A DNA stretch of 64,000 nucleotides from Nitrospirota bacterium (lineage in GTDB: Bacteria; Nitrospirota; UBA9217), in the NCBI GenBank assembly GCA_963737155.1, contig CAVTRN010000002.1, positions 2,560,001 through 2,624,000 on the forward strand. Direction: 5' to 3'. Positions 1 to 64,000 of this stretch are shown here, piece by piece (positions within the stretch are counted from its first letter, which is position 1; each line of letters starts with the position of its first letter). Below the pieces are notes generated by a model. The model saw only the letters and a list, made by a program, of their open reading frames with translations, was not told the origin of the DNA and did no database searches. The position numbers were made by a program, and so were the translations under genes.

Positions 1-674
1 AAGCTGAAACTGTTGAAGGCCGGTGGAAACATGAGTTCAGGAACTTGCTCGTCGCTCAAGGTCTTTTTGACCTTGTCGGCAAGGTCCTTTTCCACCGTAA
101 TGAGACCAACGAGTGAACCGTCCTTCGCAGACTTCGTCACAAGTTCGAATTTCCAGTCCGTTATGCGCGAAAGGGCCTCTTTCAGGCGCTGAACCATATC
201 AGGTTCGCGGATAGTCAGGCCGATGAATTCCAGATCCGGTGTTTCTTTTACATTGCCGATGAGCGGCGATAATGTCCCGAAGAAAACGGCATAACGCTGC
301 AATTCGCTGAGTTCTTTCCGGAGAAATTCTTTCCGTTCATTCCTCTCCTTGATAGTAGTAATATGTCTTTCGATGATTGTAGCCACAGCATCGATAACCG
401 GACGCGGATCTAGGTAACTGCTTCTGACCGGCATTTTGGGCAAAAAGGACAGGAGTTCGTTAATCCTGGTTCGAAGTTCGTTGAGAAAGGTCCTTTCCAT
501 CATGGCTTTTTCGTCAAGGTTATAAGATCGGATATCTTCCTCATGCCCTTCTTCGAGAAAGCCGACCGCTGCCGGCTCAATCTGGAAGACACCAAGCTCC
601 CGCAGCCTGGAGAGTACATCCTGCAGCACGTTTTTCGCCCCGACAATTTCTATTTTTGCCATCCTGACGATCAT
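1..674 (-). CDS. ntpI: V/A-type ATP synthase subunit I, 5' part (runs off the window start)
   Basis: Not in the ORF track. Manual translation from ATG at 674 gives MIVRMAKIEIVGRKNVLQDVLSRLRELGVFQIEP, a typical subunit I N-terminus. Lies directly downstream of a subunit G/H-like gene. Confidence 0.8.
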   Translation of the reverse strand, partial: MIVRMAKIEIVGAKNVLQDVLSRLRELGVFQIEPAAVGFLEEGHEEDIRSYNLDEKAMMERTFLNELRTRINELLSFLPKMPVRSSYLDPRPVIDAVATIIERHITTIKERNERKEFLRKELSELQRYAVFFGTLSPLIGNVKETPDLEFIGLTIREPDMVQRLKEALSRITDWKFELVTKSAKDGSLVGLITVEKDLADKVKKTLSDEQVPELMFPPAFNSFS

Positions 675-677
675 AGG

Positions 678-998
678 TCATCCAGGAAGGATTTTATGGA
701 GATGGCTCCAAACCATGCCCTTGAGCGCATCGTTTTTAATCTGCATAATCCGAGCAGCCTGCTGCTCGGTGCTTGCAATGATATTCAATGCCTTCTGTCT
801 GGCATCTTCAATGACCGTTTCCCTGGATCGGCGAAAGGATTCCTGAATGTCAACTTCACTGCGCGCAAGTTCTTCTTCAACCTCTTTTTTTCGGGCATTA
901 AGCCACTCACGCGTAGTAACCATGGCATGATCTACAGATTGCTGAATATCTTTCTCCACCTCTATGACTTCTCGCAGGATGTCGCTTTCCATAGTCAC
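678..998 (-). CDS. V/A-type ATPase subunit G/H-like peripheral stalk protein
   Basis: About 105 aa, charged coiled coil (DILREVIEVEKDIQQ...IEDARQKA), 3 bp upstream of subunit I. Confidence 0.65.
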   Translation of the reverse strand: MTMESDILREVIEVEKDIQQSVDHAMVTTREWLNARKKEVEEELARSEVDIQESFRRSRETVIEDARQKALNIIASTEQQAARIMQIKNDALKGMVWSHLHKILPG

Positions 999-1047
999 AT
1001 TTTAGCAAATAAATTGCCCACTGGACCAAATTAATTTTCACGTCAAA

Positions 1048-1400
1048 GCTGCCAGCCATGATGCCAAGACGGGAATCGGGAAAAGCGAGGTAAGGAATTA
1101 TGGAATGCCAACGAGCATAATGGCGTATTTTTGACCGCACCCGTTTTTTAAGGAAGAAGGAACGACGTTCGTTGGCTCAGTACTTAGAATTGGCTTAGAT
1201 ACCGATAAGTCCGAGAGTCAGGTGCATTTTTCGTAGTGTTGAATCGCCTGAGCGATATTACTCCGTATCCGAAGGCGCAGAATGCCCATGGCAAGATTGC
1301 GGAGCGACGCCATGACCCAGGGCGAACTTCGTTCGGATGCGGCAGCGATACTCGTCATAGGCAACATACCGGACGTAATGCACTTTATTATCAATGCCCC
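1048..1400 (-). mobile_element. ISAs1-family transposase C-terminal relic plus right-end DNA (copy 1)
   Basis: Minus-strand frames give GIDNKVHYVRYVAYDEYRCRIRTK and VMASLRNLAMGILRL, matching the ISAs1 motif IEN.LH..RDV.F.ED..RIRT...LRN.A. Frameshifted; homologous to 13582-13957. Confidence 0.75.
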
Positions 1401-1770
1401 CTGTGTCCACGATTGATTTCAAGAAGCCGTTCCAGACAGGGTTTCTGGGTGCCAAACTGGTAATACCGCTCATTACGTTATCATGGATCGTTTTGCCGAT
1501 TGGATCAGTCATGAAGCGATCGATAACTTGTTGAAAACTGGAGGGATTTATAAAGATATCACGCTTTCCGGCTGCTCTGAAAACAACTGCGGAGCAGTTG
1601 ACTTAGGGCGACCGGTGGCAATCTATCCTAAACAATGCCAATTTTAAAATTTTCAAATTACTTGGTGAAAAAAACGTTGCAGACGCCTGAATTGCAACCG
1701 TTATAATGTGGATAAGTTGCTGGGGGCAATTGCCGTTTTTAAGCGGAAAGAAATTTGGAGGTACCCAGCT

Positions 1771-2436
1771 CTATGCGTCTATCTTGATAATCCCCTTCTG
1801 GATGGCGAACTTGATCAGACCTGCCCGATTGTGGATGCCGAGTTTCTCGCCGATATTGGTCTGATGAGCGACGACAGTCTTGACGCTGATGCAGAGCAAA
1901 TCGGCCACTTCCTTGTGTGTGTACCCTTCCGCCACCAGTTTGAGTACCTGTTTTTCCCTGTCCGTAAGTTTCTCGTAGGGGTTCTCCGTATCAATATCGA
2001 GCTTTCCGTCACCGTGGAGATACCCCTTCACAACCTCGGAGGCGATGGAAGAATAGAGGTAAAGATCCCCTCTGATGATCGCCTTGAGTGCTGCAATAAG
2101 GTCGCTCCCCACCGCCTTTTTGAGCAGATATCCGGACACGCCCGCTTTCAGAAACCGCGAGATGTATTCCCGGTCTTCATACTGAGTAAGCACAAGCACC
2201 TTAATATCGGGGTGCGTTTTCTTGATCTCGATGGTCGCCTCGAGCCCGCCCAATTTAGGCATATTGATGTCCATGATGATAATATCGGGGTGCAGTTTGT
2301 TCGTTTTTTCTATCGCTTCAACCCCGTCAGACGCCTCCGCAACGACTTCGATGTCGTCGCAGAGCTTCAGAAATGCAGCGATGCCCTCGCGCACGAGGGC
2401 GTGGTCGTCGGCAATAAGGACCCTCTTCTTAAGCAT
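1771..2436 (-). CDS. NarL/LuxR-family response regulator
   Basis: REC domain (LIADDH, MDINMP, GYLLK) plus LuxR HTH (LTDREKQVLKLVAEGYTHKEVADLLCIS). Confidence 0.95.
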   Translation of the reverse strand: MLKKRVLIADDHALVREGIAAFLKLCDDIEVVAEASDGVEAIEKTNKLHPDIIIMDINMPKLGGLEATIEIKKTHPDIKVLVLTQYEDREYISRFLKAGVSGYLLKKAVGSDLIAALKAIIRGDLYLYSSIASEVVKGYLHGDGKLDIDTENPYEKLTDREKQVLKLVAEGYTHKEVADLLCISVKTVVAHQTNIGEKLGIHNRAGLIKFAIQKGIIKIDA

Positions 2437-4276
2437 TTAAAACCTCCGATGATGCCAGGGGAATCTGTAGGTGTATCTTCGTGCCGATGCCGGGCTGAGA
2501 GAATATTTCGAACTTCCCCCCGAGCAAGCCCACCCGTTCCTTCATGCCCATAAGGCCCAATCCTCTGCGATCTTTCAATTCATGCGTACTTGAATGGAAG
2601 ATCGCATTGAGATCGAACCCTTCTCCATCGTCTTCAATCTCCACGTGAACCATGTCATCCGCTATCTTGAACAGGACGAAGACGTTCTCCGCCTTCGCGT
2701 GTCGCGCGATATTCATGATGGCTTCCTGTATGATTCTGAAAAGGGTGATCTCCACCACCGGGCGGAATCGCCTGTCCTTCACTCCCTCGGTATTCATGAA
2801 ATAATTGATACCCTCTTCGCCGAGGTGGGTGCCAAGGAGGGACTTAATCGCCGCGGTGAGCCCAAGATCGTCGAGCAGCGTCGGCCTCAAATTCTGGATG
2901 ATGCCAATCACGCCATTCCAGGCGCTCAGAACGATTTCCCGTATCTTGTGCACTTCTTGTTCCGTGACCTTATCGGGATGGAGCTTGCACATGTCTACCC
3001 GCATGAGAGCCGCGGAGAGATCTTGGAGCGTGGCGTCATGGAGTTCACGTGCGATCCTCTTCCGCTCATCCTCCTGCGTGGTAATGATCTTTTTCAAAAG
3101 GACCTCGGCCTGCTTCTGGCTATCCTTGATCTGCCGCGTCCTCTCCTGCACCCGATGTTCGAGATCGAGATTTTGCCGCATGATCCGGTCCAGGGACTCG
3201 ACCAATTTTACCCGCATCGTTTCAAAAGAATGGCTGAGGACCCCGATCTCGTCACTGCCTTGGGGCGAAATCGACTTCGATAGATCGCCTTTCGCGATGC
3301 GGTCGGCGCCCCGTATCAGGGTCTTCAGGGGGTTCACGATGCTGCGGTTGATCCCCACCGTTAGGAGCAGCGCGGTTCCCATGAAGAACATGCCGAGCAC
3401 AACAAAATTCCTCCTGAGCTTCGCGATGGGAGAGAACACGTCCCCTCGAGGTTCCTGAATGGCTACGCCCCAAGGTGCAGTCTCAAGCGGGGCGAATGCG
3501 ATAATGGTCGGAACTTTCACGTTCTTGTTGCCAGCAACGTGACAGGAGTAGCAGGCCGTCACCTGCTCCTGATGATTGTCGATTAAGGTGGTAAAAAAAT
3601 TATCGCGGTTGTACTGGGTAAACATTCGGGACGGGACCGACGACGCCAACACCACACCGTTGGAGTCCACGACGTCGATGTATTCGTTTCTCCCCATGTC
3701 AATCAGTCCCAGAGTCTGTAGGAAAGCAGGGTTTGTCGTGTCGATCTGCCCTCCCGCGACTCCTACGGTGAGCCCGTTCTTGTCCCGCAACGGAACAAGC
3801 ACGTAGAGCACTTTCTTCATCGTTGGCTCGACGGTATAGACATTCGAAACGACGGGTTTCCCGAGAGAAAGCATTCTGTTCACCGGTTCGATGCTCATCA
3901 CATTCAGTGAGGCCTCCCTGATTCGCTCGGGATAGGTCAGAATTACCGTACCTCCTCTGTCTAAAAGGAAAACGCCGTCGGTGAATATGGAATATCGGTA
4001 TGCTGCCTTGATTGCCTCCTTCTCTGGCCGGAAGTCACTGTTCTGTAGGTCTACGATGCCTGATAGTGAAATGTCGTAAAGACGGTTGATATTGTCTTTT
4101 ATGGCATTGTCAATATTGCTCCGCACAAGGCGTGACAGTGCGAGCTTCCTGTTCAAAGAATCATCAATGTTCTTCTCGATAATGTAATGGCTTGCGATCC
4201 CCAGACCAGACAGGATGATCGAAATGCCCATCACGACAATCAGCGTAATCCGCTTGCGCAGACTCCCCCTGTTCAT
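2429..4276 (-). CDS. Membrane sensor histidine kinase (Cache-like sensor with CxxCH, HAMP, HisKA_3, HATPase_c)
   Basis: Two TM segments, periplasmic CYSCH, HAMP (PLKTL...DEIGVL), ERKRIARELHD H-box, EAIMNIARHA N-box, DDGEGF and GLGLMGMKERV. Confidence 0.93.
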   Translation of the reverse strand: MNRGSLRKRITLIVVMGISIILSGLGIASHYIIEKNIDDSLNRKLALSRLVRSNIDNAIKDNINRLYDISLSGIVDLQNSDFRPEKEAIKAAYRYSIFTDGVFLLDRGGTVILTYPERIREASLNVMSIEPVNRMLSLGKPVVSNVYTVEPTMKKVLYVLVPLRDKNGLTVGVAGGQIDTTNPAFLQTLGLIDMGRNEYIDVVDSNGVVLASSVPSRMFTQYNRDNFFTTLIDNHQEQVTACYSCHVAGNKNVKVPTIIAFAPLETAPWGVAIQEPRGDVFSPIAKLRRNFVVLGMFFMGTALLLTVGINRSIVNPLKTLIRGADRIAKGDLSKSISPQGSDEIGVLSHSFETMRVKLVESLDRIMRQNLDLEHRVQERTRQIKDSQKQAEVLLKKIITTQEDERKRIARELHDATLQDLSAALMRVDMCKLHPDKVTEQEVHKIREIVLSAWNGVIGIIQNLRPTLLDDLGLTAAIKSLLGTHLGEEGINYFMNTEGVKDRRFRPVVEITLFRIIQEAIMNIARHAKAENVFVLFKIADDMVHVEIEDDGEGFDLNAIFHSSTHELKDRRGLGLMGMKERVGLLGGKFEIFSQPGIGTKIHLQIPLASSEVLNA

Positions 4277-4385
4277 AAATGAATTATATATCAGACACGT
4301 CCAGAATGAGTAAGAATATTATGAAGAATGTCATCAAAATTGTATGTCATTTCAATTTCTTTCAATGACAAGTAATCCTTAATTA

Positions 4386-5099
4386 CTATGCTGCGGTTGT
4401 CACATCGGGCAACCCCTCCTCCCGTTCGGTAAATTCAAGCAAGTGTTCCTGGAGCATCCGCTCCTTCGAGAGACAGCCCGTAATTATGCACGTATCGAGA
4501 GGAAACACCTCGGGGCTGAAGATCGCGTTGTAGATATGCCAGATGGAGATGATGAGTAATACAACAAGGGCTTCGTTCGCATGCAGAACTTCCGCCGCCG
4601 GGATGGCCTCTCCGGGCAAAAACTTCGTGATCATGACGGGGAACCAGAGAATAAATCCGGTAGCCATCATGATCAGAGCACCGGTGAGGATGGCCCAGTA
4701 CTCGAACTTCTGCTTATATGTATAGCGTCCCCCCTCAGAGGGTTCGATTTCAAGGCCGAGGTAATACCTGATATTATGGACAGCATCGGTAAAATCTTTT
4801 TTTGTGATGACCATGGTGGGCTGCCATTTTCTATAGACAATGCCCACAACCGCTACGGAAATATGCGTGATGACTGCGAGTGAGAAAAGGACTCCCGCGA
4901 AACGATGGATAATCCTGACGCTGTCGATTCCGCCCAGTTGGATAATGAACCATTGAGATACATCGAGCGTGTAGAATCGCTGGGAGAGTCCGGTGCAGAC
5001 AAGCGTCGCCAAAAGGAGCACGTGCACCCAGTGTTCTACGATTCGGGCAGGGTGAAATCTCCTTATCCGCTCTTCCTTTGTAGTCGTGTCTTCTTCCAT
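4386..5099 (-). CDS. Di-heme cytochrome b (FdnI/HyaC-like; CbcL membrane-domain-like)
   Basis: Four TM helices with His ligands (EHWVH, IHRFAG, LHANEA, WHIY) and the GRYTYKQKFEYW motif. Confidence 0.88.
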   Translation of the reverse strand: MEEDTTTKEERIRRFHPARIVEHWVHVLLLATLVCTGLSQRFYTLDVSQWFIIQLGGIDSVRIIHRFAGVLFSLAVITHISVAVVGIVYRKWQPTMVITKKDFTDAVHNIRYYLGLEIEPSEGGRYTYKQKFEYWAILTGALIMMATGFILWFPVMITKFLPGEAIPAAEVLHANEALVVLLIISIWHIYNAIFSPEVFPLDTCIITGCLSKERMLQEHLLEFTEREEGLPDVTTAA

Positions 5100-5114
5100 C
5101 TCATCCCCCTTTCG

Positions 5115-6566
5115 CTACCTGTTCACCACATAGCGCCATATATGGAGCAGGATCTGTAATGTCAGCCCAACCACAAGGAAAGGGATAAATATTTTGAACA
5201 CGAGTGTCACTAAAAAGACCAGTGGGGCCCGCGTCATGCTCGGCTCGTAATGGGACAGCCATGCGTCTGGGAAATTTTCGGACGCGTTTGCATGACATTT
5301 CCGGCACCTCTTGACAAGATTGGCCTTGATGTTAATAGTCGTATTGGGTTCGACGGTGCTCATGATATTATGCGTGCCGTGACAGTCAGTGCAGACCGCC
5401 ATGGGTCTTGCCGGTTTGTTCAGCTTTTCCTTCTGCATACGGTAAAATCTCAGCGTGATGCCGTGGAAGTCTGAAAGGTAATTGTCCAAGACAGCCGATG
5501 ATAGGCCATATTTGCCAACGATCGTTTCATTGGCATGACAGCTCCCACACATATCAGGTATTTGCTCTTGAAAGGACTGAGAAAGCGGGTTTTCGATCTT
5601 ATGAGCAGTATGGCAGTCTGTGCATACCGGCACATCCTGATTGTTCTCGTCGAAGAGGGCGCTCCCGTGGACACTTTTTGCGTAGATGGCGTAGATGTCC
5701 TCATGGCACCTCTGGCAACGTTTCGCAATGAGAGTCCGCTCCTTGCCGATATGCGAGATTGCATGCGCGCCGTGGCAGTCTATGCAGACGGGGGCCTGCA
5801 TGTCCCCCTGACTGAGCATAGTATAATGGATGCTTTCAAGCGTCTTCGTGTATTTATCGAAATGGCAACGCCTGCACATCTCCGATAGCGCCAGAGTATA
5901 ATCCCGCATCGTGCTGAAATTCCGCTTCGGGTGCTCTTCAGAGGAAAAACCGTAGTGGCAGTCGGAACAGGAGAGCTTGCTGTGCACCGAGGTTTGAAGC
6001 ACGGAAATGTTTACCGTCGCGGAAAGCGTCTCTCCATTCCTGAATGTCGTCTGCATGGCACGGCCATGGCACTTCATGCAGTATTCTTCTTCGCTTGTAA
6101 ATGTCAGTGTCTCGGTGATCCGTCGTATTGCGTGAGAACCGTGACAGTTTGTACAGATCATCGCCTTGCCTTTTCGTGCTTCGTTCAAAAGAGCAGCGTG
6201 GATACCCTTCGCCCTGATCTGTTCATAGCTGTGGCACCGCGTACAGACGAGCGCGGCTCTTATCTGGTACTGCAATTTATTCCGGAATAACCGCCGGGGA
6301 TGCTTCCCTTCGGAGAAATCGGGATGGCACTGCGAGCACAGAAGCGCATGATGGACGGAGGTCTTAAACACATCCGGGTTCACATAGGCCGCTTCGATTT
6401 CGTTGTTCTGGAATTTTACCGTGATCCCGGGCCGGGCATGGCACGAGAGACATGTCTGGGCTTCTTCCGAAAGATCCCCCATTCCTGCAGCAGCGACGCC
6501 GACATACAGCAGGGATGCAGTAAGAAGAAACAGCGCGTAACTGACTGTACGCTTTCCTTTCTCCAT
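5115..6566 (-). CDS. 13-heme periplasmic c-type cytochrome with C-terminal membrane anchor
   Basis: 13 CxxCH motifs counted (CLSCH through CRKCH), signal peptide after MEKGKR (start chosen at 6566; ORF track starts at 6647), hydrophobic C-terminus. Confidence 0.92.
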   Translation of the reverse strand: MEKGKRTVSYALFLLTASLLYVGVAAAGMGDLSEEAQTCLSCHARPGITVKFQNNEIEAAYVNPDVFKTSVHHALLCSQCHPDFSEGKHPRRLFRNKLQYQIRAALVCTRCHSYEQIRAKGIHAALLNEARKGKAMICTNCHGSHAIRRITETLTFTSEEEYCMKCHGRAMQTTFRNGETLSATVNISVLQTSVHSKLSCSDCHYGFSSEEHPKRNFSTMRDYTLALSEMCRRCHFDKYTKTLESIHYTMLSQGDMQAPVCIDCHGAHAISHIGKERTLIAKRCQRCHEDIYAIYAKSVHGSALFDENNQDVPVCTDCHTAHKIENPLSQSFQEQIPDMCGSCHANETIVGKYGLSSAVLDNYLSDFHGITLRFYRMQKEKLNKPARPMAVCTDCHGTHNIMSTVEPNTTINIKANLVKRCRKCHANASENFPDAWLSHYEPSMTRAPLVFLVTLVFKIFIPFLVVGLTLQILLHIWRYVVNR

Positions 6567-6749
6567 AGATACCCCGTATGCACAGCCTCGGGCGCTTTGC
6601 GCATTACTACACATCTTCAGAGGCGAGGAGAAGTGAGATAAACTCAAGGACGAATATCGAAATCTTAAAGAATATTTTATTGGATTTACGGTTTCGTGCT
6701 ATGAATTTGCCGTGATCTCCTTGCCCCCCTTGTTAACTTCTCATCGACC

Positions 6750-7997
6750 CTAGTGAGACTCATACTCCGCATCTGCATGAAGCACGGGCATACGGTTCAA
6801 AATCCATCGGAATATCAGTATATGAATCGTCACGATTGTGACCACAACCATCGTCTCTTTCCACCCGGGAATGATGGAATCGAGGTGATGCGGGAGCAGC
6901 CAGTTCAATGCAATAATCGAGACGTTGAGCCTGTTGACGATAATCCCGACCACGGCATAGAAGGCCGCAAATCGTACGACACCGACGCTCTGTTTTTTCA
7001 CTCCATAAGTGAACAGCAGCATAGGGACCAGGACGAACCCAATGAGTTCGACCAGAAACCAGTAACCGTATGGGGTGTTCAGGAGACCCCAGTTATTGTC
7101 ATGGGCAATGCCGATGATCTTGAACACAAAATAGACAAACATACCAACAGCGGCGCCCTGCCCAAGGCCAAGAGTCAGCATGGGCAGACTATCCCGAAAC
7201 CTCTGGTCTGTCCTGTTCTTCAGGAATTGGATCGCGAGGGTACTGACGACGATCACCATTGCCAAAGCCGCATAGATGCTCGAACAGAGGAAAAACACCC
7301 AAATGTACGGGCTGTACCACAGCGGGTGAAGCTTTCCCGGGACAAGCAAGTACATCGCGCCGAGCGCAGATTGATGCAGCGTCGAGAGTATGATGCCTGC
7401 TATCGTCATGCCGATCGTGACCATCACCGCCCACCTGCGAACCCTCTGCGATCTCAGCCACTCCAAGATGGCAGGGCTGAATTCAACCACTTGGACCGTT
7501 AGGTATGTGGCCACATGCCACGCCACCAGGAAGAGCACCGATTGGGTGCCGAACCCTATGATCATGGGATAGTAGATCCGCCATGGCCTGCCCAAATCGT
7601 TCAAAAGGTACACGACGGCGAAAAAATACCCCAGTAACCCGGTGAGCACGGAGAGCCTCAGGAGTGGATGGTACCTCTTGTATCCGAAGATGTAATACGC
7701 CGTAGCCATCACGAATCCCGTGGCCGACAGCGGAACACCGCCGAAAAGTCCCCATCCGAGGAACAACCCCCAAGGGTACTCGTTCGAAGCACCGGTCACC
7801 AGGTAGAGCCCGAAGAGAAAACGCATCGCAATGAGCGGCAACCCCACGCTCAGGATGATCGCGGCGACAATATTGAACGGCGTGAGCAAATTCCTAAAAT
7901 ATTCAGGCCAGGTCATGTCCATTAGCAGCTTGCTCATGAACCATGACCGGAAGTCTCTTGGCCGCTCCTCAACCTTGACAGCCATGTTCGTGCTCAT
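6750..7997 (-). CDS. NrfD/PsrC-family integral membrane protein (HmcC/HybB-like)
   Basis: About 10 TM helices; YPWGL, DLGRPWR, STLHQSALG, KLHPLWYSP and NRLNV motifs. Confidence 0.92.
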   Translation of the reverse strand: MSTNMAVKVEERPRDFRSWFMSKLLMDMTWPEYFRNLLTPFNIVAAIILSVGLPLIAMRFLFGLYLVTGASNEYPWGLFLGWGLFGGVPLSATGFVMATAYYIFGYKRYHPLLRLSVLTGLLGYFFAVVYLLNDLGRPWRIYYPMIIGFGTQSVLFLVAWHVATYLTVQVVEFSPAILEWLRSQRVRRWAVMVTIGMTIAGIILSTLHQSALGAMYLLVPGKLHPLWYSPYIWVFFLCSSIYAALAMVIVVSTLAIQFLKNRTDQRFRDSLPMLTLGLGQGAAVGMFVYFVFKIIGIAHDNNWGLLNTPYGYWFLVELIGFVLVPMLLFTYGVKKQSVGVVRFAAFYAVVGIIVNRLNVSIIALNWLLPHHLDSIIPGWKETMVVVTIVTIHILIFRWILNRMPVLHADAEYESH

Positions 7998-9022
7998 TTT
8001 TTCACCTCCCTTTTAGCCTCTTCCTCTTTTTTCTCTTTCTCTTCCTTATCGAATTCTTCTCTATGTCGCAACGCTGCGTAGATCGTCCCGAAGAGTGCCG
8101 GCCATGCCGTTAATACAATGGGAACCGCAGAGAGGAAACCCTTGGTCTCTTCAATGAGCGGCGTCTTGGGAAGATTTGTTGGAAAACCTAGCTGCTCAAA
8201 GGGGATTCCCGCGATATAGATCCAGTTTGTGCCTCCCACCTCGTGCTCGCCGTAAATATGGTTCACATATTTTCCGGGATTATTGTCTATTCTCTCCCTG
8301 GCTACTTTGAGCAATTCCTCGCGCTTCCCGAAGGTGATCGCCCCCACTGGGCAGGCTTCGGAGCAAGCGGTCATTTTACCCTCTTTGATCCGCGGATAGC
8401 ACATGGTGCACTTCTGTATGCGCGGTTCGAATGCGCTCCAGTAATCATAGGCCGGGATGTAGAAAGGACAGGCTGTCATGCAGTAGCGGCACCCGAAACA
8501 CAGGTCGGGATTGTACTTGACCGCCCCTTCCGGCGTTTTCGAATAAGCGTGGATTGGGCAGGACGTGAGACAGGCCGGTTCCTTGCAGTGGTTGCACTGT
8601 ATTTTCCGGTATATCGGCTTGCTTTTGTCCTTCGGATTTTCATACCGATTGACCACTGTGTAAGCCTTCACCGTAGGCATTCGCTTCTCTTCGAAGACGG
8701 AGCCGTCATCGAAGGGCTTGTCCGGCGCTGGCAGGCCGTTGAATTCGTTGCATGCCTTCTCGCAGCTTCGGCATCCAACGCAGGCGGTTAGGTCTGTTAG
8801 CAAGCCAAAGCTATTGGGATACCCTTCGAAGTCCTCGGCGGCAAAAGATTTACCCGGACGGCCCAGAAGCAGCGTGCCACCGATCGCGCCAGCCGTCCCC
8901 AAAAAGAACCGCCTGTTCATCTGTAAACCGGGGTCTTTCTTCTCCTCGTTTTTCTTCTCATCGAGGGGGCCGTCTGCAGGTTGTTTGGTTTCTTTCTTCA
9001 TGGAAACCTCCTTAGTCATCAC
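7994..9022 (-). CDS. Tat-exported 4Fe-4S protein (HmcB/HybA-like)
   Basis: NRRFFLG twin-arginine motif; CVGCRSCEKAC, CNHCKEPACLTSCP, CFGCRYCMTACP and CTMC...CSEACP; C-terminal TM helix. Confidence 0.92.
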   Translation of the reverse strand: MMTKEVSMKKETKQPADGPLDEKKNEEKKDPGLQMNRRFFLGTAGAIGGTLLLGRPGKSFAAEDFEGYPNSFGLLTDLTACVGCRSCEKACNEFNGLPAPDKPFDDGSVFEEKRMPTVKAYTVVNRYENPKDKSKPIYRKIQCNHCKEPACLTSCPIHAYSKTPEGAVKYNPDLCFGCRYCMTACPFYIPAYDYWSAFEPRIQKCTMCYPRIKEGKMTACSEACPVGAITFGKREELLKVARERIDNNPGKYVNHIYGEHEVGGTNWIYIAGIPFEQLGFPTNLPKTPLIEETKGFLSAVPIVLTAWPALFGTIYAALRHREEFDKEEKEKKEEEAKREVKK

Positions 9023-9052
9023 GCTCTCACTTGGTTATGCACGTGTGCAGAC

Positions 9053-9538
9053 TTACCGGGTCTGCATCCCTACCTGTCTCACCTTTCTAGCATGGCATAG
9101 TTCCGTGCACCCCTTTGGATCCAGCCCCACGTCGCTCATCCCTAGGTGGCATTTGAAACACGTCTGGTGGTACGCGACCTTGAGCCCCGGCATTGTCGGA
9201 TTTCCGGGGTCAGGAGCGCTGTGGCAACCGGAACAAGGTAAAAAATTTTGGACGACCGAATTCTTGAAAACCGACGGGTTCAGGTTGTGGCACTGCTGGC
9301 ATGTCGACGCCGCGCCGTTCCCGTGATGATGGCAGGCGTCGCAATTGCCCGCTATCGGTAAATGCTTCGTGTGGTCAAACGTTACCGGTTCATACACGTC
9401 TGAAATGCTGCTCAACACACAGATCCCCGGAAGACGTGCTGCTGGGGATGAACTCGTTGGGCTCTCTCCCGCGTAGAGATATGCCGCGAACAGGATGCCC
9501 AAAGACAGCCCCAAGACGATGCATGCTCTCTTTTTCAT
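9053..9538 (-). CDS. Class III cytochrome c3-like protein (4 CxxCH plus 1 CxxxCH)
   Basis: PVTFDHTKH, CDACHH, CQQCH, CSGCH, AYHQTCFKCH, CTELCH; signal/anchor after MKKRAC (ORF track starts at 9595). Confidence 0.88.
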   Translation of the reverse strand: MKKRACIVLGLSLGILFAAYLYAGESPTSSSPAARLPGICVLSSISDVYEPVTFDHTKHLPIAGNCDACHHHGNGAASTCQQCHNLNPSVFKNSVVQNFLPCSGCHSAPDPGNPTMPGLKVAYHQTCFKCHLGMSDVGLDPKGCTELCHARKVRQVGMQTR

Positions 9539-9796
9539 GTTCTTTTCTCCCTTCCTCGGTAATAGCATGGAACCTATTTCAGATATTTGCCTCAAATAAG
9601 CGACGCCGACGGGATTTTCAATTTTTGTTTTCCTTAGTCTTTGGCTTTTTTTTATTTGCCGAGAGGAACGCTCTCCGCCTAGGTGAGAATTATTTTCTTT
9701 TACCCTCTTTGTTCCTTATATTACTTGCTATATTCTAGCACAATTTATTAAAGTATGAATTGCCATTACTTCCCATTTTATGTCATGGAACTTATT

Positions 9797-10210
9797 TTAT
9801 GGCATCTTTTTGGACCCGGCTTTTTCCTTTTTCCTCTTCCTTCCTGCAAGATACGCCTCCACGGGCCTCCATTCAAAGGTCATGCTCTTCCCCGCCACAG
9901 CCGCCCCGCCTTTTATGGCAAGGTTGACCACCGCAGCCGCCAAGACCGCAAAGAACCCGATCGGCAGCATCACGATATAGGCGAGGCCAATGAATGGCGC
10001 CGACACTATCTTGCCCACCGTCTTCATGAGGTGACCTATCCCGCCGGACTCCCTGATATACGTAAGATCGTCCCTCCCGGTGTTAACCACGGTCTTGAAC
10101 GGTTTGGGCTTCAGAAACTCCCAGAACACCAGGAACACACCAATAGCGAGAAGAGACAGGATGTATTCGATACCCTTGACATGAGTGATGAAATCTACGA
10201 GCGTATACAT
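9797..10210 (-). CDS. Small membrane protein: HmcD-like N-terminus fused to a PFIGLxY...WRPxxAYL domain
   Basis: MYTLVDFITHVKGIEYIL...FWEFL resembles HmcD. The C-terminal half is paralogous to the two upstream genes. AGGAGG RBS. Confidence 0.75.
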   Translation of the reverse strand: MYTLVDFITHVKGIEYILSLLAIGVFLVFWEFLKPKPFKTVVNTGRDDLTYIRESGGIGHLMKTVGKIVSAPFIGLAYIVMLPIGFFAVLAAAVVNLAIKGGAAVAGKSMTFEWRPVEAYLAGRKRKKEKAGSKKMP

Positions 10211-10313
10211 GGTATTCCTCCTTTTGTGGATGAACTTTTGTTATACTGTTTTCCCCTCTATCCCTAGCAGCCTCGGATATTATTGCCGCAAATGAGCGAC
10301 GCTAACGAGATTT

Positions 10314-10667
10314 TCACTTTTTATCTTCCTTGTCTTTGGCTTTTTCCTTCTTCTTTCCCGACAGGTACGCGCTCCGCGGCCTCCAGCCGACGGAAATGCT
10401 CTTACCGAACAGACTGACCGCCCCTCTCAGGACTTCACGGCCCGCCTCGACCGCTATCATGGCTATGCCAATGAAGGGCAGAAATACGACATACAACAAC
10501 CCAATAAACGGTCCCGACAGAAGCATTATGCCGACGGGCAGCCTGAGATATTTTGACGCCTCTCCCCCGGGCAGAACGGATTCCTGTGTCACGTCCACCC
10601 GATGTCCGCTCCGTACCTCCCAGTAAGTTCCCTTGCCAACCTTATGTCCTCCCTTGTAAGTAAGCAT
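10314..10667 (-). CDS. Small membrane protein of unknown function (paralog 2)
   Basis: Y.GG..V..G.YW N-terminal motif, PFIGLLYVVFLPF TM segment, GWRPRSAYLSG tail; GGGGTG RBS. Confidence 0.8.
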   Translation of the reverse strand: MLTYKGGHKVGKGTYWEVRSGHRVDVTQESVLPGGEASKYLRLPVGIMLLSGPFIGLLYVVFLPFIGIAMIAVEAGREVLRGAVSLFGKSISVGWRPRSAYLSGKKKEKAKDKEDKK

Positions 10668-10723
10668 TTTCTTTCACCCCCTTTTCGGCTTTGTTACTTG
10701 CTCTAGTCTAGCAGTATGCGTAT

Positions 10724-11053
10724 TCACAAAAATCTCTCTTCTCCGGAAAAATACACATTCTTGTGTCTCCATCCAAAGGAGATGTTCTTCCCCGCAATTC
10801 CTGAAAGGCCGTTTAGCATCTTGACACCTACGACCAATGCAATTGTTGTCATCCCGAGGAATGGCATCAGGACTGTGTAGATCAACGCCACAATTGGTAT
10901 AGCCGCTAGCATGAAGCCTACAGGCATTTTTAGATACGTCGACGGGTTTTTCCCCATTAAGATGGCTTCACCACAAACATCTACTCTTCGCCCATCAACT
11001 ACATTCCAATATGAGCCTGCTGTTACTCTGAATCCGTTTCTATATGTGAACAT
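10724..11053 (-). CDS. Small membrane protein of unknown function (paralog 1)
   Basis: From MFTYRNG (ATG 11053, GGAGGAGG RBS) it aligns end to end with 10314-10667. Confidence 0.75.
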   Translation of the reverse strand: MFTYRNGFRVTAGSYWNVVDGRRVDVCGEAILMGKNPSTYLKMPVGFMLAAIPIVALIYTVLMPFLGMTTIALVVGVKMLNGLSGIAGKNISFGWRHKNVYFSGEERFL

Positions 11054-11110
11054 CGTACCCACCTCCTCCCTTGTTGCTTTATATATATCAGTAATCTCTA
11101 TGCATGAAAA

Positions 11111-11148
11111 TCGGGACATAGTCCTATTCTCGTGGGAAAATAGTCCTA
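11111..11148. promoter_or_regulatory. Candidate transcription-factor sites GGAC-N3-GTCC; ATAGTCCTA repeated at a 22-bp period
   Basis: TCGGGACATAGTCC at 11111-11124; ATAGTCCTA at 11118 and 11140; near-identical site at 13242. Confidence 0.5.
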
Positions 11149-11160
11149 GAATTGTTTTTT

Positions 11161-11428
11161 GGCTCCTCAGCAGAATCTGTGGATAAAAAATCAGCATTTA
11201 AGGAAAAGTCTCGCATTCCGGCATAACCATTATGCTAATTTATAGTTGCATTGACGTGACATTTGCCATTGCTGTCTTTATTCATCGTTGCTTACAACGC
11301 AGGTGATAAATCTCACTGTGACATTTATTAGCCTATTCGCTAGTGATGAGATCTTGCAATCACGCGTAATTACAGAACAAATACGGAATCGTAATCTAAA
11401 AAATATCCACAGATTCAGCGGAGGAGGC
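11161..11428. mobile_element. 268-bp MITE
   Basis: 25-bp terminal inverted repeats with 22/25 match (GGCTCCTCAGCAGAATCTGTGGATA vs GCCTCCTCCGCTGAATCTGTGGATA), flanked by the 8-bp direct repeat TGTTTTTT (11153-11160, 11429-11436); no ORF. Confidence 0.75.
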
Positions 11429-11687
11429 TGTTTTTTAAGTGGATAAGCAAGTGAGGATAAACATCATGCTCCCGTTGGATAGAGACGAAAAGTACTGTAA
11501 TTTTAAATGATTAGGCCGTTCATACGGACAAGGTGGAAGGGCGTGTCGGTTTGTTCCGGAAGATCATAGAATCGAGGTCACACCGTCACAGACGCAGGGG
11601 GCATGTCCGCCGAAGTCCTGCTTTCGAAAAACGTGACAACGCAGACATAGCAGTGATAGACTGTCTCATCGTGAAAATGATGCGCTG

Positions 11688-12242
11688 TCACGGTACCAGG
11701 CTCTGGGCGATTTTTATAAGCTCGAAGGGCGAGGATTTCATCGTAACCGTCATCATACAGTTTCCCTCGTTCCACGAAATCCTGCTGCAGACGTCATTTT
11801 GCTCGCAAGTACCGACCTTGAGGAGCGCGTTTCTCCCTTTCAAGTCGTAAGAAACCGATTCCTTAACCTGCAGAATCCTGATCCGGTCGTCGAGGGCGGG
11901 TCGGTCTGAAGCTGTCTGCGATATGACAAGAGCGGGTTCAATCGTGCCCGCGCGGCGGAATACCATGAGCGTCGCGACATACGGTTTTGTCTGCGCCCAT
12001 ATCTCCGAAGGTGGCCACGTGACGCTCTGGGGAAAGTAGGTGGGAACCCTGATATCTCGGATGTTCAGTTTTGCTCGTACCGCCTCAACACTATCGTAGG
12101 TCCTTAGGGTACCTTGCTGCAGTACCAGAGGGAGCCAGTTGAGCGTTTTTAAAACAGTAAGAACCGCTATGATGGTCAGTGTAAAGTACACATACCTGCG
12201 GATTCTGTCGCGCATAACTTTCACCTCACGATCATACGACAA
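11688..12242 (-). CDS. Membrane-anchored hypothetical protein
   Basis: N-terminal TM helix, VPTYFP motif; overlaps the end of the M56 gene. True start may be MRDRIRR. Confidence 0.75.
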   Translation of the reverse strand: MSYDREVKVMRDRIRRYVYFTLTIIAVLTVLKTLNWLPLVLQQGTLRTYDSVEAVRAKLNIRDIRVPTYFPQSVTWPPSEIWAQTKPYVATLMVFRRAGTIEPALVISQTASDRPALDDRIRILQVKESVSYDLKGRNALLKVGTCEQNDVCSRISWNEGNCMMTVTMKSSPFELIKIAQSLVP

Positions 12243-13221
12243 AGTAGCAGACGCCTAACATTAGGAGCAGGACAATCGTAAAGGGAAACCACCCCCCACC
12301 TCTACTCTGCAGCCGCGCCTTCTCAAGTCTCGTGATCCTACTCTCGAGCTGCAGATCATGACTGTACTCCTCAAGAGGGACGTCCTTCGCGAGAAGTTCT
12401 TTCGCAGTATTAGGAGACCGTCCATGACTTGAATAAAATTTTTTCAAAGTCTCCGCGAGAGCATCCGGTCTTCCTGTGACAGAGACGGCAATGTCGTCGC
12501 AGATTTTCTCCTCGTTCCTGACAGCCCTTCTGAATTCCACGAGCACCATAGGATTGAAGAACATGATCATCCTGAGCAAAAATGTGGCAAGGAGAACCGG
12601 CCGTCTGCTCCGTGTAATATGGGCGATCTCGTGCGCCAGGGCAGCCCGAATCTGATCTCTGCTTAGCGCCTTGAGGAGGCCGCTCGATACGAAGACTGCC
12701 GCCTCTCTCCCTGTCGATGAAAAGAGAAAAATATCGTCGTCGTCGATAATGACGGTTCTGGGCTTGTCCATGGGGAGAGACATCAATGCCTCGTCCACTA
12801 GCTCTTTTCCAACTGGGTCGCATGCTTCGACAACGTCAGTGTCAGATTCACGCATATGTCTGACTACCGGCACCAGTTCCTGAAATAAAAATACGAGGGC
12901 CGTGCCCACAAGCAGAAATATGAAAAAAAAGTGGAGCGGTACTATTCCAAACAATTCCATACCCATCCATCTTCCGCTATCGAAGAGGGCCGTTGCCCGG
13001 AAGAGAAGGGAACCACGGTCGGGATTTATCAACTGATAGAAGGGAAAAGAAAAAACGGGAAACAGCACGGTGAGAATGCGAAACCTCTGTTTCACCGCTG
13101 GATCTTCGATCTTCCATGCACGCAGAGCGCCGTCTGCTATGACCACGGCGATGAACGCATGAAGGAAAGATTGCGTCACATACCTGCCTGCAAGGGATTG
13201 TAAGATATCCGGAATATTCAT
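12232..13221 (-). CDS. M56/M48-family membrane zinc metallopeptidase (BlaR1 protease-domain-like)
   Basis: Several TM helices, LAHEIAH zinc motif, FFNP and EEKICDD motifs. Confidence 0.88.
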   Translation of the reverse strand: MNIPDILQSLAGRYVTQSFLHAFIAVVIADGALRAWKIEDPAVKQRFRILTVLFPVFSFPFYQLINPDRGSLLFRATALFDSGRWMGMELFGIVPLHFFFIFLLVGTALVFLFQELVPVVRHMRESDTDVVEACDPVGKELVDEALMSLPMDKPRTVIIDDDDIFLFSSTGREAAVFVSSGLLKALSRDQIRAALAHEIAHITRSRRPVLLATFLLRMIMFFNPMVLVEFRRAVRNEEKICDDIAVSVTGRPDALAETLKKFYSSHGRSPNTAKELLAKDVPLEEYSHDLQLESRITRLEKARLQSRGGGWFPFTIVLLLMLGVCYFVV

Positions 13222-13241
13222 ACATTTCGAATCGTCGAAAG

Positions 13242-13255
13242 TCGGGACTTAGTCC
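13242..13255. promoter_or_regulatory. Second copy of candidate operator TCGGGACTTAGTCC
   Basis: 13/14 identical to 11111-11124; 21 bp upstream of the M56 start codon. Confidence 0.45.
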
Positions 13256-13581
13256 ACAATACAGAGAGGGAACGTGCCAGACCAGTTCCAGAAACAGAAA
13301 AACCATCGTGCGAGCCTTGATTAAGATTATCCGACAGAATGGCAAGGATTTCAAGTAGTAAAAACAGATGCCTAACCATCACCGAGCGTCATATGCCCAC
13401 ATATGCACCTTTTTGCGGTCAGTTGCAGAGGAACTCTCTCGTCAGGCCTTTTCAAGCCAGTCAAAGGTGATCTTCAGACGGTCCCGGATGTCAGGACGTC
13501 CGTGCGTCGAGAGTTAACTGGTGGTCACCCATTTGAAGGAACCCTTCAAGTTAAAAAAACCCATCACGGTTACATCAATTT

Positions 13582-13957
13582 GTTGCCAGCCATGACGCCA
13601 AGACATTAATCGGGAAATGCGAGGTGTGGATTTATGGAATGCCAATGAACAGATGGCTTTGTTTCGTGATTTTAGCGATTCCTGAGGTCATTTTTGACCG
13701 CATCTGTTTTGTAAAGAATCAAGAACGACGTTCGTTGGCTGCGTGCTAAGAAGCGACTCAGATACCGATGAGTCCGAGAGTCAGGTGCAGTTTGGCCGCG
13801 TAGAGTAAATCGTTGAGCTATGTTGCTCGGCATCTGAAAGCGTAGAATAGCCATGGCGAGATCACGGAGAGACGCCCTGACCCAGGGCTGAACTTCGTTT
13901 GGATACGGCAGCGATCTTCTTCAAAAGTGACATTAGCCGCAATGCACTTTATTTTCA
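13582..13957 (-). mobile_element. ISAs1-family transposase C-terminal relic plus right-end DNA (copy 2)
   Basis: NVTFEEDRCRIQTK and MAILRFQMPSNIAQ fragments; colinear DNA similarity with 1048-1400 in the same orientation. Confidence 0.75.
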
Positions 13958-14417
13958 GGCTCAAGTCCGAAGTGAGTGGGAACTTTAAGCCTTTTTTGAT
14001 CATATGCCAGAAGCATTCAAGAGAGTACGACTACGCGAGCATGAAAATCGCCAAAGATGGCATGAATCGCTCTCTTTATCTTGCAACAGATACAAATCGG
14101 AGGGAGGTCGTATATTCGAATGTCCTCCCACATACTACTCTCCTCTTTAAGCACTTTTGCATTAGAGAATGGGGCGGACAGAAGCGGGGCACAAGGCCCG
14201 AATGAACAATTGTCTTGGATTGGCCATGCAGGTACAATATCAACCGGCTATTCAGAACCATGACAGTACTCTGATTAATTTCAATTATTGTTCTTTCGTT
14301 TTTAGCCAATCGGGCCTTAAGAACATTCCTGCCGCCGTCCCAGATGAATAATTATTTCTGAAATAACCCAGCAACTGGTGTAAAATAAAGTCATCTTGTC
14401 GAAAAGGCAGCGCAGGC

Positions 14418-15005
14418 ATGATAAAGTTCAACGGAATAAATCATTTAGCTCTAGTCACCGGCAATATCGATGAAACCATTAGATTCTGGAGGGACCTACT
14501 CGGGCTGCGGCTAATAGCAGGCTTGGGCAGGCCTGGCTACCGGCAGTATTTTTTTGCCCTTTCCGAACATGACATGGTTGTCTTCTTCGAATGGTCCAGT
14601 GTTGCGCCAATCGAGGAAAAGGAGCACGGTCGTCCTGTGTCGGGACCTTTTATTTTTGATCATGTATCTTTCGGAGTCGATACCGAGAATGACCTCTGGG
14701 AACTCAAGGACAGGCTGACTGCGGCAGGCATCTGGGTATCGGAGGTGATCGACCACGGGTTCATCCATTCCATTTATTCCTTCGATCCGAACGGAATTCC
14801 CATTGAATTCAGCCGCCGTGTCGATGGTACCGATGTCCGCGGAAACCCTCTCATGGCGGATCGGGTACCTACCATTGTCGCTCTTGAAGGGCCGGAACCC
14901 CTGTTCGAGAAATGGCCGCCCGTCGTACAACCTACACCGGAAGAGCAGAGAACTGTTTATCCCGGAGCGGGGAGCGAACTGTTTCATGGGAAAAAGAAGG
15001 CATAG
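14418..15005 (+). CDS. VOC/glyoxalase-family protein
   Basis: GINHLAL, RFWRDLLG, FDHVSFGV and SIYSFDPNGIPIEF motifs. Confidence 0.9.
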   Translation: MIKFNGINHLALVTGNIDETIRFWRDLLGLRLIAGLGRPGYRQYFFALSEHDMVVFFEWSSVAPIEEKEHGRPVSGPFIFDHVSFGVDTENDLWELKDRLTAAGIWVSEVIDHGFIHSIYSFDPNGIPIEFSRRVDGTDVRGNPLMADRVPTIVALEGPEPLFEKWPPVVQPTPEEQRTVYPGAGSELFHGKKKA

Positions 15006-15207
15006 CGGAGACTTGGTTCTGTTCCGGAAAAAACCATTGACGCCGGTTGGCCAGAATATATAATAAGGAAGAAGAATCACCCGTCTCATCAACCCTGTTC
15101 TAGCAGGGAAATCCTATGTATTCGGGAAGTGTCTGACCGCCGTCGGTTTCTTATTCAGCGGCACAGGTTATCGCCACCGACAGCAGAGCTAAATTCCAGG
15201 GAGTTAC

Positions 15208-16383
15208 ATGGAATATGATGTCATCATAGCCGGGGCCGGACCTGCGGGTTCAACCTGCGCGCGAGTATGTGCCCAGTCGGGGTTGAAAACCCTGCTGCTG
15301 GATCGGGACTGCTTTCCGCGATCCAAGCCCTGCGCCGGTGCAGTATCCGAGCAAGCGCTCAAAAACCTCGATTTCGAGCTACCAAAGCATCTCATAGAAG
15401 ATGAATGCTTCAGCGTTCGTGTTCATTATCAGAGCCGTTCCGTGGAAATTAAGAAGGATCAAAGGTTCGCAGTTCTGGTCACCAGAAAGGATTTCGACTC
15501 GATCCTGGTCAACAAATCAGTTGAAGCGGGCGCGCGTTTTTTCACAGGTGAAGAGGTCGTTGAGGTTCAGGACGGGCGGGACGCCGTCGAAATCTCCACC
15601 GGAACACAATCGTACCGGGGAAAGTTTCTCATAGGCGCTGACGGCATTCACAGCCGCGTCGCGCAAGCCTTGCGGCCATCCCTGCGCAAGGATGAGATTG
15701 CCATTGCATTGGTGTGCCAAGTCCCTGCCGATAGCCGGGAGATCAGCAAGAGATTGGACAAAACTCTGAATTTTTATTTTGGCGAAGCGCCCTTGGGTTA
15801 TGGATGGCTATTCCCCCACAGAGGATACTATTCCACTGGTATTGCCGGGCTCGCCTCACGTTTTTCAAAACCCCATGAATCGTTGACGGATTTCTCGCAT
15901 TCCCTTCAGCTTAAGCTTCCCTACATACAGGGTCATTTCATTCCTTTCGGGGGTATCCGTAGATCCATTGCGCGGGGAAGAATGCTGCTTGCAGGAGACG
16001 CAGCGGGATTTGCCGACCCCCTCCATGGTGAAGGGATATCCCATGCCATTCTCTCCGGTAAACTTGCGGCGCATGCAATCAGCGAAACGATTAGAAGAGG
16101 GAAGTCTCCGTCCTTCGCAGTCTCGCGCTATCGCAGCGAAACCAGCCGGCTTATTACCGGGCAGCTGCGCGTTGCGCTTCGTATGGCATGCCAGTTCGAA
16201 AGGCATCCCAACCTTTTCGTTCGCATATTCCTGGACCACCCTGAGTCCCTGAGGCGATACCTGGATATCCCCGCGGGCAGAAGCGATTACCGGAGCTTTC
16301 AGAGATGGATTCTTATTCACCTCCCTCTGCTGCTTCTTCCAAGCGGGTGCAAAGGGAAAACGGCAGTAAACAATCAATACTGA
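15208..16383 (+). CDS. Geranylgeranyl-reductase-family FAD oxidoreductase
   Basis: IAGAGPAG, FPRSKPCAG, IGADG, GYGWLFP and AGDAAGFADPLHGEGI motifs. Confidence 0.92.
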   Translation: MEYDVIIAGAGPAGSTCARVCAQSGLKTLLLDRDCFPRSKPCAGAVSEQALKNLDFELPKHLIEDECFSVRVHYQSRSVEIKKDQRFAVLVTRKDFDSILVNKSVEAGARFFTGEEVVEVQDGRDAVEISTGTQSYRGKFLIGADGIHSRVAQALRPSLRKDEIAIALVCQVPADSREISKRLDKTLNFYFGEAPLGYGWLFPHRGYYSTGIAGLASRFSKPHESLTDFSHSLQLKLPYIQGHFIPFGGIRRSIARGRMLLAGDAAGFADPLHGEGISHAILSGKLAAHAISETIRRGKSPSFAVSRYRSETSRLITGQLRVALRMACQFERHPNLFVRIFLDHPESLRRYLDIPAGRSDYRSFQRWILIHLPLLLLPSGCKGKTAVNNQY

Positions 16384-16721
16384 GGATCCGCCCCTTTGAC
16401 CGCAAAGAGCGGTTCTTTTATCGATTCCCCCCTACAAACCGGGCATCTCCCCGGCTTTTTCATGCGAGCACGTTTCGAGAATGAAAATCCGCATTTTTTG
16501 CACTCCGCGGGTCTTATGAGTAAACGCCGATCCAACGACGCAAGCGTTTTTTGGATGTGTTCGAGATGGCCATAAACTTCGCGTTCCGGAATCTTCACGG
16601 CAGCGGAAAGGTCTTTTGCGGAGCAGAATTTCTTCTCAAGCTCCTGTATGATCCCCTGTCTGACGGTGTCGTGGGATGACGGCGGCACAACGGGTTCTTT
16701 CGATTTTATTTTCACGGGCAT
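16374..16721 (-). CDS. HTH plus zinc-ribbon putative transcriptional regulator
   Basis: SAKDLS...EREVYGHLEHI, then PAECKKCGF...PGRCPVC. Start chosen at MPVKIK. Confidence 0.8.
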   Translation of the reverse strand: MPVKIKSKEPVVPPSSHDTVRQGIIQELEKKFCSAKDLSAAVKIPEREVYGHLEHIQKTLASLDRRLLIRPAECKKCGFSFSKRARMKKPGRCPVCRGESIKEPLFAVKGADPQY

Positions 16722-16915
16722 TTTTTCCCAGAGGGAGATAACGCGAATTACTGAAGGATTCTTTGTCTCAACACAAGTCCCCATCCTTTAACATCATTCC
16801 CACTTATCGGATAATGGTAGTTGATTACTTTTACACGGTAGAGAAAGTTCTGGATGAGTTGGAATGACGGCATAAACAGATCATTGCCTCGTTAGCATGA
16901 AGCGATCCGTTTTAT

Positions 16916-18475
16916 TCATGAAAGCAGCAGTTGGTTCTCTTTTGACCTGCTCTCGCCAACGCTCGAAACGTAAATCGCCGGTCTGCCGAGCACAGGACAT
17001 TTGGATTCGCAAATGCCGCAGCCGATACAAAGTTCAAGGTCCACATGGGGCTGTTGGACAACAGTGATCCTACCATTGCGGGCCCGCACCTGAGCTTTTT
17101 CAAACCATACTGCCTTCTTCGGCGTGGGGCAGACTTCCTCGCACATAATGCACGGTCTTGCTTGCGCCCAGGGAAGACACCTGCCCTTGTCAATCATTGC
17201 GAGGCCGATCTTGACCTTTGCTTTCTCTTCCACTGTCAGCCGCTTGATCGCACCGGTGGGACAAACTTGGCCGCAGAGTGTACATCGTGCTTCGCAATAA
17301 CCTATCCGCGGCACCAGCATTGGCGACCATATGCCCTCGACGCCTGCTTCAAAAAGTGTCGGCTGAAGGCCATTGGTAGTGCAGACTTTCATACACTCGC
17401 CGCACTTCACGCACCGTTTCAGGAATTCCTTTTCCTCCAGCGCTCCCGGAGGGCGTAATAGCACGGGGTTGCCGGAGTTAGTCCGCGAAAGAGGCGTGAT
17501 ACGCAGAAGCGGAATACTCACGATACCTGCGAGAGCGGAGGTGATAATTCGCCGCCTGCTCAGATCCATGGCAACTGTCGCCTTTTTTCCGATGAACCCG
17601 AAGCTCACGGCATTCTGGGGACAGATGTCGTCGCAGTTCCTGCAAGCAAGGCATTCCGCATTGCGCCAATGCTCCCTGGCATCAGGCTGGGCGTTCCCCT
17701 GGCACACGGTGGCACAGGCGCCGCAGGAGGTGCAGCCCTCACTCACAGACCGCCTCAGGAGGGAAGACCGGGACAGAATCCCGAGGAACGCACCGAGGGG
17801 GCAGAGATATTTGCACCAGAACCGTTTCTCGATGAAATTAAAACCGAGAACCAGAAAGAAGAGAACGCCAATAAGCACACCCTGATTATAGAATGATTGC
17901 TCAAAACTGAGGACCATCTTTTTCATTACCGAGTACACCGGTTCCGAAAGACCGGCAATGCCGAAAGGATTCGCGCCGTAAAGAGTGTCGAAGACCGATC
18001 GTACACCGTAATTAAAGACCGGGAATATGCTGATTGAAAACGAGCGGATGAGGAAGGATAGCGGGTCCATAATGCCGACAGGCTGAAGCGTGAACAGGGC
18101 TGATGCCAGAATGGCAATAAGGATATAGTATTTTACACGGTACCAATTCTCATACATGCCCACAGGCTGTCTCTTCTGTATCGATCCTACGAGGTTGTTC
18201 AGTGTTCCGAGCGGGCAAACCCAGCCGCAGAATACTCTGCCGAAAAAGATGGTAGCGACGATCGTAATAAGGGATAGGACGAAGGCCTTGGCCGCCGCGT
18301 GGGCCGACAGAAGTGTTGTAACGAGGATGAGCGGATCGAAATCGAGAAAGAGACGGACCGGGTAGCCGAGATCATCATTTCCCTTGGACTCGGTCTGTAT
18401 AAATAGAAAAAGGAAGAGGAGCAGGAAGAGGCCTTGCGTTATCCTGCGCATATTTTGCACTGACGGCTTAAACAT
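16916..18475 (-). CDS. Membrane polyferredoxin, NapH/MauN-NapG/MauM-like fusion
   Basis: GRVFCGWVCPLG, RFWCKYLCPLG, LRPPGALEEKEFLKRCVKCGEC and several CxxCxxCxxxCP motifs. Confidence 0.9.
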   Translation of the reverse strand: MFKPSVQNMRRITQGLFLLLFLFLFIQTESKGNDDLGYPVRLFLDFDPLILVTTLLSAHAAAKAFVLSLITIVATIFFGRVFCGWVCPLGTLNNLVGSIQKRQPVGMYENWYRVKYYILIAILASALFTLQPVGIMDPLSFLIRSFSISIFPVFNYGVRSVFDTLYGANPFGIAGLSEPVYSVMKKMVLSFEQSFYNQGVLIGVLFFLVLGFNFIEKRFWCKYLCPLGAFLGILSRSSLLRRSVSEGCTSCGACATVCQGNAQPDAREHWRNAECLACRNCDDICPQNAVSFGFIGKKATVAMDLSRRRIITSALAGIVSIPLLRITPLSRTNSGNPVLLRPPGALEEKEFLKRCVKCGECMKVCTTNGLQPTLFEAGVEGIWSPMLVPRIGYCEARCTLCGQVCPTGAIKRLTVEEKAKVKIGLAMIDKGRCLPWAQARPCIMCEEVCPTPKKAVWFEKAQVRARNGRITVVQQPHVDLELCIGCGICESKCPVLGRPAIYVSSVGESRSKENQLLLS

Positions 18476-19160
18476 AAGTCCCCGATTGTCTCCACATGTA
18501 GCGCATATATTAACACATTTGGGATATCGCGGCTAGAGGGATTTTCCGGAAGAAGGGAGGTTTGAACGACTCTGAATCGAACTTTTTGGGGTTTGCATCA
18601 GCATGTCAGTAATCACGCGGGCTCTTAACTTCTTTCTCCATTTTAGCACGGACGCGATGGGTGTAGGTCTGTAGGTTGGTCTGAGCGTTCTTCGTCAAGC
18701 TCAACGTTTTAACATGAATCCTTCGTTCCTCTGATACGTAGAGAAGCAGAGATACCATGTGTCGCCGAAATTGGCTCATCCACTAAAAAGGGATTTCCAT
18801 CCTCTCTTTTCAATTCAACGATGCTCGCATGAGAGAAGAATCGTTGACTGACGGATGTCTCCCTTGAGCACAAGCTTAAAGGACAATACTCCAAAAGAAA
18901 TTTTTGAGATTTACAGGCATCCGCTCTTTTTAGAAAAACGACATCCGCAATTGAAACCTACCAGGAAATTGCATCCGCATTCTCCTTGAGCGCCATTTAA
19001 GACCTGCAGTGAAACATAATGCTTTGTCGTTTCCCGCCTTACGCCTTACCCGGAAGGAAACCTTGCTAATATCCCATGGCTATTGATATTGTTAGGCTGT
19101 TTAAGAGTATTGAGAGATAAGAAGTTATGCGAGGTGAAAATGTGCATTTATTTCGAGCTG

Positions 19161-19296
19161 GAATGAACCTCCCCACAGCAAGCTGCGGGGTATCTATAAA
19201 AAGGAAGACGATTATCTTTTGAGAAACCTGCGGTTTCTCAAACTCTTCCCTCTATGCGGTGACCCTGTAGCAAGCTACAGGCAATTGCAAGTTAAA
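19161..19296. mobile_element. Non-autonomous IS200/IS605-type miniature element (two GCAAGC-loop hairpins)
   Basis: CCCCACAGCAAGCTGCGGGG (19171-19190) and CCTGTAGCAAGCTACAGG (19264-19281), the same hairpin type as the ends of the IS200 at 29806 and 30310. Outer boundaries are approximate. Confidence 0.65.
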
Positions 19297-19442
19297 CAGC
19301 AGGCAAAATAAATAAAAGTGCATAAGCTGGGGGCAACGTATCTGTAAAAGATGCGTCAAATTCGGGAGGGGAATAATTCAGAAACTACGATCACAACCAG
19401 CGGAAGGAAGGATGAATCTGTAATCGTCGCGGAAATCCTCGT

Positions 19443-20345
19443 CTAGATATTTATTTTTTTAATTTTCAGCCTTTTCAAATCCATCTGCCCCAGCCCCATT
19501 TTGTGGCCAAGTTTAACATAACCGAGGTCGCTTCCCTGCATGCCGAAGAGCGTGGCTCCATAAGAATCTATCGCGATCTGGTCTATCCCGACGATGACCG
19601 TATCGAGTTTTTTCACGTCAGCAAGACTTCCTCCCTGCGGACCATTAGCAGTGAGAATGCGCACGGCATCGAGGATAGTTAGTGTCGGTTTGACTTTGGC
19701 TGAAAGATCCACGAGGCTCGCATCAAGCTTCTGATGAATCTGACGCCGCATGCCGCCCATGATTCCCATCCAGTTCTTCATGGACAGCGTAAGTTTTGCA
19801 AGTCCATGATGCTTCGCGATCGGGATATTAATTACTTTGTCCGCTTCAAATATTTCCGTGTAAAGTGGCCAAGACTTAAGTGTTTCACCTTTTATGTCCA
19901 TGTCCCTAAATTTCCGTTCATCCACGTAGCCCACGTCGGCACCCAGGGCTCCTGCTGCGGGCGCTATGCCGCTCTGGATATAGCAGCGCCGAGGATCATT
20001 CACAGGCCGGTCGAAGACCCGAACTTTTTTGGCGCCTGCTTCAAAGCACAGTTTGACCACTGTTGCGACCACTTCCGGGTTAGTATCCCCCGCCTGTTCA
20101 GGCGTCCTATCCCATCCGATGTTCGGTTTGATCACCACAACATCGCCGCGGGATATAAACTTTCCGATCCCGCCCATGGCATCGATTGCTGCTTTCACAA
20201 TCCTTTCGGGTGAATCACCATGTACCACAGCAAGATCAAGGGGCGCTGCTGCCTCAGCAGCCCCCGCGATCAGGTCCAGACCAGCAGGCAGGGTCACTCC
20301 AATGCCAGTTAATGCAGACAGTTTCATGAATGTTCGCCGATCCAT
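19443..20345 (-). CDS. Tat-exported DUF362 protein
   Basis: MDRRTFMK Tat signal; VVIKPNIGW, TNPEVV, INIPIAKHH, TLSMKN and DQIAID motifs. Confidence 0.9.
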   Translation of the reverse strand: MDRRTFMKLSALTGIGVTLPAGLDLIAGAAEAAAPLDLAVVHGDSPERIVKAAIDAMGGIGKFISRGDVVVIKPNIGWDRTPEQAGDTNPEVVATVVKLCFEAGAKKVRVFDRPVNDPRRCYIQSGIAPAAGALGADVGYVDERKFRDMDIKGETLKSWPLYTEIFEADKVINIPIAKHHGLAKLTLSMKNWMGIMGGMRRQIHQKLDASLVDLSAKVKPTLTILDAVRILTANGPQGGSLADVKKLDTVIVGIDQIAIDSYGATLFGMQGSDLGYVKLGHKMGLGQMDLKRLKIKKINI

Positions 20346-20384
20346 ATGCCCCCCGCAAAAACGCTTTTTGAAGATACTCCAATC

Positions 20385-20630
20385 CTATCTGAACTTACCG
20401 ATAATATAGAGAATAAGACTAATGAGGAGGCTGAGAATGATGCACAGTCCCAAGGGAAAGTAGAATGTAAAGTTTTCCCGTTTAATAAGGATATCGCCGG
20501 GAAGCTTTCCAGGAAAAGAATATTTCTGGGAACCGAGCAGCACCAGGCCGATTACAATCAAAGCCGCCCCGAGGAAAATTAATGATTTCGCCATTTCTCC
20601 CATAGTCAGAAAAATCACCATTCCGCACAA
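20385..20630 (-). CDS. DUF2905-family small membrane protein
   Basis: GKLPGDI...FTFYFPLG..IILSLLISL motif. True start is probably a downstream Met. Confidence 0.88.
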   Translation of the reverse strand: MCGMVIFLTMGEMAKSLIFLGAALIVIGLVLLGSQKYSFPGKLPGDILIKRENFTFYFPLGLCIILSLLISLILYIIGKFR

Positions 20631-20681
20631 GCGGGAATGACGTCAAAAATAGAAAACATCCTCGTGCAAGTCTATTATGTT

Positions 20682-21524
20682 TTACCCAGTGAAAAAATCG
20701 AGGATTTTACCCACGGTTGCACGCAATTCCCGGCGCGGAACGATCATATCAATCATGCCATGCTCCATAAGGAATTCAGCCCGCTGAAATCCCTGGGGAA
20801 GCTGCTGTTTGATCGTTTGTTCTATAACGCGAGGGCCAGCAAAACCGATGAGACTTTTGGGTTCGGCAATAATGATGTCGCCGAGCATGGCGAAACTTGC
20901 GGTAACTCCGCCAAAGGTGGGATCGGTCAGCACCGAGATGAAGGGAAGCCCTGCCTCGCCAAGCCGTGCCACCGCAGCCGAAGTCTTGGCCATCTGCATG
21001 AGGGAGAGGATGCCTTCCTGCATCCGTGCGCCACCGGAAGAGGCAACCGACACAAAGGGGGTCTTTTTTTCTATCGCCCGTTCAACGGCCCGCGCTATCT
21101 TCTCACCTACAACAGACCCCATGCTGCCGCCCATGAAGTTAAAGTCCATGATAACTACCGATACCGGCTTGCCCCCGATCCTTGCCTCGCCCGATATGAT
21201 CGCGTCCTTGAGCCCCGTCTTCTTGCGACTGCTCTTGAGTTTGTCCTTATAATCCTTGAATGACAAGAAATCCTTGGGCGACAGACCGTCTTCCACCTCA
21301 AGAAAGCTGCCTTCGTCCACGAGAAAAGGCAGCCGCTCGGACGCGGAAATACGGAAGTGGTAGTCGCATTTGGGACAAACCTTGAAATTTTTGTCCACTT
21401 CCTTGCGGTAAATAATTTCCTTGCAGTTGTCGCACTTGATCCAAAGCCCCTCGGGAATCTTAACTTTTTTTGCGGGCGCTTTCGGCGTTGCGCTCTCTGG
21501 TCGTTCTTTCTTAAACCAGGCCAT
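20682..21524 (-). CDS. accD: Acetyl-CoA carboxylase carboxyltransferase beta subunit
   Basis: GLWIKC..C zinc finger, [16 protein letters not shown] and [12 protein letters not shown] motifs. Confidence 0.97.
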
Positions 21525-21859
21525 CCTTCTCCTTTAAACTGACTACTTTGAACTATGTTCTTTCACCTCTGAACCTGTTCAGAAGTTATACGTCTCCCCT
21601 TCTGCAGCACTTTCACGCTTTTCCGTACCATGCTCACCAGTTCGCCGATCACTTTCTTTCCATGTACCCGTTTGATATGGTCGACGTAAACTGGCATATC
21701 CTGTCGACTTTTGCTAGTGCGATATGGTCATGGAGTTGCGCTGGCGTAAAATAGGCAATCCCGTCGAAACTGTTTGGGAACGATGTATCGACGATGATCG
21801 CCGGAAAGGCCTCTGGCCTTCGTTGATTTCTTCCAGAGCTTCTCCGTTCGAACCCGCAT

Positions 21860-22130
21860 CGGCATACACCACCGGCTTCTCTTTTCCCCCGGCGCTCACG
21901 GAGTCAAGCTCTATAGCAAAAAAGACATTCTTGACTTTTTCATATGCGCATTGAGATATGATGATATGATTATTATACTTCCTTGTCAAGCCTTTCAGGC
22001 GCACTTGTCAGGCGCGCGCCTCGGTCGATGTTGTCTCCAATCACAGTGTAATCCATCTTTTCACTCTCAGATCCCATTGTTGTCCACGACCATGTCGCCG
22101 GTGTTGATCCCGATGTCGATGACTAGTGTA
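21860..22130 (-). pseudogene. Class III adenylate/guanylate cyclase C-terminal relic
   Basis: Frameshifted pieces IDIGINTGDMVV, MGSE..MDYTVIGDN..GARL and GLTRKYNNHIIIS...GKEKPVVY. Confidence 0.8.
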
Positions 22131-22457
22131 GCGACGGTCTTCTCAATGCCGCGGATACTCTTGTTTATCTAGACCATTCCTGAAATCATTGTATTTTATA
22201 TCCAGATAATATGACGGCATCCGAATAGTGCTGATGCCGGTTAAAGTCAGGACTCAGCCTCTGATTCATGAAAGAGCACAGTATTCGGGGAAATTTTTTT
22301 CCAAACCGTGAACACAGCTGATTCTGAATGTCGTCCCTGCAATCCCCCTTCTCTACAGGTGTTTTTTCTAATGCCGCGCTGTCCGCATAGTTGTCACGAA
22401 AAAGCAGGGCTGGTACCAGTAGCCGGAAAACTTCTTCAGCAGTCGTTGTCCACAAAG

Positions 22458-23270
22458 CTATTCGCCTCGTCCGGCAAGCACCCCCTGCTTGAGCACCTTA
22501 ACGAACGACACAGCCCGACTGACAAGCTCGGGCGAATTGATGTTCTCTTCGATTACCTTGATGAGTGCACTGCCCACAATGACACCATCAGCCCCCCACC
22601 GCGCGATCTGCGATGCCTGATCCGGCGAAGATATGCCGAATCCGACGGCTATCGGCTTGTTTGAGACAGCCTTGATCCTCATAAGTGAGCCCTCGATAGA
22701 ACCCTGGATGCCGGTGCGGGCACCGGTCACACCGGTGAGCGATACATAATATATAAAACCCTGGCCGACTCTGCAGACGAGCTTGATCCGTTCTTCGGTG
22801 CTCGTGGGTGCAAGCAGAAAAATCAGGTCCAGCCCTGCCTTCTTTGCAAGAGGAATCAACGTGCCTGCCTCTTCAGGTGGAAGATCGGGCAGAATGATGC
22901 CATCCAGGCCTGCTGCCGTAGCATCGTTCACAAACCGCTCCTCTCCGTAGTGAAAGATCAAGTTGTAGTAGGTCATGACAATGAGCGGTATTTTACTGGT
23001 CTTCCGCACTGTGGCTACTAGACCCAGTACATCGTCGATGTTCGTATGATTCCTCAGTGAACGAATTGCAGCCTTCTGAATGGTCGGACCGTCCGCTAAA
23101 GGATCGGAAAAAGGTGCACCGAGTTCGATTATATCACAGCCCGCTTGTTCCATTTCGAGTATTAGTGTATGTGTCGTCCCAATGTCTGGATCCCCGGCCA
23201 TGATGTAGGGAATAAGCGCCACCTCATTTTTTTTCTTCAGTCTGCTGAAGGTATTCTTTATCCGCGACAT
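22458..23270 (-). CDS. trpA: Tryptophan synthase alpha chain
   Basis: PFSDPLADGPTIQ, YVSLTGVTG and DGVIVGSA motifs. Confidence 0.98.
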   Translation of the reverse strand: MSRIKNTFSRLKKKNEVALIPYIMAGDPDIGTTHTLILEMEQAGCDIIELGAPFSDPLADGPTIQKAAIRSLRNHTNIDDVLGLVATVRKTSKIPLIVMTYYNLIFHYGEERFVNDATAAGLDGIILPDLPPEEAGTLIPLAKKAGLDLIFLLAPTSTEERIKLVCRVGQGFIYYVSLTGVTGARTGIQGSIEGSLMRIKAVSNKPIAVGFGISSPDQASQIARWGADGVIVGSALIKVIEENINSPELVSRAVSFVKVLKQGVLAGRGE

Positions 23271-23313
23271 ATGCCCCGCTTTAATTAGTGAATTTTAATC
23301 AGTTCCTTATTGC

Positions 23314-24504
23314 CTACAACTCCACTCCCTTGATCTTCGCCACCTGCATGACGTCCTTGTCGCCGCGGCCCGAAAGGTTCACGATAACCACCTTGTCCCT
23401 ACCGAGTGTCGGAGCCAGTTTCAGGCAATAAGCGACTGCATGCGCACTCTCGAGCGCCGGGATGATGCCTTCGAGGCGGGACAAGAGATCGAATGCCTCC
23501 ATGGCCTCCTCATCAATTGCATAGGTGTACTCGATGCGCCCGGTATCGTGATACATCGCATGTTCAGGGCCGACAGCGGCATAATCGAGGCCTGCGGAAA
23601 CAGAATGTGTCATCTCAATCTGCCCCTGTTCGTCCTGAAGCACGAAGGTCTTGCATCCCTGCAGCACACCGAGGGAACCGCCGGCAAAGCGCGCCGCGTG
23701 TTTCCCCCGCTCGATGCCCAGGCCGCCCGCCTCAATGCCGTACATCCTGACAGAGTCATCGTGGAGGAACTCGTAAAACAGGCCCATGGCATTCGACCCA
23801 CCGCCGACGCAGGCAATAAGAGCATCCGGGAGTTTTCCTTCGAATTTTATAATTTGCTTCTTTGCCTCGCGGCCGATGACAGACTGAAAATCCCGCACCA
23901 TCATCGGAAACGGATGGGGGCCGAAGACGGTGCCGAGCACGTAATGCGTGTTCACCACGTTGGTGATCCAATCACGCATCGCTTCATTGATCGCATCCTT
24001 GAGCGTTTTACTGCCGATATCAACAGGATTCACTGTAGTGCCCAGAAGCTTCATACGGAAAACGTTCAATGACTGGCGCGCCACGTCGTTGGTACCCATG
24101 TACACATCACAATCAAGCCCGAACATGGCTGCTGCTGTAGCCGTGGCAACTCCGTGCTGGCCCGCGCCCGTCTCGGCCACCACGCGGGTTTTGCCCATGC
24201 GTTTCGCAAGAAGAGTCTGTGCCAGCGAGTTGTTAATCTTGTGCGCGCCTGTATGACAGAGATCCTCGCGCTTGAGATATATCCGCGCACCGCCAAGATG
24301 CTCCGTTAGCCGTTTCGCACAATAAAGCGGCGTCGGACGACCGATGAATTCGCGGGAATAAAACTCGAGCTCGGCCTGAAATTCTTTGTCCTTCTTCGCC
24401 GCAAGATAGGCGTCTTCAAGTTCAATCAGCGCCGGCATGAGTGTTTCAGGCGCAAACTTGCCACCGTAAATGCCAAAGTGTCCTTTTTTATTCGGAAAGA
24501 TCAT
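23314..24504 (-). CDS. trpB: Tryptophan synthase beta chain
   Basis: [25 protein letters not shown] and GGGSNAMG motifs. Confidence 0.98.
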
Positions 24505-25121
24505 TGCCGTGCAGCCCTCCGGACCTCTGTGATAAACTTCTTGATCTTAGCATGATCTTTTATCCCTTTCTCCTTTTCCACTCCACCTGTGACATCAACT
24601 CCGTAAGGCTGCACAAGTTTCACCGCTTCGGCCACATTTTCGGGCGTGAGCCCACCGGCAAGGATCACTTTGCCGAACGTCTTGGCAACCACTGCTAGAT
24701 GCCAGTCAAACGTGACCCCGGTCCCGCCGCGCACGCCATCGCGGTAGCTATCGAGCAGAAACGCACCCACGTGATAATGGGCCATATTCTTGAGGCTTTC
24801 CTTATCCTTTATCTGGAATGCCTTGATGACCCGTGCACCGAACCGCTGGCAAAACTCGGGGCTTTCATCACCGTGGAACTGAAGCGCCTGTAGACAGGCC
24901 AGTTGCTGGATCTCCCGGATTTTCTCTTCGCGCTCGTTCACAAAAATACCGACGGGCATAACGAAGGGAGGCAGCTGGCCAATGATCTCCGCCGCCTTCT
25001 CGGGCTCGATACAGCGCGGACTTTTTTTGTAAAAGTTAAACCCCAGCGCATCGACGCCGGCATCAGCCGAAGCGATCGCGTCTTCAAGATTGGTAATGCC
25101 GCAGATTTTGATTTTAATCAT
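24501..25121 (-). CDS. trpF: Phosphoribosylanthranilate isomerase
   Basis: KICGIT, QFHGDE, GGTG and LAGGL motifs. Confidence 0.97.
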
Positions 25122-25249
25122 AGCGCCCTCATATCAGGTTCACCTGTCGAAATCAGATATTGAATCAATTTATAAAACCATATGGACAATACTGCGACCT
25201 TCCCTTTTGTCAATTCCCTGAATTTCGCGTTTTGTAATCCTTTTTTCCT

Positions 25250-26029
25250 TCAACTCTTTCCTAACAGTTCCTTTATTTTTCCCCCGATGTCTTTTTCCCG
25301 CATCAGGCTCTCACCAACGAGAATCGCATCCACACCCGCGTTTTCGAGCATAATCACGTCGTCACGGGTTTTGATGCCACTCTCGCTCACGACGATCCGG
25401 TCGTCAGGTATGTCCTTCAAAAGATCAAGCGTCGTCTGAAGGCTCACGTTAAAAGTCGCGAGATCGCGATTGTTTACCCCCACAAGCCTCGCTCCCGCGA
25501 GAAGCGACCTGTCCAGTTCCTTATACGTATGGGACTCTACCAGGACATCGAGCCCTTGTCCGCCAGCGATTCCGAGAAAGTCGACCATCTGCTGTTTTTC
25601 AAGACAGGCAGCAATCAGCAGAATCGCATCAGAGCCTGCGACCCGCGCTTCAAAGATCTGGTACTCGTCGATAATAAAATCCTTGCGAAGAAGCGGCAAT
25701 CTCACGGTTTTCCGTATCATGCTGAGGTATTCCAGATCACCCTGAAAAAACTTCTTTTCAGTGATCACGGAGAGGCATGATGCTCCCGACTCTTCGTATG
25801 TGTGTGCGATCTTGACCGGTTCGAAGTCCTCGCGGATAACACCCTTCGAGGGTGAGGCCTTCTTTACTTCCGCGATAAGACGAATCCCCGATCCCGCAGA
25901 AAGAGCCTTTCCAAAACCTCTCGACGGCCCGGTATCGGCTGCCCGCGCTTTTATATCGGATAAGGAGAATCGACGCTTTGTTGCCGCGAGTTCCTCTTCC
26001 TTGTTGGCAATGATGTCATCTAAAATCAT
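25250..26029 (-). CDS. trpC: Indole-3-glycerol-phosphate synthase
   Basis: IAEVKKASPSKG, LRKDFI, GVNNRDL and SESGI motifs. Confidence 0.97.
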   Translation of the reverse strand: MILDDIIANKEEELAATKRRFSLSDIKARAADTGPSRGFGKALSAGSGIRLIAEVKKASPSKGVIREDFEPVKIAHTYEESGASCLSVITEKKFFQGDLEYLSMIRKTVRLPLLRKDFIIDEYQIFEARVAGSDAILLIAACLEKQQMVDFLGIAGGQGLDVLVESHTYKELDRSLLAGARLVGVNNRDLATFNVSLQTTLDLLKDIPDDRIVVSESGIKTRDDVIMLENAGVDAILVGESLMREKDIGGKIKELLGKS

Positions 26030-26074
26030 AAAGAAGATTTCGCAGTGCCGTTTCTTGCAACTCGCCTCCTGACC

Positions 26075-27088
26075 CTAAGGCTTGTTCGTGAATTCTTTCA
26101 TCTGTTCCAGCTTACCGAATGCGGCTCCTGAATCTATCGATTCTGAAGCAATCCCGATTCCTTCTTTTAAATTACAGGCCTTGCCCGATGCGGCAAGACC
26201 GGCTGCGGCATTCAGCAGCACGATATCTCGATGAAAACCTTTTTCCCCCTTCAGCACATCCACGGTTATCACCGCGTTATCCTTCGCATCCCCGCCCTTC
26301 AAATCATCCTTCGTCGCTGTTGCCATACTGAAATCCGACGGATGGATGTAATAGTCCTTTACCGTTCCGGCCGCGAACTCCGCTATTTTGGTCCTATCGG
26401 TGTTGGTGATCTCATCGAGGCCATCCATGCCATGCACCACAAAAGCATGATGGGCTCCGAGTTTTCCCAGGGACTGGGCAAGAGGCACCGTCATCTCCGC
26501 TGCATAAACACCCATGATCTGCGAGGTCACTTTTGCGGGATTAGTAAGCGGGCCTAGGACGTTGAAAATGGTCCGGATGCCGATTTCCCGCCGCGGTCCA
26601 ATGGCGAATTTCATTGCCTGGTGCATCAGTGGCGCGAACAGGAAGGCAATGCCCGTTTCTTTCAAGCATTCTTCAACACGGTGCGAAGGAATCTCGATAT
26701 TGATGCCGAGCGCCTGAAGCACGTCAGCGCTGCCGCTCTTACTCGAAACCGACCGGTTGCCGTGCTTTGCCACGGTCACTCCCGCACCGGCGACAACAAA
26801 GGCCACCGTGGTGGATATATTGAAGGTATGAGCCATATCTCCACCAGTGCCGCAGGTGTCTACCTGATACTTCGCATCGAGCTTGATTGGCACGGCCTTC
26901 TCGCGCATCGCCCTCGCCGAGCCGGTTATCTCGTCAACGGTCTCGCCCTTGATCCGCAAAGCGGTGATATATGCCGCAATCTGGGCTTCAGTCGCCTCAC
27001 CCTGCATAATCTCGCGCATCACCGTCTCAGCCTCGGCTTCGTCGAGGTTTATCCGAGCGACTACTTTAGCGATTGCATCTTTGATCAC
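26075..27088 (-). CDS. trpD: Anthranilate phosphoribosyltransferase
   Basis: DTCGTGGD, FNIST and KHGNRSVSSKSGSAD motifs. GTG start at 27088 with GAGAGGA RBS. Confidence 0.97.
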   Translation of the reverse strand: MIKDAIAKVVARINLDEAEAETVMREIMQGEATEAQIAAYITALRIKGETVDEITGSARAMREKAVPIKLDAKYQVDTCGTGGDMAHTFNISTTVAFVVAGAGVTVAKHGNRSVSSKSGSADVLQALGINIEIPSHRVEECLKETGIAFLFAPLMHQAMKFAIGPRREIGIRTIFNVLGPLTNPAKVTSQIMGVYAAEMTVPLAQSLGKLGAHHAFVVHGMDGLDEITNTDRTKIAEFAAGTVKDYYIHPSDFSMATATKDDLKGGDAKDNAVITVDVLKGEKGFHRDIVLLNAAAGLAASGKACNLKEGIGIASESIDSGAAFGKLEQMKEFTNKP

Positions 27089-27252
27089 AGGATCCTCTCG
27101 GACAGCACATTTACCGGGAAGAACAATTAAAACCACGGGAGCTTGACTCGCCTAGGCTTCGCCTCACGGATAACTGCATTGTCTTAGTTTTAAAACATTG
27201 AATCATGCCTTTTTACATCAGAACCCCATCCATGACAAACCGTGGTTAATCA

Positions 27253-27816
27253 TTACAGCTCCAAAAAATTCCGAAGCAAATCCTTCCCCACTCCCGTCAA
27301 GATCGATTCGGGATGGAACTGCACACCCTCTAGCTTGTATTGCTTGTGACGGACGCCCATTACTACACCGTCGTCGGTCCAGGCAGATATTTCGAGGACT
27401 GCAGGCATAGTCTCCCGCTTGATAATTAGCGAGTGGTACCTCGTGGCTTCGAAGGGGTTTGGAAGACCTGCGAAGATGGTCCTGCCATCGTGATGGATCA
27501 TCGACGTCTTGCCGTGCATAAGATAAGGCGCGCGAATAACGTCCCCGCCAAAAGCGTCACCAATGGATTGATGCCCCAGACAGACTCCAAGAATCGGCAT
27601 TTTCCCGGAAAAATGCCTGATCACGTCGATTGAAATCCCCGCCTCTTTCGGCGTACACGGTCCCGGAGAAATCACGATGCGATCGGGCTCCATGTTCTCG
27701 ATCTCGGCGATCGTGATTTTGTTATTCCGGTATACCCTTAGGTCCTGACCCAGTTCTCCAAAGTACTGAACCAGGTTATAAGTGAAGGAATCATAATTAT
27801 CGATCATTAATAACAT
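27253..27816 (-). CDS. trpG: Anthranilate synthase component II (glutamine amidotransferase)
   Basis: [18 protein letters not shown] and QFHPES motifs. Confidence 0.96.
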
Positions 27817-27937
27817 GAGAACCTCTATTCCTCTAAATCCGTTCAAAGTTCAGGTTTCACAGTCCAGAGTAAAAAAAATCAAACCAGTGCTGGTATTTCC
27901 CTTTTTCTGCCCTTCACTCTGAACTCTGAACTGTCGT

Positions 27938-29419
27938 TTAATCCAGCCCCTTCTCCGCCATCTCCACGGCGCGCATCATGGCTTTAGCCTTGTTCACGGT
28001 TTCTTGGTACTCAGCGGCAGGATCGCTGTCCGCGACCACGCCACCGCCGGCCTGAATGTAGGCTATGTTGTTTTTGATCACGAGCGTCCGTATGGTGATA
28101 CAGGTATCCATGTTTCCAGAAAATCCGAAATATCCGATGGCGCCGGCGTAAGGCCCACGCTTCGTGGGCTCCAGTTCATCTATGATTTGCATGGCTCTGA
28201 TCTTCGGAGCGCCTGATACCGTGCCAGCGGGAAAGCATGCCCGGATGACATCATAGGCGTCGTTTTCCGCAGATAATCTGCCGCGCACATTCGATACAAT
28301 GTGCATGACATGAGAGTAGCGCTCAATTACCATAAGCTCGCTTACATTCACGCTTCCCGGCTCGCTCACCCTTCCAACGTCGTTCCGTCCAAGATCCACG
28401 AGCATGATGTGCTCAGCCCGCTCCTTGGGGTCCGCGAGAAGCTCCCTGGCAAGCGCCTCGTCCTCTTCCTCGTCAGCCCCGCGATGCCGCGTACCCGCTA
28501 TGGGGCGGAGATCTATCCGGCTTCCTTCGAGCCTGACCATCACCTCAGGGGAGGCTCCGACAACAGTTGTATCACCGCACCGGAGAAAATACATATACGG
28601 CGACGGATTGATTAGACGGAGGGCGCGATAAATCTCATATGGTTCAACTGAAATCTTTGTTTGGAATCGCTGGGACGGAACAACCTGGAAAATATCACCA
28701 GCCTTGATATATTCTTTTGCCTTGAGCACAGCCTGTTCATACTGCGGCTGGGTAAAGTTTGACGTCAGTGAACACTCCTTCGATTTTCCCTTGCCCTTTG
28801 ACACCTGGCCCTTGACCCCGGCTTTCAGCTTCCTAACCAGGCTGTTGATCTTCTTTACGGCTTCCCGGTAGGCGGCCTCGACAGATATTCCCTTGATGTG
28901 GGCGTTCGACACCACCTTGATCATATGGGTCACATTGTCGAAAACCACGAGCGTGTCGGTAATCATGAAGAAAATGTCGGGAGTACCCAAATCCACTTTT
29001 TCCCGCTCGGGCAGTTCTTCAAAAAAGCGGACAACGTCATAGCCCATGAATCCAACGGCTCCACCGAAAAACCGCGGTAGCGATGGATCGGGAACTGGTC
29101 TGTATTCGGACAGGACCTTTTTGATCACAGTGAGGGGATCCCGTTCAAACACTAGCTTTGCGGTCTTGCCGCCCTGAACGATCTCTGCCTTTCGGCCGAA
29201 GGTTCTGACAATGACCGAGGGTCTACTCCCCAGAAAGGAATAACGGGCCCATTTTTCGTTGCCTTCCATACTTTCAAGCAGGAAGGAATGCCGTCCGTCG
29301 TCGATCTTTTGGAATGCCGATACGGGCGTTTCCCGGTCCGCCAGTATCTCGCGGTATACGGGAATCAGGTTACCTTTTTTTGCTCTTAATTTGAATTCTT
29401 CCAGAGAAGGCTGGAACAT
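27938..29419 (-). CDS. trpE: Anthranilate synthase component I
   Basis: FLLES, NPSPYM, AEHIMLVDLGRND and GTVSGAPK motifs. Confidence 0.96.
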   Translation of the reverse strand: MFQPSLEEFKLRAKKGNLIPVYREILADRETPVSAFQKIDDGRHSFLLESMEGNEKWARYSFLGSRPSVIVRTFGRKAEIVQGGKTAKLVFERDPLTVIKKVLSEYRPVPDPSLPRFFGGAVGFMGYDVVRFFEELPEREKVDLGTPDIFFMITDTLVVFDNVTHMIKVVSNAHIKGISVEAAYREAVKKINSLVRKLKAGVKGQVSKGKGKSKECSLTSNFTQPQYEQAVLKAKEYIKAGDIFQVVPSQRFQTKISVEPYEIYRALRLINPSPYMYFLRCGDTTVVGASPEVMVRLEGSRIDLRPIAGTRHRGADEEEDEALARELLADPKERAEHIMLVDLGRNDVGRVSEPGSVNVSELMVIERYSHVMHIVSNVRGRLSAENDAYDVIRACFPAGTVSGAPKIRAMQIIDELEPTKRGPYAGAIGYFGFSGNMDTCITIRTLVIKNNIAYIQAGGGVVADSDPAAEYQETVNKAKAMMRAVEMAEKGLD

Positions 29420-29449
29420 AAAACTCCTTGCAAAATAAGCGATTTACGT

Positions 29450-29479
29450 ACTATACCAGATAATTTCCAGAAGTGTCAA
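29450..29479 (-). promoter_or_regulatory. Sigma70-type promoter of the trp operon
   Basis: Minus strand reads TTGACA, then an 18-nt spacer ending in TGG, then TATAGT (extended -10), about 30 bp upstream of trpE. Confidence 0.55.
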
Positions 29480-29510
29480 TCAGAAAGACTTGCAGGTGCC
29501 TTCGTGTTTA

Positions 29511-29584
29511 GTGGGTAGAATGGCCATGTCACCACATCGACCCCCCGTTGTCACCGGACTTGCAGTTTTCCCGCATCCGACGGC
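29511..29584 (-). mobile_element. Group II intron 3' relic (domains V and VI)
   Basis: Minus strand GCCGTCGGATGCGGGAAAACTGCAAGTCCGGTGAC folds as D5 (GCGG/CUGC upper stem, AA bulge), followed by GGGGGG...TTCTACCCAC resembling D6 and the 3' splice end. Confidence 0.7.
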
Positions 29585-29689
29585 CCAAGTAATCGCCTCG
29601 ATTTAAGGAACGGATCTGCAAGTCCTACTTATTGTTTTGTTCCCAATACCGCTATCATATTACAGTTGCGGATCGCTTTTACTTGGAAC

Positions 29690-29788
29690 ATATCCCTGTT
29701 CGCATGCGACATACGATCACTTGCCAGTGTATATGCCGGGATAGAGGGTCAACCGGTCGCCAATAGTTACATTATCGCCAATAACGGC
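29690..29788 (-). pseudogene. Hexapeptide-repeat acyltransferase (lpxD-like) fragment
   Basis: Minus-strand AVIGDNVTIGDRLTLYPGIYTGK* is a left-handed beta-helix repeat, truncated next to the IS200 end. Confidence 0.45.
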
Positions 29789-29805
29789 AAAGGAGGAGTA
29801 AATAA

Positions 29806-30329
29806 CCCCGCAGCAAGCTGCGAGGCATTTTGACTAGAATCTAAAACCTATTTGCTCATCATGCTGATACCGAATATAGTTTCTAATCACTTCCGCCGTT
29901 ATTTTGTCGCCAACCGAACGGACAAAGTAACCATCGTTCCACAGTTCCCCTCCCCAGAGCTTTTTCTTTATCTCCGGGAACTCTTGGAACATTATTCTGG
30001 CGGAGATACTTTTAATCATTTGTACTACCTTCGCAGGCGCATACTTCGGAGGAACAACCAAAAACAAGTGTACATGGTCATCCATGACTTCCATCGTATC
30101 TATTTCCAAATCGTACTGTTCAGCTATCTCACGAAAGATTTCTTTCAATCGTTTCGTCATGCGATCGTCGAACAGTTTTTTACAATATTTCGGTATCCAT
30201 ACGAAATGTTACTTGAGATCATAGACACAATGTCTGCTTCTTCTCAATGGGCTCATGGCCCGTATTGTATCAGAAAATCATCCTGACTTCGTCAGGATAT
30301 CCTTTTCATCCCAGCAGCAAGCTGCTGGG
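29806..30329 (-). mobile_element. IS200-family element with subterminal hairpins
   Basis: Hairpins CCCCGCAGCAAGCTGCGAGG (29806-29825) and CCCAGCAGCAAGCTGCTGGG (30310-30329) around tnpA. Confidence 0.88.
29834..30256 (-). pseudogene. tnpA: IS200 Y1 HUH transposase with a premature stop
   Basis: MSPLRRSRHCVYDLK*HFVWIPKY with TAA at 30209-30211, then DHVHLF, LWNDGYF and IRNYIRYQ. Confidence 0.88.
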
Positions 30330-30539
30330 TATTCAAGGATGTTTTTTATAAAATGTTCGATTCCGATAACCGAGGCTGCCCAGTGATTGATTTATAGCTT
30401 CTACCAATCGGTTTGGGAAGGGCTTTACATGAAGCAACTCGATTGCCTGCGCAAAGACAATCCGCATATTTTTCACCTCAAACAGGGGCAGTCGAAGTTT
30501 GGGAATGTCCGCGGGCGCAAATGCAGCCGATGCACCCGC

Positions 30540-30879
30540 GGCAAACGTAGAACGGATAGGCGTCGTTATCTCCAAACGTTTCAACTTGTCTTCACGACTT
30601 CGCAGACCCGGGAATCTCACATAATGGGTGCGATCTTGTAACTGGCAGAACAGCATAGATACGAATAGTTTCCAATAGGTAAAACAATTCGCTTTCCGCT
30701 CTGCGTTCGTTTTATTCACGGTTTTTTCATAAACAATACACGTAAAAAGAGATAGAATTTGGCGAAGATTACTGGTAAACTATTTATAATCCACCGGTCT
30801 GAGTTTTATTGTTGCTCTCAACGATTATATTACTCAGTCCGGGTTTTTATTTTCAAATTCTGTTTTGGACAAGAGTGAA
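30540..30879 (-). mobile_element. IS4-family (DUF4372-type) transposase 5' relic with left end
   Basis: AERKANCFTYWKLFVSMLFCQL...KLKRLEIT.P.RSTFA, frameshifted; possible terminal repeat CACTCTTGTCCAAAA at about 30864-30879. Confidence 0.65.
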
Positions 30880-31043
30880 GGCAGATAAACACTTTTGGAT
30901 CCCCACTGTTATTGCACCAAGGTGAAGAAAAAGATTTTGTGCCTGGGTTGACTCAGGGGCCCGGAGATCGGTAATTTATAGCGCTATGTGAATAGACGTG
31001 ATTGATAAAGAAACTATGTGATTGGCATCTGTAGAGCTATTCT

Positions 31044-32057
31044 ATGAACACCCATCAGAGACAACGACAGATGGTAAAGGGAATGAAAAAAGTAACAGTT
31101 GCATTAACCATTGCAGTCGTTCTTGTTGCTTGTCCCGTTAGTGCCCAAGAAATCTCCGGACTCGCGGGAGCGTTGTACGAAACACCAAATCATGATGCTA
31201 CCTTTACCTGGCAACTGGAGTATCTGGAAGGCTTGGGAAAGCATTTCGCTTACAGCCTTACCTATCTGAATGAAGGTCACCTTACAACACAACACCGGGA
31301 CGGCGGGGCATTCCTGATATGGGGAAGAACGGATTTTTTTGATCAACATCTTGCCTTAGGTGCCGGTGTTGGGCCATACTACTATTTTAACACTTTGCAG
31401 GCCGGAACCAATTCCTACAACAATGACCATGGATGGGGAGCAATGAGCAGCTATACTGCTACCTGGTACATGGCCGAGAGACTATTTTACCAAATGCGCG
31501 TGAACTGGGTTGTGACCGATAGAAGTTTTGATACCCGATCGTTGCTTTTCGGATTCGGGTATCATTTCGCCCCTCCACCTTCGACGGGGCCGAGTAACAA
31601 TACACCGCCCCAGCATGTGGATACGACAAAGAATGAGGTCACGCTGTTTTTCGGCCAGACCATTTTAAACAGCTTTGGCTCAGAGCCGGCGAATTCATGT
31701 GACATCGAGTACCGGCGACATCTATCACGATACGTGGACTGGACAGTCTCGTACCTTTATGAAGGTGAAAACGACAATTTCGGACGAAGCGGGGTAATCA
31801 CGCAGCTCTGGTTGGGAAAATCGTTCTTTAGCAACCGCCTATCTTTTGGTTTCGGTGCAGGTGGCTATGCAACGCTGGAATACCGTAACGCACAAGCCGG
31901 CACTGATCATCATGATTTCTTATCCGGAATTGCCACGATGACGACCAGTTACCGATTTCTTCCTCGATGGAGCATAAGGATTTCTTGGAACCGGATTGTG
32001 ACAAACTACAACGCTGATGCTGATAACATACTGGCAGGCATTGGTTATCATTTTTGA
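31044..32057 (+). CDS. Outer-membrane beta-barrel protein with two tandem homologous halves
   Basis: Signal peptide; alternating aromatic beta strands; halves contain YLNEGH and YLYEGE and end in FGFGYHF and AGIGYHF, joined by a Pro-rich linker. Confidence 0.75.
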   Translation: MNTHQRQRQMVKGMKKVTVALTIAVVLVACPVSAQEISGLAGALYETPNHDATFTWQLEYLEGLGKHFAYSLTYLNEGHLTTQHRDGGAFLIWGRTDFFDQHLALGAGVGPYYYFNTLQAGTNSYNNDHGWGAMSSYTATWYMAERLFYQMRVNWVVTDRSFDTRSLLFGFGYHFAPPPSTGPSNNTPPQHVDTTKNEVTLFFGQTILNSFGSEPANSCDIEYRRHLSRYVDWTVSYLYEGENDNFGRSGVITQLWLGKSFFSNRLSFGFGAGGYATLEYRNAQAGTDHHDFLSGIATMTTSYRFLPRWSIRISWNRIVTNYNADADNILAGIGYHF

Positions 32058-32288
32058 ACTCAATTAATGATATGTGAGAAAGGGCTGAAACTCTGCAGCG
32101 GTGTGAATTAATTGAATAGTTCTAGTAATAGTTATGTAGCATATGCTGCCTCCAGTAAATATCATGATGCGCTAGTGAGACAAACGGCCGTTTTTTTAAC
32201 GGGACCCCCTGCTACGCGACCTTACTGAGGGTTGAATACTGTTAATATTTATATTGTATGATATAATTTTATATTATATATTGTATTT

Positions 32289-32858
32289 ATGAAACTGAGC
32301 GTATGGGCAAAGCAACAAGGTATAACCTATCAAGCGGCATGGAAATGGTGGAAGGCCGGCAAGCTGCCGGTTGAGGCTGAGCAGATACCTACCGGAACAA
32401 TCATTATAAAAGAGCAGAAAACTGCCCAAGGTTCTGTTGCTCTTTATGCCCGGGTATCCAGTCATGACCAAAAGAAAGACCTGGACGGACAGCTCGGAAG
32501 GCTTTCCGCATATGCCGCTTCCAAAGGGTTGTCAGTTTCAAAAGCGGTGTCCGAGGTTGGTTCCGGTCTTAATGGGCACAGGCAAAAACTCATGAAGCTG
32601 CTTGCCGACTCCAACGTCAGTATTATTGTCGCCTTGCATCGTGACCGGCTTATGCGGTTTGGATCTGAGTATGTAGAATCGGCACTTCGAGCTCAAGGTC
32701 GTCAACTTATTATTGTAGACCAGACCGAGCTAAAGGACGATCTGGTGCTGGACATGATTGAAGTATTGACATCGTTTTGCGCAAGGCTCTACGGACGCCG
32801 GTCAGCGACCAATAAAGCAAAAAAAGCTCTGGAGGCCATGGAGAATGGCAAGCAATAA
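32289..32858 (+). CDS. tnpA: IS607 serine-recombinase transposase
   Basis: N-terminal HTH (MKLSVWAKQQGITYQAAWKWW), YARVSS..Q..DL..Q, GSGLN, HRDRLMRFG and FCARLYGRRS motifs. Confidence 0.95.
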   Translation: MKLSVWAKQQGITYQAAWKWWKAGKLPVEAEQIPTGTIIIKEQKTAQGSVALYARVSSHDQKKDLDGQLGRLSAYAASKGLSVSKAVSEVGSGLNGHRQKLMKLLADSNVSIIVALHRDRLMRFGSEYVESALRAQGRQLIIVDQTELKDDLVLDMIEVLTSFCARLYGRRSATNKAKKALEAMENGKQ

Positions 32859-34533
32859 GGATAAAATGGGCAAGAGCGGCAAAAGTGAAGCACTTTCTTT
32901 TACCGCTCAAACTTTGCTGATTGACATGTCTTACCTGGACACAAAGAAGTCTCTTTATCATGTTCTTGACGATATCGGCGACTCATACGGGCACATCAAA
33001 CGCTCTCTCTTTAAAGACAGCGTTCGTTCCGGCAACAAACCCATTTCATTCAAAAATGAGTATCTTGTCAGGTATGGTATCACCGCCCGGCAGTTTAACG
33101 CTATCCGCTACGATCTTGACGGCAATATCAGCTCCGCGGTTGAGGTATTGAAACTGCGGGTTGGAAAGCTCGAACAAAAAATAAAATCTGTGCGAAAATG
33201 GATTAAAACCAAAGAGAACAATGTCATTGACATACGCAAAGACAAAAAATTGTCCGGGCATGAGAAAACGCCCAGGGTGAAGTCTCTCCGTTTTGCGGTC
33301 CACAACAAAAAACGGAAGCTCCATTCATCGGAGCAGAAACTGGAAAAGCTGAAGTACGATTTGGACAAAGGCCGAATCAGGATTTGCTTTGGGACAAAGA
33401 AACTTTTCCACAAGCAGTTCAGCCTTTCTGAATACGGTTATAAATCCCACAATAACTGGCTGTCTGCCTGGAAGGCTGCCCGAAGCTCTTCATCGTTTTG
33501 TCTGGGATCGAAGGATGAAACGGCCGGCAACCAGACCTGCACGCTTGGCATCGACGGGTCGCTCAGGATACGGGTCCCAAACTATCTTGCCAAAAAATAC
33601 GGTAAACACATCATGGTGCCTACCGTAACATATCCTTACGGGCAGGAATATATTGAGCAGGCGCTCCTGTGCGGCCAGGCAATCACCCACCGGTTTGTCC
33701 GTGGCGAGAAGGGTTGGTATCTGTATTCTTCAGTTGATATCCCCCAAAGAGAAACAATTACCGGGAAACCGCAAGAAATCGGATGTATTGGCGTAGATGC
33801 AAACGAAAAAGAGATTGCTGTTTCCGAGACTGACCGGTTCGGCAATTTTGTCTGGCACACAACGTATGCTGCATGTATAAAAGACAGAACCACGGAACAG
33901 ACCGAGGCAACTTACGGTGATATCTGCGTCGGCATTATCGACCGGTCAATTAAAACAGGGAAACCCGTCGCTCATGAAACTCTTGACTTCGAAAAGAAGA
34001 AAGCATCTCTTAAGGAACAGGGAGTAACGTATGCGCGGATGCTATCCGGGTTCGCCTATTCCACCTTTTTAAACATGCTTGACCGCAGAGCATTTAAGGC
34101 AGGCGTCGGTGTGCTCTCCGTGAATCCTGCTTACACATCCGTTATCGGCAGAAACAATTATATGTCTATTCATGGCATTTCGCCGCATGAAGCAGCGGCG
34201 CTTGCTATCGCGAGAAGAGTTCAAGGATATTCCGAGTCTCCCATACCAGGCAGAACCGCCTCCCCTCTACCTGTAAGGAATCGAGAGGAGCACGTCTGGA
34301 AGTTTTGGAGCAAGATGAAGACTCGGGGAGGTTGTGGAAATCATCACAGTCTCTACCAACGACGGTCCTTACAGGACTCCCCAGGCTGCGCTGAATTGCA
34401 GAAGAAGCCATCATCCCGTCGACAGCGCAATTCTCCGGGCCACCTGCCAGCAGCAGTCTTGCTGAAAAGGCGCCAGAAGCAATCCCGATCAGCAAACAAC
34501 GGGACTTGGGCGAATCAGGGCGGGAATCCCTGA
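32845..34533 (+). CDS. tnpB: TnpB-related RuvC protein without zinc finger
   Basis: RuvC-I IGVDAN, RuvC-II AHETLDF, VNPAYTS, HEAAALAIARR; overlaps the tnpA stop. Confidence 0.88.
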   Translation: MASNKDKMGKSGKSEALSFTAQTLLIDMSYLDTKKSLYHVLDDIGDSYGHIKRSLFKDSVRSGNKPISFKNEYLVRYGITARQFNAIRYDLDGNISSAVEVLKLRVGKLEQKIKSVRKWIKTKENNVIDIRKDKKLSGHEKTPRVKSLRFAVHNKKRKLHSSEQKLEKLKYDLDKGRIRICFGTKKLFHKQFSLSEYGYKSHNNWLSAWKAARSSSSFCLGSKDETAGNQTCTLGIDGSLRIRVPNYLAKKYGKHIMVPTVTYPYGQEYIEQALLCGQAITHRFVRGEKGWYLYSSVDIPQRETITGKPQEIGCIGVDANEKEIAVSETDRFGNFVWHTTYAACIKDRTTEQTEATYGDICVGIIDRSIKTGKPVAHETLDFEKKKASLKEQGVTYARMLSGFAYSTFLNMLDRRAFKAGVGVLSVNPAYTSVIGRNNYMSIHGISPHEAAALAIARRVQGYSESPIPGRTASPLPVRNREEHVWKFWSKMKTRGGCGNHHSLYQRRSLQDSPGCAELQKKPSSRRQRNSPGHLPAAVLLKRRQKQSRSANNGTWANQGGNP

Positions 34534-34689
34534 CGTTAACCGGCAGCAGCACTGTTCGGCTGCCGTCATAGTTATGAGAAATAAAATACTATGGTTTTAG
34601 GAACGGTCGTGTCACACGCATGCGCAGTTTATAACTTACGTGGCCATCTCTTCATCAGATTTGAGACAAACGTCTTCCGCTCTGCTCCA

Positions 34690-34900
34690 GAACACCTCTC
34701 TCAGATATATGCAACAGCTTCAAGCCCTGCCGTACTTTTTCCGTAGCATTGTCTTCTTATGCCTGGTACTAGAACAAGCACGTCCTTTTCAACAGCCAGC
34801 CTCAGGACAACCCGGCCGGAGTGACCCACTGCTGTACGACCAGCATTCTGAATGAGTTTGCACCTAAACGTGGCAATAGCGTGACACGCCCGTGATGAGC
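34690..34900 (-). mobile_element. IS1380-family transposase C-terminal relic
   Basis: HAIATFRCKLIQNAGR..GHSGRVVLRLAV resembles the IS1380 C-terminal motif. Confidence 0.55.
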
Positions 34901-35381
34901 ACCTCATAGGAAATCTTCTATTTAACTGATTCGTTGAAACGGCTTTTGGGCTGTCACGCTATTTATGCGGTCCTTAATTCAGCAAGAATTGCGAAACTTG
35001 TCAACATCTGCATGAATACCGTATTCGGAATAGTTGAATTGCTCGCGAGCATTTCTAAACAGGATGGCTCGTTTTCCGCTCTTGGGTATCTTCCTGGCTG
35101 GCTGCCATCCATTTCATTGTCGCATGGCGGCAAATCTGGGTAAGGCTTCTACAAAGCGGACATGATAAAGATGACAGCAGGCTTCGAGGCGGAGATTGAA
35201 CATTCTGTTGTCTTTGGGAGTAGTGACGAGTTGGAACTCGTGATGAAAGATGGCATTTTTGCGTTACTGGACATCGTCGATCTAAATATAGCGTATTGAT
35301 GAACAATTGTCTATTTGTTGTTGCTAAGTTCATCCCATGGTTAAAACCAGGGGCTTTCTGTGAATGACTCGTTCGTCTGTA

Positions 35382-36593
35382 CTATGAACTTTGGCCCGTC
35401 TGCTGCGGTGGCTTATATCTGATGAGCCTTAGGAAGTGATCGACGAATTGCGGGTTAAACGAAACGCCGCTCCCCTTGCGAAGGACATCAGCGATCCTTT
35501 CCATCGGAATCGACCCCTGGTAGGTGCGGCTACTTCTCATCGCGTCGAATACATCAGCAATGGACATCATCTGGCTCGTGACGTTCGGGATCCACCCGCC
35601 CTTTATTGTCGGGTACCCGCTGCCATCAAACTTCCGGTGGTGCTCCAAGGCTGCCAAGATCGCCAGTTTCGGAATATCATCGATGCCCATCAGGTACCGG
35701 GCTCCCTTGACCGTATGAGTCTCAATGATTTTACGTTCTTCCGCCGTGAGTACCCCGGGCTTGGATAAAATCTCCTCAGGTACAAAGATTTTACCCACAT
35801 CATGGAGCAAAGAGGCGATCCCGATACTATGGAGATGCTCACCGCTGAAGCCCAAGCTTTCCGCCTGCGCCATGGTCAAGATGCAGACATTGGTTACGTG
35901 AGTAAAGGTATATTCATGGACGGACTTCAGCGTCGCCAGAAGACTCAACGGATTGATTTCTTGCCGGAACCCCTTGATGAATCCTTTCACCATGTCGTCG
36001 ATACCGCGAACATCGATCTTCCGGTGTTTCTTAATAGCAAGATATGTTTCTTTAAGCTCATCAATTTCCGCCGACGTGAGGGCCATCAGTTCCTGCAGGC
36101 CGTCCTCTACCGCCGTGGCACCAGTTCCTACGGTCCCTGACCCGAGATCAGTACCGGCACTACTGATGCTTCGATTTCCGATATCAGAGACGACCCGCAG
36201 TGTAACTTTGCCAAGTTTGATGTACTGGCTCGTACGCACCGAAGCAGTCTCCATCGAGGCCATATCTCTGATCAACTCCTGCACCTCCGTTTTTTGAACC
36301 CCCTTGAGAAAGGAAATCCGTTCAATCGCTTTCTTTCGCAAAACCCGCGTAAAGTTGATCACGTAAGCGCTCCCTGCCTGAAGAGGGCGGCTATCCGCAA
36401 CAAGATCGTCGCCAATGAGCAGGAGTGTTATATCCAATTTAGTCTCCAGAAGCCCCTGGAGAAGATCATAGGCCTTGTCGATGTACTGAGCCACCTGCGG
36501 ATGGGTCGGAGAATAGAGCGTTGTATTCTTCACCGCGGCGGTGAGCTGAGAAATCACCTCAACCAAATCGCGGCGCATGTCGAGTTCAGCCAT
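35382..36593 (-). CDS. HD-GYP domain protein (putative cyclic dinucleotide phosphodiesterase)
   Basis: EYTFTHVTNV, LLHDVGK, EHHRKFDGSGYP and IADVFDAMRS motifs. Confidence 0.92.
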   Translation of the reverse strand: MAELDMRRDLVEVISQLTAAVKNTTLYSPTHPQVAQYIDKAYDLLQGLLETKLDITLLLIGDDLVADSRPLQAGSAYVINFTRVLRKKAIERISFLKGVQKTEVQELIRDMASMETASVRTSQYIKLGKVTLRVVSDIGNRSISSAGTDLGSGTVGTGATAVEDGLQELMALTSAEIDELKETYLAIKKHRKIDVRGIDDMVKGFIKGFRQEINPLSLLATLKSVHEYTFTHVTNVCILTMAQAESLGFSGEHLHSIGIASLLHDVGKIFVPEEILSKPGVLTAEERKIIETHTVKGARYLMGIDDIPKLAILAALEHHRKFDGSGYPTIKGGWIPNVTSQMMSIADVFDAMRSSRTYQGSIPMERIADVLRKGSGVSFNPQFVDHFLRLIRYKPPQQTGQSS

Positions 36594-36610
36594 TCAGATA
36601 TCCTTTTTTT

Positions 36611-38917
36611 TTATTGCCCTTGCTCCACATTGTTACGCTCCATCCATTTTTTGCAACTCTTCCTGATGGAATCGTCGCCGGACCGTTTTCCTATTTGGAG
36701 GAGGCCTGTTATACTCTTGACAGGAAATCTGCCCAGGGATTCAAAAAGTAACTGTTGCATCCTTAGGCGGCGCTGAGGGTAGAGCGTCCGCGCGCGTGCA
36801 AGCCTTTCAAGGTCGCCGATAGCACGCGGATCTCCGATTTTAGCGAGCGCTTTTATGATCTCCTCATTTACCGTATAATCCGTTTCAAAGAGAATGACCC
36901 GTTTTATACGGGAAAGAAGATCGTCCACAGACTCAGTCACACGGAATTGGCCGGCGAGAAATACTGCCTGCGAAGCCACATCGGGGTCCTGGGAATGAAT
37001 AAATTCACGAAGAAAATGTGTTGCATCGGGATCTTTAAATTTGAGCAGTGTCGCCAGTACTTCAATCCTCACTTTTGCATCCTGGTTATTCAGCAAGTAT
37101 TTTATAGACGGTATGGCGTTGGGCGTGCCAGCCCAACGAATTAACTTCACCAAGTTCCGTACGTAAAGGGACCGCGGATCGCGCAAGCGTCTGATAGCCT
37201 CGCGCACAGCATCCTGTCCGAACCGGCAGAGGAGATCAAAGAGGACCCGCCGGCCGCCCGGCGTTGTGTCGATTGCATAGAGATCCATCAATCCTGGGAC
37301 CATCGCCGGTCCGAGTACGTAGAAAAAATTTGCGGCTTCCCGCCCTTTGGTACCCGCCCACCGATCGAATTCCTGGAGCGATTGGTTCATAAATGATGGT
37401 TCGTTAAAAATTTTCAAACAATCAACCGCGATGACGCGGAGATTCTCCGTCGGCTTTTCCATCGCCTGTTTGCGCATCGTCTCAAGAATATCAAGCAGAA
37501 GTATAAAATTGCCTGTTTTCAGAAACTCGGGTACAAGCGTGATCAGTTTGCGCCCGAATTCAAGGTAATCCTCTTCATCAATATTTTCTTCCATAAAGGC
37601 GATTAGCGCCCGGCCGATCTGGAAATCAAGATGATCATCTTCGAGGGTTTTCTCATATTCGTCAATGGGGATCCGTTCGGCCAGAACGCCGGTGGTTTCC
37701 GACAAACGTTTGAGCGTAGCCTGGTAATCTTCGGATACATATTCTTCATATTGTTCCCGGTCAAATAGTTTTGCCATGTGCTCGGGCAGAATATCAAACG
37801 CGAAGTCTTTCTCATCCGCGCCCTCCATTACTCGTTCGCCGGGCTGAAAAGACTGCACACTCTGGGCATGCGCCCGCGTCAGTTTACCGAGCAGTCCTGT
37901 CAGTGTTGGTGATATTTCCTTCCCTTCGGCGCTCGCCTGGCTCAGCATGTCGATCACGATATCATCGGAAAAACCACCCAAAATGTCTTCCTCCCCAATA
38001 GCTATTGTATGGCTGGAGATGCGGCGGAAGGCGACGGAAAGGAACTGTTTGCGGAGTTCGGGGTGCAGATCTTTCAACAGCATATTGAGGTTAGACAGGG
38101 TTGTCGACTGCTCCTGCGAAAGCTGCTTCTTCTCAGCCCGTACACGCACATGTTCAGAAATGATCTGGTCATAGCTCTGGAGCGCGGAGTTAGAATCAAG
38201 CCTTTGTTCATTCAGGAGACGTGCAAGTTCGGCCGGGTCGATGTGCTCCATTTCTGTTAGAGGCAAACCCTTCCCTGACACGGTAAGCGTACCTTCCGTA
38301 AGGTGCGAGATGAAATCCTGCCACAGATCGTGACTGGCCTTCGGTTTGGCAGACTTCTCACCATCAGTGTCTGGACTTCCCTTGCTCTGTGGTCTGAATA
38401 TTTCCTGTTCTTCCGTTACATAGAAGCTCCCGTAATCGATGGCCTGAATCCTGATATGGGAGATACCTGACTCATCCATGACTTTGTTTATCCCACCGGC
38501 AGCGAGGATGTCCTCGGGCTTCGTCGTGATGAAGCGGTGAAATTTCACAAGTTCATTCTTTTCCAGGCCACGGATAAAGGTAACCGATGCAATTGACTGC
38601 TGATTCATGGAGAGTGCAAAATCGCGGTAAACAGGATTTTTCCGGTCAAGGTAATCCTGCCCCACGAGGAGCGTATCCTTGGCAACGCCAAGTGTCATCT
38701 CGGAACGGATATCGAACAGTTTCTGGAGAATATCGTAGGCCCGATCAATACTTTTCGTGATCTGGATATGGCCGGGTGGATAAATCCCCACATTCTTTCG
38801 CGAGATATTCAGTTCAATTACGGCTTCAGACAATAGGCGTGTATCGAGGGGGATTTCCTTTTCGGTCTGAAAAGCAGACAGCGCAGATGTATTTATATTG
38901 TCCTTTTGGTCGGACAT
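36611..38917 (-). CDS. HEAT-repeat protein
   Basis: C-terminal HEAT repeats (LRDPRSLYVRN, NQDAKVRIEVL, ALAKIGDPRAI); the N-terminal domain is homologous to that of the adjacent HD-GYP protein. Confidence 0.85.
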   Translation of the reverse strand: MSDQKDNINTSALSAFQTEKEIPLDTRLLSEAVIELNISRKNVGIYPPGHIQITKSIDRAYDILQKLFDIRSEMTLGVAKDTLLVGQDYLDRKNPVYRDFALSMNQQSIASVTFIRGLEKNELVKFHRFITTKPEDILAAGGINKVMDESGISHIRIQAIDYGSFYVTEEQEIFRPQSKGSPDTDGEKSAKPKASHDLWQDFISHLTEGTLTVSGKGLPLTEMEHIDPAELARLLNEQRLDSNSALQSYDQIISEHVRVRAEKKQLSQEQSTTLSNLNMLLKDLHPELRKQFLSVAFRRISSHTIAIGEEDILGGFSDDIVIDMLSQASAEGKEISPTLTGLLGKLTRAHAQSVQSFQPGERVMEGADEKDFAFDILPEHMAKLFDREQYEEYVSEDYQATLKRLSETTGVLAERIPIDEYEKTLEDDHLDFQIGRALIAFMEENIDEEDYLEFGRKLITLVPEFLKTGNFILLLDILETMRKQAMEKPTENLRVIAVDCLKIFNEPSFMNQSLQEFDRWAGTKGREAANFFYVLGPAMVPGLMDLYAIDTTPGGRRVLFDLLCRFGQDAVREAIRRLRDPRSLYVRNLVKLIRWAGTPNAIPSIKYLLNNQDAKVRIEVLATLLKFKDPDATHFLREFIHSQDPDVASQAVFLAGQFRVTESVDDLLSRIKRVILFETDYTVNEEIIKALAKIGDPRAIGDLERLARARTLYPQRRLRMQQLLFESLGRFPVKSITGLLQIGKRSGDDSIRKSCKKWMERNNVEQGQ

Positions 38918-39149
38918 GATTATATATTATATACATTTTTGCCAATTTTTCCAGTGAAATTGGACGTTTTTTACGTTTTTTATTTTTTTTGAACCGTCTT
39001 AATTTAATCTGACGCTTTGCTGTGCTCTCAGTTCTCCACCTATGATTCAGGATATTTTATTCAGAGCCTCCTCGTCAATTTCGGTGATCTACGCTATAAT
39101 CAAAAGATAGTATAAATTGTAGTCTCTGCACATTGAAAGGATATTTTTT

Positions 39150-39630
39150 TTGACAGTTCCAATCGATACGGTTGCCTTGACCTGCCGGGGCGAGGCGAAG
39201 TCATTATATTCAGAGTTCTTGACAAAGAAGAGCTGGCTAAATTTTTCGTTCACTTGTCCGCAAACAATGCGATTGCTGAGCCCATACAATCAGGGATTGA
39301 TGGGAAGGGAAAGCCGCTATACCGTTGCACATGTATCTGATTTCGCTAAGGTGCGTCTAGACTATACCACGACAAAGTTACCTGTAGCGGTATTTTCTCC
39401 CTTTCAAAGAAGACTTGGCTGCATTCAAGGTAGAGGGCGATGACTGGCAGGGAAGGATCGCGAACTGTGATTGTGTTCTTCCCAAGAGCCAGAACCATGA
39501 CAACATCCAGCACGACCTCAGTGCGCTTGTGGCACGCTATGCTTCACAAGGTGCCAATGACCGAACGATTGAGTTGCTTGCGCAAATGCTCATTCGTTCC
39601 TGTAATCCCTGCATCCTGTTCAGTGCATTA
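39150..39630 (+). pseudogene. [NiFe]-hydrogenase large-subunit relic (group 3b-like C-terminus)
   Basis: GRIANCDCVLPKSQNHDNIQHDL...IELLAQMLIRSCNPCI, then SCSVH in a shifted frame, matching a degenerate RxxDPCxxCxxH L2 motif. The 5' boundary is uncertain. Confidence 0.7.
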
Positions 39631-39705
39631 TGCGTGACTGCCTTCTTTTTTCTTGACAACATTTGGGCGTGATGTTAAATTAATTGCCTTGTTACGGAAC
39701 ATTTT

Positions 39706-39781
39706 GGGGCTGTAGCTCAGCTGGGAGAGCACAAGGCTGGCAGTCTTGGGGTCAGGGGTTCGATCCCCCTCAGCTCCACCA
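39706..39781 (+). tRNA. tRNA-Ala(GGC)
   Basis: GGGGCTG/CAGCTCC acceptor stem with G3-U70, anticodon loop CTGGCAG, GTTCGAT T-loop, encoded CCA; TTGACA promoter element at 39653. Confidence 0.96.
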
Positions 39782-39788
39782 AGTTTTC

Positions 39789-39820
39789 AAGGGGTTGGTC
39801 ATCATTGACTAACCCTTTTT
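39789..39820 (+). terminator. Rho-independent terminator after tRNA-Ala
   Basis: GGGGTTGGTC-ATCATT-GACTAACCCT hairpin followed by a T run. Confidence 0.65.
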
Positions 39821-39829
39821 CATTTGACT

Positions 39830-40010
39830 GTACCAGTTTTGTACAAGTAGGAAGGCTAAGGACCTCATCCATAACGAAAGCGACCTTCTGTAAGTGGGCA
39901 GGGGCAGGATGTGCATACTTCACCGTCATCTTAAGGCTTTTGTGACCAAGCAACCTTGACAGCGTGGCAATATCGATTTGACCGGACATTATAACATGAC
40001 TTGCGTAGGA
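39830..40010 (-). pseudogene. Tyrosine integrase C-terminal relic
   Basis: YASHVIMSG.DIATLSRLLGHKSLKMTVKYAH (box II LGH and catalytic Tyr), pointing toward the tRNA. Confidence 0.8.
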
Positions 40011-40271
40011 TGGACTAAAGCTACTTTCTCTAGTGCCAACATTGCGGCCCGTTTGATTTCACACTCCGGTTTCCTTTCGGGTTATATGCAGCATTTTAAT
40101 GGCTCCAAAGTATTGACATGTCTCCACTCATAAGCCAAATTTATCTTCTATTTTTATTACGTCAAATGCAAAATGAAAAGGTCTGAATCGTCATTGTACT
40201 CATTCCTCATCGTGATACTCCAATTCCGTAGTATCATCTGGTTGAATAAAACAAGGGGAAAATCCTGTAAA

Positions 40272-41885
40272 TTAATACGCCCCAATATCGGGAGTAGAAG
40301 GCACTGGATTTCCCGCAAAGTCCTGAGTAAGCCCCACATTCACACCTGCGCTGATGGCGGGAGAGCCAGCAAAGATGTTAAAGTCAGCAGTCGAGTCATA
40401 AAGGCCGTCAGCGTTTACGAATTCAGGATTGGCTATTATATCTCCAGTCCCTAAATTTACAGCCACAAATGATCCTATGTTATATGTTGCCAAATTATAA
40501 GGGCCATTGTTCCACCAAAGATTATAACTTTCAATTGGTATCATTGATCCTAGATTTGAATTGGCTACTATAAAACCGCCTGCACTATTATTCGCATAAA
40601 TATTATTGATCCATATTGAAGCAGGTGGATACCCGTCTCCCAAGGTTGCATCTGTCTCCAAAACTCCATATCCATTGTTAACGATTGTATTGTTGTAAAA
40701 TACATTTCCTGTCGGAATGGAGGTGTCGAAGCTAAATCCTATTTGATTCCCATAGACTATGTTGTCGTATATTTGACTATTTTTTATAGCAACAGCATTT
40801 ATACCTGCTGTTCTGCCACCAAAAGAATTTGCTCCAGTTGCCACATTATAGCGAACAATACATCTTGTCGACGCGAAGGTAGATAGAGTAGACCCAGAGC
40901 CAGCAGTATCTAATTCTATCCCATCACCATCCGGAGCCGATGTATTGACTCCATTTACATAATTATTCTGAACAATAACTCCTTGCATAAAATCTAATTG
41001 CAGACCGTTTACATTAGGTTGTGATGCGCTTCCTAAATTATTACAAATATTCCCCTGGATGTAACTCTGGGCGGAAACGCTTTTAACTCCGGAATTAATA
41101 GAGATAGCACTTCTTGCTATATTGGTGAATGTATTATTAGCGATATTGACGGCATCTACCGACAATGTGGCTGATGTTAAGCTTATTGGTGTGAAAAAAT
41201 ATACCCCGTTGGCTGCCGTATCGTGAATGGTATTACCTGAAATCGTAATGCCTTTGATTGAATCTGAATCCGAACCATTAAAATAAATTGCGCTATCGGC
41301 GCTGTTGGAAATGTTGTTACCCTCGATATAGATATTTTGAATTGATGGGAAAGAAGCCGAATGATTGGGGGTGATGCTAATAGCATAATTCCTGCTCGTT
41401 CCTGTCATCGTTATCGTACTGTTTAATACGTAAATTCCGTTAGTTGAACCATACGTAGTGATAATGTTTATGGTATTGGCACTTGTTGCATTTAAAGTTA
41501 GATTTTCAATAGTGACGTTGCTCTGACTATTCATATCTAATAGAATAGAACCAGCATAACCATTGATAATAGGATTGGCACCCGAACCATATGACCCTAT
41601 AGTAAAAGGGCCGCTTATTACCCATTCGGGGGCGGCGCTAGACATTGTCCAAGTGCAACCGGACCTAAAATAAACTGGGCCTGATGCTGTCGTAGCCATA
41701 TTTGTTGTCAGCCATGGAGTTGTCGGGCTCGTACCATTATTTGAATCGCTACCGATGGTCACGCAGTTATCTACATAGTAGGTTGTACCAGTGCCAAAAT
41801 CCACGTTCGTTCTTTCCCCTCCGCTACCAGTACAGGCAGCCAGCATTACTGCCGACAAGAGAATTAACACTAATGCTCTCGGCAA
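40272..41885 (-). CDS. Lipoprotein with right-handed beta-helix (pectin-lyase-like) repeats
   Basis: Lipobox LAAC, TYYVD, Asn/Ile-rich parallel beta-helix repeats, C-terminal GSPAI.AG...DFAGNP...PDIGAY; visibly AT-rich relative to the flanks. Confidence 0.8.
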   Translation of the reverse strand: MPRALVLILLSAVMLAACTGSGGERTNVDFGTGTTYYVDNCVTIGSDSNNGTSPTTPWLTTNMATTASGPVYFRSGCTWTMSSAAPEWVISGPFTIGSYGSGANPIINGYAGSILLDMNSQSNVTIENLTLNATSANTINIITTYGSTNGIYVLNSTITMTGTSRNYAISITPNHSASFPSIQNIYIEGNNISNSADSAIYFNGSDSDSIKGITISGNTIHDTAANGVYFFTPISLTSATLSVDAVNIANNTFTNIARSAISINSGVKSVSAQSYIQGNICNNLGSASQPNVNGLQLDFMQGVIVQNNYVNGVNTSAPDGDGIELDTAGSGSTLSTFASTRCIVRYNVATGANSFGGRTAGINAVAIKNSQIYDNIVYGNQIGFSFDTSIPTGNVFYNNTIVNNGYGVLETDATLGDGYPPASIWINNIYANNSAGGFIVANSNLGSMIPIESYNLWWNNGPYNLATYNIGSFVAVNLGTGDIIANPEFVNADGLYDSTADFNIFAGSPAISAGVNVGLTQDFAGNPVPSTPDIGAY

Positions 41886-42302
41886 TTTATTCGTAATATG
41901 TCTCCTTTTGCGTAATTACAGTGTGTTTGTTATCAAAGCGTGGAGTGAAAAAAGCAATATGTGAAGTCTTCAATTTCAGAAGAAAAAACTGTCGCGAGTT
42001 TCAGGAAGAACTATTTGACTAAACAATTTTATCACAAGGACATATGCCATGCAGTATTTATTTGGCAGTAGCTGCAGTTGGAATATGCGCTAAATCCCGA
42101 AAAATTTCAAGTCGCGCCAACCCGGTAATAAATAATCCGACGCACGACTAAAGGCATCATGGGGCGGCATTACTCAGCTGAATATTGGAGAAAATTGAGG
42201 CTATGAAGAGAATGGCTGGTGGATCGTTCCATCACCCGCTGGTCGTGCTGAAAAAGAGGTTATAGGGGACATGTTTTAAAAGGAACTACTTGTCCGACAA
42301 TA

Positions 42303-43826
42303 CAGGTTATACTGTTTTTAGTTGAAATTGAAAAGAGTGGCTTCCCCGTGGCATAATCCACGGTAGAGAGAGAAAAAAGAAAGGAGCCACTCAATGAAGG
42401 ATACCACAAGGAAGAGAAAAAAGGCAATACGAGGAATTGAAGAGGCATACGGAAGGCGGGAGATCATCGAACAGATGTATTGTGTCTTCGCAAAAGGGAA
42501 ACAGGGTTTTGATGAATGCATGAAGGAAATGGGCAGAATGATGGCAGAGACGATCATGTACATCGAGCGGGAGGAGATTGCCGGCCCCGACTACCAGCCT
42601 AACAGTCCCGATCTGCGGAAGTGGGCTAGCCAGGGCGGTTCCGTCTATATCGGCGATCAGAAGATCCCGGTGACCCACCCTCGGCTTCGAGGTCCGGCGG
42701 GTGAGATTGTACTGCAGAGCTATCAGAAGATGAAAAAACCGGAAGTCTTCGCAGAAGAATTGCTTGGAAAGGTGCTTCGGGGCATATCATGCCGGAAGTA
42801 TGCGGAGACAGTTGTAGATACGGCACGAGCATTTGGAGTGTCCGCCAGCACGGTATCGAGCCATATCGTCGCGGCAACAGCAAAACAGCTTCAGGAGTTT
42901 AAGGAACGGTCACTCACGTCATTCGTTCCCTTTGCGGTCTTTTTAGACACTGTTCACCGCGGCGGAGAGGCATTCATCGTGGCGCTGGGGCTTGATATTG
43001 CCGGAAAGAAGCAGACATTGGGGTTCTGGCAGGGGGCGACGGAGAACCATGAACTGTGTGAAGAGCTGTTTTCTGATATAGAGCGGCGGGGTCTGATACT
43101 TTCACGACGAATCATCTGGGTTACCGATGGCGGCAAGGGCGTAATCAAGGCACTCCGGGATCGCTTCGGTAAGAAACTCATCCATCAGCGGTGCACGATC
43201 CACAAGGACCGGAATATACAGCATCATTTGCCGAAGAAATACCGGAAAGGCGCACACTGGAGGTTCCGGACAGCCCTGGAGCAGAATAATTACGCGGACG
43301 CTCGTCAGATGCTTCTGGACATGGAGAAATGGCTTCGGGGCATTAATGAGTCGGCGGCTGATTCGCTCATGGAAGCGATAGAAGACATTCTCACCCTTCA
43401 TCGATTGAAGGTCCCCGCTCTCTTGAGGAAGACGTTGCATTCTACCAATCCTATCGAGAGCATGTTTTCCACGGTGAGAAAAGCAGAAGGCAATATAAAG
43501 CGCTACCGCGACAGCAAGATGATGCAGCGCTGGCTCGCTTCTGTCCTCTTATATGCTGAACAAGGATTCAGAAAGATCAAGGGCCACGCCTTCATCGCGG
43601 ACGTGATGAAACGGATCGAAGCGGAAGAATTAAATGACCTAACAGTCAAAGAGGCTGCGTAAAGGGGGATGGTTAGGTATGGCTCGGCCTCAGAAAACTC
43701 ACATATGGCGATCCTACGAATCCGATTTTATAAACAGCGATGATTTACACCGTTGAACCGATAAAAATACTTTAGCCGAAGGGAACGGGCCACTCAGATA
43801 ATTTCAACTAAAAGCTTGACCTCGTC
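42303..43826 (+). mobile_element. IS256-family element
   Basis: Imperfect inverted repeats sharing TTTTAGTTGAAATT; 9-bp direct repeat CCGACAATA at 42294-42302 and 43827-43835. Confidence 0.82.
42394..43662 (+). CDS. IS256 (mutator-family) DDE transposase
   Basis: VFLDTV, VTDGGKG, QRCTIHKDRN and STNPIES motifs; reading frame intact. Confidence 0.93.
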   Translation: MKDTTRKRKKAIRGIEEAYGRREIIEQMYCVFAKGKQGFDECMKEMGRMMAETIMYIEREEIAGPDYQPNSPDLRKWASQGGSVYIGDQKIPVTHPRLRGPAGEIVLQSYQKMKKPEVFAEELLGKVLRGISCRKYAETVVDTARAFGVSASTVSSHIVAATAKQLQEFKERSLTSFVPFAVFLDTVHRGGEAFIVALGLDIAGKKQTLGFWQGATENHELCEELFSDIERRGLILSRRIIWVTDGGKGVIKALRDRFGKKLIHQRCTIHKDRNIQHHLPKKYRKGAHWRFRTALEQNNYADARQMLLDMEKWLRGINESAADSLMEAIEDILTLHRLKVPALLRKTLHSTNPIESMFSTVRKAEGNIKRYRDSKMMQRWLASVLLYAEQGFRKIKGHAFIADVMKRIEAEELNDLTVKEAA

Positions 43827-44079
43827 CCGACAATATCATGGCGCTCCTTCTATCCTCATCAATGGCACGACCGGCAGAACATGCACTCGAAGGACGCTCA
43901 GAAAAAGAAATAGCCCCTAGTTGCCCCCCAGAGGCCAAGACTGTGTTACCTCCTGTGTCAGTAGAGAAGTTCATAGGCGTTTATTTACGTCATTAGATCC
44001 CCTTTACTTACTTCCTTTTCGGGAACTATGTCCTTGAAAAGGGGGGAATATACAAAAAAGCCCTATTTAGCGGCCTCTT

Positions 44080-44144
44080 CTGGCAGTCTTGGGTGTCAAG
44101 GGTTCGATTCTCTTTTGGAACCACCAAGTTTTCAAAGGGTTGGT
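44080..44144 (+). repeat. Degenerate direct repeat of the tRNA-Ala 3' half and downstream bases (att site)
   Basis: CTGGCAGTCTTGGGTGTCAAGGGTTCGATT...CCACCAAGTTTTCAAAGGGTTGGT matches 39737-39799 and begins exactly at the anticodon loop. Confidence 0.8.
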
Positions 44145-44422
44145 GATAATCGCGGCGCTAACATTAAGTTGTGTTACTTTGCATCAATGGAATTTTTGCA
44201 ATATTATTATAGGGAAAATAGGCGGGATGGATTTCACTCTACAAGCGCATAACTTTTTTATTAATATTTATATTTATTGCTATGTTAGCTCGATTTGACA
44301 GAATGCAAACATAGCAATATACTTTAAAAAGAGGGGTTATTAAGAAAGCGAGAAAAAGAGGGCAGAAGTAAGTTCGAAGGTGTAGATATAATAAAAGCTA
44401 ACATTGAGAGGGAGGGATTTTT

Positions 44423-44938
44423 ATGAAAAGCCTGACGGGTTGGGATCCACTCCGGACGATGATGAGGTGGGATCCACTTGAAGAGCTTCGGTCAATGCAG
44501 CACGAAATGGACAGGCTGTTTGACCGGTTCCTTGGGAAAGGTGTCTCGAGTGAACATACAATGCTCTGGATGCCTTTAGTAGAAAGTTATACAAAAGAAA
44601 ACCAACTGGTGTTCAAGACGGAACTACCGGGTGTGGACCCGAAAGATGTGGATGTTAGCGTCACCGACCGTGAGTTGGTCATCAAGGGTGAACGGAAGGC
44701 CGAAAAAAACGCAAAGGAAGAGAATTACATCTATCGGGAGATCAACTATGGCTCTTTCGAGCGGCGTTTGGTCCTGCCCGAGGGTGCAAAAATAGACGAA
44801 CTGAAGGCAAAATTTTCGAACGGTATCCTCGAAATCACTTTGCCTGCACCAGCAATTGCCAAGACTCGGAAGATTGAGATCGAGGCTCTGAAGGAAGAGA
44901 AAAAACAGATTGAGACTGGAGCAAAGAAGGCCGCATGA
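44423..44938 (+). CDS. Hsp20/alpha-crystallin small heat-shock protein
   Basis: WDPLEEL..MQ.EMDRLF, ELPGVD, YGSFER and AKFSNGILEITLP motifs. Confidence 0.95.
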   Translation: MKSLTGWDPLRTMMRWDPLEELRSMQHEMDRLFDRFLGKGVSSEHTMLWMPLVESYTKENQLVFKTELPGVDPKDVDVSVTDRELVIKGERKAEKNAKEENYIYREINYGSFERRLVLPEGAKIDELKAKFSNGILEITLPAPAIAKTRKIEIEALKEEKKQIETGAKKAA

Positions 44939-44990
44939 CAGTAAAGTTCCAGAACAAGCTGTTGTGAACGGCGAACTCTCAAGTTTGAAT

Positions 44991-45027
44991 AACTATCCTG
45001 CAAGTGTTTTAAGAGGATAGTTTTTTT
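44991..45027 (+). terminator. Probable terminator after hsp20
   Basis: AACTATCCT...AGGATAGTT inverted repeat followed by a T run. Confidence 0.5.
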
Positions 45028-45124
45028 AAGAATAAACTTAACGCAATGAACATGCCTTCCTGTGGAAATTGAAAAGGCCATATCTTGATCTGCCCTCCTG
45101 CTCGAGCAGTTCACGTGAATAGAA

Positions 45125-45478
45125 GTGAGTGAAACGATGAAGATCGATTCTTATGCCTTCGGCAGAATCGTCATCAACGGGAAGACTTATACCTCGGACG
45201 TCATCATTTATCCCAACAGGGTTGACGCCACGTGGTGGCGAAAGGAGGGACATTTTTTTCAACTTATAGATGTGGAAGATGCGCTGCAAGAGAGGCCAGA
45301 AGTGTTTGTCATCGGCACAGGCTATGCCGGCATCATGCGCGTTCCCAGAGAAACCATTGACCGGATCGAGGCACAAGGAATCGAGGTGAAAGTAGAACGG
45401 ACATCAAATGCAGTTAGGGTGTACAATGATTTCCAGGGCACTAGGACCGTGATCGCAGCCCTTCATATCACGTGCTGA
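45125..45478 (+). CDS. Mth938-like (DUF498) protein
   Basis: IDSYAFGRIVINGKTYTSDVII, VIGTG and AALHITC motifs. Confidence 0.9.
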   Translation: MSETMKIDSYAFGRIVINGKTYTSDVIIYPNRVDATWWRKEGHFFQLIDVEDALQERPEVFVIGTGYAGIMRVPRETIDRIEAQGIEVKVERTSNAVRVYNDFQGTRTVIAALHITC

Positions 45479-45519
45479 ATAATGTCAAATATAAAACTCC
45501 CAAACCAATGATGTTATCT

Positions 45520-45870
45520 TTTTTAAGGAAACCCTAACTTCATCTTTGCAGAACTGCTCCAGTGCTACTGCCAGGACTTCAGCAAATATCTGGGGTAATG
45601 ACGTCGTTACCGGCGAGGTCTCTGGATTCTTCGAGTGATTCATCCTTGAAGATCAAAAAATCCGTAAAAACACATGCTCAAACCTCAGGACGTTACCTTA
45701 AAGAGCTGCTACCAGGCCTGCAAGCTGATTTTGCGCAGATCACTGTGGGTCAAATTCATTTTGTTGTCGATTTCTATGCAGACCAAATATTCTATACATA
45801 ACCCATCCAGCAGTTTCTTTTTTTCCTCAAAGTGATGAAGAATTGGTGTCGCTTCGGGATTAAGTGTGGG
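45520..45870 (-). pseudogene. Type I restriction-modification HsdM C-terminal relic
   Basis: Broken frames give DFLIFKDESLEESRDL..DVIT.DI and E.LAVALEQF, resembling the HsdM tail LDIFWLKDESLE...DVIAQEI.EDL.AALEQF. Confidence 0.45.
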
Positions 45871-46017
45871 AATCCCCAATTAAGTTGATATAGGCTGCTT
45901 TCGCATTGAAAGGGATAATTCCCCGATCATGCAAGGCTTTCCACTAACTTTTCGCGACTTCAACAAGTTTAATTTTCCCATCTTGCACTTTTTTTCAATG
46001 TTCTCTATACTGTTTTC

Positions 46018-47505
46018 ATGGCCTTGACAAATACAAACAACAAACAACACCGTCCCCTTCTGCAAAGAATCGCCCACCAAGCAATGATCGAACGAGGGCT
46101 TCTCCCGGACTTCTCGCCCCAGGCGCTTGCCGAACTCAATGGGATTCGTGGACCTGCGACGGAAACGTATAATAAAATGCACGATCTGCGGCAATTGCCT
46201 TGGTGTTCCATTGACAACGACGACTCTCGCGATCTGGACCAGTTGACCGTTGCAGAGGTCATGTCTGACGAGAGTGTAAAAGTCCTGGTTGCAGTCGCTG
46301 ATGTCGATGCTCTGGTCAAAAAGAACTCGGCCATCGACGAGCACGCTAGCAGAAATACCACGTCGGTATATACTGTTGCAAAGATCTTTCCAATGCTTCC
46401 GGAAAAGCTTTCGACGGACCTAACTTCCCTCAACTACGCGTCAGAACGATATGCACTGGTCGTCGAAATGGTTGTAGGCAAAAACGGAACCCTTCTTCAT
46501 TCTGATGTGTATGAAGCGCTAGTCAGTAATCATGCAAAGCTAGCATACAATAGCGTTGCCACCTGGCTTGAGGGCATTAGTCCTATCCCAAAGGAGATTA
46601 GCGCAGTTGCCGGCCTTGACGAGAACATTAGGATCCAGGACCGGCTTGCCCAACGGCTGAAGACACTCCGGCACGAACACGGCGCGCTGACTCTTGAGAC
46701 CGTGGAAGCCAGGCCGGTGTTCGATGCCGATGAACTCAAGGACCTTAAGGTTGAGCAAAAGAACAGGGCCAAAGATATAATCGAGGACCTCATGATCGCG
46801 GCAAACGGCGTAACAGCTCGCTACCTCTCCGCGAGGGGTCTACCATCGTTCCGTCGCGTGGTGCGCACTCCCAAGCGGTGGGATCGTATCAGAGACTTAG
46901 CCATGGACCACGGTCAAATACTTCCAATGGAGCCCGATGCAAAAGCATTGGAAACCTTTCTCATTAAAGCGCGCGCTGTCGATCCGCTAAGGTTCCCCGA
47001 TCTTTCCCTTGCAATTATCAAGCTGCTCGGTGCGGGTGAATATGCCCTCCAAGTGCCGGGAGACGTTTCAAGCGGCCACTTCAGTCTTGCAATCCCGGAT
47101 TATTCCCACACCACTGCCCCGAACCGCCGCTATCCCGACCTGATTACTCAGCGCTTGCTGAAGGCAGCAATCGCTGGGCACCCCATGCCCTACGAGAACG
47201 GGGAGCTGTCAACACTGGCAACGCACTGCACGGAAAAAGAAAATGATGCAAAGAAGGTAGAACGGAGAGTCAGAAAATCTGCTGCAGCAATGTTTCTTGA
47301 ACAACGAATCGGCGAGCAGTTCGAGGCAATCGTTACAGGTGCGGCGGAAAAAGGCACTTGGGTCCGACTTCCACAGCCTCCCATTGAAGGAAAACTTACG
47401 AGCGGTTTTGAAGGAGTCGATGTAGGCCAGAGGATCCGAGTCCAACTTGTAAGAACGGACGTAGAACACGGCTATATCGACTTCAAAAGGGTTGAATACT
47501 TTTAA
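46018..47505 (+). CDS. RNB-domain (RNase II/R family) ribonuclease, short form
   Basis: SIDNDDSRDLDQ, IEDLMIAAN, YSHTTAPNRRYPDL and a C-terminal S1 domain; the last codons lie within the IS607 left end. Confidence 0.92.
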   Translation: MALTNTNNKQHRPLLQRIAHQAMIERGLLPDFSPQALAELNGIRGPATETYNKMHDLRQLPWCSIDNDDSRDLDQLTVAEVMSDESVKVLVAVADVDALVKKNSAIDEHASRNTTSVYTVAKIFPMLPEKLSTDLTSLNYASERYALVVEMVVGKNGTLLHSDVYEALVSNHAKLAYNSVATWLEGISPIPKEISAVAGLDENIRIQDRLAQRLKTLRHEHGALTLETVEARPVFDADELKDLKVEQKNRAKDIIEDLMIAANGVTARYLSARGLPSFRRVVRTPKRWDRIRDLAMDHGQILPMEPDAKALETFLIKARAVDPLRFPDLSLAIIKLLGAGEYALQVPGDVSSGHFSLAIPDYSHTTAPNRRYPDLITQRLLKAAIAGHPMPYENGELSTLATHCTEKENDAKKVERRVRKSAAAMFLEQRIGEQFEAIVTGAAEKGTWVRLPQPPIEGKLTSGFEGVDVGQRIRVQLVRTDVEHGYIDFKRVEYF

Positions 47506-49174
47506 CAATTATATTGTATAATATTATTTCTTATGATAAAATGTATCTATAAAACTGAGCGTATGGGCAACGCAACAAGGTATAACCTATCAAGCGGCAT
47601 GGAAATGGTGGAAGGCTGGCAAGCTGCCGGTTGAGGCTGAGCAGATGCCTACCGGAACCATCATTATAAAAGAGCAGAAAACTGCCCAAGGTTCTGTTGC
47701 TCTTTATGCCCGGGTATCCTGTCATGACCTGAAAAGCTCGAGCACAAAATAAAATTTGCGAGAAAATGGATTAAAACCAGAGAGAACAGTATCATTGACA
47801 TACGCAAAGACACGGAATTGTCCGAATATGAGAAAACGACCAGCGTGAAGTCTCTCCGTTTTGCGGTCCACAACAAAAAACGGAAGCTCCATTCATCGGA
47901 GCAGAAACTGGAAAAGCTAAAGTACGATTTGGACAAAGGACGAATCAGGATTTGCTTTGGGACAAAGAAACTTTTCCACAAGCAGTTTAACCTTTCTGAA
48001 AACGATTATAAATCCCACAATAACTGGCTGTCTGCCTGGAAGGCTGCCCGAAGCTCTTCATCGTTTTGTCTGGGATCGAAGGATGAAACGGCCGGCAACC
48101 AGACCTGCACGCTTGGCGTCGACGGGTCGCTCAGGATACGGGTCCCAAACTATCTTGTCAAAAAATACGGTAAACACATCATGGTGCCTACCGTAACATA
48201 TCCTTACGGGCAGGAATATATTGAGCAGGCACTCCTGCGCGGCCAGGCAATCACCCACCGGTTTGTCCGTGGCGAGAAGGGTTGGTATCTGTATTCTTCA
48301 GTTGATATTCCCCAAAGAGAAACAATTACCGGGAAACCGCAAGAAATCGGATGTATTGGCGTAGATGCAAACGAAAAAGAGATTGCTGTTTCCGAGACTG
48401 ACCGGTTCGGCAATCTTGTCTGGTACACAACGTATGCTGCATGTATAAAAGACAGAACCACGGAACAGACCGAGGCAACTTACGGTGATATCTGCGTCGG
48501 CATTATCGACCGGTCAATTAAAACAGGGAAACCCGTCGCTCATGAAACTCTTGACTTCGAAAAGAAGAAAGCATCTCTTAAGGAACAGGGAGTAACGTAT
48601 GCGCGGATGCTGTCCGGGTTCGCCTATTCCACCTTTTTAAACATGCTTGACCGCAGAGCATTTAAGGCAGGCGCCGGTGTGCTCTCCGTGAATCCTGCTT
48701 ACACATCCGTTATCGGCAGAAACAATTATATGTCTTTTCATGGCATCTCGCCGCATGAAGCAGCGGCGCTTGCGATCGCGAGAAGAGTTCAAGGATATTC
48801 CGAGTCTCCCATACCAAGCAGAACCGCCTCCCCTCTACCTGCAAGGAATCGAGAGGAGCACATCTGGAAGTTTTGGAGCAAGATGAAGACTCGGGGAGGT
48901 TGTGGAAATCATCACAGTCTCTACCAACGACGGTCCTTACAGGACTCCCCAGGCTGCGCTGAATTGCAGAAGAAGCCATCATCCCGTCGACAGCGCAATT
49001 CTCCGGGCCACCTGCCAGCAGCAGTCTTGCTGAAAAGGCGCCAGAAGCAATCCCGATCAGCAAACAACGGGACTTGGGCGAATCAGGGCGGGAATCCCTG
49101 ACGTTAACCGGCAGCAGCACTGTTCGGCTGCCGTCATAGTTATGAGAAATAAAATACTATGGTTTTAGGAACGG
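47490..49174 (+). mobile_element. IS607-family element, internally deleted copy B
   Basis: Colinear with copy A but lacks about 690 bp (copy A ~32469-33163); tnpA start codon changed from ATG to ATA at 47549; both ends are retained. Confidence 0.9.
47818..49101 (+). pseudogene. tnpB: 5'-truncated tnpB with the RuvC region still in frame
   Basis: 427-aa frame nearly identical to the C-terminal three quarters of 32845-34533. Confidence 0.82.
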
Positions 49175-49317
49175 TCGGAGAAGGAAAGTCATACCTGCGG
49201 GGAAGAAGCATCACAATATTGTGTAGGATTGCCCGGGGTCTCTTGCGGCGACGAATTGACGAACGCGGAAACATATTTTTTTTAATTTGTGATCAACTTA
49301 TGTACGAAATCATCCGA

Positions 49318-49410
49318 TTGAAAACAGCCTTGACAAGGCCGCCGTGCTCTGTATAATGCTTCTCAACGGCTTCCTCCGAAGCTTGCTGCTGAGAACTCAC
49401 AGGGATCGGG
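49318..49410 (+). promoter_or_regulatory. Promoter plus hairpin module, copy 1
   Basis: TTGACA(49330)-16 nt-TATAAT(49352), followed by TTCTCA...GCTTC-CTCC-GAAGC...TGAGAA. Confidence 0.7.
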
Positions 49411-49446
49411 AAACGGTTAAGTGAAAACACGCTCTGGAGAATATAG

Positions 49447-49980
49447 ATGAATAAGAGAAACCAGTTGTACTTACTTGCAGTACTATTTATCTCCGCCATA
49501 GGAGTAACGACATTTGCTGCAGATACATCGGCTGTTTACAAAAACGTTGATAAGGGTTTTTCACTGAGGCTCCCCAATACGTGGGAAGTAAAAGAGGGTG
49601 TGGGAGGCATGGACCTTATTGCCTCATCTCCTATGCAGGAGAAGTCCGGTGGCCAGTTTCGTCCGACAGTATCTGTAGTCTGCGAAATTTTGCAACAGAA
49701 GCAACCGATTAACGAATATGCACAAAAACGTATTACAAAGTTTCGCGATTCGATGAAGGACTTACAGTTTTTAAGAACGGGCCATCAAATCATAAGCCAT
49801 ACAAATGCAAGATGGTGGATTATTTCCTACAGTGAAAAGACGGTAGCTTTCAAAGGGTTTCTTTTCATAGTAATCAAGGGTAATAAAGCCTTTACCATAA
49901 CATGCATTGCGGCTCTCAATCAATACCCGGCATATAAGGATACCCTTGGGGATATCGCGAGCAGTTTGGTTGTCGATTAG
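49447..49980 (+). CDS. Exported PsbP/DUF1795 (DcrB)-like protein
   Basis: Signal peptide; GFSLRLPNTW, FRPTVSV and KGNKAFTITC pattern. Confidence 0.7.
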   Translation: MNKRNQLYLLAVLFISAIGVTTFAADTSAVYKNVDKGFSLRLPNTWEVKEGVGGMDLIASSPMQEKSGGQFRPTVSVVCEILQQKQPINEYAQKRITKFRDSMKDLQFLRTGHQIISHTNARWWIISYSEKTVAFKGFLFIVIKGNKAFTITCIAALNQYPAYKDTLGDIASSLVVD

Positions 49981-50083
49981 CCGATAGGAAGCTATGAGAC
50001 TGGCTCGCATTCTCCTGCGCCCCGTTCCGCCCCCCGCTGTATCTTTTTGCACATAGTTTTCGCAGAACGGCCTTGGCTTCACG

Positions 50084-50176
50084 TTGAAAACAAAATTGAC
50101 AAGGCCGCCCGGCTCTGTATAAAGCTTTTCATCAGTTTCCTCTGAAACTTGATCTGAGAACTCACAGTGATTGAGG
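50084..50176 (+). promoter_or_regulatory. Promoter plus hairpin module, copy 2
   Basis: TTGACA(50096)-16 nt-TATAAA(50118), followed by TTTTCA...GTTTC-CTCT-GAAAC...TGAGAA; colinear with 49318-49410. Confidence 0.7.
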
Positions 50177-50185
50177 ACCGGTCTC

Positions 50186-51586
50186 ATGAAAACACCTTCT
50201 TCTGTTTCCGACGCACTCGACTTCCTGAATAACAGCAGAACCGCGCATCTGGATGCTCTGAAAGATCTTGTCCGTATCCCAAGCATCAGTTTCCCGGGCT
50301 TTGACCCTGCACCGGTGAGGCGCTGCGCCGAATCGGTTTCCTCTCTCCTGAAGGCATGCGGCCTAAATGATGTGCACCTGCTCGAAACCGGAACAGGCTA
50401 TCCATCAGTATTCGGGCAATGGACAGGAGCGCAGGGCAAGCCCACCATCCTCCTCTATGCTCATTACGATGTACAGCCCGTCGGCCGGGAGGAACTCTGG
50501 ATTTCGCCACCTTTTGAGCCGACCGTGCGAAACGGACGGCTTTACGGCCGTGGAACTTCCGATGACAAGGCAGGCGTAGTGATGCATGCGGTCGCGGTGC
50601 GTTCCTGTCTTGAAGGAGCGGGATCCCTTCCAATGAATGTCAAAATTCTGATCGAAGGCGAAGAAGAGGTGGGATCGACCAATCTCCATGAAATCCTTGA
50701 TAGGAGTCTTGGGCTTCTATCCGCTGATGCAGTGCTCATCGCCGACAGTGAAAATTTCGACAGTGGTATTCCGACACTTACAGCGTCGCTTCGCGGTATC
50801 GTGACGGTCAATGTCGAAGTCCGGGCGCTTGAATCAAGCGTGCATTCTGGAACCTGGGGCGGTCCTCTCCCCGATCCTGTTCAGGCCCTTTCACGTATGA
50901 TCGCCAGCCTGACCGACGAAGACGGGAGACCCGCCATCTCCGGACTATATGACAAGGTTCTAAAGCTCTCACCGCGTGACGCTGCCCAACTCAATACCCT
51001 GCCGTTCAACGAATCTCTCTTCCGGAAGCAGGCGAAGCTGCTAAACGGGGTACAGATTACAGGCGGTCACGGATCGATATACGAGAAAATGTGGTATTGC
51101 CCGTCTGTCGCAGTGAACGCGATCGAAGCAAGCAGCAGGAAACAGGCCGCGAATATCATTAATGACGTGGCATGGGCAAGAATCGGCATCAGGATCGTCC
51201 CCGATATGGATCCTGGCGAAACACTTGAACTGCTCATGAGTCACTTGAGAAAAAATGCACCTTGGGGTGTCCAAATAACCATGAAACCCGAAACACCATC
51301 ACCATGGTGGAAAACTGATACATCAGGGCCCGTGTTTGGGGCCGCATTGCGTTCTCTCGAACAGGGTTACAACGCAAAGCCTGTCGTCGTAGGAGCGGGC
51401 GGATCGATTCCCTTTGTACAGACGATCACCGATGCGCTCCACGAAGTTCCCGCCCTACTCTTCGGCGTCGGGGATCCTTACACAGCGGCACATTCGGAAA
51501 ATGAGAGCCTGCTCATCTCCGACTGGGAAAAGGGATGCCGGAGTCTCATACACCTGTTTACGGAGTTGGCGGGCGGGATCGATTGA
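50186..51586 (+). CDS. M20-family dipeptidase/deacylase
   Basis: YAHYDVQP, YGRGTSDDK, EGEEEVGS, GGSIP and AHSENE motifs; ATG at 50186 after GAGGA. Confidence 0.93.
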   Translation: MKTPSSVSDALDFLNNSRTAHLDALKDLVRIPSISFPGFDPAPVRRCAESVSSLLKACGLNDVHLLETGTGYPSVFGQWTGAQGKPTILLYAHYDVQPVGREELWISPPFEPTVRNGRLYGRGTSDDKAGVVMHAVAVRSCLEGAGSLPMNVKILIEGEEEVGSTNLHEILDRSLGLLSADAVLIADSENFDSGIPTLTASLRGIVTVNVEVRALESSVHSGTWGGPLPDPVQALSRMIASLTDEDGRPAISGLYDKVLKLSPRDAAQLNTLPFNESLFRKQAKLLNGVQITGGHGSIYEKMWYCPSVAVNAIEASSRKQAANIINDVAWARIGIRIVPDMDPGETLELLMSHLRKNAPWGVQITMKPETPSPWWKTDTSGPVFGAALRSLEQGYNAKPVVVGAGGSIPFVQTITDALHEVPALLFGVGDPYTAAHSENESLLISDWEKGCRSLIHLFTELAGGID

Positions 51587-51596
51587 TATCAAGCAC

Positions 51597-51881
51597 ACAT
51601 GGATGATGACTTCTTTTGTAATTCACCGCAGCCTGGAGAGTCCTGTAAGGACCGTCGTTAATACAGGTTATATGGCTGTTATAACCTTCCCGAACCTTAG
51701 GGCACCTACATTCATTTCCGAAGGACCTTGCATTTGGTGTGCTTCAATCGGTAGTTTGCTCTTAAGCCACCAATTCCATGCAGTTGTGGTATATTAAACC
51801 TTGTTTTTTTGCCAATACGCTTAAATTCATACATACGATATATGACTCATAATACTATATTGTAATGAATAATTATCAACC
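51597..51881 (-). mobile_element. Miniature, diverged relic of the same IS607 family (copy C)
   Basis: Minus strand: GGTTGA left end, a tnpA 5' fragment (MNLSVLAKKQG..TAWNWWLKSKLPIEA, ATG 51830), then AACGACGGTCCTTACAGGACTCTCCAGGCTGCG...CATCATCC matching the tnpB 3' region of copies A and B. Confidence 0.8.
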
Positions 51882-52583
51882 CTTTTCCTGCGATGCGGTG
51901 AACGCTTTATCCTCGATTTTAACGGGAATACGTGTCTCCGCATTTCTCAGAAAAACTGTCAAGGCATCTTTTTGCTTTTCCGCAAGATAGGTCTGTCTGA
52001 ACGTGTCCTTATCCTTTTCAAAATCACCGGGCTTCGCTTTTGGGTTTTCCCGTTGATAGGCGGAGCTGAGTTCGGCATCTTCCACCATCACGCTATCCCT
52101 GACAAGCTGCTCCATTTTCTGGCGAAGAATAAAATCTCGCTGATCGGCCTCGAATGCGGCCGGAGTCATGTTGACGCGTTCAAGAATTCTTTCATAGGTT
52201 TGTTTGTCGAACCTGCCGTTCTGTGAGAATCCAGGCATCTTCATGATGTTCGCCTGAAGTTCCCTGTCCGTAACCTGAAGCCCAAGATTTTTTGCTTCGT
52301 CGACGAAGATCTGGTTAACAATCAATTCCGTGAGAGCCTGGCTTCGCAGACTCTTTTCAACGGAATCATTGAACTTGTCTTTCAGCGCATCCTTGTACGT
52401 ATCGTACAAATTCTGGTAGACACGGTTCACGTCATCATTGGTAATGACGACCCCGCCCACTTTCGCCACCGCTTTTCCTCCCACGGACGACGGATAGATT
52501 CCGAAAAAAAGAAAGGTAACGGTAACCAGTCCGACGATTACCCACATCATCCAGCCCATGTGTTTCCGAATCCATTCAATCAT
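51876..52583 (-). CDS. SurA N-terminal-domain (PpiD-like) membrane-anchored chaperone
   Basis: MIEWIRKH, TM helix, VAKVGG..IT and GL.VTDREL...F...GRFD...Y pattern. Confidence 0.88.
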   Translation of the reverse strand: MIEWIRKHMGWMMWVIVGLVTVTFLFFGIYPSSVGGKAVAKVGGVVITNDDVNRVYQNLYDTYKDALKDKFNDSVEKSLRSQALTELIVNQIFVDEAKNLGLQVTDRELQANIMKMPGFSQNGRFDKQTYERILERVNMTPAAFEADQRDFILRQKMEQLVRDSVMVEDAELSSAYQRENPKAKPGDFEKDKDTFRQTYLAEKQKDALTVFLRNAETRIPVKIEDKAFTASQEKG

Positions 52584-52636
52584 TGCCTGTCCCCCTACCT
52601 GTATTTTAAAAATTATTTTGGAAATGCCGCATATGC

Positions 52637-54067
52637 TTACGCACTCAGCTTTTTTTTGAGCAAGTGGTTAACCATATCAGGGTTCGCTTTTCCCTTGCTC
52701 GCCTTCATGACCTGGCCGACAAAGAAGCCGAACAGTTTTTCCTTCCCTGATCGGTACTCGGAGGCCTGGACGGGGTTGGCTTTGATCACGTCATCAATGA
52801 TCTTTTCAATCTCGCCCGTATCCGATACTTGCACCAACCCCTGCTCTTTTACGACGGTATCCGCGTCTTTTCCGGTTTTGTACATCTCTTCGAAAACGGT
52901 CTTTGCCATCTTGGTACTGATCACGCTATCGCTTATCAACTTGACCATACCGGCGAGCTTGCCCGGATTGATCGGACAGTCCTCAATTTCCTTATTGTCC
53001 GCGTTCAGCAGCCGCATCAACTCGCCCATCATCCAGTTCGAGACAACTTTGGGATGGCCGGACAATTTTGCTGCTTCTTCGTAATAGGCTGCCATGCTCC
53101 TGCTCTGCGTGAGCATGTCGGCGTCATATTCCGGAAGTCCGTATTCCTTGACAAACCGCTCGCGTTTGGCATCGGGCAGCTCAGGAATGGTCTTACTGAT
53201 GCTCACAATTATGTCCGGAGCAACGACGATCGGGACGAGATCGGGTTCTGGGAAATAACGGTAGTCGTGCGCCTCTTCCTTGCTGCGCATGGAGAAAGTG
53301 GCCCCTTTCGATGAGTCGAACAGTCGGGTCTCCTGTACAACCTTGTTGCCATCATCAAGAACCTGCGCCTGGCGCTTGATCTCATACTCGATCGCTTTCT
53401 GAACATATTTGAAGGAATTCACATTCTTAATTTCCGCCCGTGTGCCGAATTCCTTGGCTCCCACAGGACGAATGGAGACGTTCGCGTCGCACCGGAAATT
53501 CCCCTTTTCCATGTCTGCATCGGAGACTTCGATATATCGCAGGATGGAGCGGAGTTTTTTGAGGTATTCCGATGCTTCCTCGGGTGTGCGGATATCGGGC
53601 TCGGATACAATCTCCATGAGCGGCGTACCAGCACGGTTTAGATCCACGAGGCTCGACCCTGCTTCCGATGTATGAAGGTTTTTTCCCGCATCCTCTTCAA
53701 GATGAATGCGCGTCAGCCTGATCCGTTTGACCGCGCTGTCGACGACGATCTCGACGTAACCGTGTTCGCAAACCGGGAGTTCGTACTGGGAGATCTGGTA
53801 GCCTTTGGGAAGATCGGGGTAAAAATAGTTTTTGCGCGCGAACCGGCTGTAAGGACTGATCGTGCAGTGCGTGGCTAACCCTGTCTTGACAACATATTCC
53901 ACTGCTTTTTTATTCAGCACGGGCAGCACTCCGGGCATGCCGATGCAGATCGGACAGGTTCGCGTGTTCGCGTCATCCCCAAAGCAGGTTTCACACCCGC
54001 AGAAAATTTTAGTCTTCGTCTGGAGTTGGGCATGAACTTCAAGCCCTATGACTGCCTCATATTTCAT
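52637..54067 (-). CDS. gatB: Asp/Glu-tRNA amidotransferase subunit B
   Basis: [26 protein letters not shown] and [10 protein letters not shown] motifs. Confidence 0.98.
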
Positions 54068-54116
54068 GATTATTCCTCACTGATTTAATATCTTCCGCTG
54101 TCTCTTGCCCCTTCCC

Positions 54117-55577
54117 TTACAGCCTCGCTCTCTTGGTATGCCATTCTGTTGCCTGTTCATAGGCGTAGGCCGCATGGAGGATCATTTCTTCGTCAAAGTG
54201 CTTCCCGAGCAGTTGAAGGCCAATAGGCAGATTCGACTTCGTGAACCCGCAAGGAATAGAGATGCCCGGGATGCCCGCTAGGTTCACGCTGATTGTGAAG
54301 ATATCGAACAGGTACATCTGGAGCGGGTCAGCGGACTTTTCTCCGATTTTAAATGCCGCTGTCGGTGCCGTAGGCGTTGCGATGACGTCCACGGTCTTGA
54401 AAGCCTCGTCGAAATCACGTTTGATTAATGTCCGGACCTGCTGTCCTTTTTTGTAATAAGCATCGTAGTATCCCGCCGAAAGGGCATAGGTACCGAGCAT
54501 TATCCTGCGTTTTACCTCTGGACCGAAGCCCTTGCTGCGTGATTTCATGTACATGTCCAGAAGATCTTTGGCTCCCTCGGCGCGGAACCCGTACTTGACT
54601 CCGTCATAACGGGCGAGATTTGAGCTTGCTTCGGACGTTGCCAGAACATAGTACGTGGCCACGGCATAGTCCGTATGGGGAAGTGAAACTTCAGTCACAA
54701 TGGCGCCAAGTCCTTCAAGAGTTTTCACAGCATCCTTGACCGCCTTTTCCACTTCCGGGTCCATCCCATCGATAAAGTATTCCTTTGGCAGGCCGATTTT
54801 CATGCCTTTTACGTCTTTTTTGAGTCCCCGTGTAAAATCCGGGGCCGTTATTTTTGCCGATGTCGAATCTCTGACGTCGTGGCCCGAGATCACATTCATA
54901 AGCAAAGCGGAATCAGTCACATCCTTGGTAATAGGGCCGATCTGGTCCAGGGACGATGCAAACGCTACAAGCCCGTAGCGAGATACCCTTCCGTACGTTG
55001 GTTTGAGACCGACGACCCCGCAGCATGCCGCAGGCTGCCGGATTGAACCACCCGTATCCGAGCCAAGCGCGGCAATACATTCTCCCGCAGCGACCGCTGC
55101 TGCCGATCCCCCACTCGATCCGCCGGGGATCCGTTCCAGGTCCCAAGGATTTTTCGTAATGAAGAATCCCGAATTTTCCGTCGATGACCCCATGGCAAAT
55201 TCATCCATGTTCGGCTTGCCGCAGAGCACATAGCCCGCTTTCTTGAGTTTAGCAACCACAGTTGCATCATAGGGTGGCACGAAGTTCCCGAGAATGTTCG
55301 ACGCGCAGGTGGTTTTAATACCGTCGGTGCACATATTATCCTTCACGGCAAGCGGGATGCCAAGAAGTGGAGATATGACACCTCCCAACTTGATCCGCTT
55401 GTCCGCCTCCTGAGCCTGCAAACGAGCCTCTTCCGCCGTGACCGTGATGAAGGCATTGACTTTTTCGTCTACCGATTTTATCCTGCTGAGAACCGATTCG
55501 GTGACAGCAAGTGCCGTTGTCTCACCTTTCATGAGCATGTTGTGCAGTTCATGTATCGTCAGCTGATAGTACTCCAT
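54117..55577 (-). CDS. gatA: Asp/Glu-tRNA amidotransferase subunit A
   Basis: [18 protein letters not shown] and [12 protein letters not shown] motifs. Confidence 0.98.
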
Positions 55578-55930
55578 TATTTTCCTCGCATCCTGTTGTT
55601 TTCATCCACAAGGATGATCTTGGGTTTAAAAGTTTGCAGCTCTTCTTCGTTGAAGTACTCGTAACAGAAAACAATGACCTTGTCTCCTTTAACACCTTTT
55701 CTCGCTGTCGGGCCATTCAGCACCATCTCGCCCGCTCCGGTTTTTCCAGGGATTACATAGGTCTCAAAGCGCTCTCCATTATTGAGGTTGGAAACGCTCA
55801 CCTGTTCGTAAGGAAGAATGCCCGCCGCCTCAAGAAGTAGGGGATCGATGGTCAGACTTCCCTCATACTCGAGATTTGAGTCCGTAACGGTTGCACGGTG
55901 GATTTTTGATCGAAGCATCAATCTGAACAT
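55577..55930 (-). CDS. panD: Aspartate 1-decarboxylase
   Basis: [17 protein letters not shown] cleavage site and NGERFETY motif. Confidence 0.97.
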
Positions 55931-56038
55931 TGCTCTCCTTCAATGACTGCCGGATCAGGGATCAAGTGAGTAATGATAATATTTTCCAGAATTCCAAATT
56001 TCAAATGTTTAACTACTCACGGCCTTGCCGCTTTCCCA

Positions 56039-56326
56039 TTATTCTATTATTTTGGGCACTTTATAGAACCCTGTGACCTTGTCCGGCGCATTTGCCAGGG
56101 CCCGCTCCTGCGGCAGACTTTCCTCGGGAGTATCATCTCGCATAACATTGGTGATGTCCAGAACGTGAGATGTGGGCGCCACGTTCTTTGTATCTAGTTG
56201 ATTCAGCTTTTCAAAATGTGTCAGAATATTGGAAAGCTGATCGGTCAGCATCTCCTTTTCCCGCTCCGACAATTCCAGACGGGCGAGTTTCGCAACATGT
56301 TCAACTTCCTGTCTCGTGATCTTCAT
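56039..56326 (-). CDS. gatC: Asp/Glu-tRNA amidotransferase subunit C
   Basis: EVEHVAKLARL...NVMRDD...NAP...FYKVPKII pattern. Confidence 0.97.
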   Translation of the reverse strand: MKITRQEVEHVAKLARLELSEREKEMLTDQLSNILTHFEKLNQLDTKNVAPTSHVLDITNVMRDDTPEESLPQERALANAPDKVTGFYKVPKIIE

Positions 56327-56378
56327 AATTCCTCATCGTCCCTTGTCTACTGCCTGCTGTATACAGTCTGCTCAGCAA

Positions 56379-58601
56379 TTATATTACTTCAAGATTCGCG
56401 TATTTTACAGCTAGCGTCTTTACGCCATAGCCGGGAAAGCTCACACTAATCTTCAACTCGTCCCCCACCCCTTCTGATCGCTGCACCGTGCCGAGGCCGA
56501 ACTTGGCATGCCGCACCACTGCGCCTTTATAGTACCGGCCACCGGAGCCGGATGTTACCGACTGAACAGGTTTTATGAAAATAGTTCCCTTCTGAACTGT
56601 CTCGCATGAACTGTCTTCCCATGATATCCTCTGACCCCGATAATGAGTCTGTGCTGCCTCCATGCCGATAAATTCAATGGCATCACCAGGGACTTCCTGC
56701 ACGAACCGCGACATCAGATTGGCCTGCGGGTAACCGTACAGTCTCCGCTCCATAGCATAGGTCAGGATAAGTTTTTCCTTGGCCCTTGTGATCCCCACAT
56801 AGCAGAGCCGTCGCTCTTCCTCCAGATCCCCCTCGCTTTCCGCGGAACGGGAATGGGGGAACAATCCCTCTTCCATACCCACCATGAAAACCACATCGAA
56901 TTCGAGACCCTTAGCGTTATGTAACGTCATGAGTGTCACAAAATCGTTGTTTCCCCGACCGCTGTCAGCCGCAGTCTGCTGCTCAAGGTCCGTAATGAGC
57001 GCCACCTGGTCCAGGAACGCCGAGAGCAAAGCGTCGCGGTTTTGCTCCTGAAAATCCTCAGTGGCCGTCAGTAGCTCATTCAGATTTTCCATCCTGATTC
57101 GTGACTCAACGGTTTTCTCTTGCTCAAGCGCAGTGATATAGCCGGATTCATAGATCACCCGTTTGACAAGATCGGTTATGGTTGATGTCCCAAGCTCAGT
57201 GCGCATGTGCTCTATCATACCGGTGAATTCACGAAGCTTCCTTTTGGCCGATGGCGTGACGTCGGCATTCTCCGCATTCATCGCGGACTCGTACAGCGTG
57301 ATACCCTCCTGAGCCGCGACACGCTCAAGTTTGTCGACAGTCGTGTCGCCGATTCCGCGGGCTGGGACGTTGATGATCCGGCGGAGGCTGACTATATCCG
57401 CGGGGTTCTGCAAGACCCGCAGATAAGCGATGATATCCTTGATTTCCTTGCGGTCGTAGAATCGCAGACCGCCGAATATCCGGTATGGAATTCCCCAGTT
57501 TCTAAGTGCGTCTTCAAGAGCCCGTGACTGGGCGTTCGTGCGATAGAGTACAGCAAGCTCGTGCAAACTCCGGCCCCCGTCCACTTCTTGCTGAATGGTC
57601 CGGCAGATGAAGCGAGCCTCATCCTTTTCGTCCAACGCCTTATAGCACAGGATCTTGTCTCCGATACGCTTTTGCGTCCAGAGTTCCTTCGGCTTTCGAC
57701 CGAGGTTTCGGGTCACCACGGCCCCAGCTGCGCCTAAGATATTCCCCGTGGAGCGGTAGTTCTGTTCAAGCTTGATGACCCTGGCTTCGGGGTAGTCTTT
57801 TTCGAAATTCAGGATGTTCGTGATGTCCGCTCCGCGAAAACGGTAAATGCTCTGGTCGTCGTCGCCCACAACACAGAGGTTCTTTCGCCCTGCGGTTAAT
57901 AGCCGCACCAAGCGGTACTGGGCATGATTCGTATCCTGGTACTCGTCAATCAGAATATGCTGGAACAGCCCCTGGTAATACCGGAGCACATCTTGCTGAC
58001 GCTCGAAGAGCCTCACTGTAATCATAAGCAGATCGTCGAAATCCAAGCCACCTGCTTCCCTGAGTTTGTCCTGATACAGCGAATAGACTCGACCGACCGC
58101 TTCATCAAACCCGTAATGAGAGCTTGTTTTCTGGAATTGCTCGGCATCCGTCAGATTGTTCTTGAGCACACTGATCCGCGCGTTAATCGCGCGGGGCTGG
58201 TACCGATCCGATTCAATCCGCAAATCAGTCATGCAGGCCCTGATGAGCGACGATCGGTCCGTTTCGTCATAGATCACGAAGGAACGCTTATAACCCAGCG
58301 CCATGATGTGCTGGCGCAGGATCCGGACACAGGAGGAGTGGAACGTGCTGATCCAGAGCCGATTGAGCGGGATATCAAGCAGCCGCTCAACACGCTCCCT
58401 CATTTCATTCGCCGCCTTGTTCGTGAAGGTGACGGCAAGAATGTTGCCTGGCTCGACGCCGCGTTGGCGGATCAGGTGTGCGATCCTGCTCGTAATCACC
58501 CGTGTTTTGCCGCTACCCGCACCAGCCAGTATCAGCAGTGGTCCATCCCCGTGCAGCACAGCCTCCTGTTGAGGCGAATTTAAGTTTTCAAGATAGTTCA
58601 T
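56379..58601 (-). CDS. pcrA: PcrA/UvrD ATP-dependent DNA helicase
   Basis: LAGAGSGKT, DEYQDTN, LEQNYRST and EEERRLCYVGITRA motifs; C-terminal H.KFG.G domain. Confidence 0.96.
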   Translation of the reverse strand: MNYLENLNSPQQEAVLHGDGPLLILAGAGSGKTRVITSRIAHLIRQRGVEPGNILAVTFTNKAANEMRERVERLLDIPLNRLWISTFHSSCVRILRQHIMALGYKRSFVIYDETDRSSLIRACMTDLRIESDRYQPRAINARISVLKNNLTDAEQFQKTSSHYGFDEAVGRVYSLYQDKLREAGGLDFDDLLMITVRLFERQQDVLRYYQGLFQHILIDEYQDTNHAQYRLVRLLTAGRKNLCVVGDDDQSIYRFRGADITNILNFEKDYPEARVIKLEQNYRSTGNILGAAGAVVTRNLGRKPKELWTQKRIGDKILCYKALDEKDEARFICRTIQQEVDGGRSLHELAVLYRTNAQSRALEDALRNWGIPYRIFGGLRFYDRKEIKDIIAYLRVLQNPADIVSLRRIINVPARGIGDTTVDKLERVAAQEGITLYESAMNAENADVTPSAKRKLREFTGMIEHMRTELGTSTITDLVKRVIYESGYITALEQEKTVESRIRMENLNELLTATEDFQEQNRDALLSAFLDQVALITDLEQQTAADSGRGNNDFVTLMTLHNAKGLEFDVVFMVGMEEGLFPHSRSAESEGDLEEERRLCYVGITRAKEKLILTYAMERRLYGYPQANLMSRFVQEVPGDAIEFIGMEAAQTHYRGQRISWEDSSCETVQKGTIFIKPVQSVTSGSGGRYYKGAVVRHAKFGLGTVQRSEGVGDELKISVSFPGYGVKTLAVKYANLEVI

Positions 58602-59074
58602 GGTAATTCAGGGAGCGCATTGAAATTTTTGTATTTTACAGAACAACCTGGGAAATTGCAAGATGAGTTTTAGCAACCGGGGACCGTTCCCTGCTGCGTT
58701 CCGACGCAGGTAAAAAAGGAATGATTAATGATCTAATCTTGTGCTATAGTAATGTTCATGATAGCCCGAATAACAGCGTTTCTAGCAGTTCTAATGTTGA
58801 TGGCCTCCACAAGCCGTGCCTTCTTCCAGCAACCTCCCTTCAAATCCATCTCTGTTTCACAACGGTGCTTAGTAACCTCAATGTGGCTGCGGAACCGGCA
58901 GGCGAAAGTCTAACCTCATGCTCTATTATATATATAACGGGGTTTTACGGTGCAGAAGGATAATCTAGCAGGGAAAATGATGTTGGTGAAGTCCAGGCGG
59001 AAATTACTACATGGGGAGTAGGAAAATAGCGATGCATTGTTTAGGGAAAAAGCAGGATGACGTGGCGACGAATC

Positions 59075-59317
59075 TCAGCCCTTAGCGGCCTTCAGAAGCT
59101 TTTCGAGTTTCTCGACGCCCACGCATTCCTTGGCAAAAGCGCACCACTCGATACAGGATGTGCCAATTGGACGGGAATTCAGGTGCCCGCACTTCTTGCA
59201 TTGCGTCTCTGGCTCGTCGGTCCATATTTCGACTTTCTCTCCGCACTTCTGGCAGCGGATATCTTCGGGCTTGGGCGTCCGAATCTCTGCACTTCCTGGG
59301 CAACCTTCCTTAAACAT
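59075..59317 (-). CDS. Small 8-Cys metal-binding protein
   Basis: CPG...CQKCG..VEIWTDE...CKKCG...SCIEWCAFAKEC pattern. Confidence 0.75.
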   Translation of the reverse strand: MFKEGCPGSAEIRTPKPEDIRCQKCGEKVEIWTDEPETQCKKCGHLNSRPIGTSCIEWCAFAKECVGVEKLEKLLKAAKG

Positions 59318-59705
59318 GTGGACAGTATACTCCCTGAGAAAAAAAAGATCAATGATTCACATCATATCCAACGCTTTTATTATCCTTCCCCCACTTTCTT
59401 CTCCTGCAAAAAAACCTCGCTAAAACAGCATGATATGGACATCGAAATGTTGGTGATTCCACACCCTGCCATGGTATGCCAACTTGATTATGTGACGAGA
59501 CTCCAGAATCATCTGCCTTCTGGTGATAGCATGTCCGGCGGCCTTTGCGGCGGGAGGGAGTAAATTTGTGAGATGGCGCGTAAACGGCGCCTAGGAAAGA
59601 TACAATTTTCCCCCTCTGCAATGACAAATTGTCTTGAATTTGCTTTAATAGATATCTATAATACGGAACCAAGCTGCCAACTCGTTTCAGGAAGTGGGGT
59701 AGAAT

Positions 59706-60320
59706 ATGGCATTAAAAAAAGGCGCAACGAAGAAAAAAACGGCTAAAAATTCTGTGAAAAGAAAACCTGCGGCAAAAAAAGCAGCAAAAAAAGCTGTCTC
59801 AAGTTTGAAAAAGGCATCAGGGAGAAAAGCGGCCAAAATATCGGTCAAGAAGCAGGCTACGAAAAAAACCTATTCCGCGGCTCCTTCCAAGACAGCGGCG
59901 CCAAAACCTGCCAAGTTGTCCCCGGCTGTGCAGAAGCGCCATGAACTGCTGAAAAAGATCCTTCTGAAAAAGCGGAACGAGGTTGTAGATGGGTTGGAAG
60001 CGCAGATGGGCCGTCGACTTATGCGTGAACCGGGACAAAAAATAGATTCTGCCATGGACAGCGCCGACCAGTCTGTGCTCGATATAGATCAGGGAATCGA
60101 TTCTTCTCTCCTAGAGATGAAATACGAACAGTACAAGGACATCGCAGACGCTTTCCGTAAGCTCCAGAATAATACATTCGGTCTTTGTGAGGAATGCGGC
60201 GAAGAGATCGATATAAAACGGCTTCAGGTCAATCCTCTGGCTCGATACTGCATAAGCTGCAAGACGAAAAAAGAGGAAATGGAACGCATACAGAAAGAGG
60301 AAACACGGTTCAAGGAATAG
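59706..60320 (+). CDS. DksA/TraR-family C4 zinc-finger protein with a Lys/Ala-rich N-terminus
   Basis: DSAD coiled-coil tip, FGLCEECGEEI..KRL..NP.ARYCISCK; histone-H1-like KKAAKK N-terminus. Confidence 0.9.
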   Translation: MALKKGATKKKTAKNSVKRKPAAKKAAKKAVSSLKKASGRKAAKISVKKQATKKTYSAAPSKTAAPKPAKLSPAVQKRHELLKKILLKKRNEVVDGLEAQMGRRLMREPGQKIDSAMDSADQSVLDIDQGIDSSLLEMKYEQYKDIADAFRKLQNNTFGLCEECGEEIDIKRLQVNPLARYCISCKTKKEEMERIQKEETRFKE

Positions 60321-60419
60321 ATAGACCGGCGGGATGACTTTCAACCCGTCCCTGACCCCTGCCATGTTTCCCTTGACAAAAAGGCGGCAATAAAGTATCG
60401 TATGCCTCTAAATTTTCGG

Positions 60420-60495
60420 GGCGGTGTAGCTCAGCTGGTAGAGCAGGGGAATCATAATCCCTGTGTCCGGGGTTCGAGTCCCTGCACCGCCACCA
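60420..60495 (+). tRNA. tRNA-Met(CAT), probably elongator
   Basis: GGCGGTG/CACCGCC acceptor stem with paired G1-C72, anticodon loop ATCATAA, GTTCGAG, CCA; TTGACA-17-TATCGT promoter at 60373. Confidence 0.93.
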
Positions 60496-60785
60496 TTTTT
60501 TCCCTTCCTTCATCTCATCGCAAACCTTCGGTTTGACATCTTCCCCGGCCTTGAAGACCGAGGATTCCCGAATCAGCGCTATTGCTGCTAAAAGTCGCTG
60601 CTGATTCTATTCAGATGCGTCAGGGATGTCTGCCACATCCGCTGTATTTAACATACAAGGCGAAAATCTAACCGTGTGTATCGTGGCCTCTGCGTTTGCA
60701 ACCAATGCGGCGCCGTAAGTAACAGAAGCATGAAGCCAAAATCCTCGGCCTGAAGGCCGCGGTGGATGTCAAAGATGAAACAACC

Positions 60786-62174
60786 ATGCTGATCACCAAA
60801 GTAAAAAAAACAATCAAGAAGTACCACCTACTGCGTGCAGGAGACCGAGTGCTGGTTGCCGTGTCGGGCGGTCCGGATTCGGTCTGCCTCCTTAGCGTCC
60901 TACAGATGTTTGCGAAAGAGCTTGACCTTACGTTGCACCTTGCCCACCTCGACCACATGTTCCGGGGCAGGGAATCGGCAAACGATGCACGCTTTGTCAC
61001 CGATCTGGCGCAGAAAACCGGTATACCGGCGACGATAGAACAGGTCGATGTCCCGGCTTTTTGCCTTGAACGTGGGCTTTCAGCCCAGGCAGGTGCTCGC
61101 GAGGTCCGATATGCTTTCCTCGACCGGGTGGCCCGGTCCGTCGAAGCGTCGCGGATCGCCACGGGACATACGGCAACGGACCAGGCCGAAACAATACTGA
61201 TGCGGCTCCTGCGTGGCGCGGGAATTTCGGGTCTTTCTGCAATTCCGCCAAAGCGGGGAAATATAATCCGACCACTGATAGAGTCTACGCGGGAAGAAAT
61301 CCTCGCCTACCTACATGCTGCGTCGCTCCCTTTTGTTTCCGATTCGTCGAACGTGAAACCCATTTATACGCGCAATAAGATTAGGATGGAACTTCTGCCC
61401 TTACTCAAAGGTTTTAACCCCCGCATCGTCGAGACACTTGCTATCGAAGCTGCTCTTATCCGGGACGAAGACGATGCTATGCGATCCTGCTTAGACGACA
61501 AGGCGTCTGATATTTTCGTGCAAGAGAATGATATAGTGGTTATTAAGAGGAACGCATTCAACAACCTGTTTCCCGCTCTCAGGCGCAGAATCCTCAAAAA
61601 AACCGCTGACCTTTGCGGTACGGATTCCTCACGAATATCTATGGTCCAGATTGAGCAGGCATTGCTGTTCATGGCGGAAGCACAAACGGGCAGAACCATG
61701 CACCTTCCCCCCGGTCTAACGATTGTACGGGAATATGACCGGTTTCTTGTTATGACGGCTGCAGAAGCGACGGCCTTCTCCCATTCCCTCGCAATGCCGG
61801 GCCTGACAGCAGTTCCGGAACTAGGAATCGAAATTAAAATCGCCGCGGGAGACACAGAAACGCAGGTTGGAGATATCCAAAATTATCACTGGCAGGCCGC
61901 GTTCGATTATGATAAAATGATCATTCCTTTAACGGTCAGAAGTCGGCGTCCGGGTGATGTCTTCTGCCCAGCCGGCATGGGGGGCAGGCACAAGAAACTG
62001 CAGGACTACCTAGTTGACGAGAAAATTCCCCAGCGTCATCGGGATAGGGTTCCTCTGCTTTGTTCGGGAGACAACATCGTCTGGGTACTGGGTTTTCGAA
62101 CCGATGAACGATTCCTACCCGGTCCGGGTGCCCAACGTGTCATGATAGTTCGCGTAAGGAACGATAACAAATAG
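60786..62174 (+). CDS. tilS: tRNA(Ile)-lysidine synthetase
   Basis: AVSGGPDS PP-loop, ATGHTATDQAET, IIRPL, YTRNKIR and KKLQDYLVDEKIP motifs. Confidence 0.96.
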   Translation: MLITKVKKTIKKYHLLRAGDRVLVAVSGGPDSVCLLSVLQMFAKELDLTLHLAHLDHMFRGRESANDARFVTDLAQKTGIPATIEQVDVPAFCLERGLSAQAGAREVRYAFLDRVARSVEASRIATGHTATDQAETILMRLLRGAGISGLSAIPPKRGNIIRPLIESTREEILAYLHAASLPFVSDSSNVKPIYTRNKIRMELLPLLKGFNPRIVETLAIEAALIRDEDDAMRSCLDDKASDIFVQENDIVVIKRNAFNNLFPALRRRILKKTADLCGTDSSRISMVQIEQALLFMAEAQTGRTMHLPPGLTIVREYDRFLVMTAAEATAFSHSLAMPGLTAVPELGIEIKIAAGDTETQVGDIQNYHWQAAFDYDKMIIPLTVRSRRPGDVFCPAGMGGRHKKLQDYLVDEKIPQRHRDRVPLLCSGDNIVWVLGFRTDERFLPGPGAQRVMIVRVRNDNK

Positions 62175-62255
62175 GGAAAGCGACTTTATTTTCGGTATTA
62201 AGTCCATACACACCCCGGTCTTCAGTGCTTGCGTTTTTTTTATGGAGGAAATGCA

Positions 62256-62783
62256 ATGGGTATTGATTTTGGTAAACCACTGTTTACGAGTGAAGAAATC
62301 CAGAGAAAGATTCATGAACTCGGCTCGAGGATATCTTCGGACTACGCAGACACGGACCTGCTGGTCGTCGGCGTTCTCAAGGGCGCCATCTTTTTCATGT
62401 CAGATCTGCTTCGATCTCTCAGGATATCCGTCCGGATGGATTTTATTCATTGCACAAGTTCGAAGGGCAGCCATCCCGTTCAAATCATTGCCGATATGAA
62501 AGAGGATATCCGGGGAAAGGACGTCCTCCTCGTTGAAGACATCATGGATTCGGGCGTTACGATCAATCACCTTAAGAAAATGCTCCTCGAGCGTGGTCCG
62601 TCTTCGCTCAGAGTCTGCGTGCTTCTGGACAAATCCGAACGGAGAAAAGTTAAAATCGAAGCTGACTACGCTGGTTTCCGAATCCCCAATAAATACGTCG
62701 TAGGCTACGGTCTCGACTACAAAGACCGCTACCGGAATCTACCTTACATCGCCGTGCTTCCGATGGAGGAGCAGCAAGGGTAA
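62256..62783 (+). CDS. hpt: Hypoxanthine phosphoribosyltransferase
   Basis: VLKGA, VLLVEDIMDSGVT and YVVGYGLDY..RYRNLPY motifs; tilS-hpt-ftsH synteny. Confidence 0.93.
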   Translation: MGIDFGKPLFTSEEIQRKIHELGSRISSDYADTDLLVVGVLKGAIFFMSDLLRSLRISVRMDFIHCTSSKGSHPVQIIADMKEDIRGKDVLLVEDIMDSGVTINHLKKMLLERGPSSLRVCVLLDKSERRKVKIEADYAGFRIPNKYVVGYGLDYKDRYRNLPYIAVLPMEEQQG

Positions 62784-62943
62784 GGACATGATAAACTGTT
62801 GTCAGAAGCTGAGGAATGTGTTATTATGATTAGTCTATGAGCTTAGGATCGTAAACTACAACTAGCTAAAATACAGTAGATTTTCGCGTTTCGATCTTCG
62901 CGTTCCCACGTAATCTGGCGATCAAAATTGGAGGATTTAATTC

Positions 62944-64000
62944 GTGAATGCATTCTATAAAAATTTGGCGCTGATACTGCTCTTCGTCGTCGTATCGGTG
63001 CTCATTTTCAATCTGTTCAATCCCGTCTCCCAGTCGGCGGTCCTGATCCCGTTCAGCGACGTCATGACCAAAATCTCCAACAACGAGGTTAATGACGTTA
63101 CCATCAAGGGAGCAGAAATGTTCGGGAATCTTAAAACGGGCAAATCGTTCAAGACAAATCTGCCCGATTATCCCGACTTGGTCAAGGACCTTATGGCCAA
63201 GGGTGTCAAAATCAATGCGGAACCGGTCAAGGATTCGCCTTGGTACAATTTTCTGGTTGTTTGGGCACCGCTTATCCTCATGGCGCTCTGGTTCTTCTTC
63301 ATCATGCGCAACATGCAGATGGGTGGCAATAAGGCGCTGTCATTCGGCAAAAGCCGGGCAAAACTCCTGAATGAGAGCACGAAGAAAGTGACTTTCAGCG
63401 AGGTTGCCGGCATGGACGAAGCCAAGGTCGAGGTCCAGGAAATCATCGAAATCCTGAAGGACCCCCAGAAGTTTCAGAAGCTCGGCGGCAAAATCCCCAA
63501 GGGGGTGCTGCTCGTCGGCCCTCCGGGAACGGGCAAAACGCTCCTCGCACGGGCTATCGCGGGCGAGGCCGGCGTGCCCTTCCTGTCGATCAGCGGCTCC
63601 GATTTTGTTGAAATGTTTGTGGGCGTGGGCGCATCGCGCGTCCGCGACCTTTTCGAACAGGGCAAAAAGAACGCGCCCTGCATTATCTTCATCGACGAGA
63701 TCGACGCCGTGGGAAGACACCGCGGAGCGGGACTAGGCGGCGGGCATGACGAACGAGAGCAGACACTGAACCAACTTCTTGTCGAAATGGACGGTTTCGA
63801 GAGCAATGAAGGCGTGATCCTCGTCGCAGCGACGAACCGCCCCGATGTGCTCGACCCAGCCCTCCTTCGGCCCGGCAGATTTGATCGCCAAGTCGTAATC
63901 CCCCGTCCCGATTTGAATGGCAGGGTCGGCGTACTGAAAGTACACACCCTGAAAATCAAGCTCGCACCGCATGTGGACATCGAGGCTATCGCGCGTGGCA
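62944..64000 (+). CDS. ftsH: FtsH AAA+ metalloprotease, 5' part (runs off the window end)
   Basis: GTG start giving [10 protein letters not shown], two TM helices, [31 protein letters not shown] and [17 protein letters not shown]. Confidence 0.97.

Follow-up and report, generated by a model that had tools for sequence, protein, structure and literature searches.

An IS607-type element of a Nitrospirota genome with a divergent TnpB-like protein, a predicted right-end RNA and insertion at RGGG sites

ISDra2, the reference for OMEGA systems, is an insertion sequence with a TTGAT TAM. In this member of the IS200/IS605 group, a RuvC-type accessory gene lies with its 3' end over a right-end RNA, the TAM is found in the left flank and the guide in the right flank (PMC8612924), an arrangement that resembles the one proposed here. 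ISDra2 TnpB works alongside a Y1 transposase with a single-strand mechanism and has a D-E-D triad with a zinc finger, whereas our element has a serine recombinase, a D-E-H centre and no zinc finger. In ISXfa1 and IS607 of Xylella fastidiosa and Helicobacter pylori, a serine recombinase gene is followed by tnpB, as in our element. ISXfa1 TnpB is reported to use GGG and not CGG as its TAM; the copies of ISXfa1 are located in GGG and the right end reads CGG (bioRxiv 10.1101/2023.08.09.552727). The left GGG of these elements is described as the TAM and the right CGG as the feature that spares the intact element, and our element has the same end pattern. Their RNA is described to continue past the right end and to include flanking sequence, which we also propose here. 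Compared with ISXfa1, our element additionally favours purines at −2 and pyrimidines at +1. The ISXfa1 TnpB is described with an active site of the usual type and with a scaffold ~144 nt long, whereas the protein studied here has 562 aa, a histidine in RuvC-III and no zinc finger, and its predicted scaffold of ~247 nt shows no sequence kinship to any Rfam family.

For other IS607 TnpBs, the TAM is given as the sequence adjacent to the left end, AGGAG in 18 of 22 strains and GAGGG in 4 of 22 (PMC11061315). The ISFba1-type TnpB of that study shares with our protein the IS607 context, the G-rich (here predicted) TAM and a Cas12f-like fold. However, ISFba1-type proteins are described as ~390 aa long with the residues D194, E290 and D371, and their RNA is derived from RAGATH-18, which was not found here; the match between the protein sequences is below threshold. 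The large clade RIIIr-4, for which activity was inferred in the describing paper, has the RuvC-III aspartate replaced by histidine and has no C4 zinc finger (PMC10691335). Both features are present in our protein, and it is by these that we liken it to the clade. The main-text passages on RIIIr-4 report neither a TAM nor the structure of an RNA nor the ends of an element, and our literature search found no experimental demonstration of RNA-guided cleavage for this type of His-for-Asp clade.

The window, the whole stretch of 64,000 nucleotides that was analysed, contains three copies of the element, designated A, B and C, and their features are collected in Table 1. In the following, a slash marks an element end. 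Copy A starts at ctgAG/GGTTGAATAC and ends at TTTTAGGAACGG/tcgtgtc. Copy B, which lies within the final codons of a gene of the RNase II family, starts at aaaAG/GGTTGAATAC and ends at TTTTAGGAACGG/tcggaga. Aligned with copy A, it matches positions 1-245 of A with 92% and positions 933-2377 with 97% identity. It has lost most of tnpA and roughly 105 codons from the start of tnpB. A and B agree without a mismatch over their final 310 nt and show 90.7% identity over the first 150 nt. Copy C starts on the minus strand at aaaAG/GGTTGATAAT and its similarity fades near 51597. It retains a scaffold piece corresponding to the A positions 2129-2187 (92%), to which the covariance model described below gave a weak match of 28.2 bits. 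A neighbouring SurA-like gene has its stop codon inside the left end of copy C. Since the right end is missing, copy C cannot supply a guide and was ruled out as a guide donor.

Table 1. Positions of the element copies, their genes, junctions and predicted RNA features in the window
Feature	Position	Strand	Basis or remark
Copy A, full-length IS607-type element, family F1	32230..34606	+	2377 bp
Left junction of copy A, AG/GG	32228..32231	+	predicted target/TAM motif RGGG; last GG = recombination core
tnpA, serine recombinase, 189 aa	32289..32858	+	NCBIfam NF033518, Pfam Resolvase
tnpB-like gene, 562 aa	32845..34533	+	motifs, predicted fold
Predicted omega-RNA scaffold, copy A	34360..34606	+	~247 nt, 10 helices, ends at right-end GG
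Predicted guide of copy A, TCGTGTCACACGCATG	34607..34622	+	right flank; putative use as guide
Copy B, deletion derivative	47490..49174	+	alignment to copy A
Left junction of copy B, AG/GG	47488..47491	+	
Predicted scaffold, copy B	48917..49174	+	covariance model; within the last 310 nt identical to A
Predicted guide of copy B, TCGGAGAAGGAAAGTC	49175..49190	+	right flank
Copy C, decayed remnant	51597..51881	−	left end and piece of the 5' scaffold part
Left junction of copy C, AG/GG	51880..51883	−	
Fourth copy of the predicted right-end RNA, stand-alone, 161 nt	22174..22334	−	covariance model, 78.8 bits, E 9e-23

Copy A belongs to a family (F1) with 8 full-length copies in the genome that are 97-100% identical. 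A second family (F2) of 1885 bp carries tnpB only and is present in 6 copies. Of the 14 full copies in the two families, 12 carry an intact tnpB gene (7/8 in F1 and 5/6 in F2). TnpA matched the IS607 family transposase model NF033518 over residues 5-176 with 197.1 bits at a cut-off of 110, and Pfam Resolvase with 66 bits (5.3e-18). The tnpB-like reading frame lies downstream of tnpA and overlaps it by 14 nt, and a TnpA-like gene was found directly upstream of the tnpB-like gene in 59 of 80 related loci. With an IS607-type serine recombinase, a GG core without target-site duplication and a tnpB-type gene downstream, the element is a member of the IS607 family. The first-pass annotation had read AG/GGTTGA at the start of all three copies and TTTTAGGAACGG followed by TCG at the end of A and B, with about 310 bp in common, and we found these ends as described. 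It had proposed that one intact TnpB could serve several guide-donor copies; the number of intact tnpB genes in the genome is 12.

To define the target motif, 45 distinct left junctions were compared, 18 from this genome and 27 from seven other genomes. They read RG/GG; position −1 was G and position −2 was a purine, each in 44 of the 45. The first base of the motif was A in 27, G in 17 and C in 1. Among the 18 junctions of this genome, G occurred at −1 in 17 (binomial P = 6.5e-10 at 49% GC) and a purine at −2 in all 18 (P = 3.8e-6). The right flanks were counted at the 32 right ends of this genome that finish in GG. At +1, we found 27 T, 3 C and 2 A, at +2 12 T, 10 A, 6 G and 4 C, and at +3 11 G, 8 A, 7 T and 6 C. 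The TCG that follows both A and B is therefore a coincidence and not a feature of the element, and only the T at +1 is common. The base preceding the right-end GG was C in 27 of the 32 copies, and in the other genomes the right end was CGG at all 21 clean ends.

A motif ACTGTT near the left end reappears in the loop of a right-end hairpin, and in another lineage, the Parachlamydiaceae, both ends have changed together (ACTGCTTG). The motif thus resembles a binding site of the recombinase.

In congeneric genomes, the uninterrupted sites have 2 nt between the flanks and no duplication, and both the AG and the TCG derive from the flanks. For the site of copy B, the uninterrupted orthologs read ...AG-GG-TCGG..., with GG-TCGGGGAAGGAAAG... 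on the right side; the central GG was present in 5 of 7 orthologs and AG-GG-T in 4 of 7. For the site of copy A, a single ortholog was found among the 14 congeneric genomes searched, the intergenic DNA being too diverged elsewhere. This site, in genome G001, is uninterrupted and reads ...actGAG-GT-TCG with a GT core. Since the right flank of copy A is kept in this ortholog, the flank is target DNA and does not belong to the element. The empty sites and guide starts that had been predicted from copies A and B were right, because the orthologous sites read as predicted, and the mixed bases at +2 and +3 mean that the guides need no shift by 3 nt. The left flanks of the other copies were not varied, but the proposed motif AGGG has to be modified: the GGG part stands, while the first base is A or G, giving RGGG.

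The 562-aa protein was then compared with known families. The Pfam search found no family at E ≤ 0.01 and none at the gathering threshold; the Cas12f1-like_TNB domain scored 15.8 bits where 26.3 are needed. Among the NCBIfam models, guided_TnpB NF040570 reached 37.9 against a cut-off of 100 and TIGR01766 26 against 32. A sequence search of the PDB gave nothing above threshold, and a profile of 39 homologues had its best match (E 0.03) to AsCas12f over the stretch YaRmLS...NPaYTS. More than 2468 homologues were retrieved in a database search. The protein has the motifs GVDxN (D318), ExLDF (E378, D381) and HxAAAxAIARR (H448), and these four residues do not vary in any of the 39 homologues that were aligned. 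Thus, D318 and E378 are kept and the RuvC-III position is a histidine in all, which deviates from the D-E-D triad. Between RuvC-II and RuvC-III, from NPAYTS to HxAAA, none of the 39 sequences has a Cys pair of a C4 zinc finger. The C-terminal ~66 residues are disordered, and their codons overlap the predicted RNA; in this tail, the reading frame differs between homologues while the DNA is conserved.

The AF2 model of the protein had a pLDDT of 80.3 and gave 52 Foldseek matches at E ≤ 0.001, among them Cas12f (8hr5, E 2.9e-8), Cas12k and the ISFba1 TnpB (8iaz, E 8.2e-4). The probability was 1.00 for Cas12f, Cas12k, Cas12g, Fanzor2 and the ISFba1 TnpB, with target-normalised TM-scores of up to 0.57. 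The predicted structure places the protein in the TnpB/Cas12 superfamily at the level of the fold, with a WED-REC-RuvC architecture like that of Cas12f and TnpB. The first-pass annotation had called it TnpB; with profile scores below their cut-offs, a histidine in place of the RuvC-III aspartate and no zinc finger, it is not a canonical one. Judged by its sequence, the protein belongs to a divergent clade.

The right end was analysed for a conserved RNA structure. In an alignment of 13 sequences, 88.2% of the cells were paired, compared to 35-41% when the partners were slid, and 30 of 53 pairs changed on both sides; none of 500 shuffles reached the observed values. With 61 distinct sequences, in an alignment fitted to the model, 91.2% were paired (33-47% when slid) and 50 of the 53 pairs were compensatory. 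Many G-U pairs fit the plus strand alone, for example 19 GU at the pair 39-307 among the 61 sequences. A long-range helix proposed by RNAalifold (A3 columns 43-50 / 305-318) was replaced by a local GGUCC/GGACU hairpin, and a CAUAGU/ACUAUG hairpin was added to the model. On copy A, the covariance model matched 34349-34606 with 274.5 bits, with the first helix at 34364-34378. It matched 73 of the 80 related loci, in every case on the same strand as tnpB, and an nhmmer profile of the right end found just 24 of the 80. Rfam detected 2 tRNAs alone in the window at the gathering score, and a search at E ≤ 10 gave nothing beyond chance matches to fragments of snoRNAs and introns with at most 16 bits; RAGATH-18 appeared in neither search.

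The covariation of 50 of 53 pairs over 10 helices and ~247 nt, together with the strand-specific G-U pairs, argues for a folded RNA and not for sites in duplex DNA. We conclude from the covariation that the terminal ~247 nt most probably specify a structured RNA that overlaps the end of the tnpB-like gene and stops exactly at the right end of the element, a trait of OMEGA systems. The predicted scaffold, at about 34360-34606, lies within the stretch 34300-34606 where the first-pass annotation had expected it. In a search of sequencing runs, the stretch was present in DNA runs of soil metagenomes, and three RNA-library runs held 5% of its words. The contigs from the RNA libraries lie within 34240-34607, one of 371 nt spanning this whole region, and are 85-95% alike, so they come from relatives. 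They are not counted as evidence that the RNA is made, since DNA may be present in the libraries and the ends cannot be read.

What the analysis shows are the element ends, the copy number, the target motif, the empty sites, the predicted fold and the motifs of the protein and the conservation of the RNA structure. On this basis, we consider it probable that copy A is an active IS607 element with a divergent RNA-guided TnpB that homes on RGGG sites. The serine recombinase TnpA would move the element by recombination at the GG core, without target duplication, into 5'-RG/GG/Y. The second gene would encode a divergent TnpB with a Cas12f/TnpB-like fold and a D318-E378-H448 centre lacking the zinc finger. 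Transcription would run through the right end into the flank, which would provide a guide of roughly 16-20 nt, by analogy to the tested IS607 TnpBs. After excision, the rejoined donor site would present RGGG next to the guide target and would be cut, and repair with a sister copy as template would restore the element. The intact element would be spared because CGG and not GGG precedes the guide at its right end. The analogy to the related systems suggests that the RNA is made and bound by the TnpB-like protein, that the TAM is RGGG and that cleavage of the DNA follows. The model of TAM and guide agrees with the published IS607 work with its GGG TAM and right-end CGG; for a RIIIr-4-like clade, we infer it.

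TnpA by itself could determine the junction motif. RG/GG/Y would then be a site preference of the recombinase, the right-end structure would function in transposition or regulation (as recombinase sites, a terminator or an mRNA stabiliser) and the TnpB-like protein would not be an RNA-guided nuclease. The His-for-Asp change, the loss of the zinc finger and the ACTGTT motif, which is present at both ends and changes at both, are in line with this explanation. However, the extensive covariation and the strand-specific G-U pairs speak against it, as do the omega-RNA-like overlap with the gene end and stop at the element end, the invariance of D318, E378 and H448 across phyla, and the G versus C before the GG at the two ends, which is the self-avoidance pattern tested in ISXfa1. 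We therefore regard it as unlikely. That the shared AGGG is due to chance or to misplaced ends had some ground as long as just three copies were considered and the register of the GG core was ambiguous from one copy. This is refuted by the 45 junctions in 8 genomes, with G at −1 far beyond chance in this genome, and by the orthologous sites that fix the ends; it has practically no probability left.

Less likely still than a preference of the recombinase is that the TnpB-like protein binds DNA with an RNA guide but makes no double-strand breaks, acting as a nickase or as a nuclease-dead binder by which the empty site is repressed or marked, as with TldR-type TnpB derivatives. The altered catalytic centre points in this direction, and the paper on the clade allows for 'altered substrate specificities' (PMC10691335). 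However, the TldR-type proteins, as described, are dead TnpB derivatives domesticated as host genes, whereas the gene studied here is part of a mobile element of which 14 near-identical copies exist, and has kept D318 and E378 and an invariant H448. Returning to the homing model, we give even chances to its extension to the whole His-for-Asp clade without a zinc finger. This clade would be a working RNA-guided homing nuclease with its own uncatalogued RNA family of ~247 nt and the TAM RGGG, the single C of CGG would spare the element itself, and the RG/GG/Y bias at the 45 junctions would reflect retention driven by TnpB and not only the choice of the recombinase. In a bolder variant, the D-E-H centre nicks or only binds, which would be a different kind of RNA-guided step in the life cycle of a transposon.

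Since a left-junction TAM and a right-flank guide have already been demonstrated for canonical IS607 TnpBs, the principle is not new. The added value lies in a clearly delimited case from nature for a large TnpB clade, one that has apparently never been tried experimentally. For this clade, we supply the precise ends of an element, a target motif based on 45 junctions, orthologous sites without the insertion, 32 different natural (predicted) guides from one genome and a covariation-supported RNA structure fit for entry in RNA family catalogues. The ends, motif, sites, guides and RNA are the inputs for testing RNA-guided cutting by a D-E-H centre without a zinc finger.

The covariance model also detected a fourth copy of the predicted right-end RNA in the window, which had not been listed in the first-pass annotation. 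It stands without tnpA or tnpB downstream of trpA and ends with ...TTTCAGGAATGG/tctag.

The AGGG left junctions that the first-pass annotation had read for three IS607-type copies in the window, A, B and C, were all borne out by the sequence. The right ends of A and B both read TTTTAGGAACGG, followed by TCG in the flank. As had also been claimed, the last 310 nt of A and B were identical (0 mismatches), and their left ends had diverged (90.7% identity over the first 150 nt). B aligned to positions 1-245 of A at 92% and to 933-2377 at 97% and to these parts only, so B lacks most of tnpA, the serine recombinase gene, and roughly 105 codons from the start of the second, tnpB-like gene; judged from this alignment, B is a deletion derivative with both ends kept. 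B sits at the extreme 3' end of a gene whose RNase II-family product has RNB and S1 domains; the final codons of that gene (window 47482-47505) were replaced by B, and its stop now lies within the element. Copy C consisted of a diverged left end and a 59-nt piece matching A 2129-2187, with the right end absent, and is by this content a remnant. Its left end supplies the stop codon TGA of the adjoining SurA-like gene (window 51876-51883). A fourth piece, unlisted in the first-pass annotation, is a copy of the right-end RNA downstream of trpA, with neither tnpA nor tnpB. It ends TTTCAGGAATGG|tctag (the bar marks the junction), with a terminal AATGG instead of AACGG; a remnant and a miniature, non-autonomous element are both possible readings.

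Positions of the element copies, their genes and the predicted RNAs (window coordinates unless a contig is named)
Feature	Position	Strand	Details
Left junction, copy A	32228-32231	+	ctgAG|GGTTGAATAC
Left junction, copy B	47488-47491	+	aaaAG|GGTTGAATAC
Left junction, copy C	51883-51880	minus	aaaAG|GGTTGATAAT
Copy A	32230-34606	+	2377 bp; with tnpA and 562-aa gene
tnpA of copy A	32289-32858	+	189 aa
Second gene of copy A	32845-34533	+	562 aa; 14-nt overlap with tnpA
Right-end RNA in A, covariance-model placement	34349-34606	+	
Right-end RNA in B, covariance-model placement	48917-49174	+	
Stand-alone right-end RNA copy	22174-22334	minus	161 nt; covariance model 78.8 bits, E 9e-23
F2 example (L023)	G000:C2:2269265-2271147		outside window

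The genome containing the window (4.84 Mb, two contigs) carried eight full-length copies of the family that includes A (F1, 97-100% identity), several interrupted or partial copies, and six copies of an 1885-bp family (F2). F2 has a homologous second gene and the same right end as F1, is devoid of tnpA and starts with a different left end, GGTTCTCAACTGG, at the same RG|GG junction; its mobility presumably depends on the F1 recombinase acting in trans. The 14 near-identical copies lay at different sites, which points to recent mobility. The earlier suggestion that one intact TnpB could serve several copies was an understatement: a full-length second gene was present in seven of eight F1 and five of six F2 copies (F2 product, 563 aa). 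Seven of eight F1 copies had an intact tnpA. Two F1 copies were otherwise full-length but damaged (G000:C1:486064-488438 and G000:C2:2322320-2324696): one has tnpA reduced to 93 aa and is 2 bp shorter, the other has tnpB reduced to 487 aa. A covariance model of the right-end RNA found 35 places in the genome, 32 of which ended in GG, and no two of these 32 shared the same 16-nt flank. One element resembles a MITE (about 270 bp; G000:C2:2748631-2748897): it fuses a diverged left end (A 9-217, 71%) to the final ~70 nt of a right end (89%) and finishes cleanly at ...AGGAACGG|t.

At 18 distinct left junctions of this genome, position -1 was G in 17 (P of at least 17 by chance, 6.5e-10), position -2 was always a purine (A 12, G 6), and position -3 followed no rule. 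In seven other multi-copy genomes, where the ends were set by copy-to-copy comparison, all 27 left junctions had G at -1, with A (15), G (11) or C (1) at -2; one of these genomes has GG ahead of the core in all four copies, so those two bases may be element-derived there. Pooled over 45 junctions, -1 was G in 44 and -2 was A in 27, G in 17 and C in 1. The G at -1 of the proposed AGGG motif thus stood, and an invariant A at -2 did not. At 32 right ends of this genome finishing in GG, the preceding base was C in 27, T in 4 and G in 1, the last being a weak match in copy C. The flank began with T in 27, C in 3 and A in 2, and +2 and +3 were variable. TCG, whose possible invariance had been raised earlier, is therefore not element sequence, and the proposed guides need no 3-nt shift. 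The right-flank preference is limited to a pyrimidine at +1. Among 24 loci found by nhmmer, 21 had the right end ...TTT[T/C]AGGA[A/G]CGG followed by T, two were without the motif and one was truncated by a contig end.

Since a single copy cannot fix the register, orthologous uninterrupted sites were used. For B, the orthologous RNase II-family gene of seven congeneric genomes (77-83% protein identity) read ...gacttcag[g/a]a[g/t]-GG-TCGGGG... in five; of the other two, one read -AG-TCGGG and one a slightly different string. Exact AG-GG-T was found in 4 of the 7. The joined flanks of B read ...gacttcaaaag + GG + tcggagaagg. The empty site of A was kept in one of 14 congeners searched and read ...cgaccatactgag-GT-TCGCGTCAC.... 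At both A and B, the predicted empty site and guide start proved correct. From these alignments, insertion left one GG on each side with no target duplication, and the AG on the left and the TCG on the right predate it. Established are the ends of the element, insertion at a GG core with no duplication, RG|GG|Y as the target, and recent mobility.

Along the second gene, F1 and F2 were 38-75% identical in 60-nt windows, and 92% in the last ~75 nt. Frames in the tail of the reading frame differed between homologues and the DNA was alike: GTWANQGGNP in copy A corresponds to ...GLGESGRESLTLTGNSTVRLPS in the aligned homologue P0007. Since the DNA is kept while the frame shifts, the constraint appears to act on the nucleic acid, and the tail of the 562-aa reading frame likely represents nothing more than translation across the RNA gene. 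RNAalifold on a small alignment (A3; the last 260 nt of 13 sequences, including F1, F2, four diverged fragments of the same genome and five Nitrospirota loci) gave 47 pairs, 26 with compensatory changes. Revision of this structure yielded 10 helices with 53 pairs. On the 13 sequences, 88.2% of cells were paired, against 35-41% with the partners slid by 1-3 columns; both sides had changed in 30 pairs, and on four of five measures the observed values were reached by none of 500 shuffles. Related loci were confirmed in 542 of 581 candidate stretches; the 80 used came from Nitrospirota, Bacillota (Neobacillus and others), Chlamydiae, Desulfobacterota-type MAGs and more, and 59 had a TnpA-like gene directly upstream. 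The covariance model built on the revised structure matched 73 of these 80, always on the gene strand at the 3' end of the gene, and 72 matches spanned the whole model. In a large alignment (61 distinct sequences), which had been fitted to the model and was hence biased toward the structure, 91.2% of cells were paired (33-47% when slid), 50 of the 53 pairs had compensatory changes and the covariation score was 0.513, against 0.137 in shuffles; the frequent G-U pairs were compatible with the + strand only. Conservation of a structured RNA, encoded on the same strand as the gene and ending where the element ends, is shown by these alignments. Its first helix in A begins at 34364, which with the model placement puts the predicted scaffold at ~34360-34606, inside the 34300-34606 initially suggested. 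No Rfam family matches this RNA. RNA-library contigs over 34240-34607 came from relatives only and were not taken as evidence of expression. At the gathering score, Rfam recognised nothing in the window except two tRNA genes (39706-39778 and 60420-60492).

By sequence comparison, the 562-aa protein is not a canonical TnpB. Pfam gave no family at E <= 0.01 and, at E <= 10, the start of a TNB domain at only 15.8 bits (cut-off 26.3); NCBIfam guided_TnpB scored 37.9 (cut-off 100) over residues 367-454 only, and a PDB sequence search gave no match. At least 2468 homologues were found at E <= 0.001 among 8000 candidates scored, none of the 2468 with a precomputed Pfam domain; some bear the source names 'IS605 OrfB family transposase' or 'TnpB-related'. 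Over 39 homologues (36-76% identical), D318 (GVDxN), E378 and D381 (ExLDF) and H448 (HxAAAxAIARR) were invariant, among others, the residue after H448 varied (E, Q, A, C, G, H), and the alignment held no Cys pair between NPAYTS and H448. An AlphaFold2 model on this alignment (mean pLDDT 80.3; below 50 for residues 497-562) gave 52 Foldseek matches in the PDB at E <= 0.001, headed by Cas12f (8hr5, 2.9e-8), Cas12k and further Cas12f entries, and including RuvC itself for the nuclease core, Fanzor2 (2.2e-4) and ISFba1 TnpB (8.2e-4). The modelled fold is thus Cas12f/TnpB-like and carries an invariant D-E-H. The last ~66 codons (window 34333-34533) were predicted to be disordered. An invariant ARQFN motif precedes residues 81-175 (window 33085-33370), whose helices 81-132 and 138-175 form a very long hairpin in the model. 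A histidine for the RuvC-III aspartate and the absence of the C4 zinc finger are shared with the major TnpB clade RIIIr-4, as outlined in PMC10691335, the likeness being one of stated features. There, activity of the clade is 'suggested' by conservation. This was the only report on a TnpB with both features that we found; the literature searched held no experimental work on the clade, and the term was otherwise used only for choosing tree representatives.

In the proposed mechanism, the predicted RNA would be transcribed through the right end and bound by the tnpB-like protein, with the first ~16-20 nt of flank as guide (TCGTGTCACACGCATG for A, TCGGAGAAGGAAAGTC for B). RGGG would be the TAM, the motif 5' of the guide target; the rejoined donor site would be cut and the element restored through recombination. 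The 12 intact genes could plausibly act in trans for B, the stand-alone RNA copy and other short copies. Since the sequence predictions hold and the functional claims stay analogy, the first-pass interpretation is supported in part.

The junction motif may instead be the recombinase's own preference. ACTGTT at left-end positions 9-14 (window 32238-32243) recurs in the right-end hairpin loop GCACTGTTCGG (34550-34557), and in Parachlamydiaceae elements (L064 and other loci) ACTGCTTG replaces it at both ends together. From this recurrence and joint change, part of the right end probably serves the recombinase as a site as well, ACTGTT being a putative binding site that probably doubles as an RNA loop. 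However, a recombinase preference leaves the 10 covarying helices unexplained. A tnpB-like protein that nicks DNA or does not cut it is a less likely alternative.

The kind of system, an IS607 element with TnpB homing, is already known; new is a well-resolved member, with an uncatalogued RNA, from what by its features would be a TnpB clade for which the literature searched yielded no experimental work. The TAM of ISDra2 is TTGAT. In one study of ISXfa1, an IS607 element whose TnpB is of the typical kind, the RNA was reported to run ~17 nt beyond the right end and the TAM to be GGG, not CGG; CGG before the guide spares the intact element, and in both X. fastidiosa and H. pylori the majority of copies lie in GGG (10.1101/2023.08.09.552727). 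For IS607 TnpBs with a RAGATH-18-derived RNA, the published TAMs are AGGAG in 18 and GAGGG in 4 of 22 strains, in agreement with the sequence adjoining the left end (PMC11061315). The logic of the element studied here is alike, with G-GG on the left and C-GG on the right, but its protein clade and its RNA are both different.
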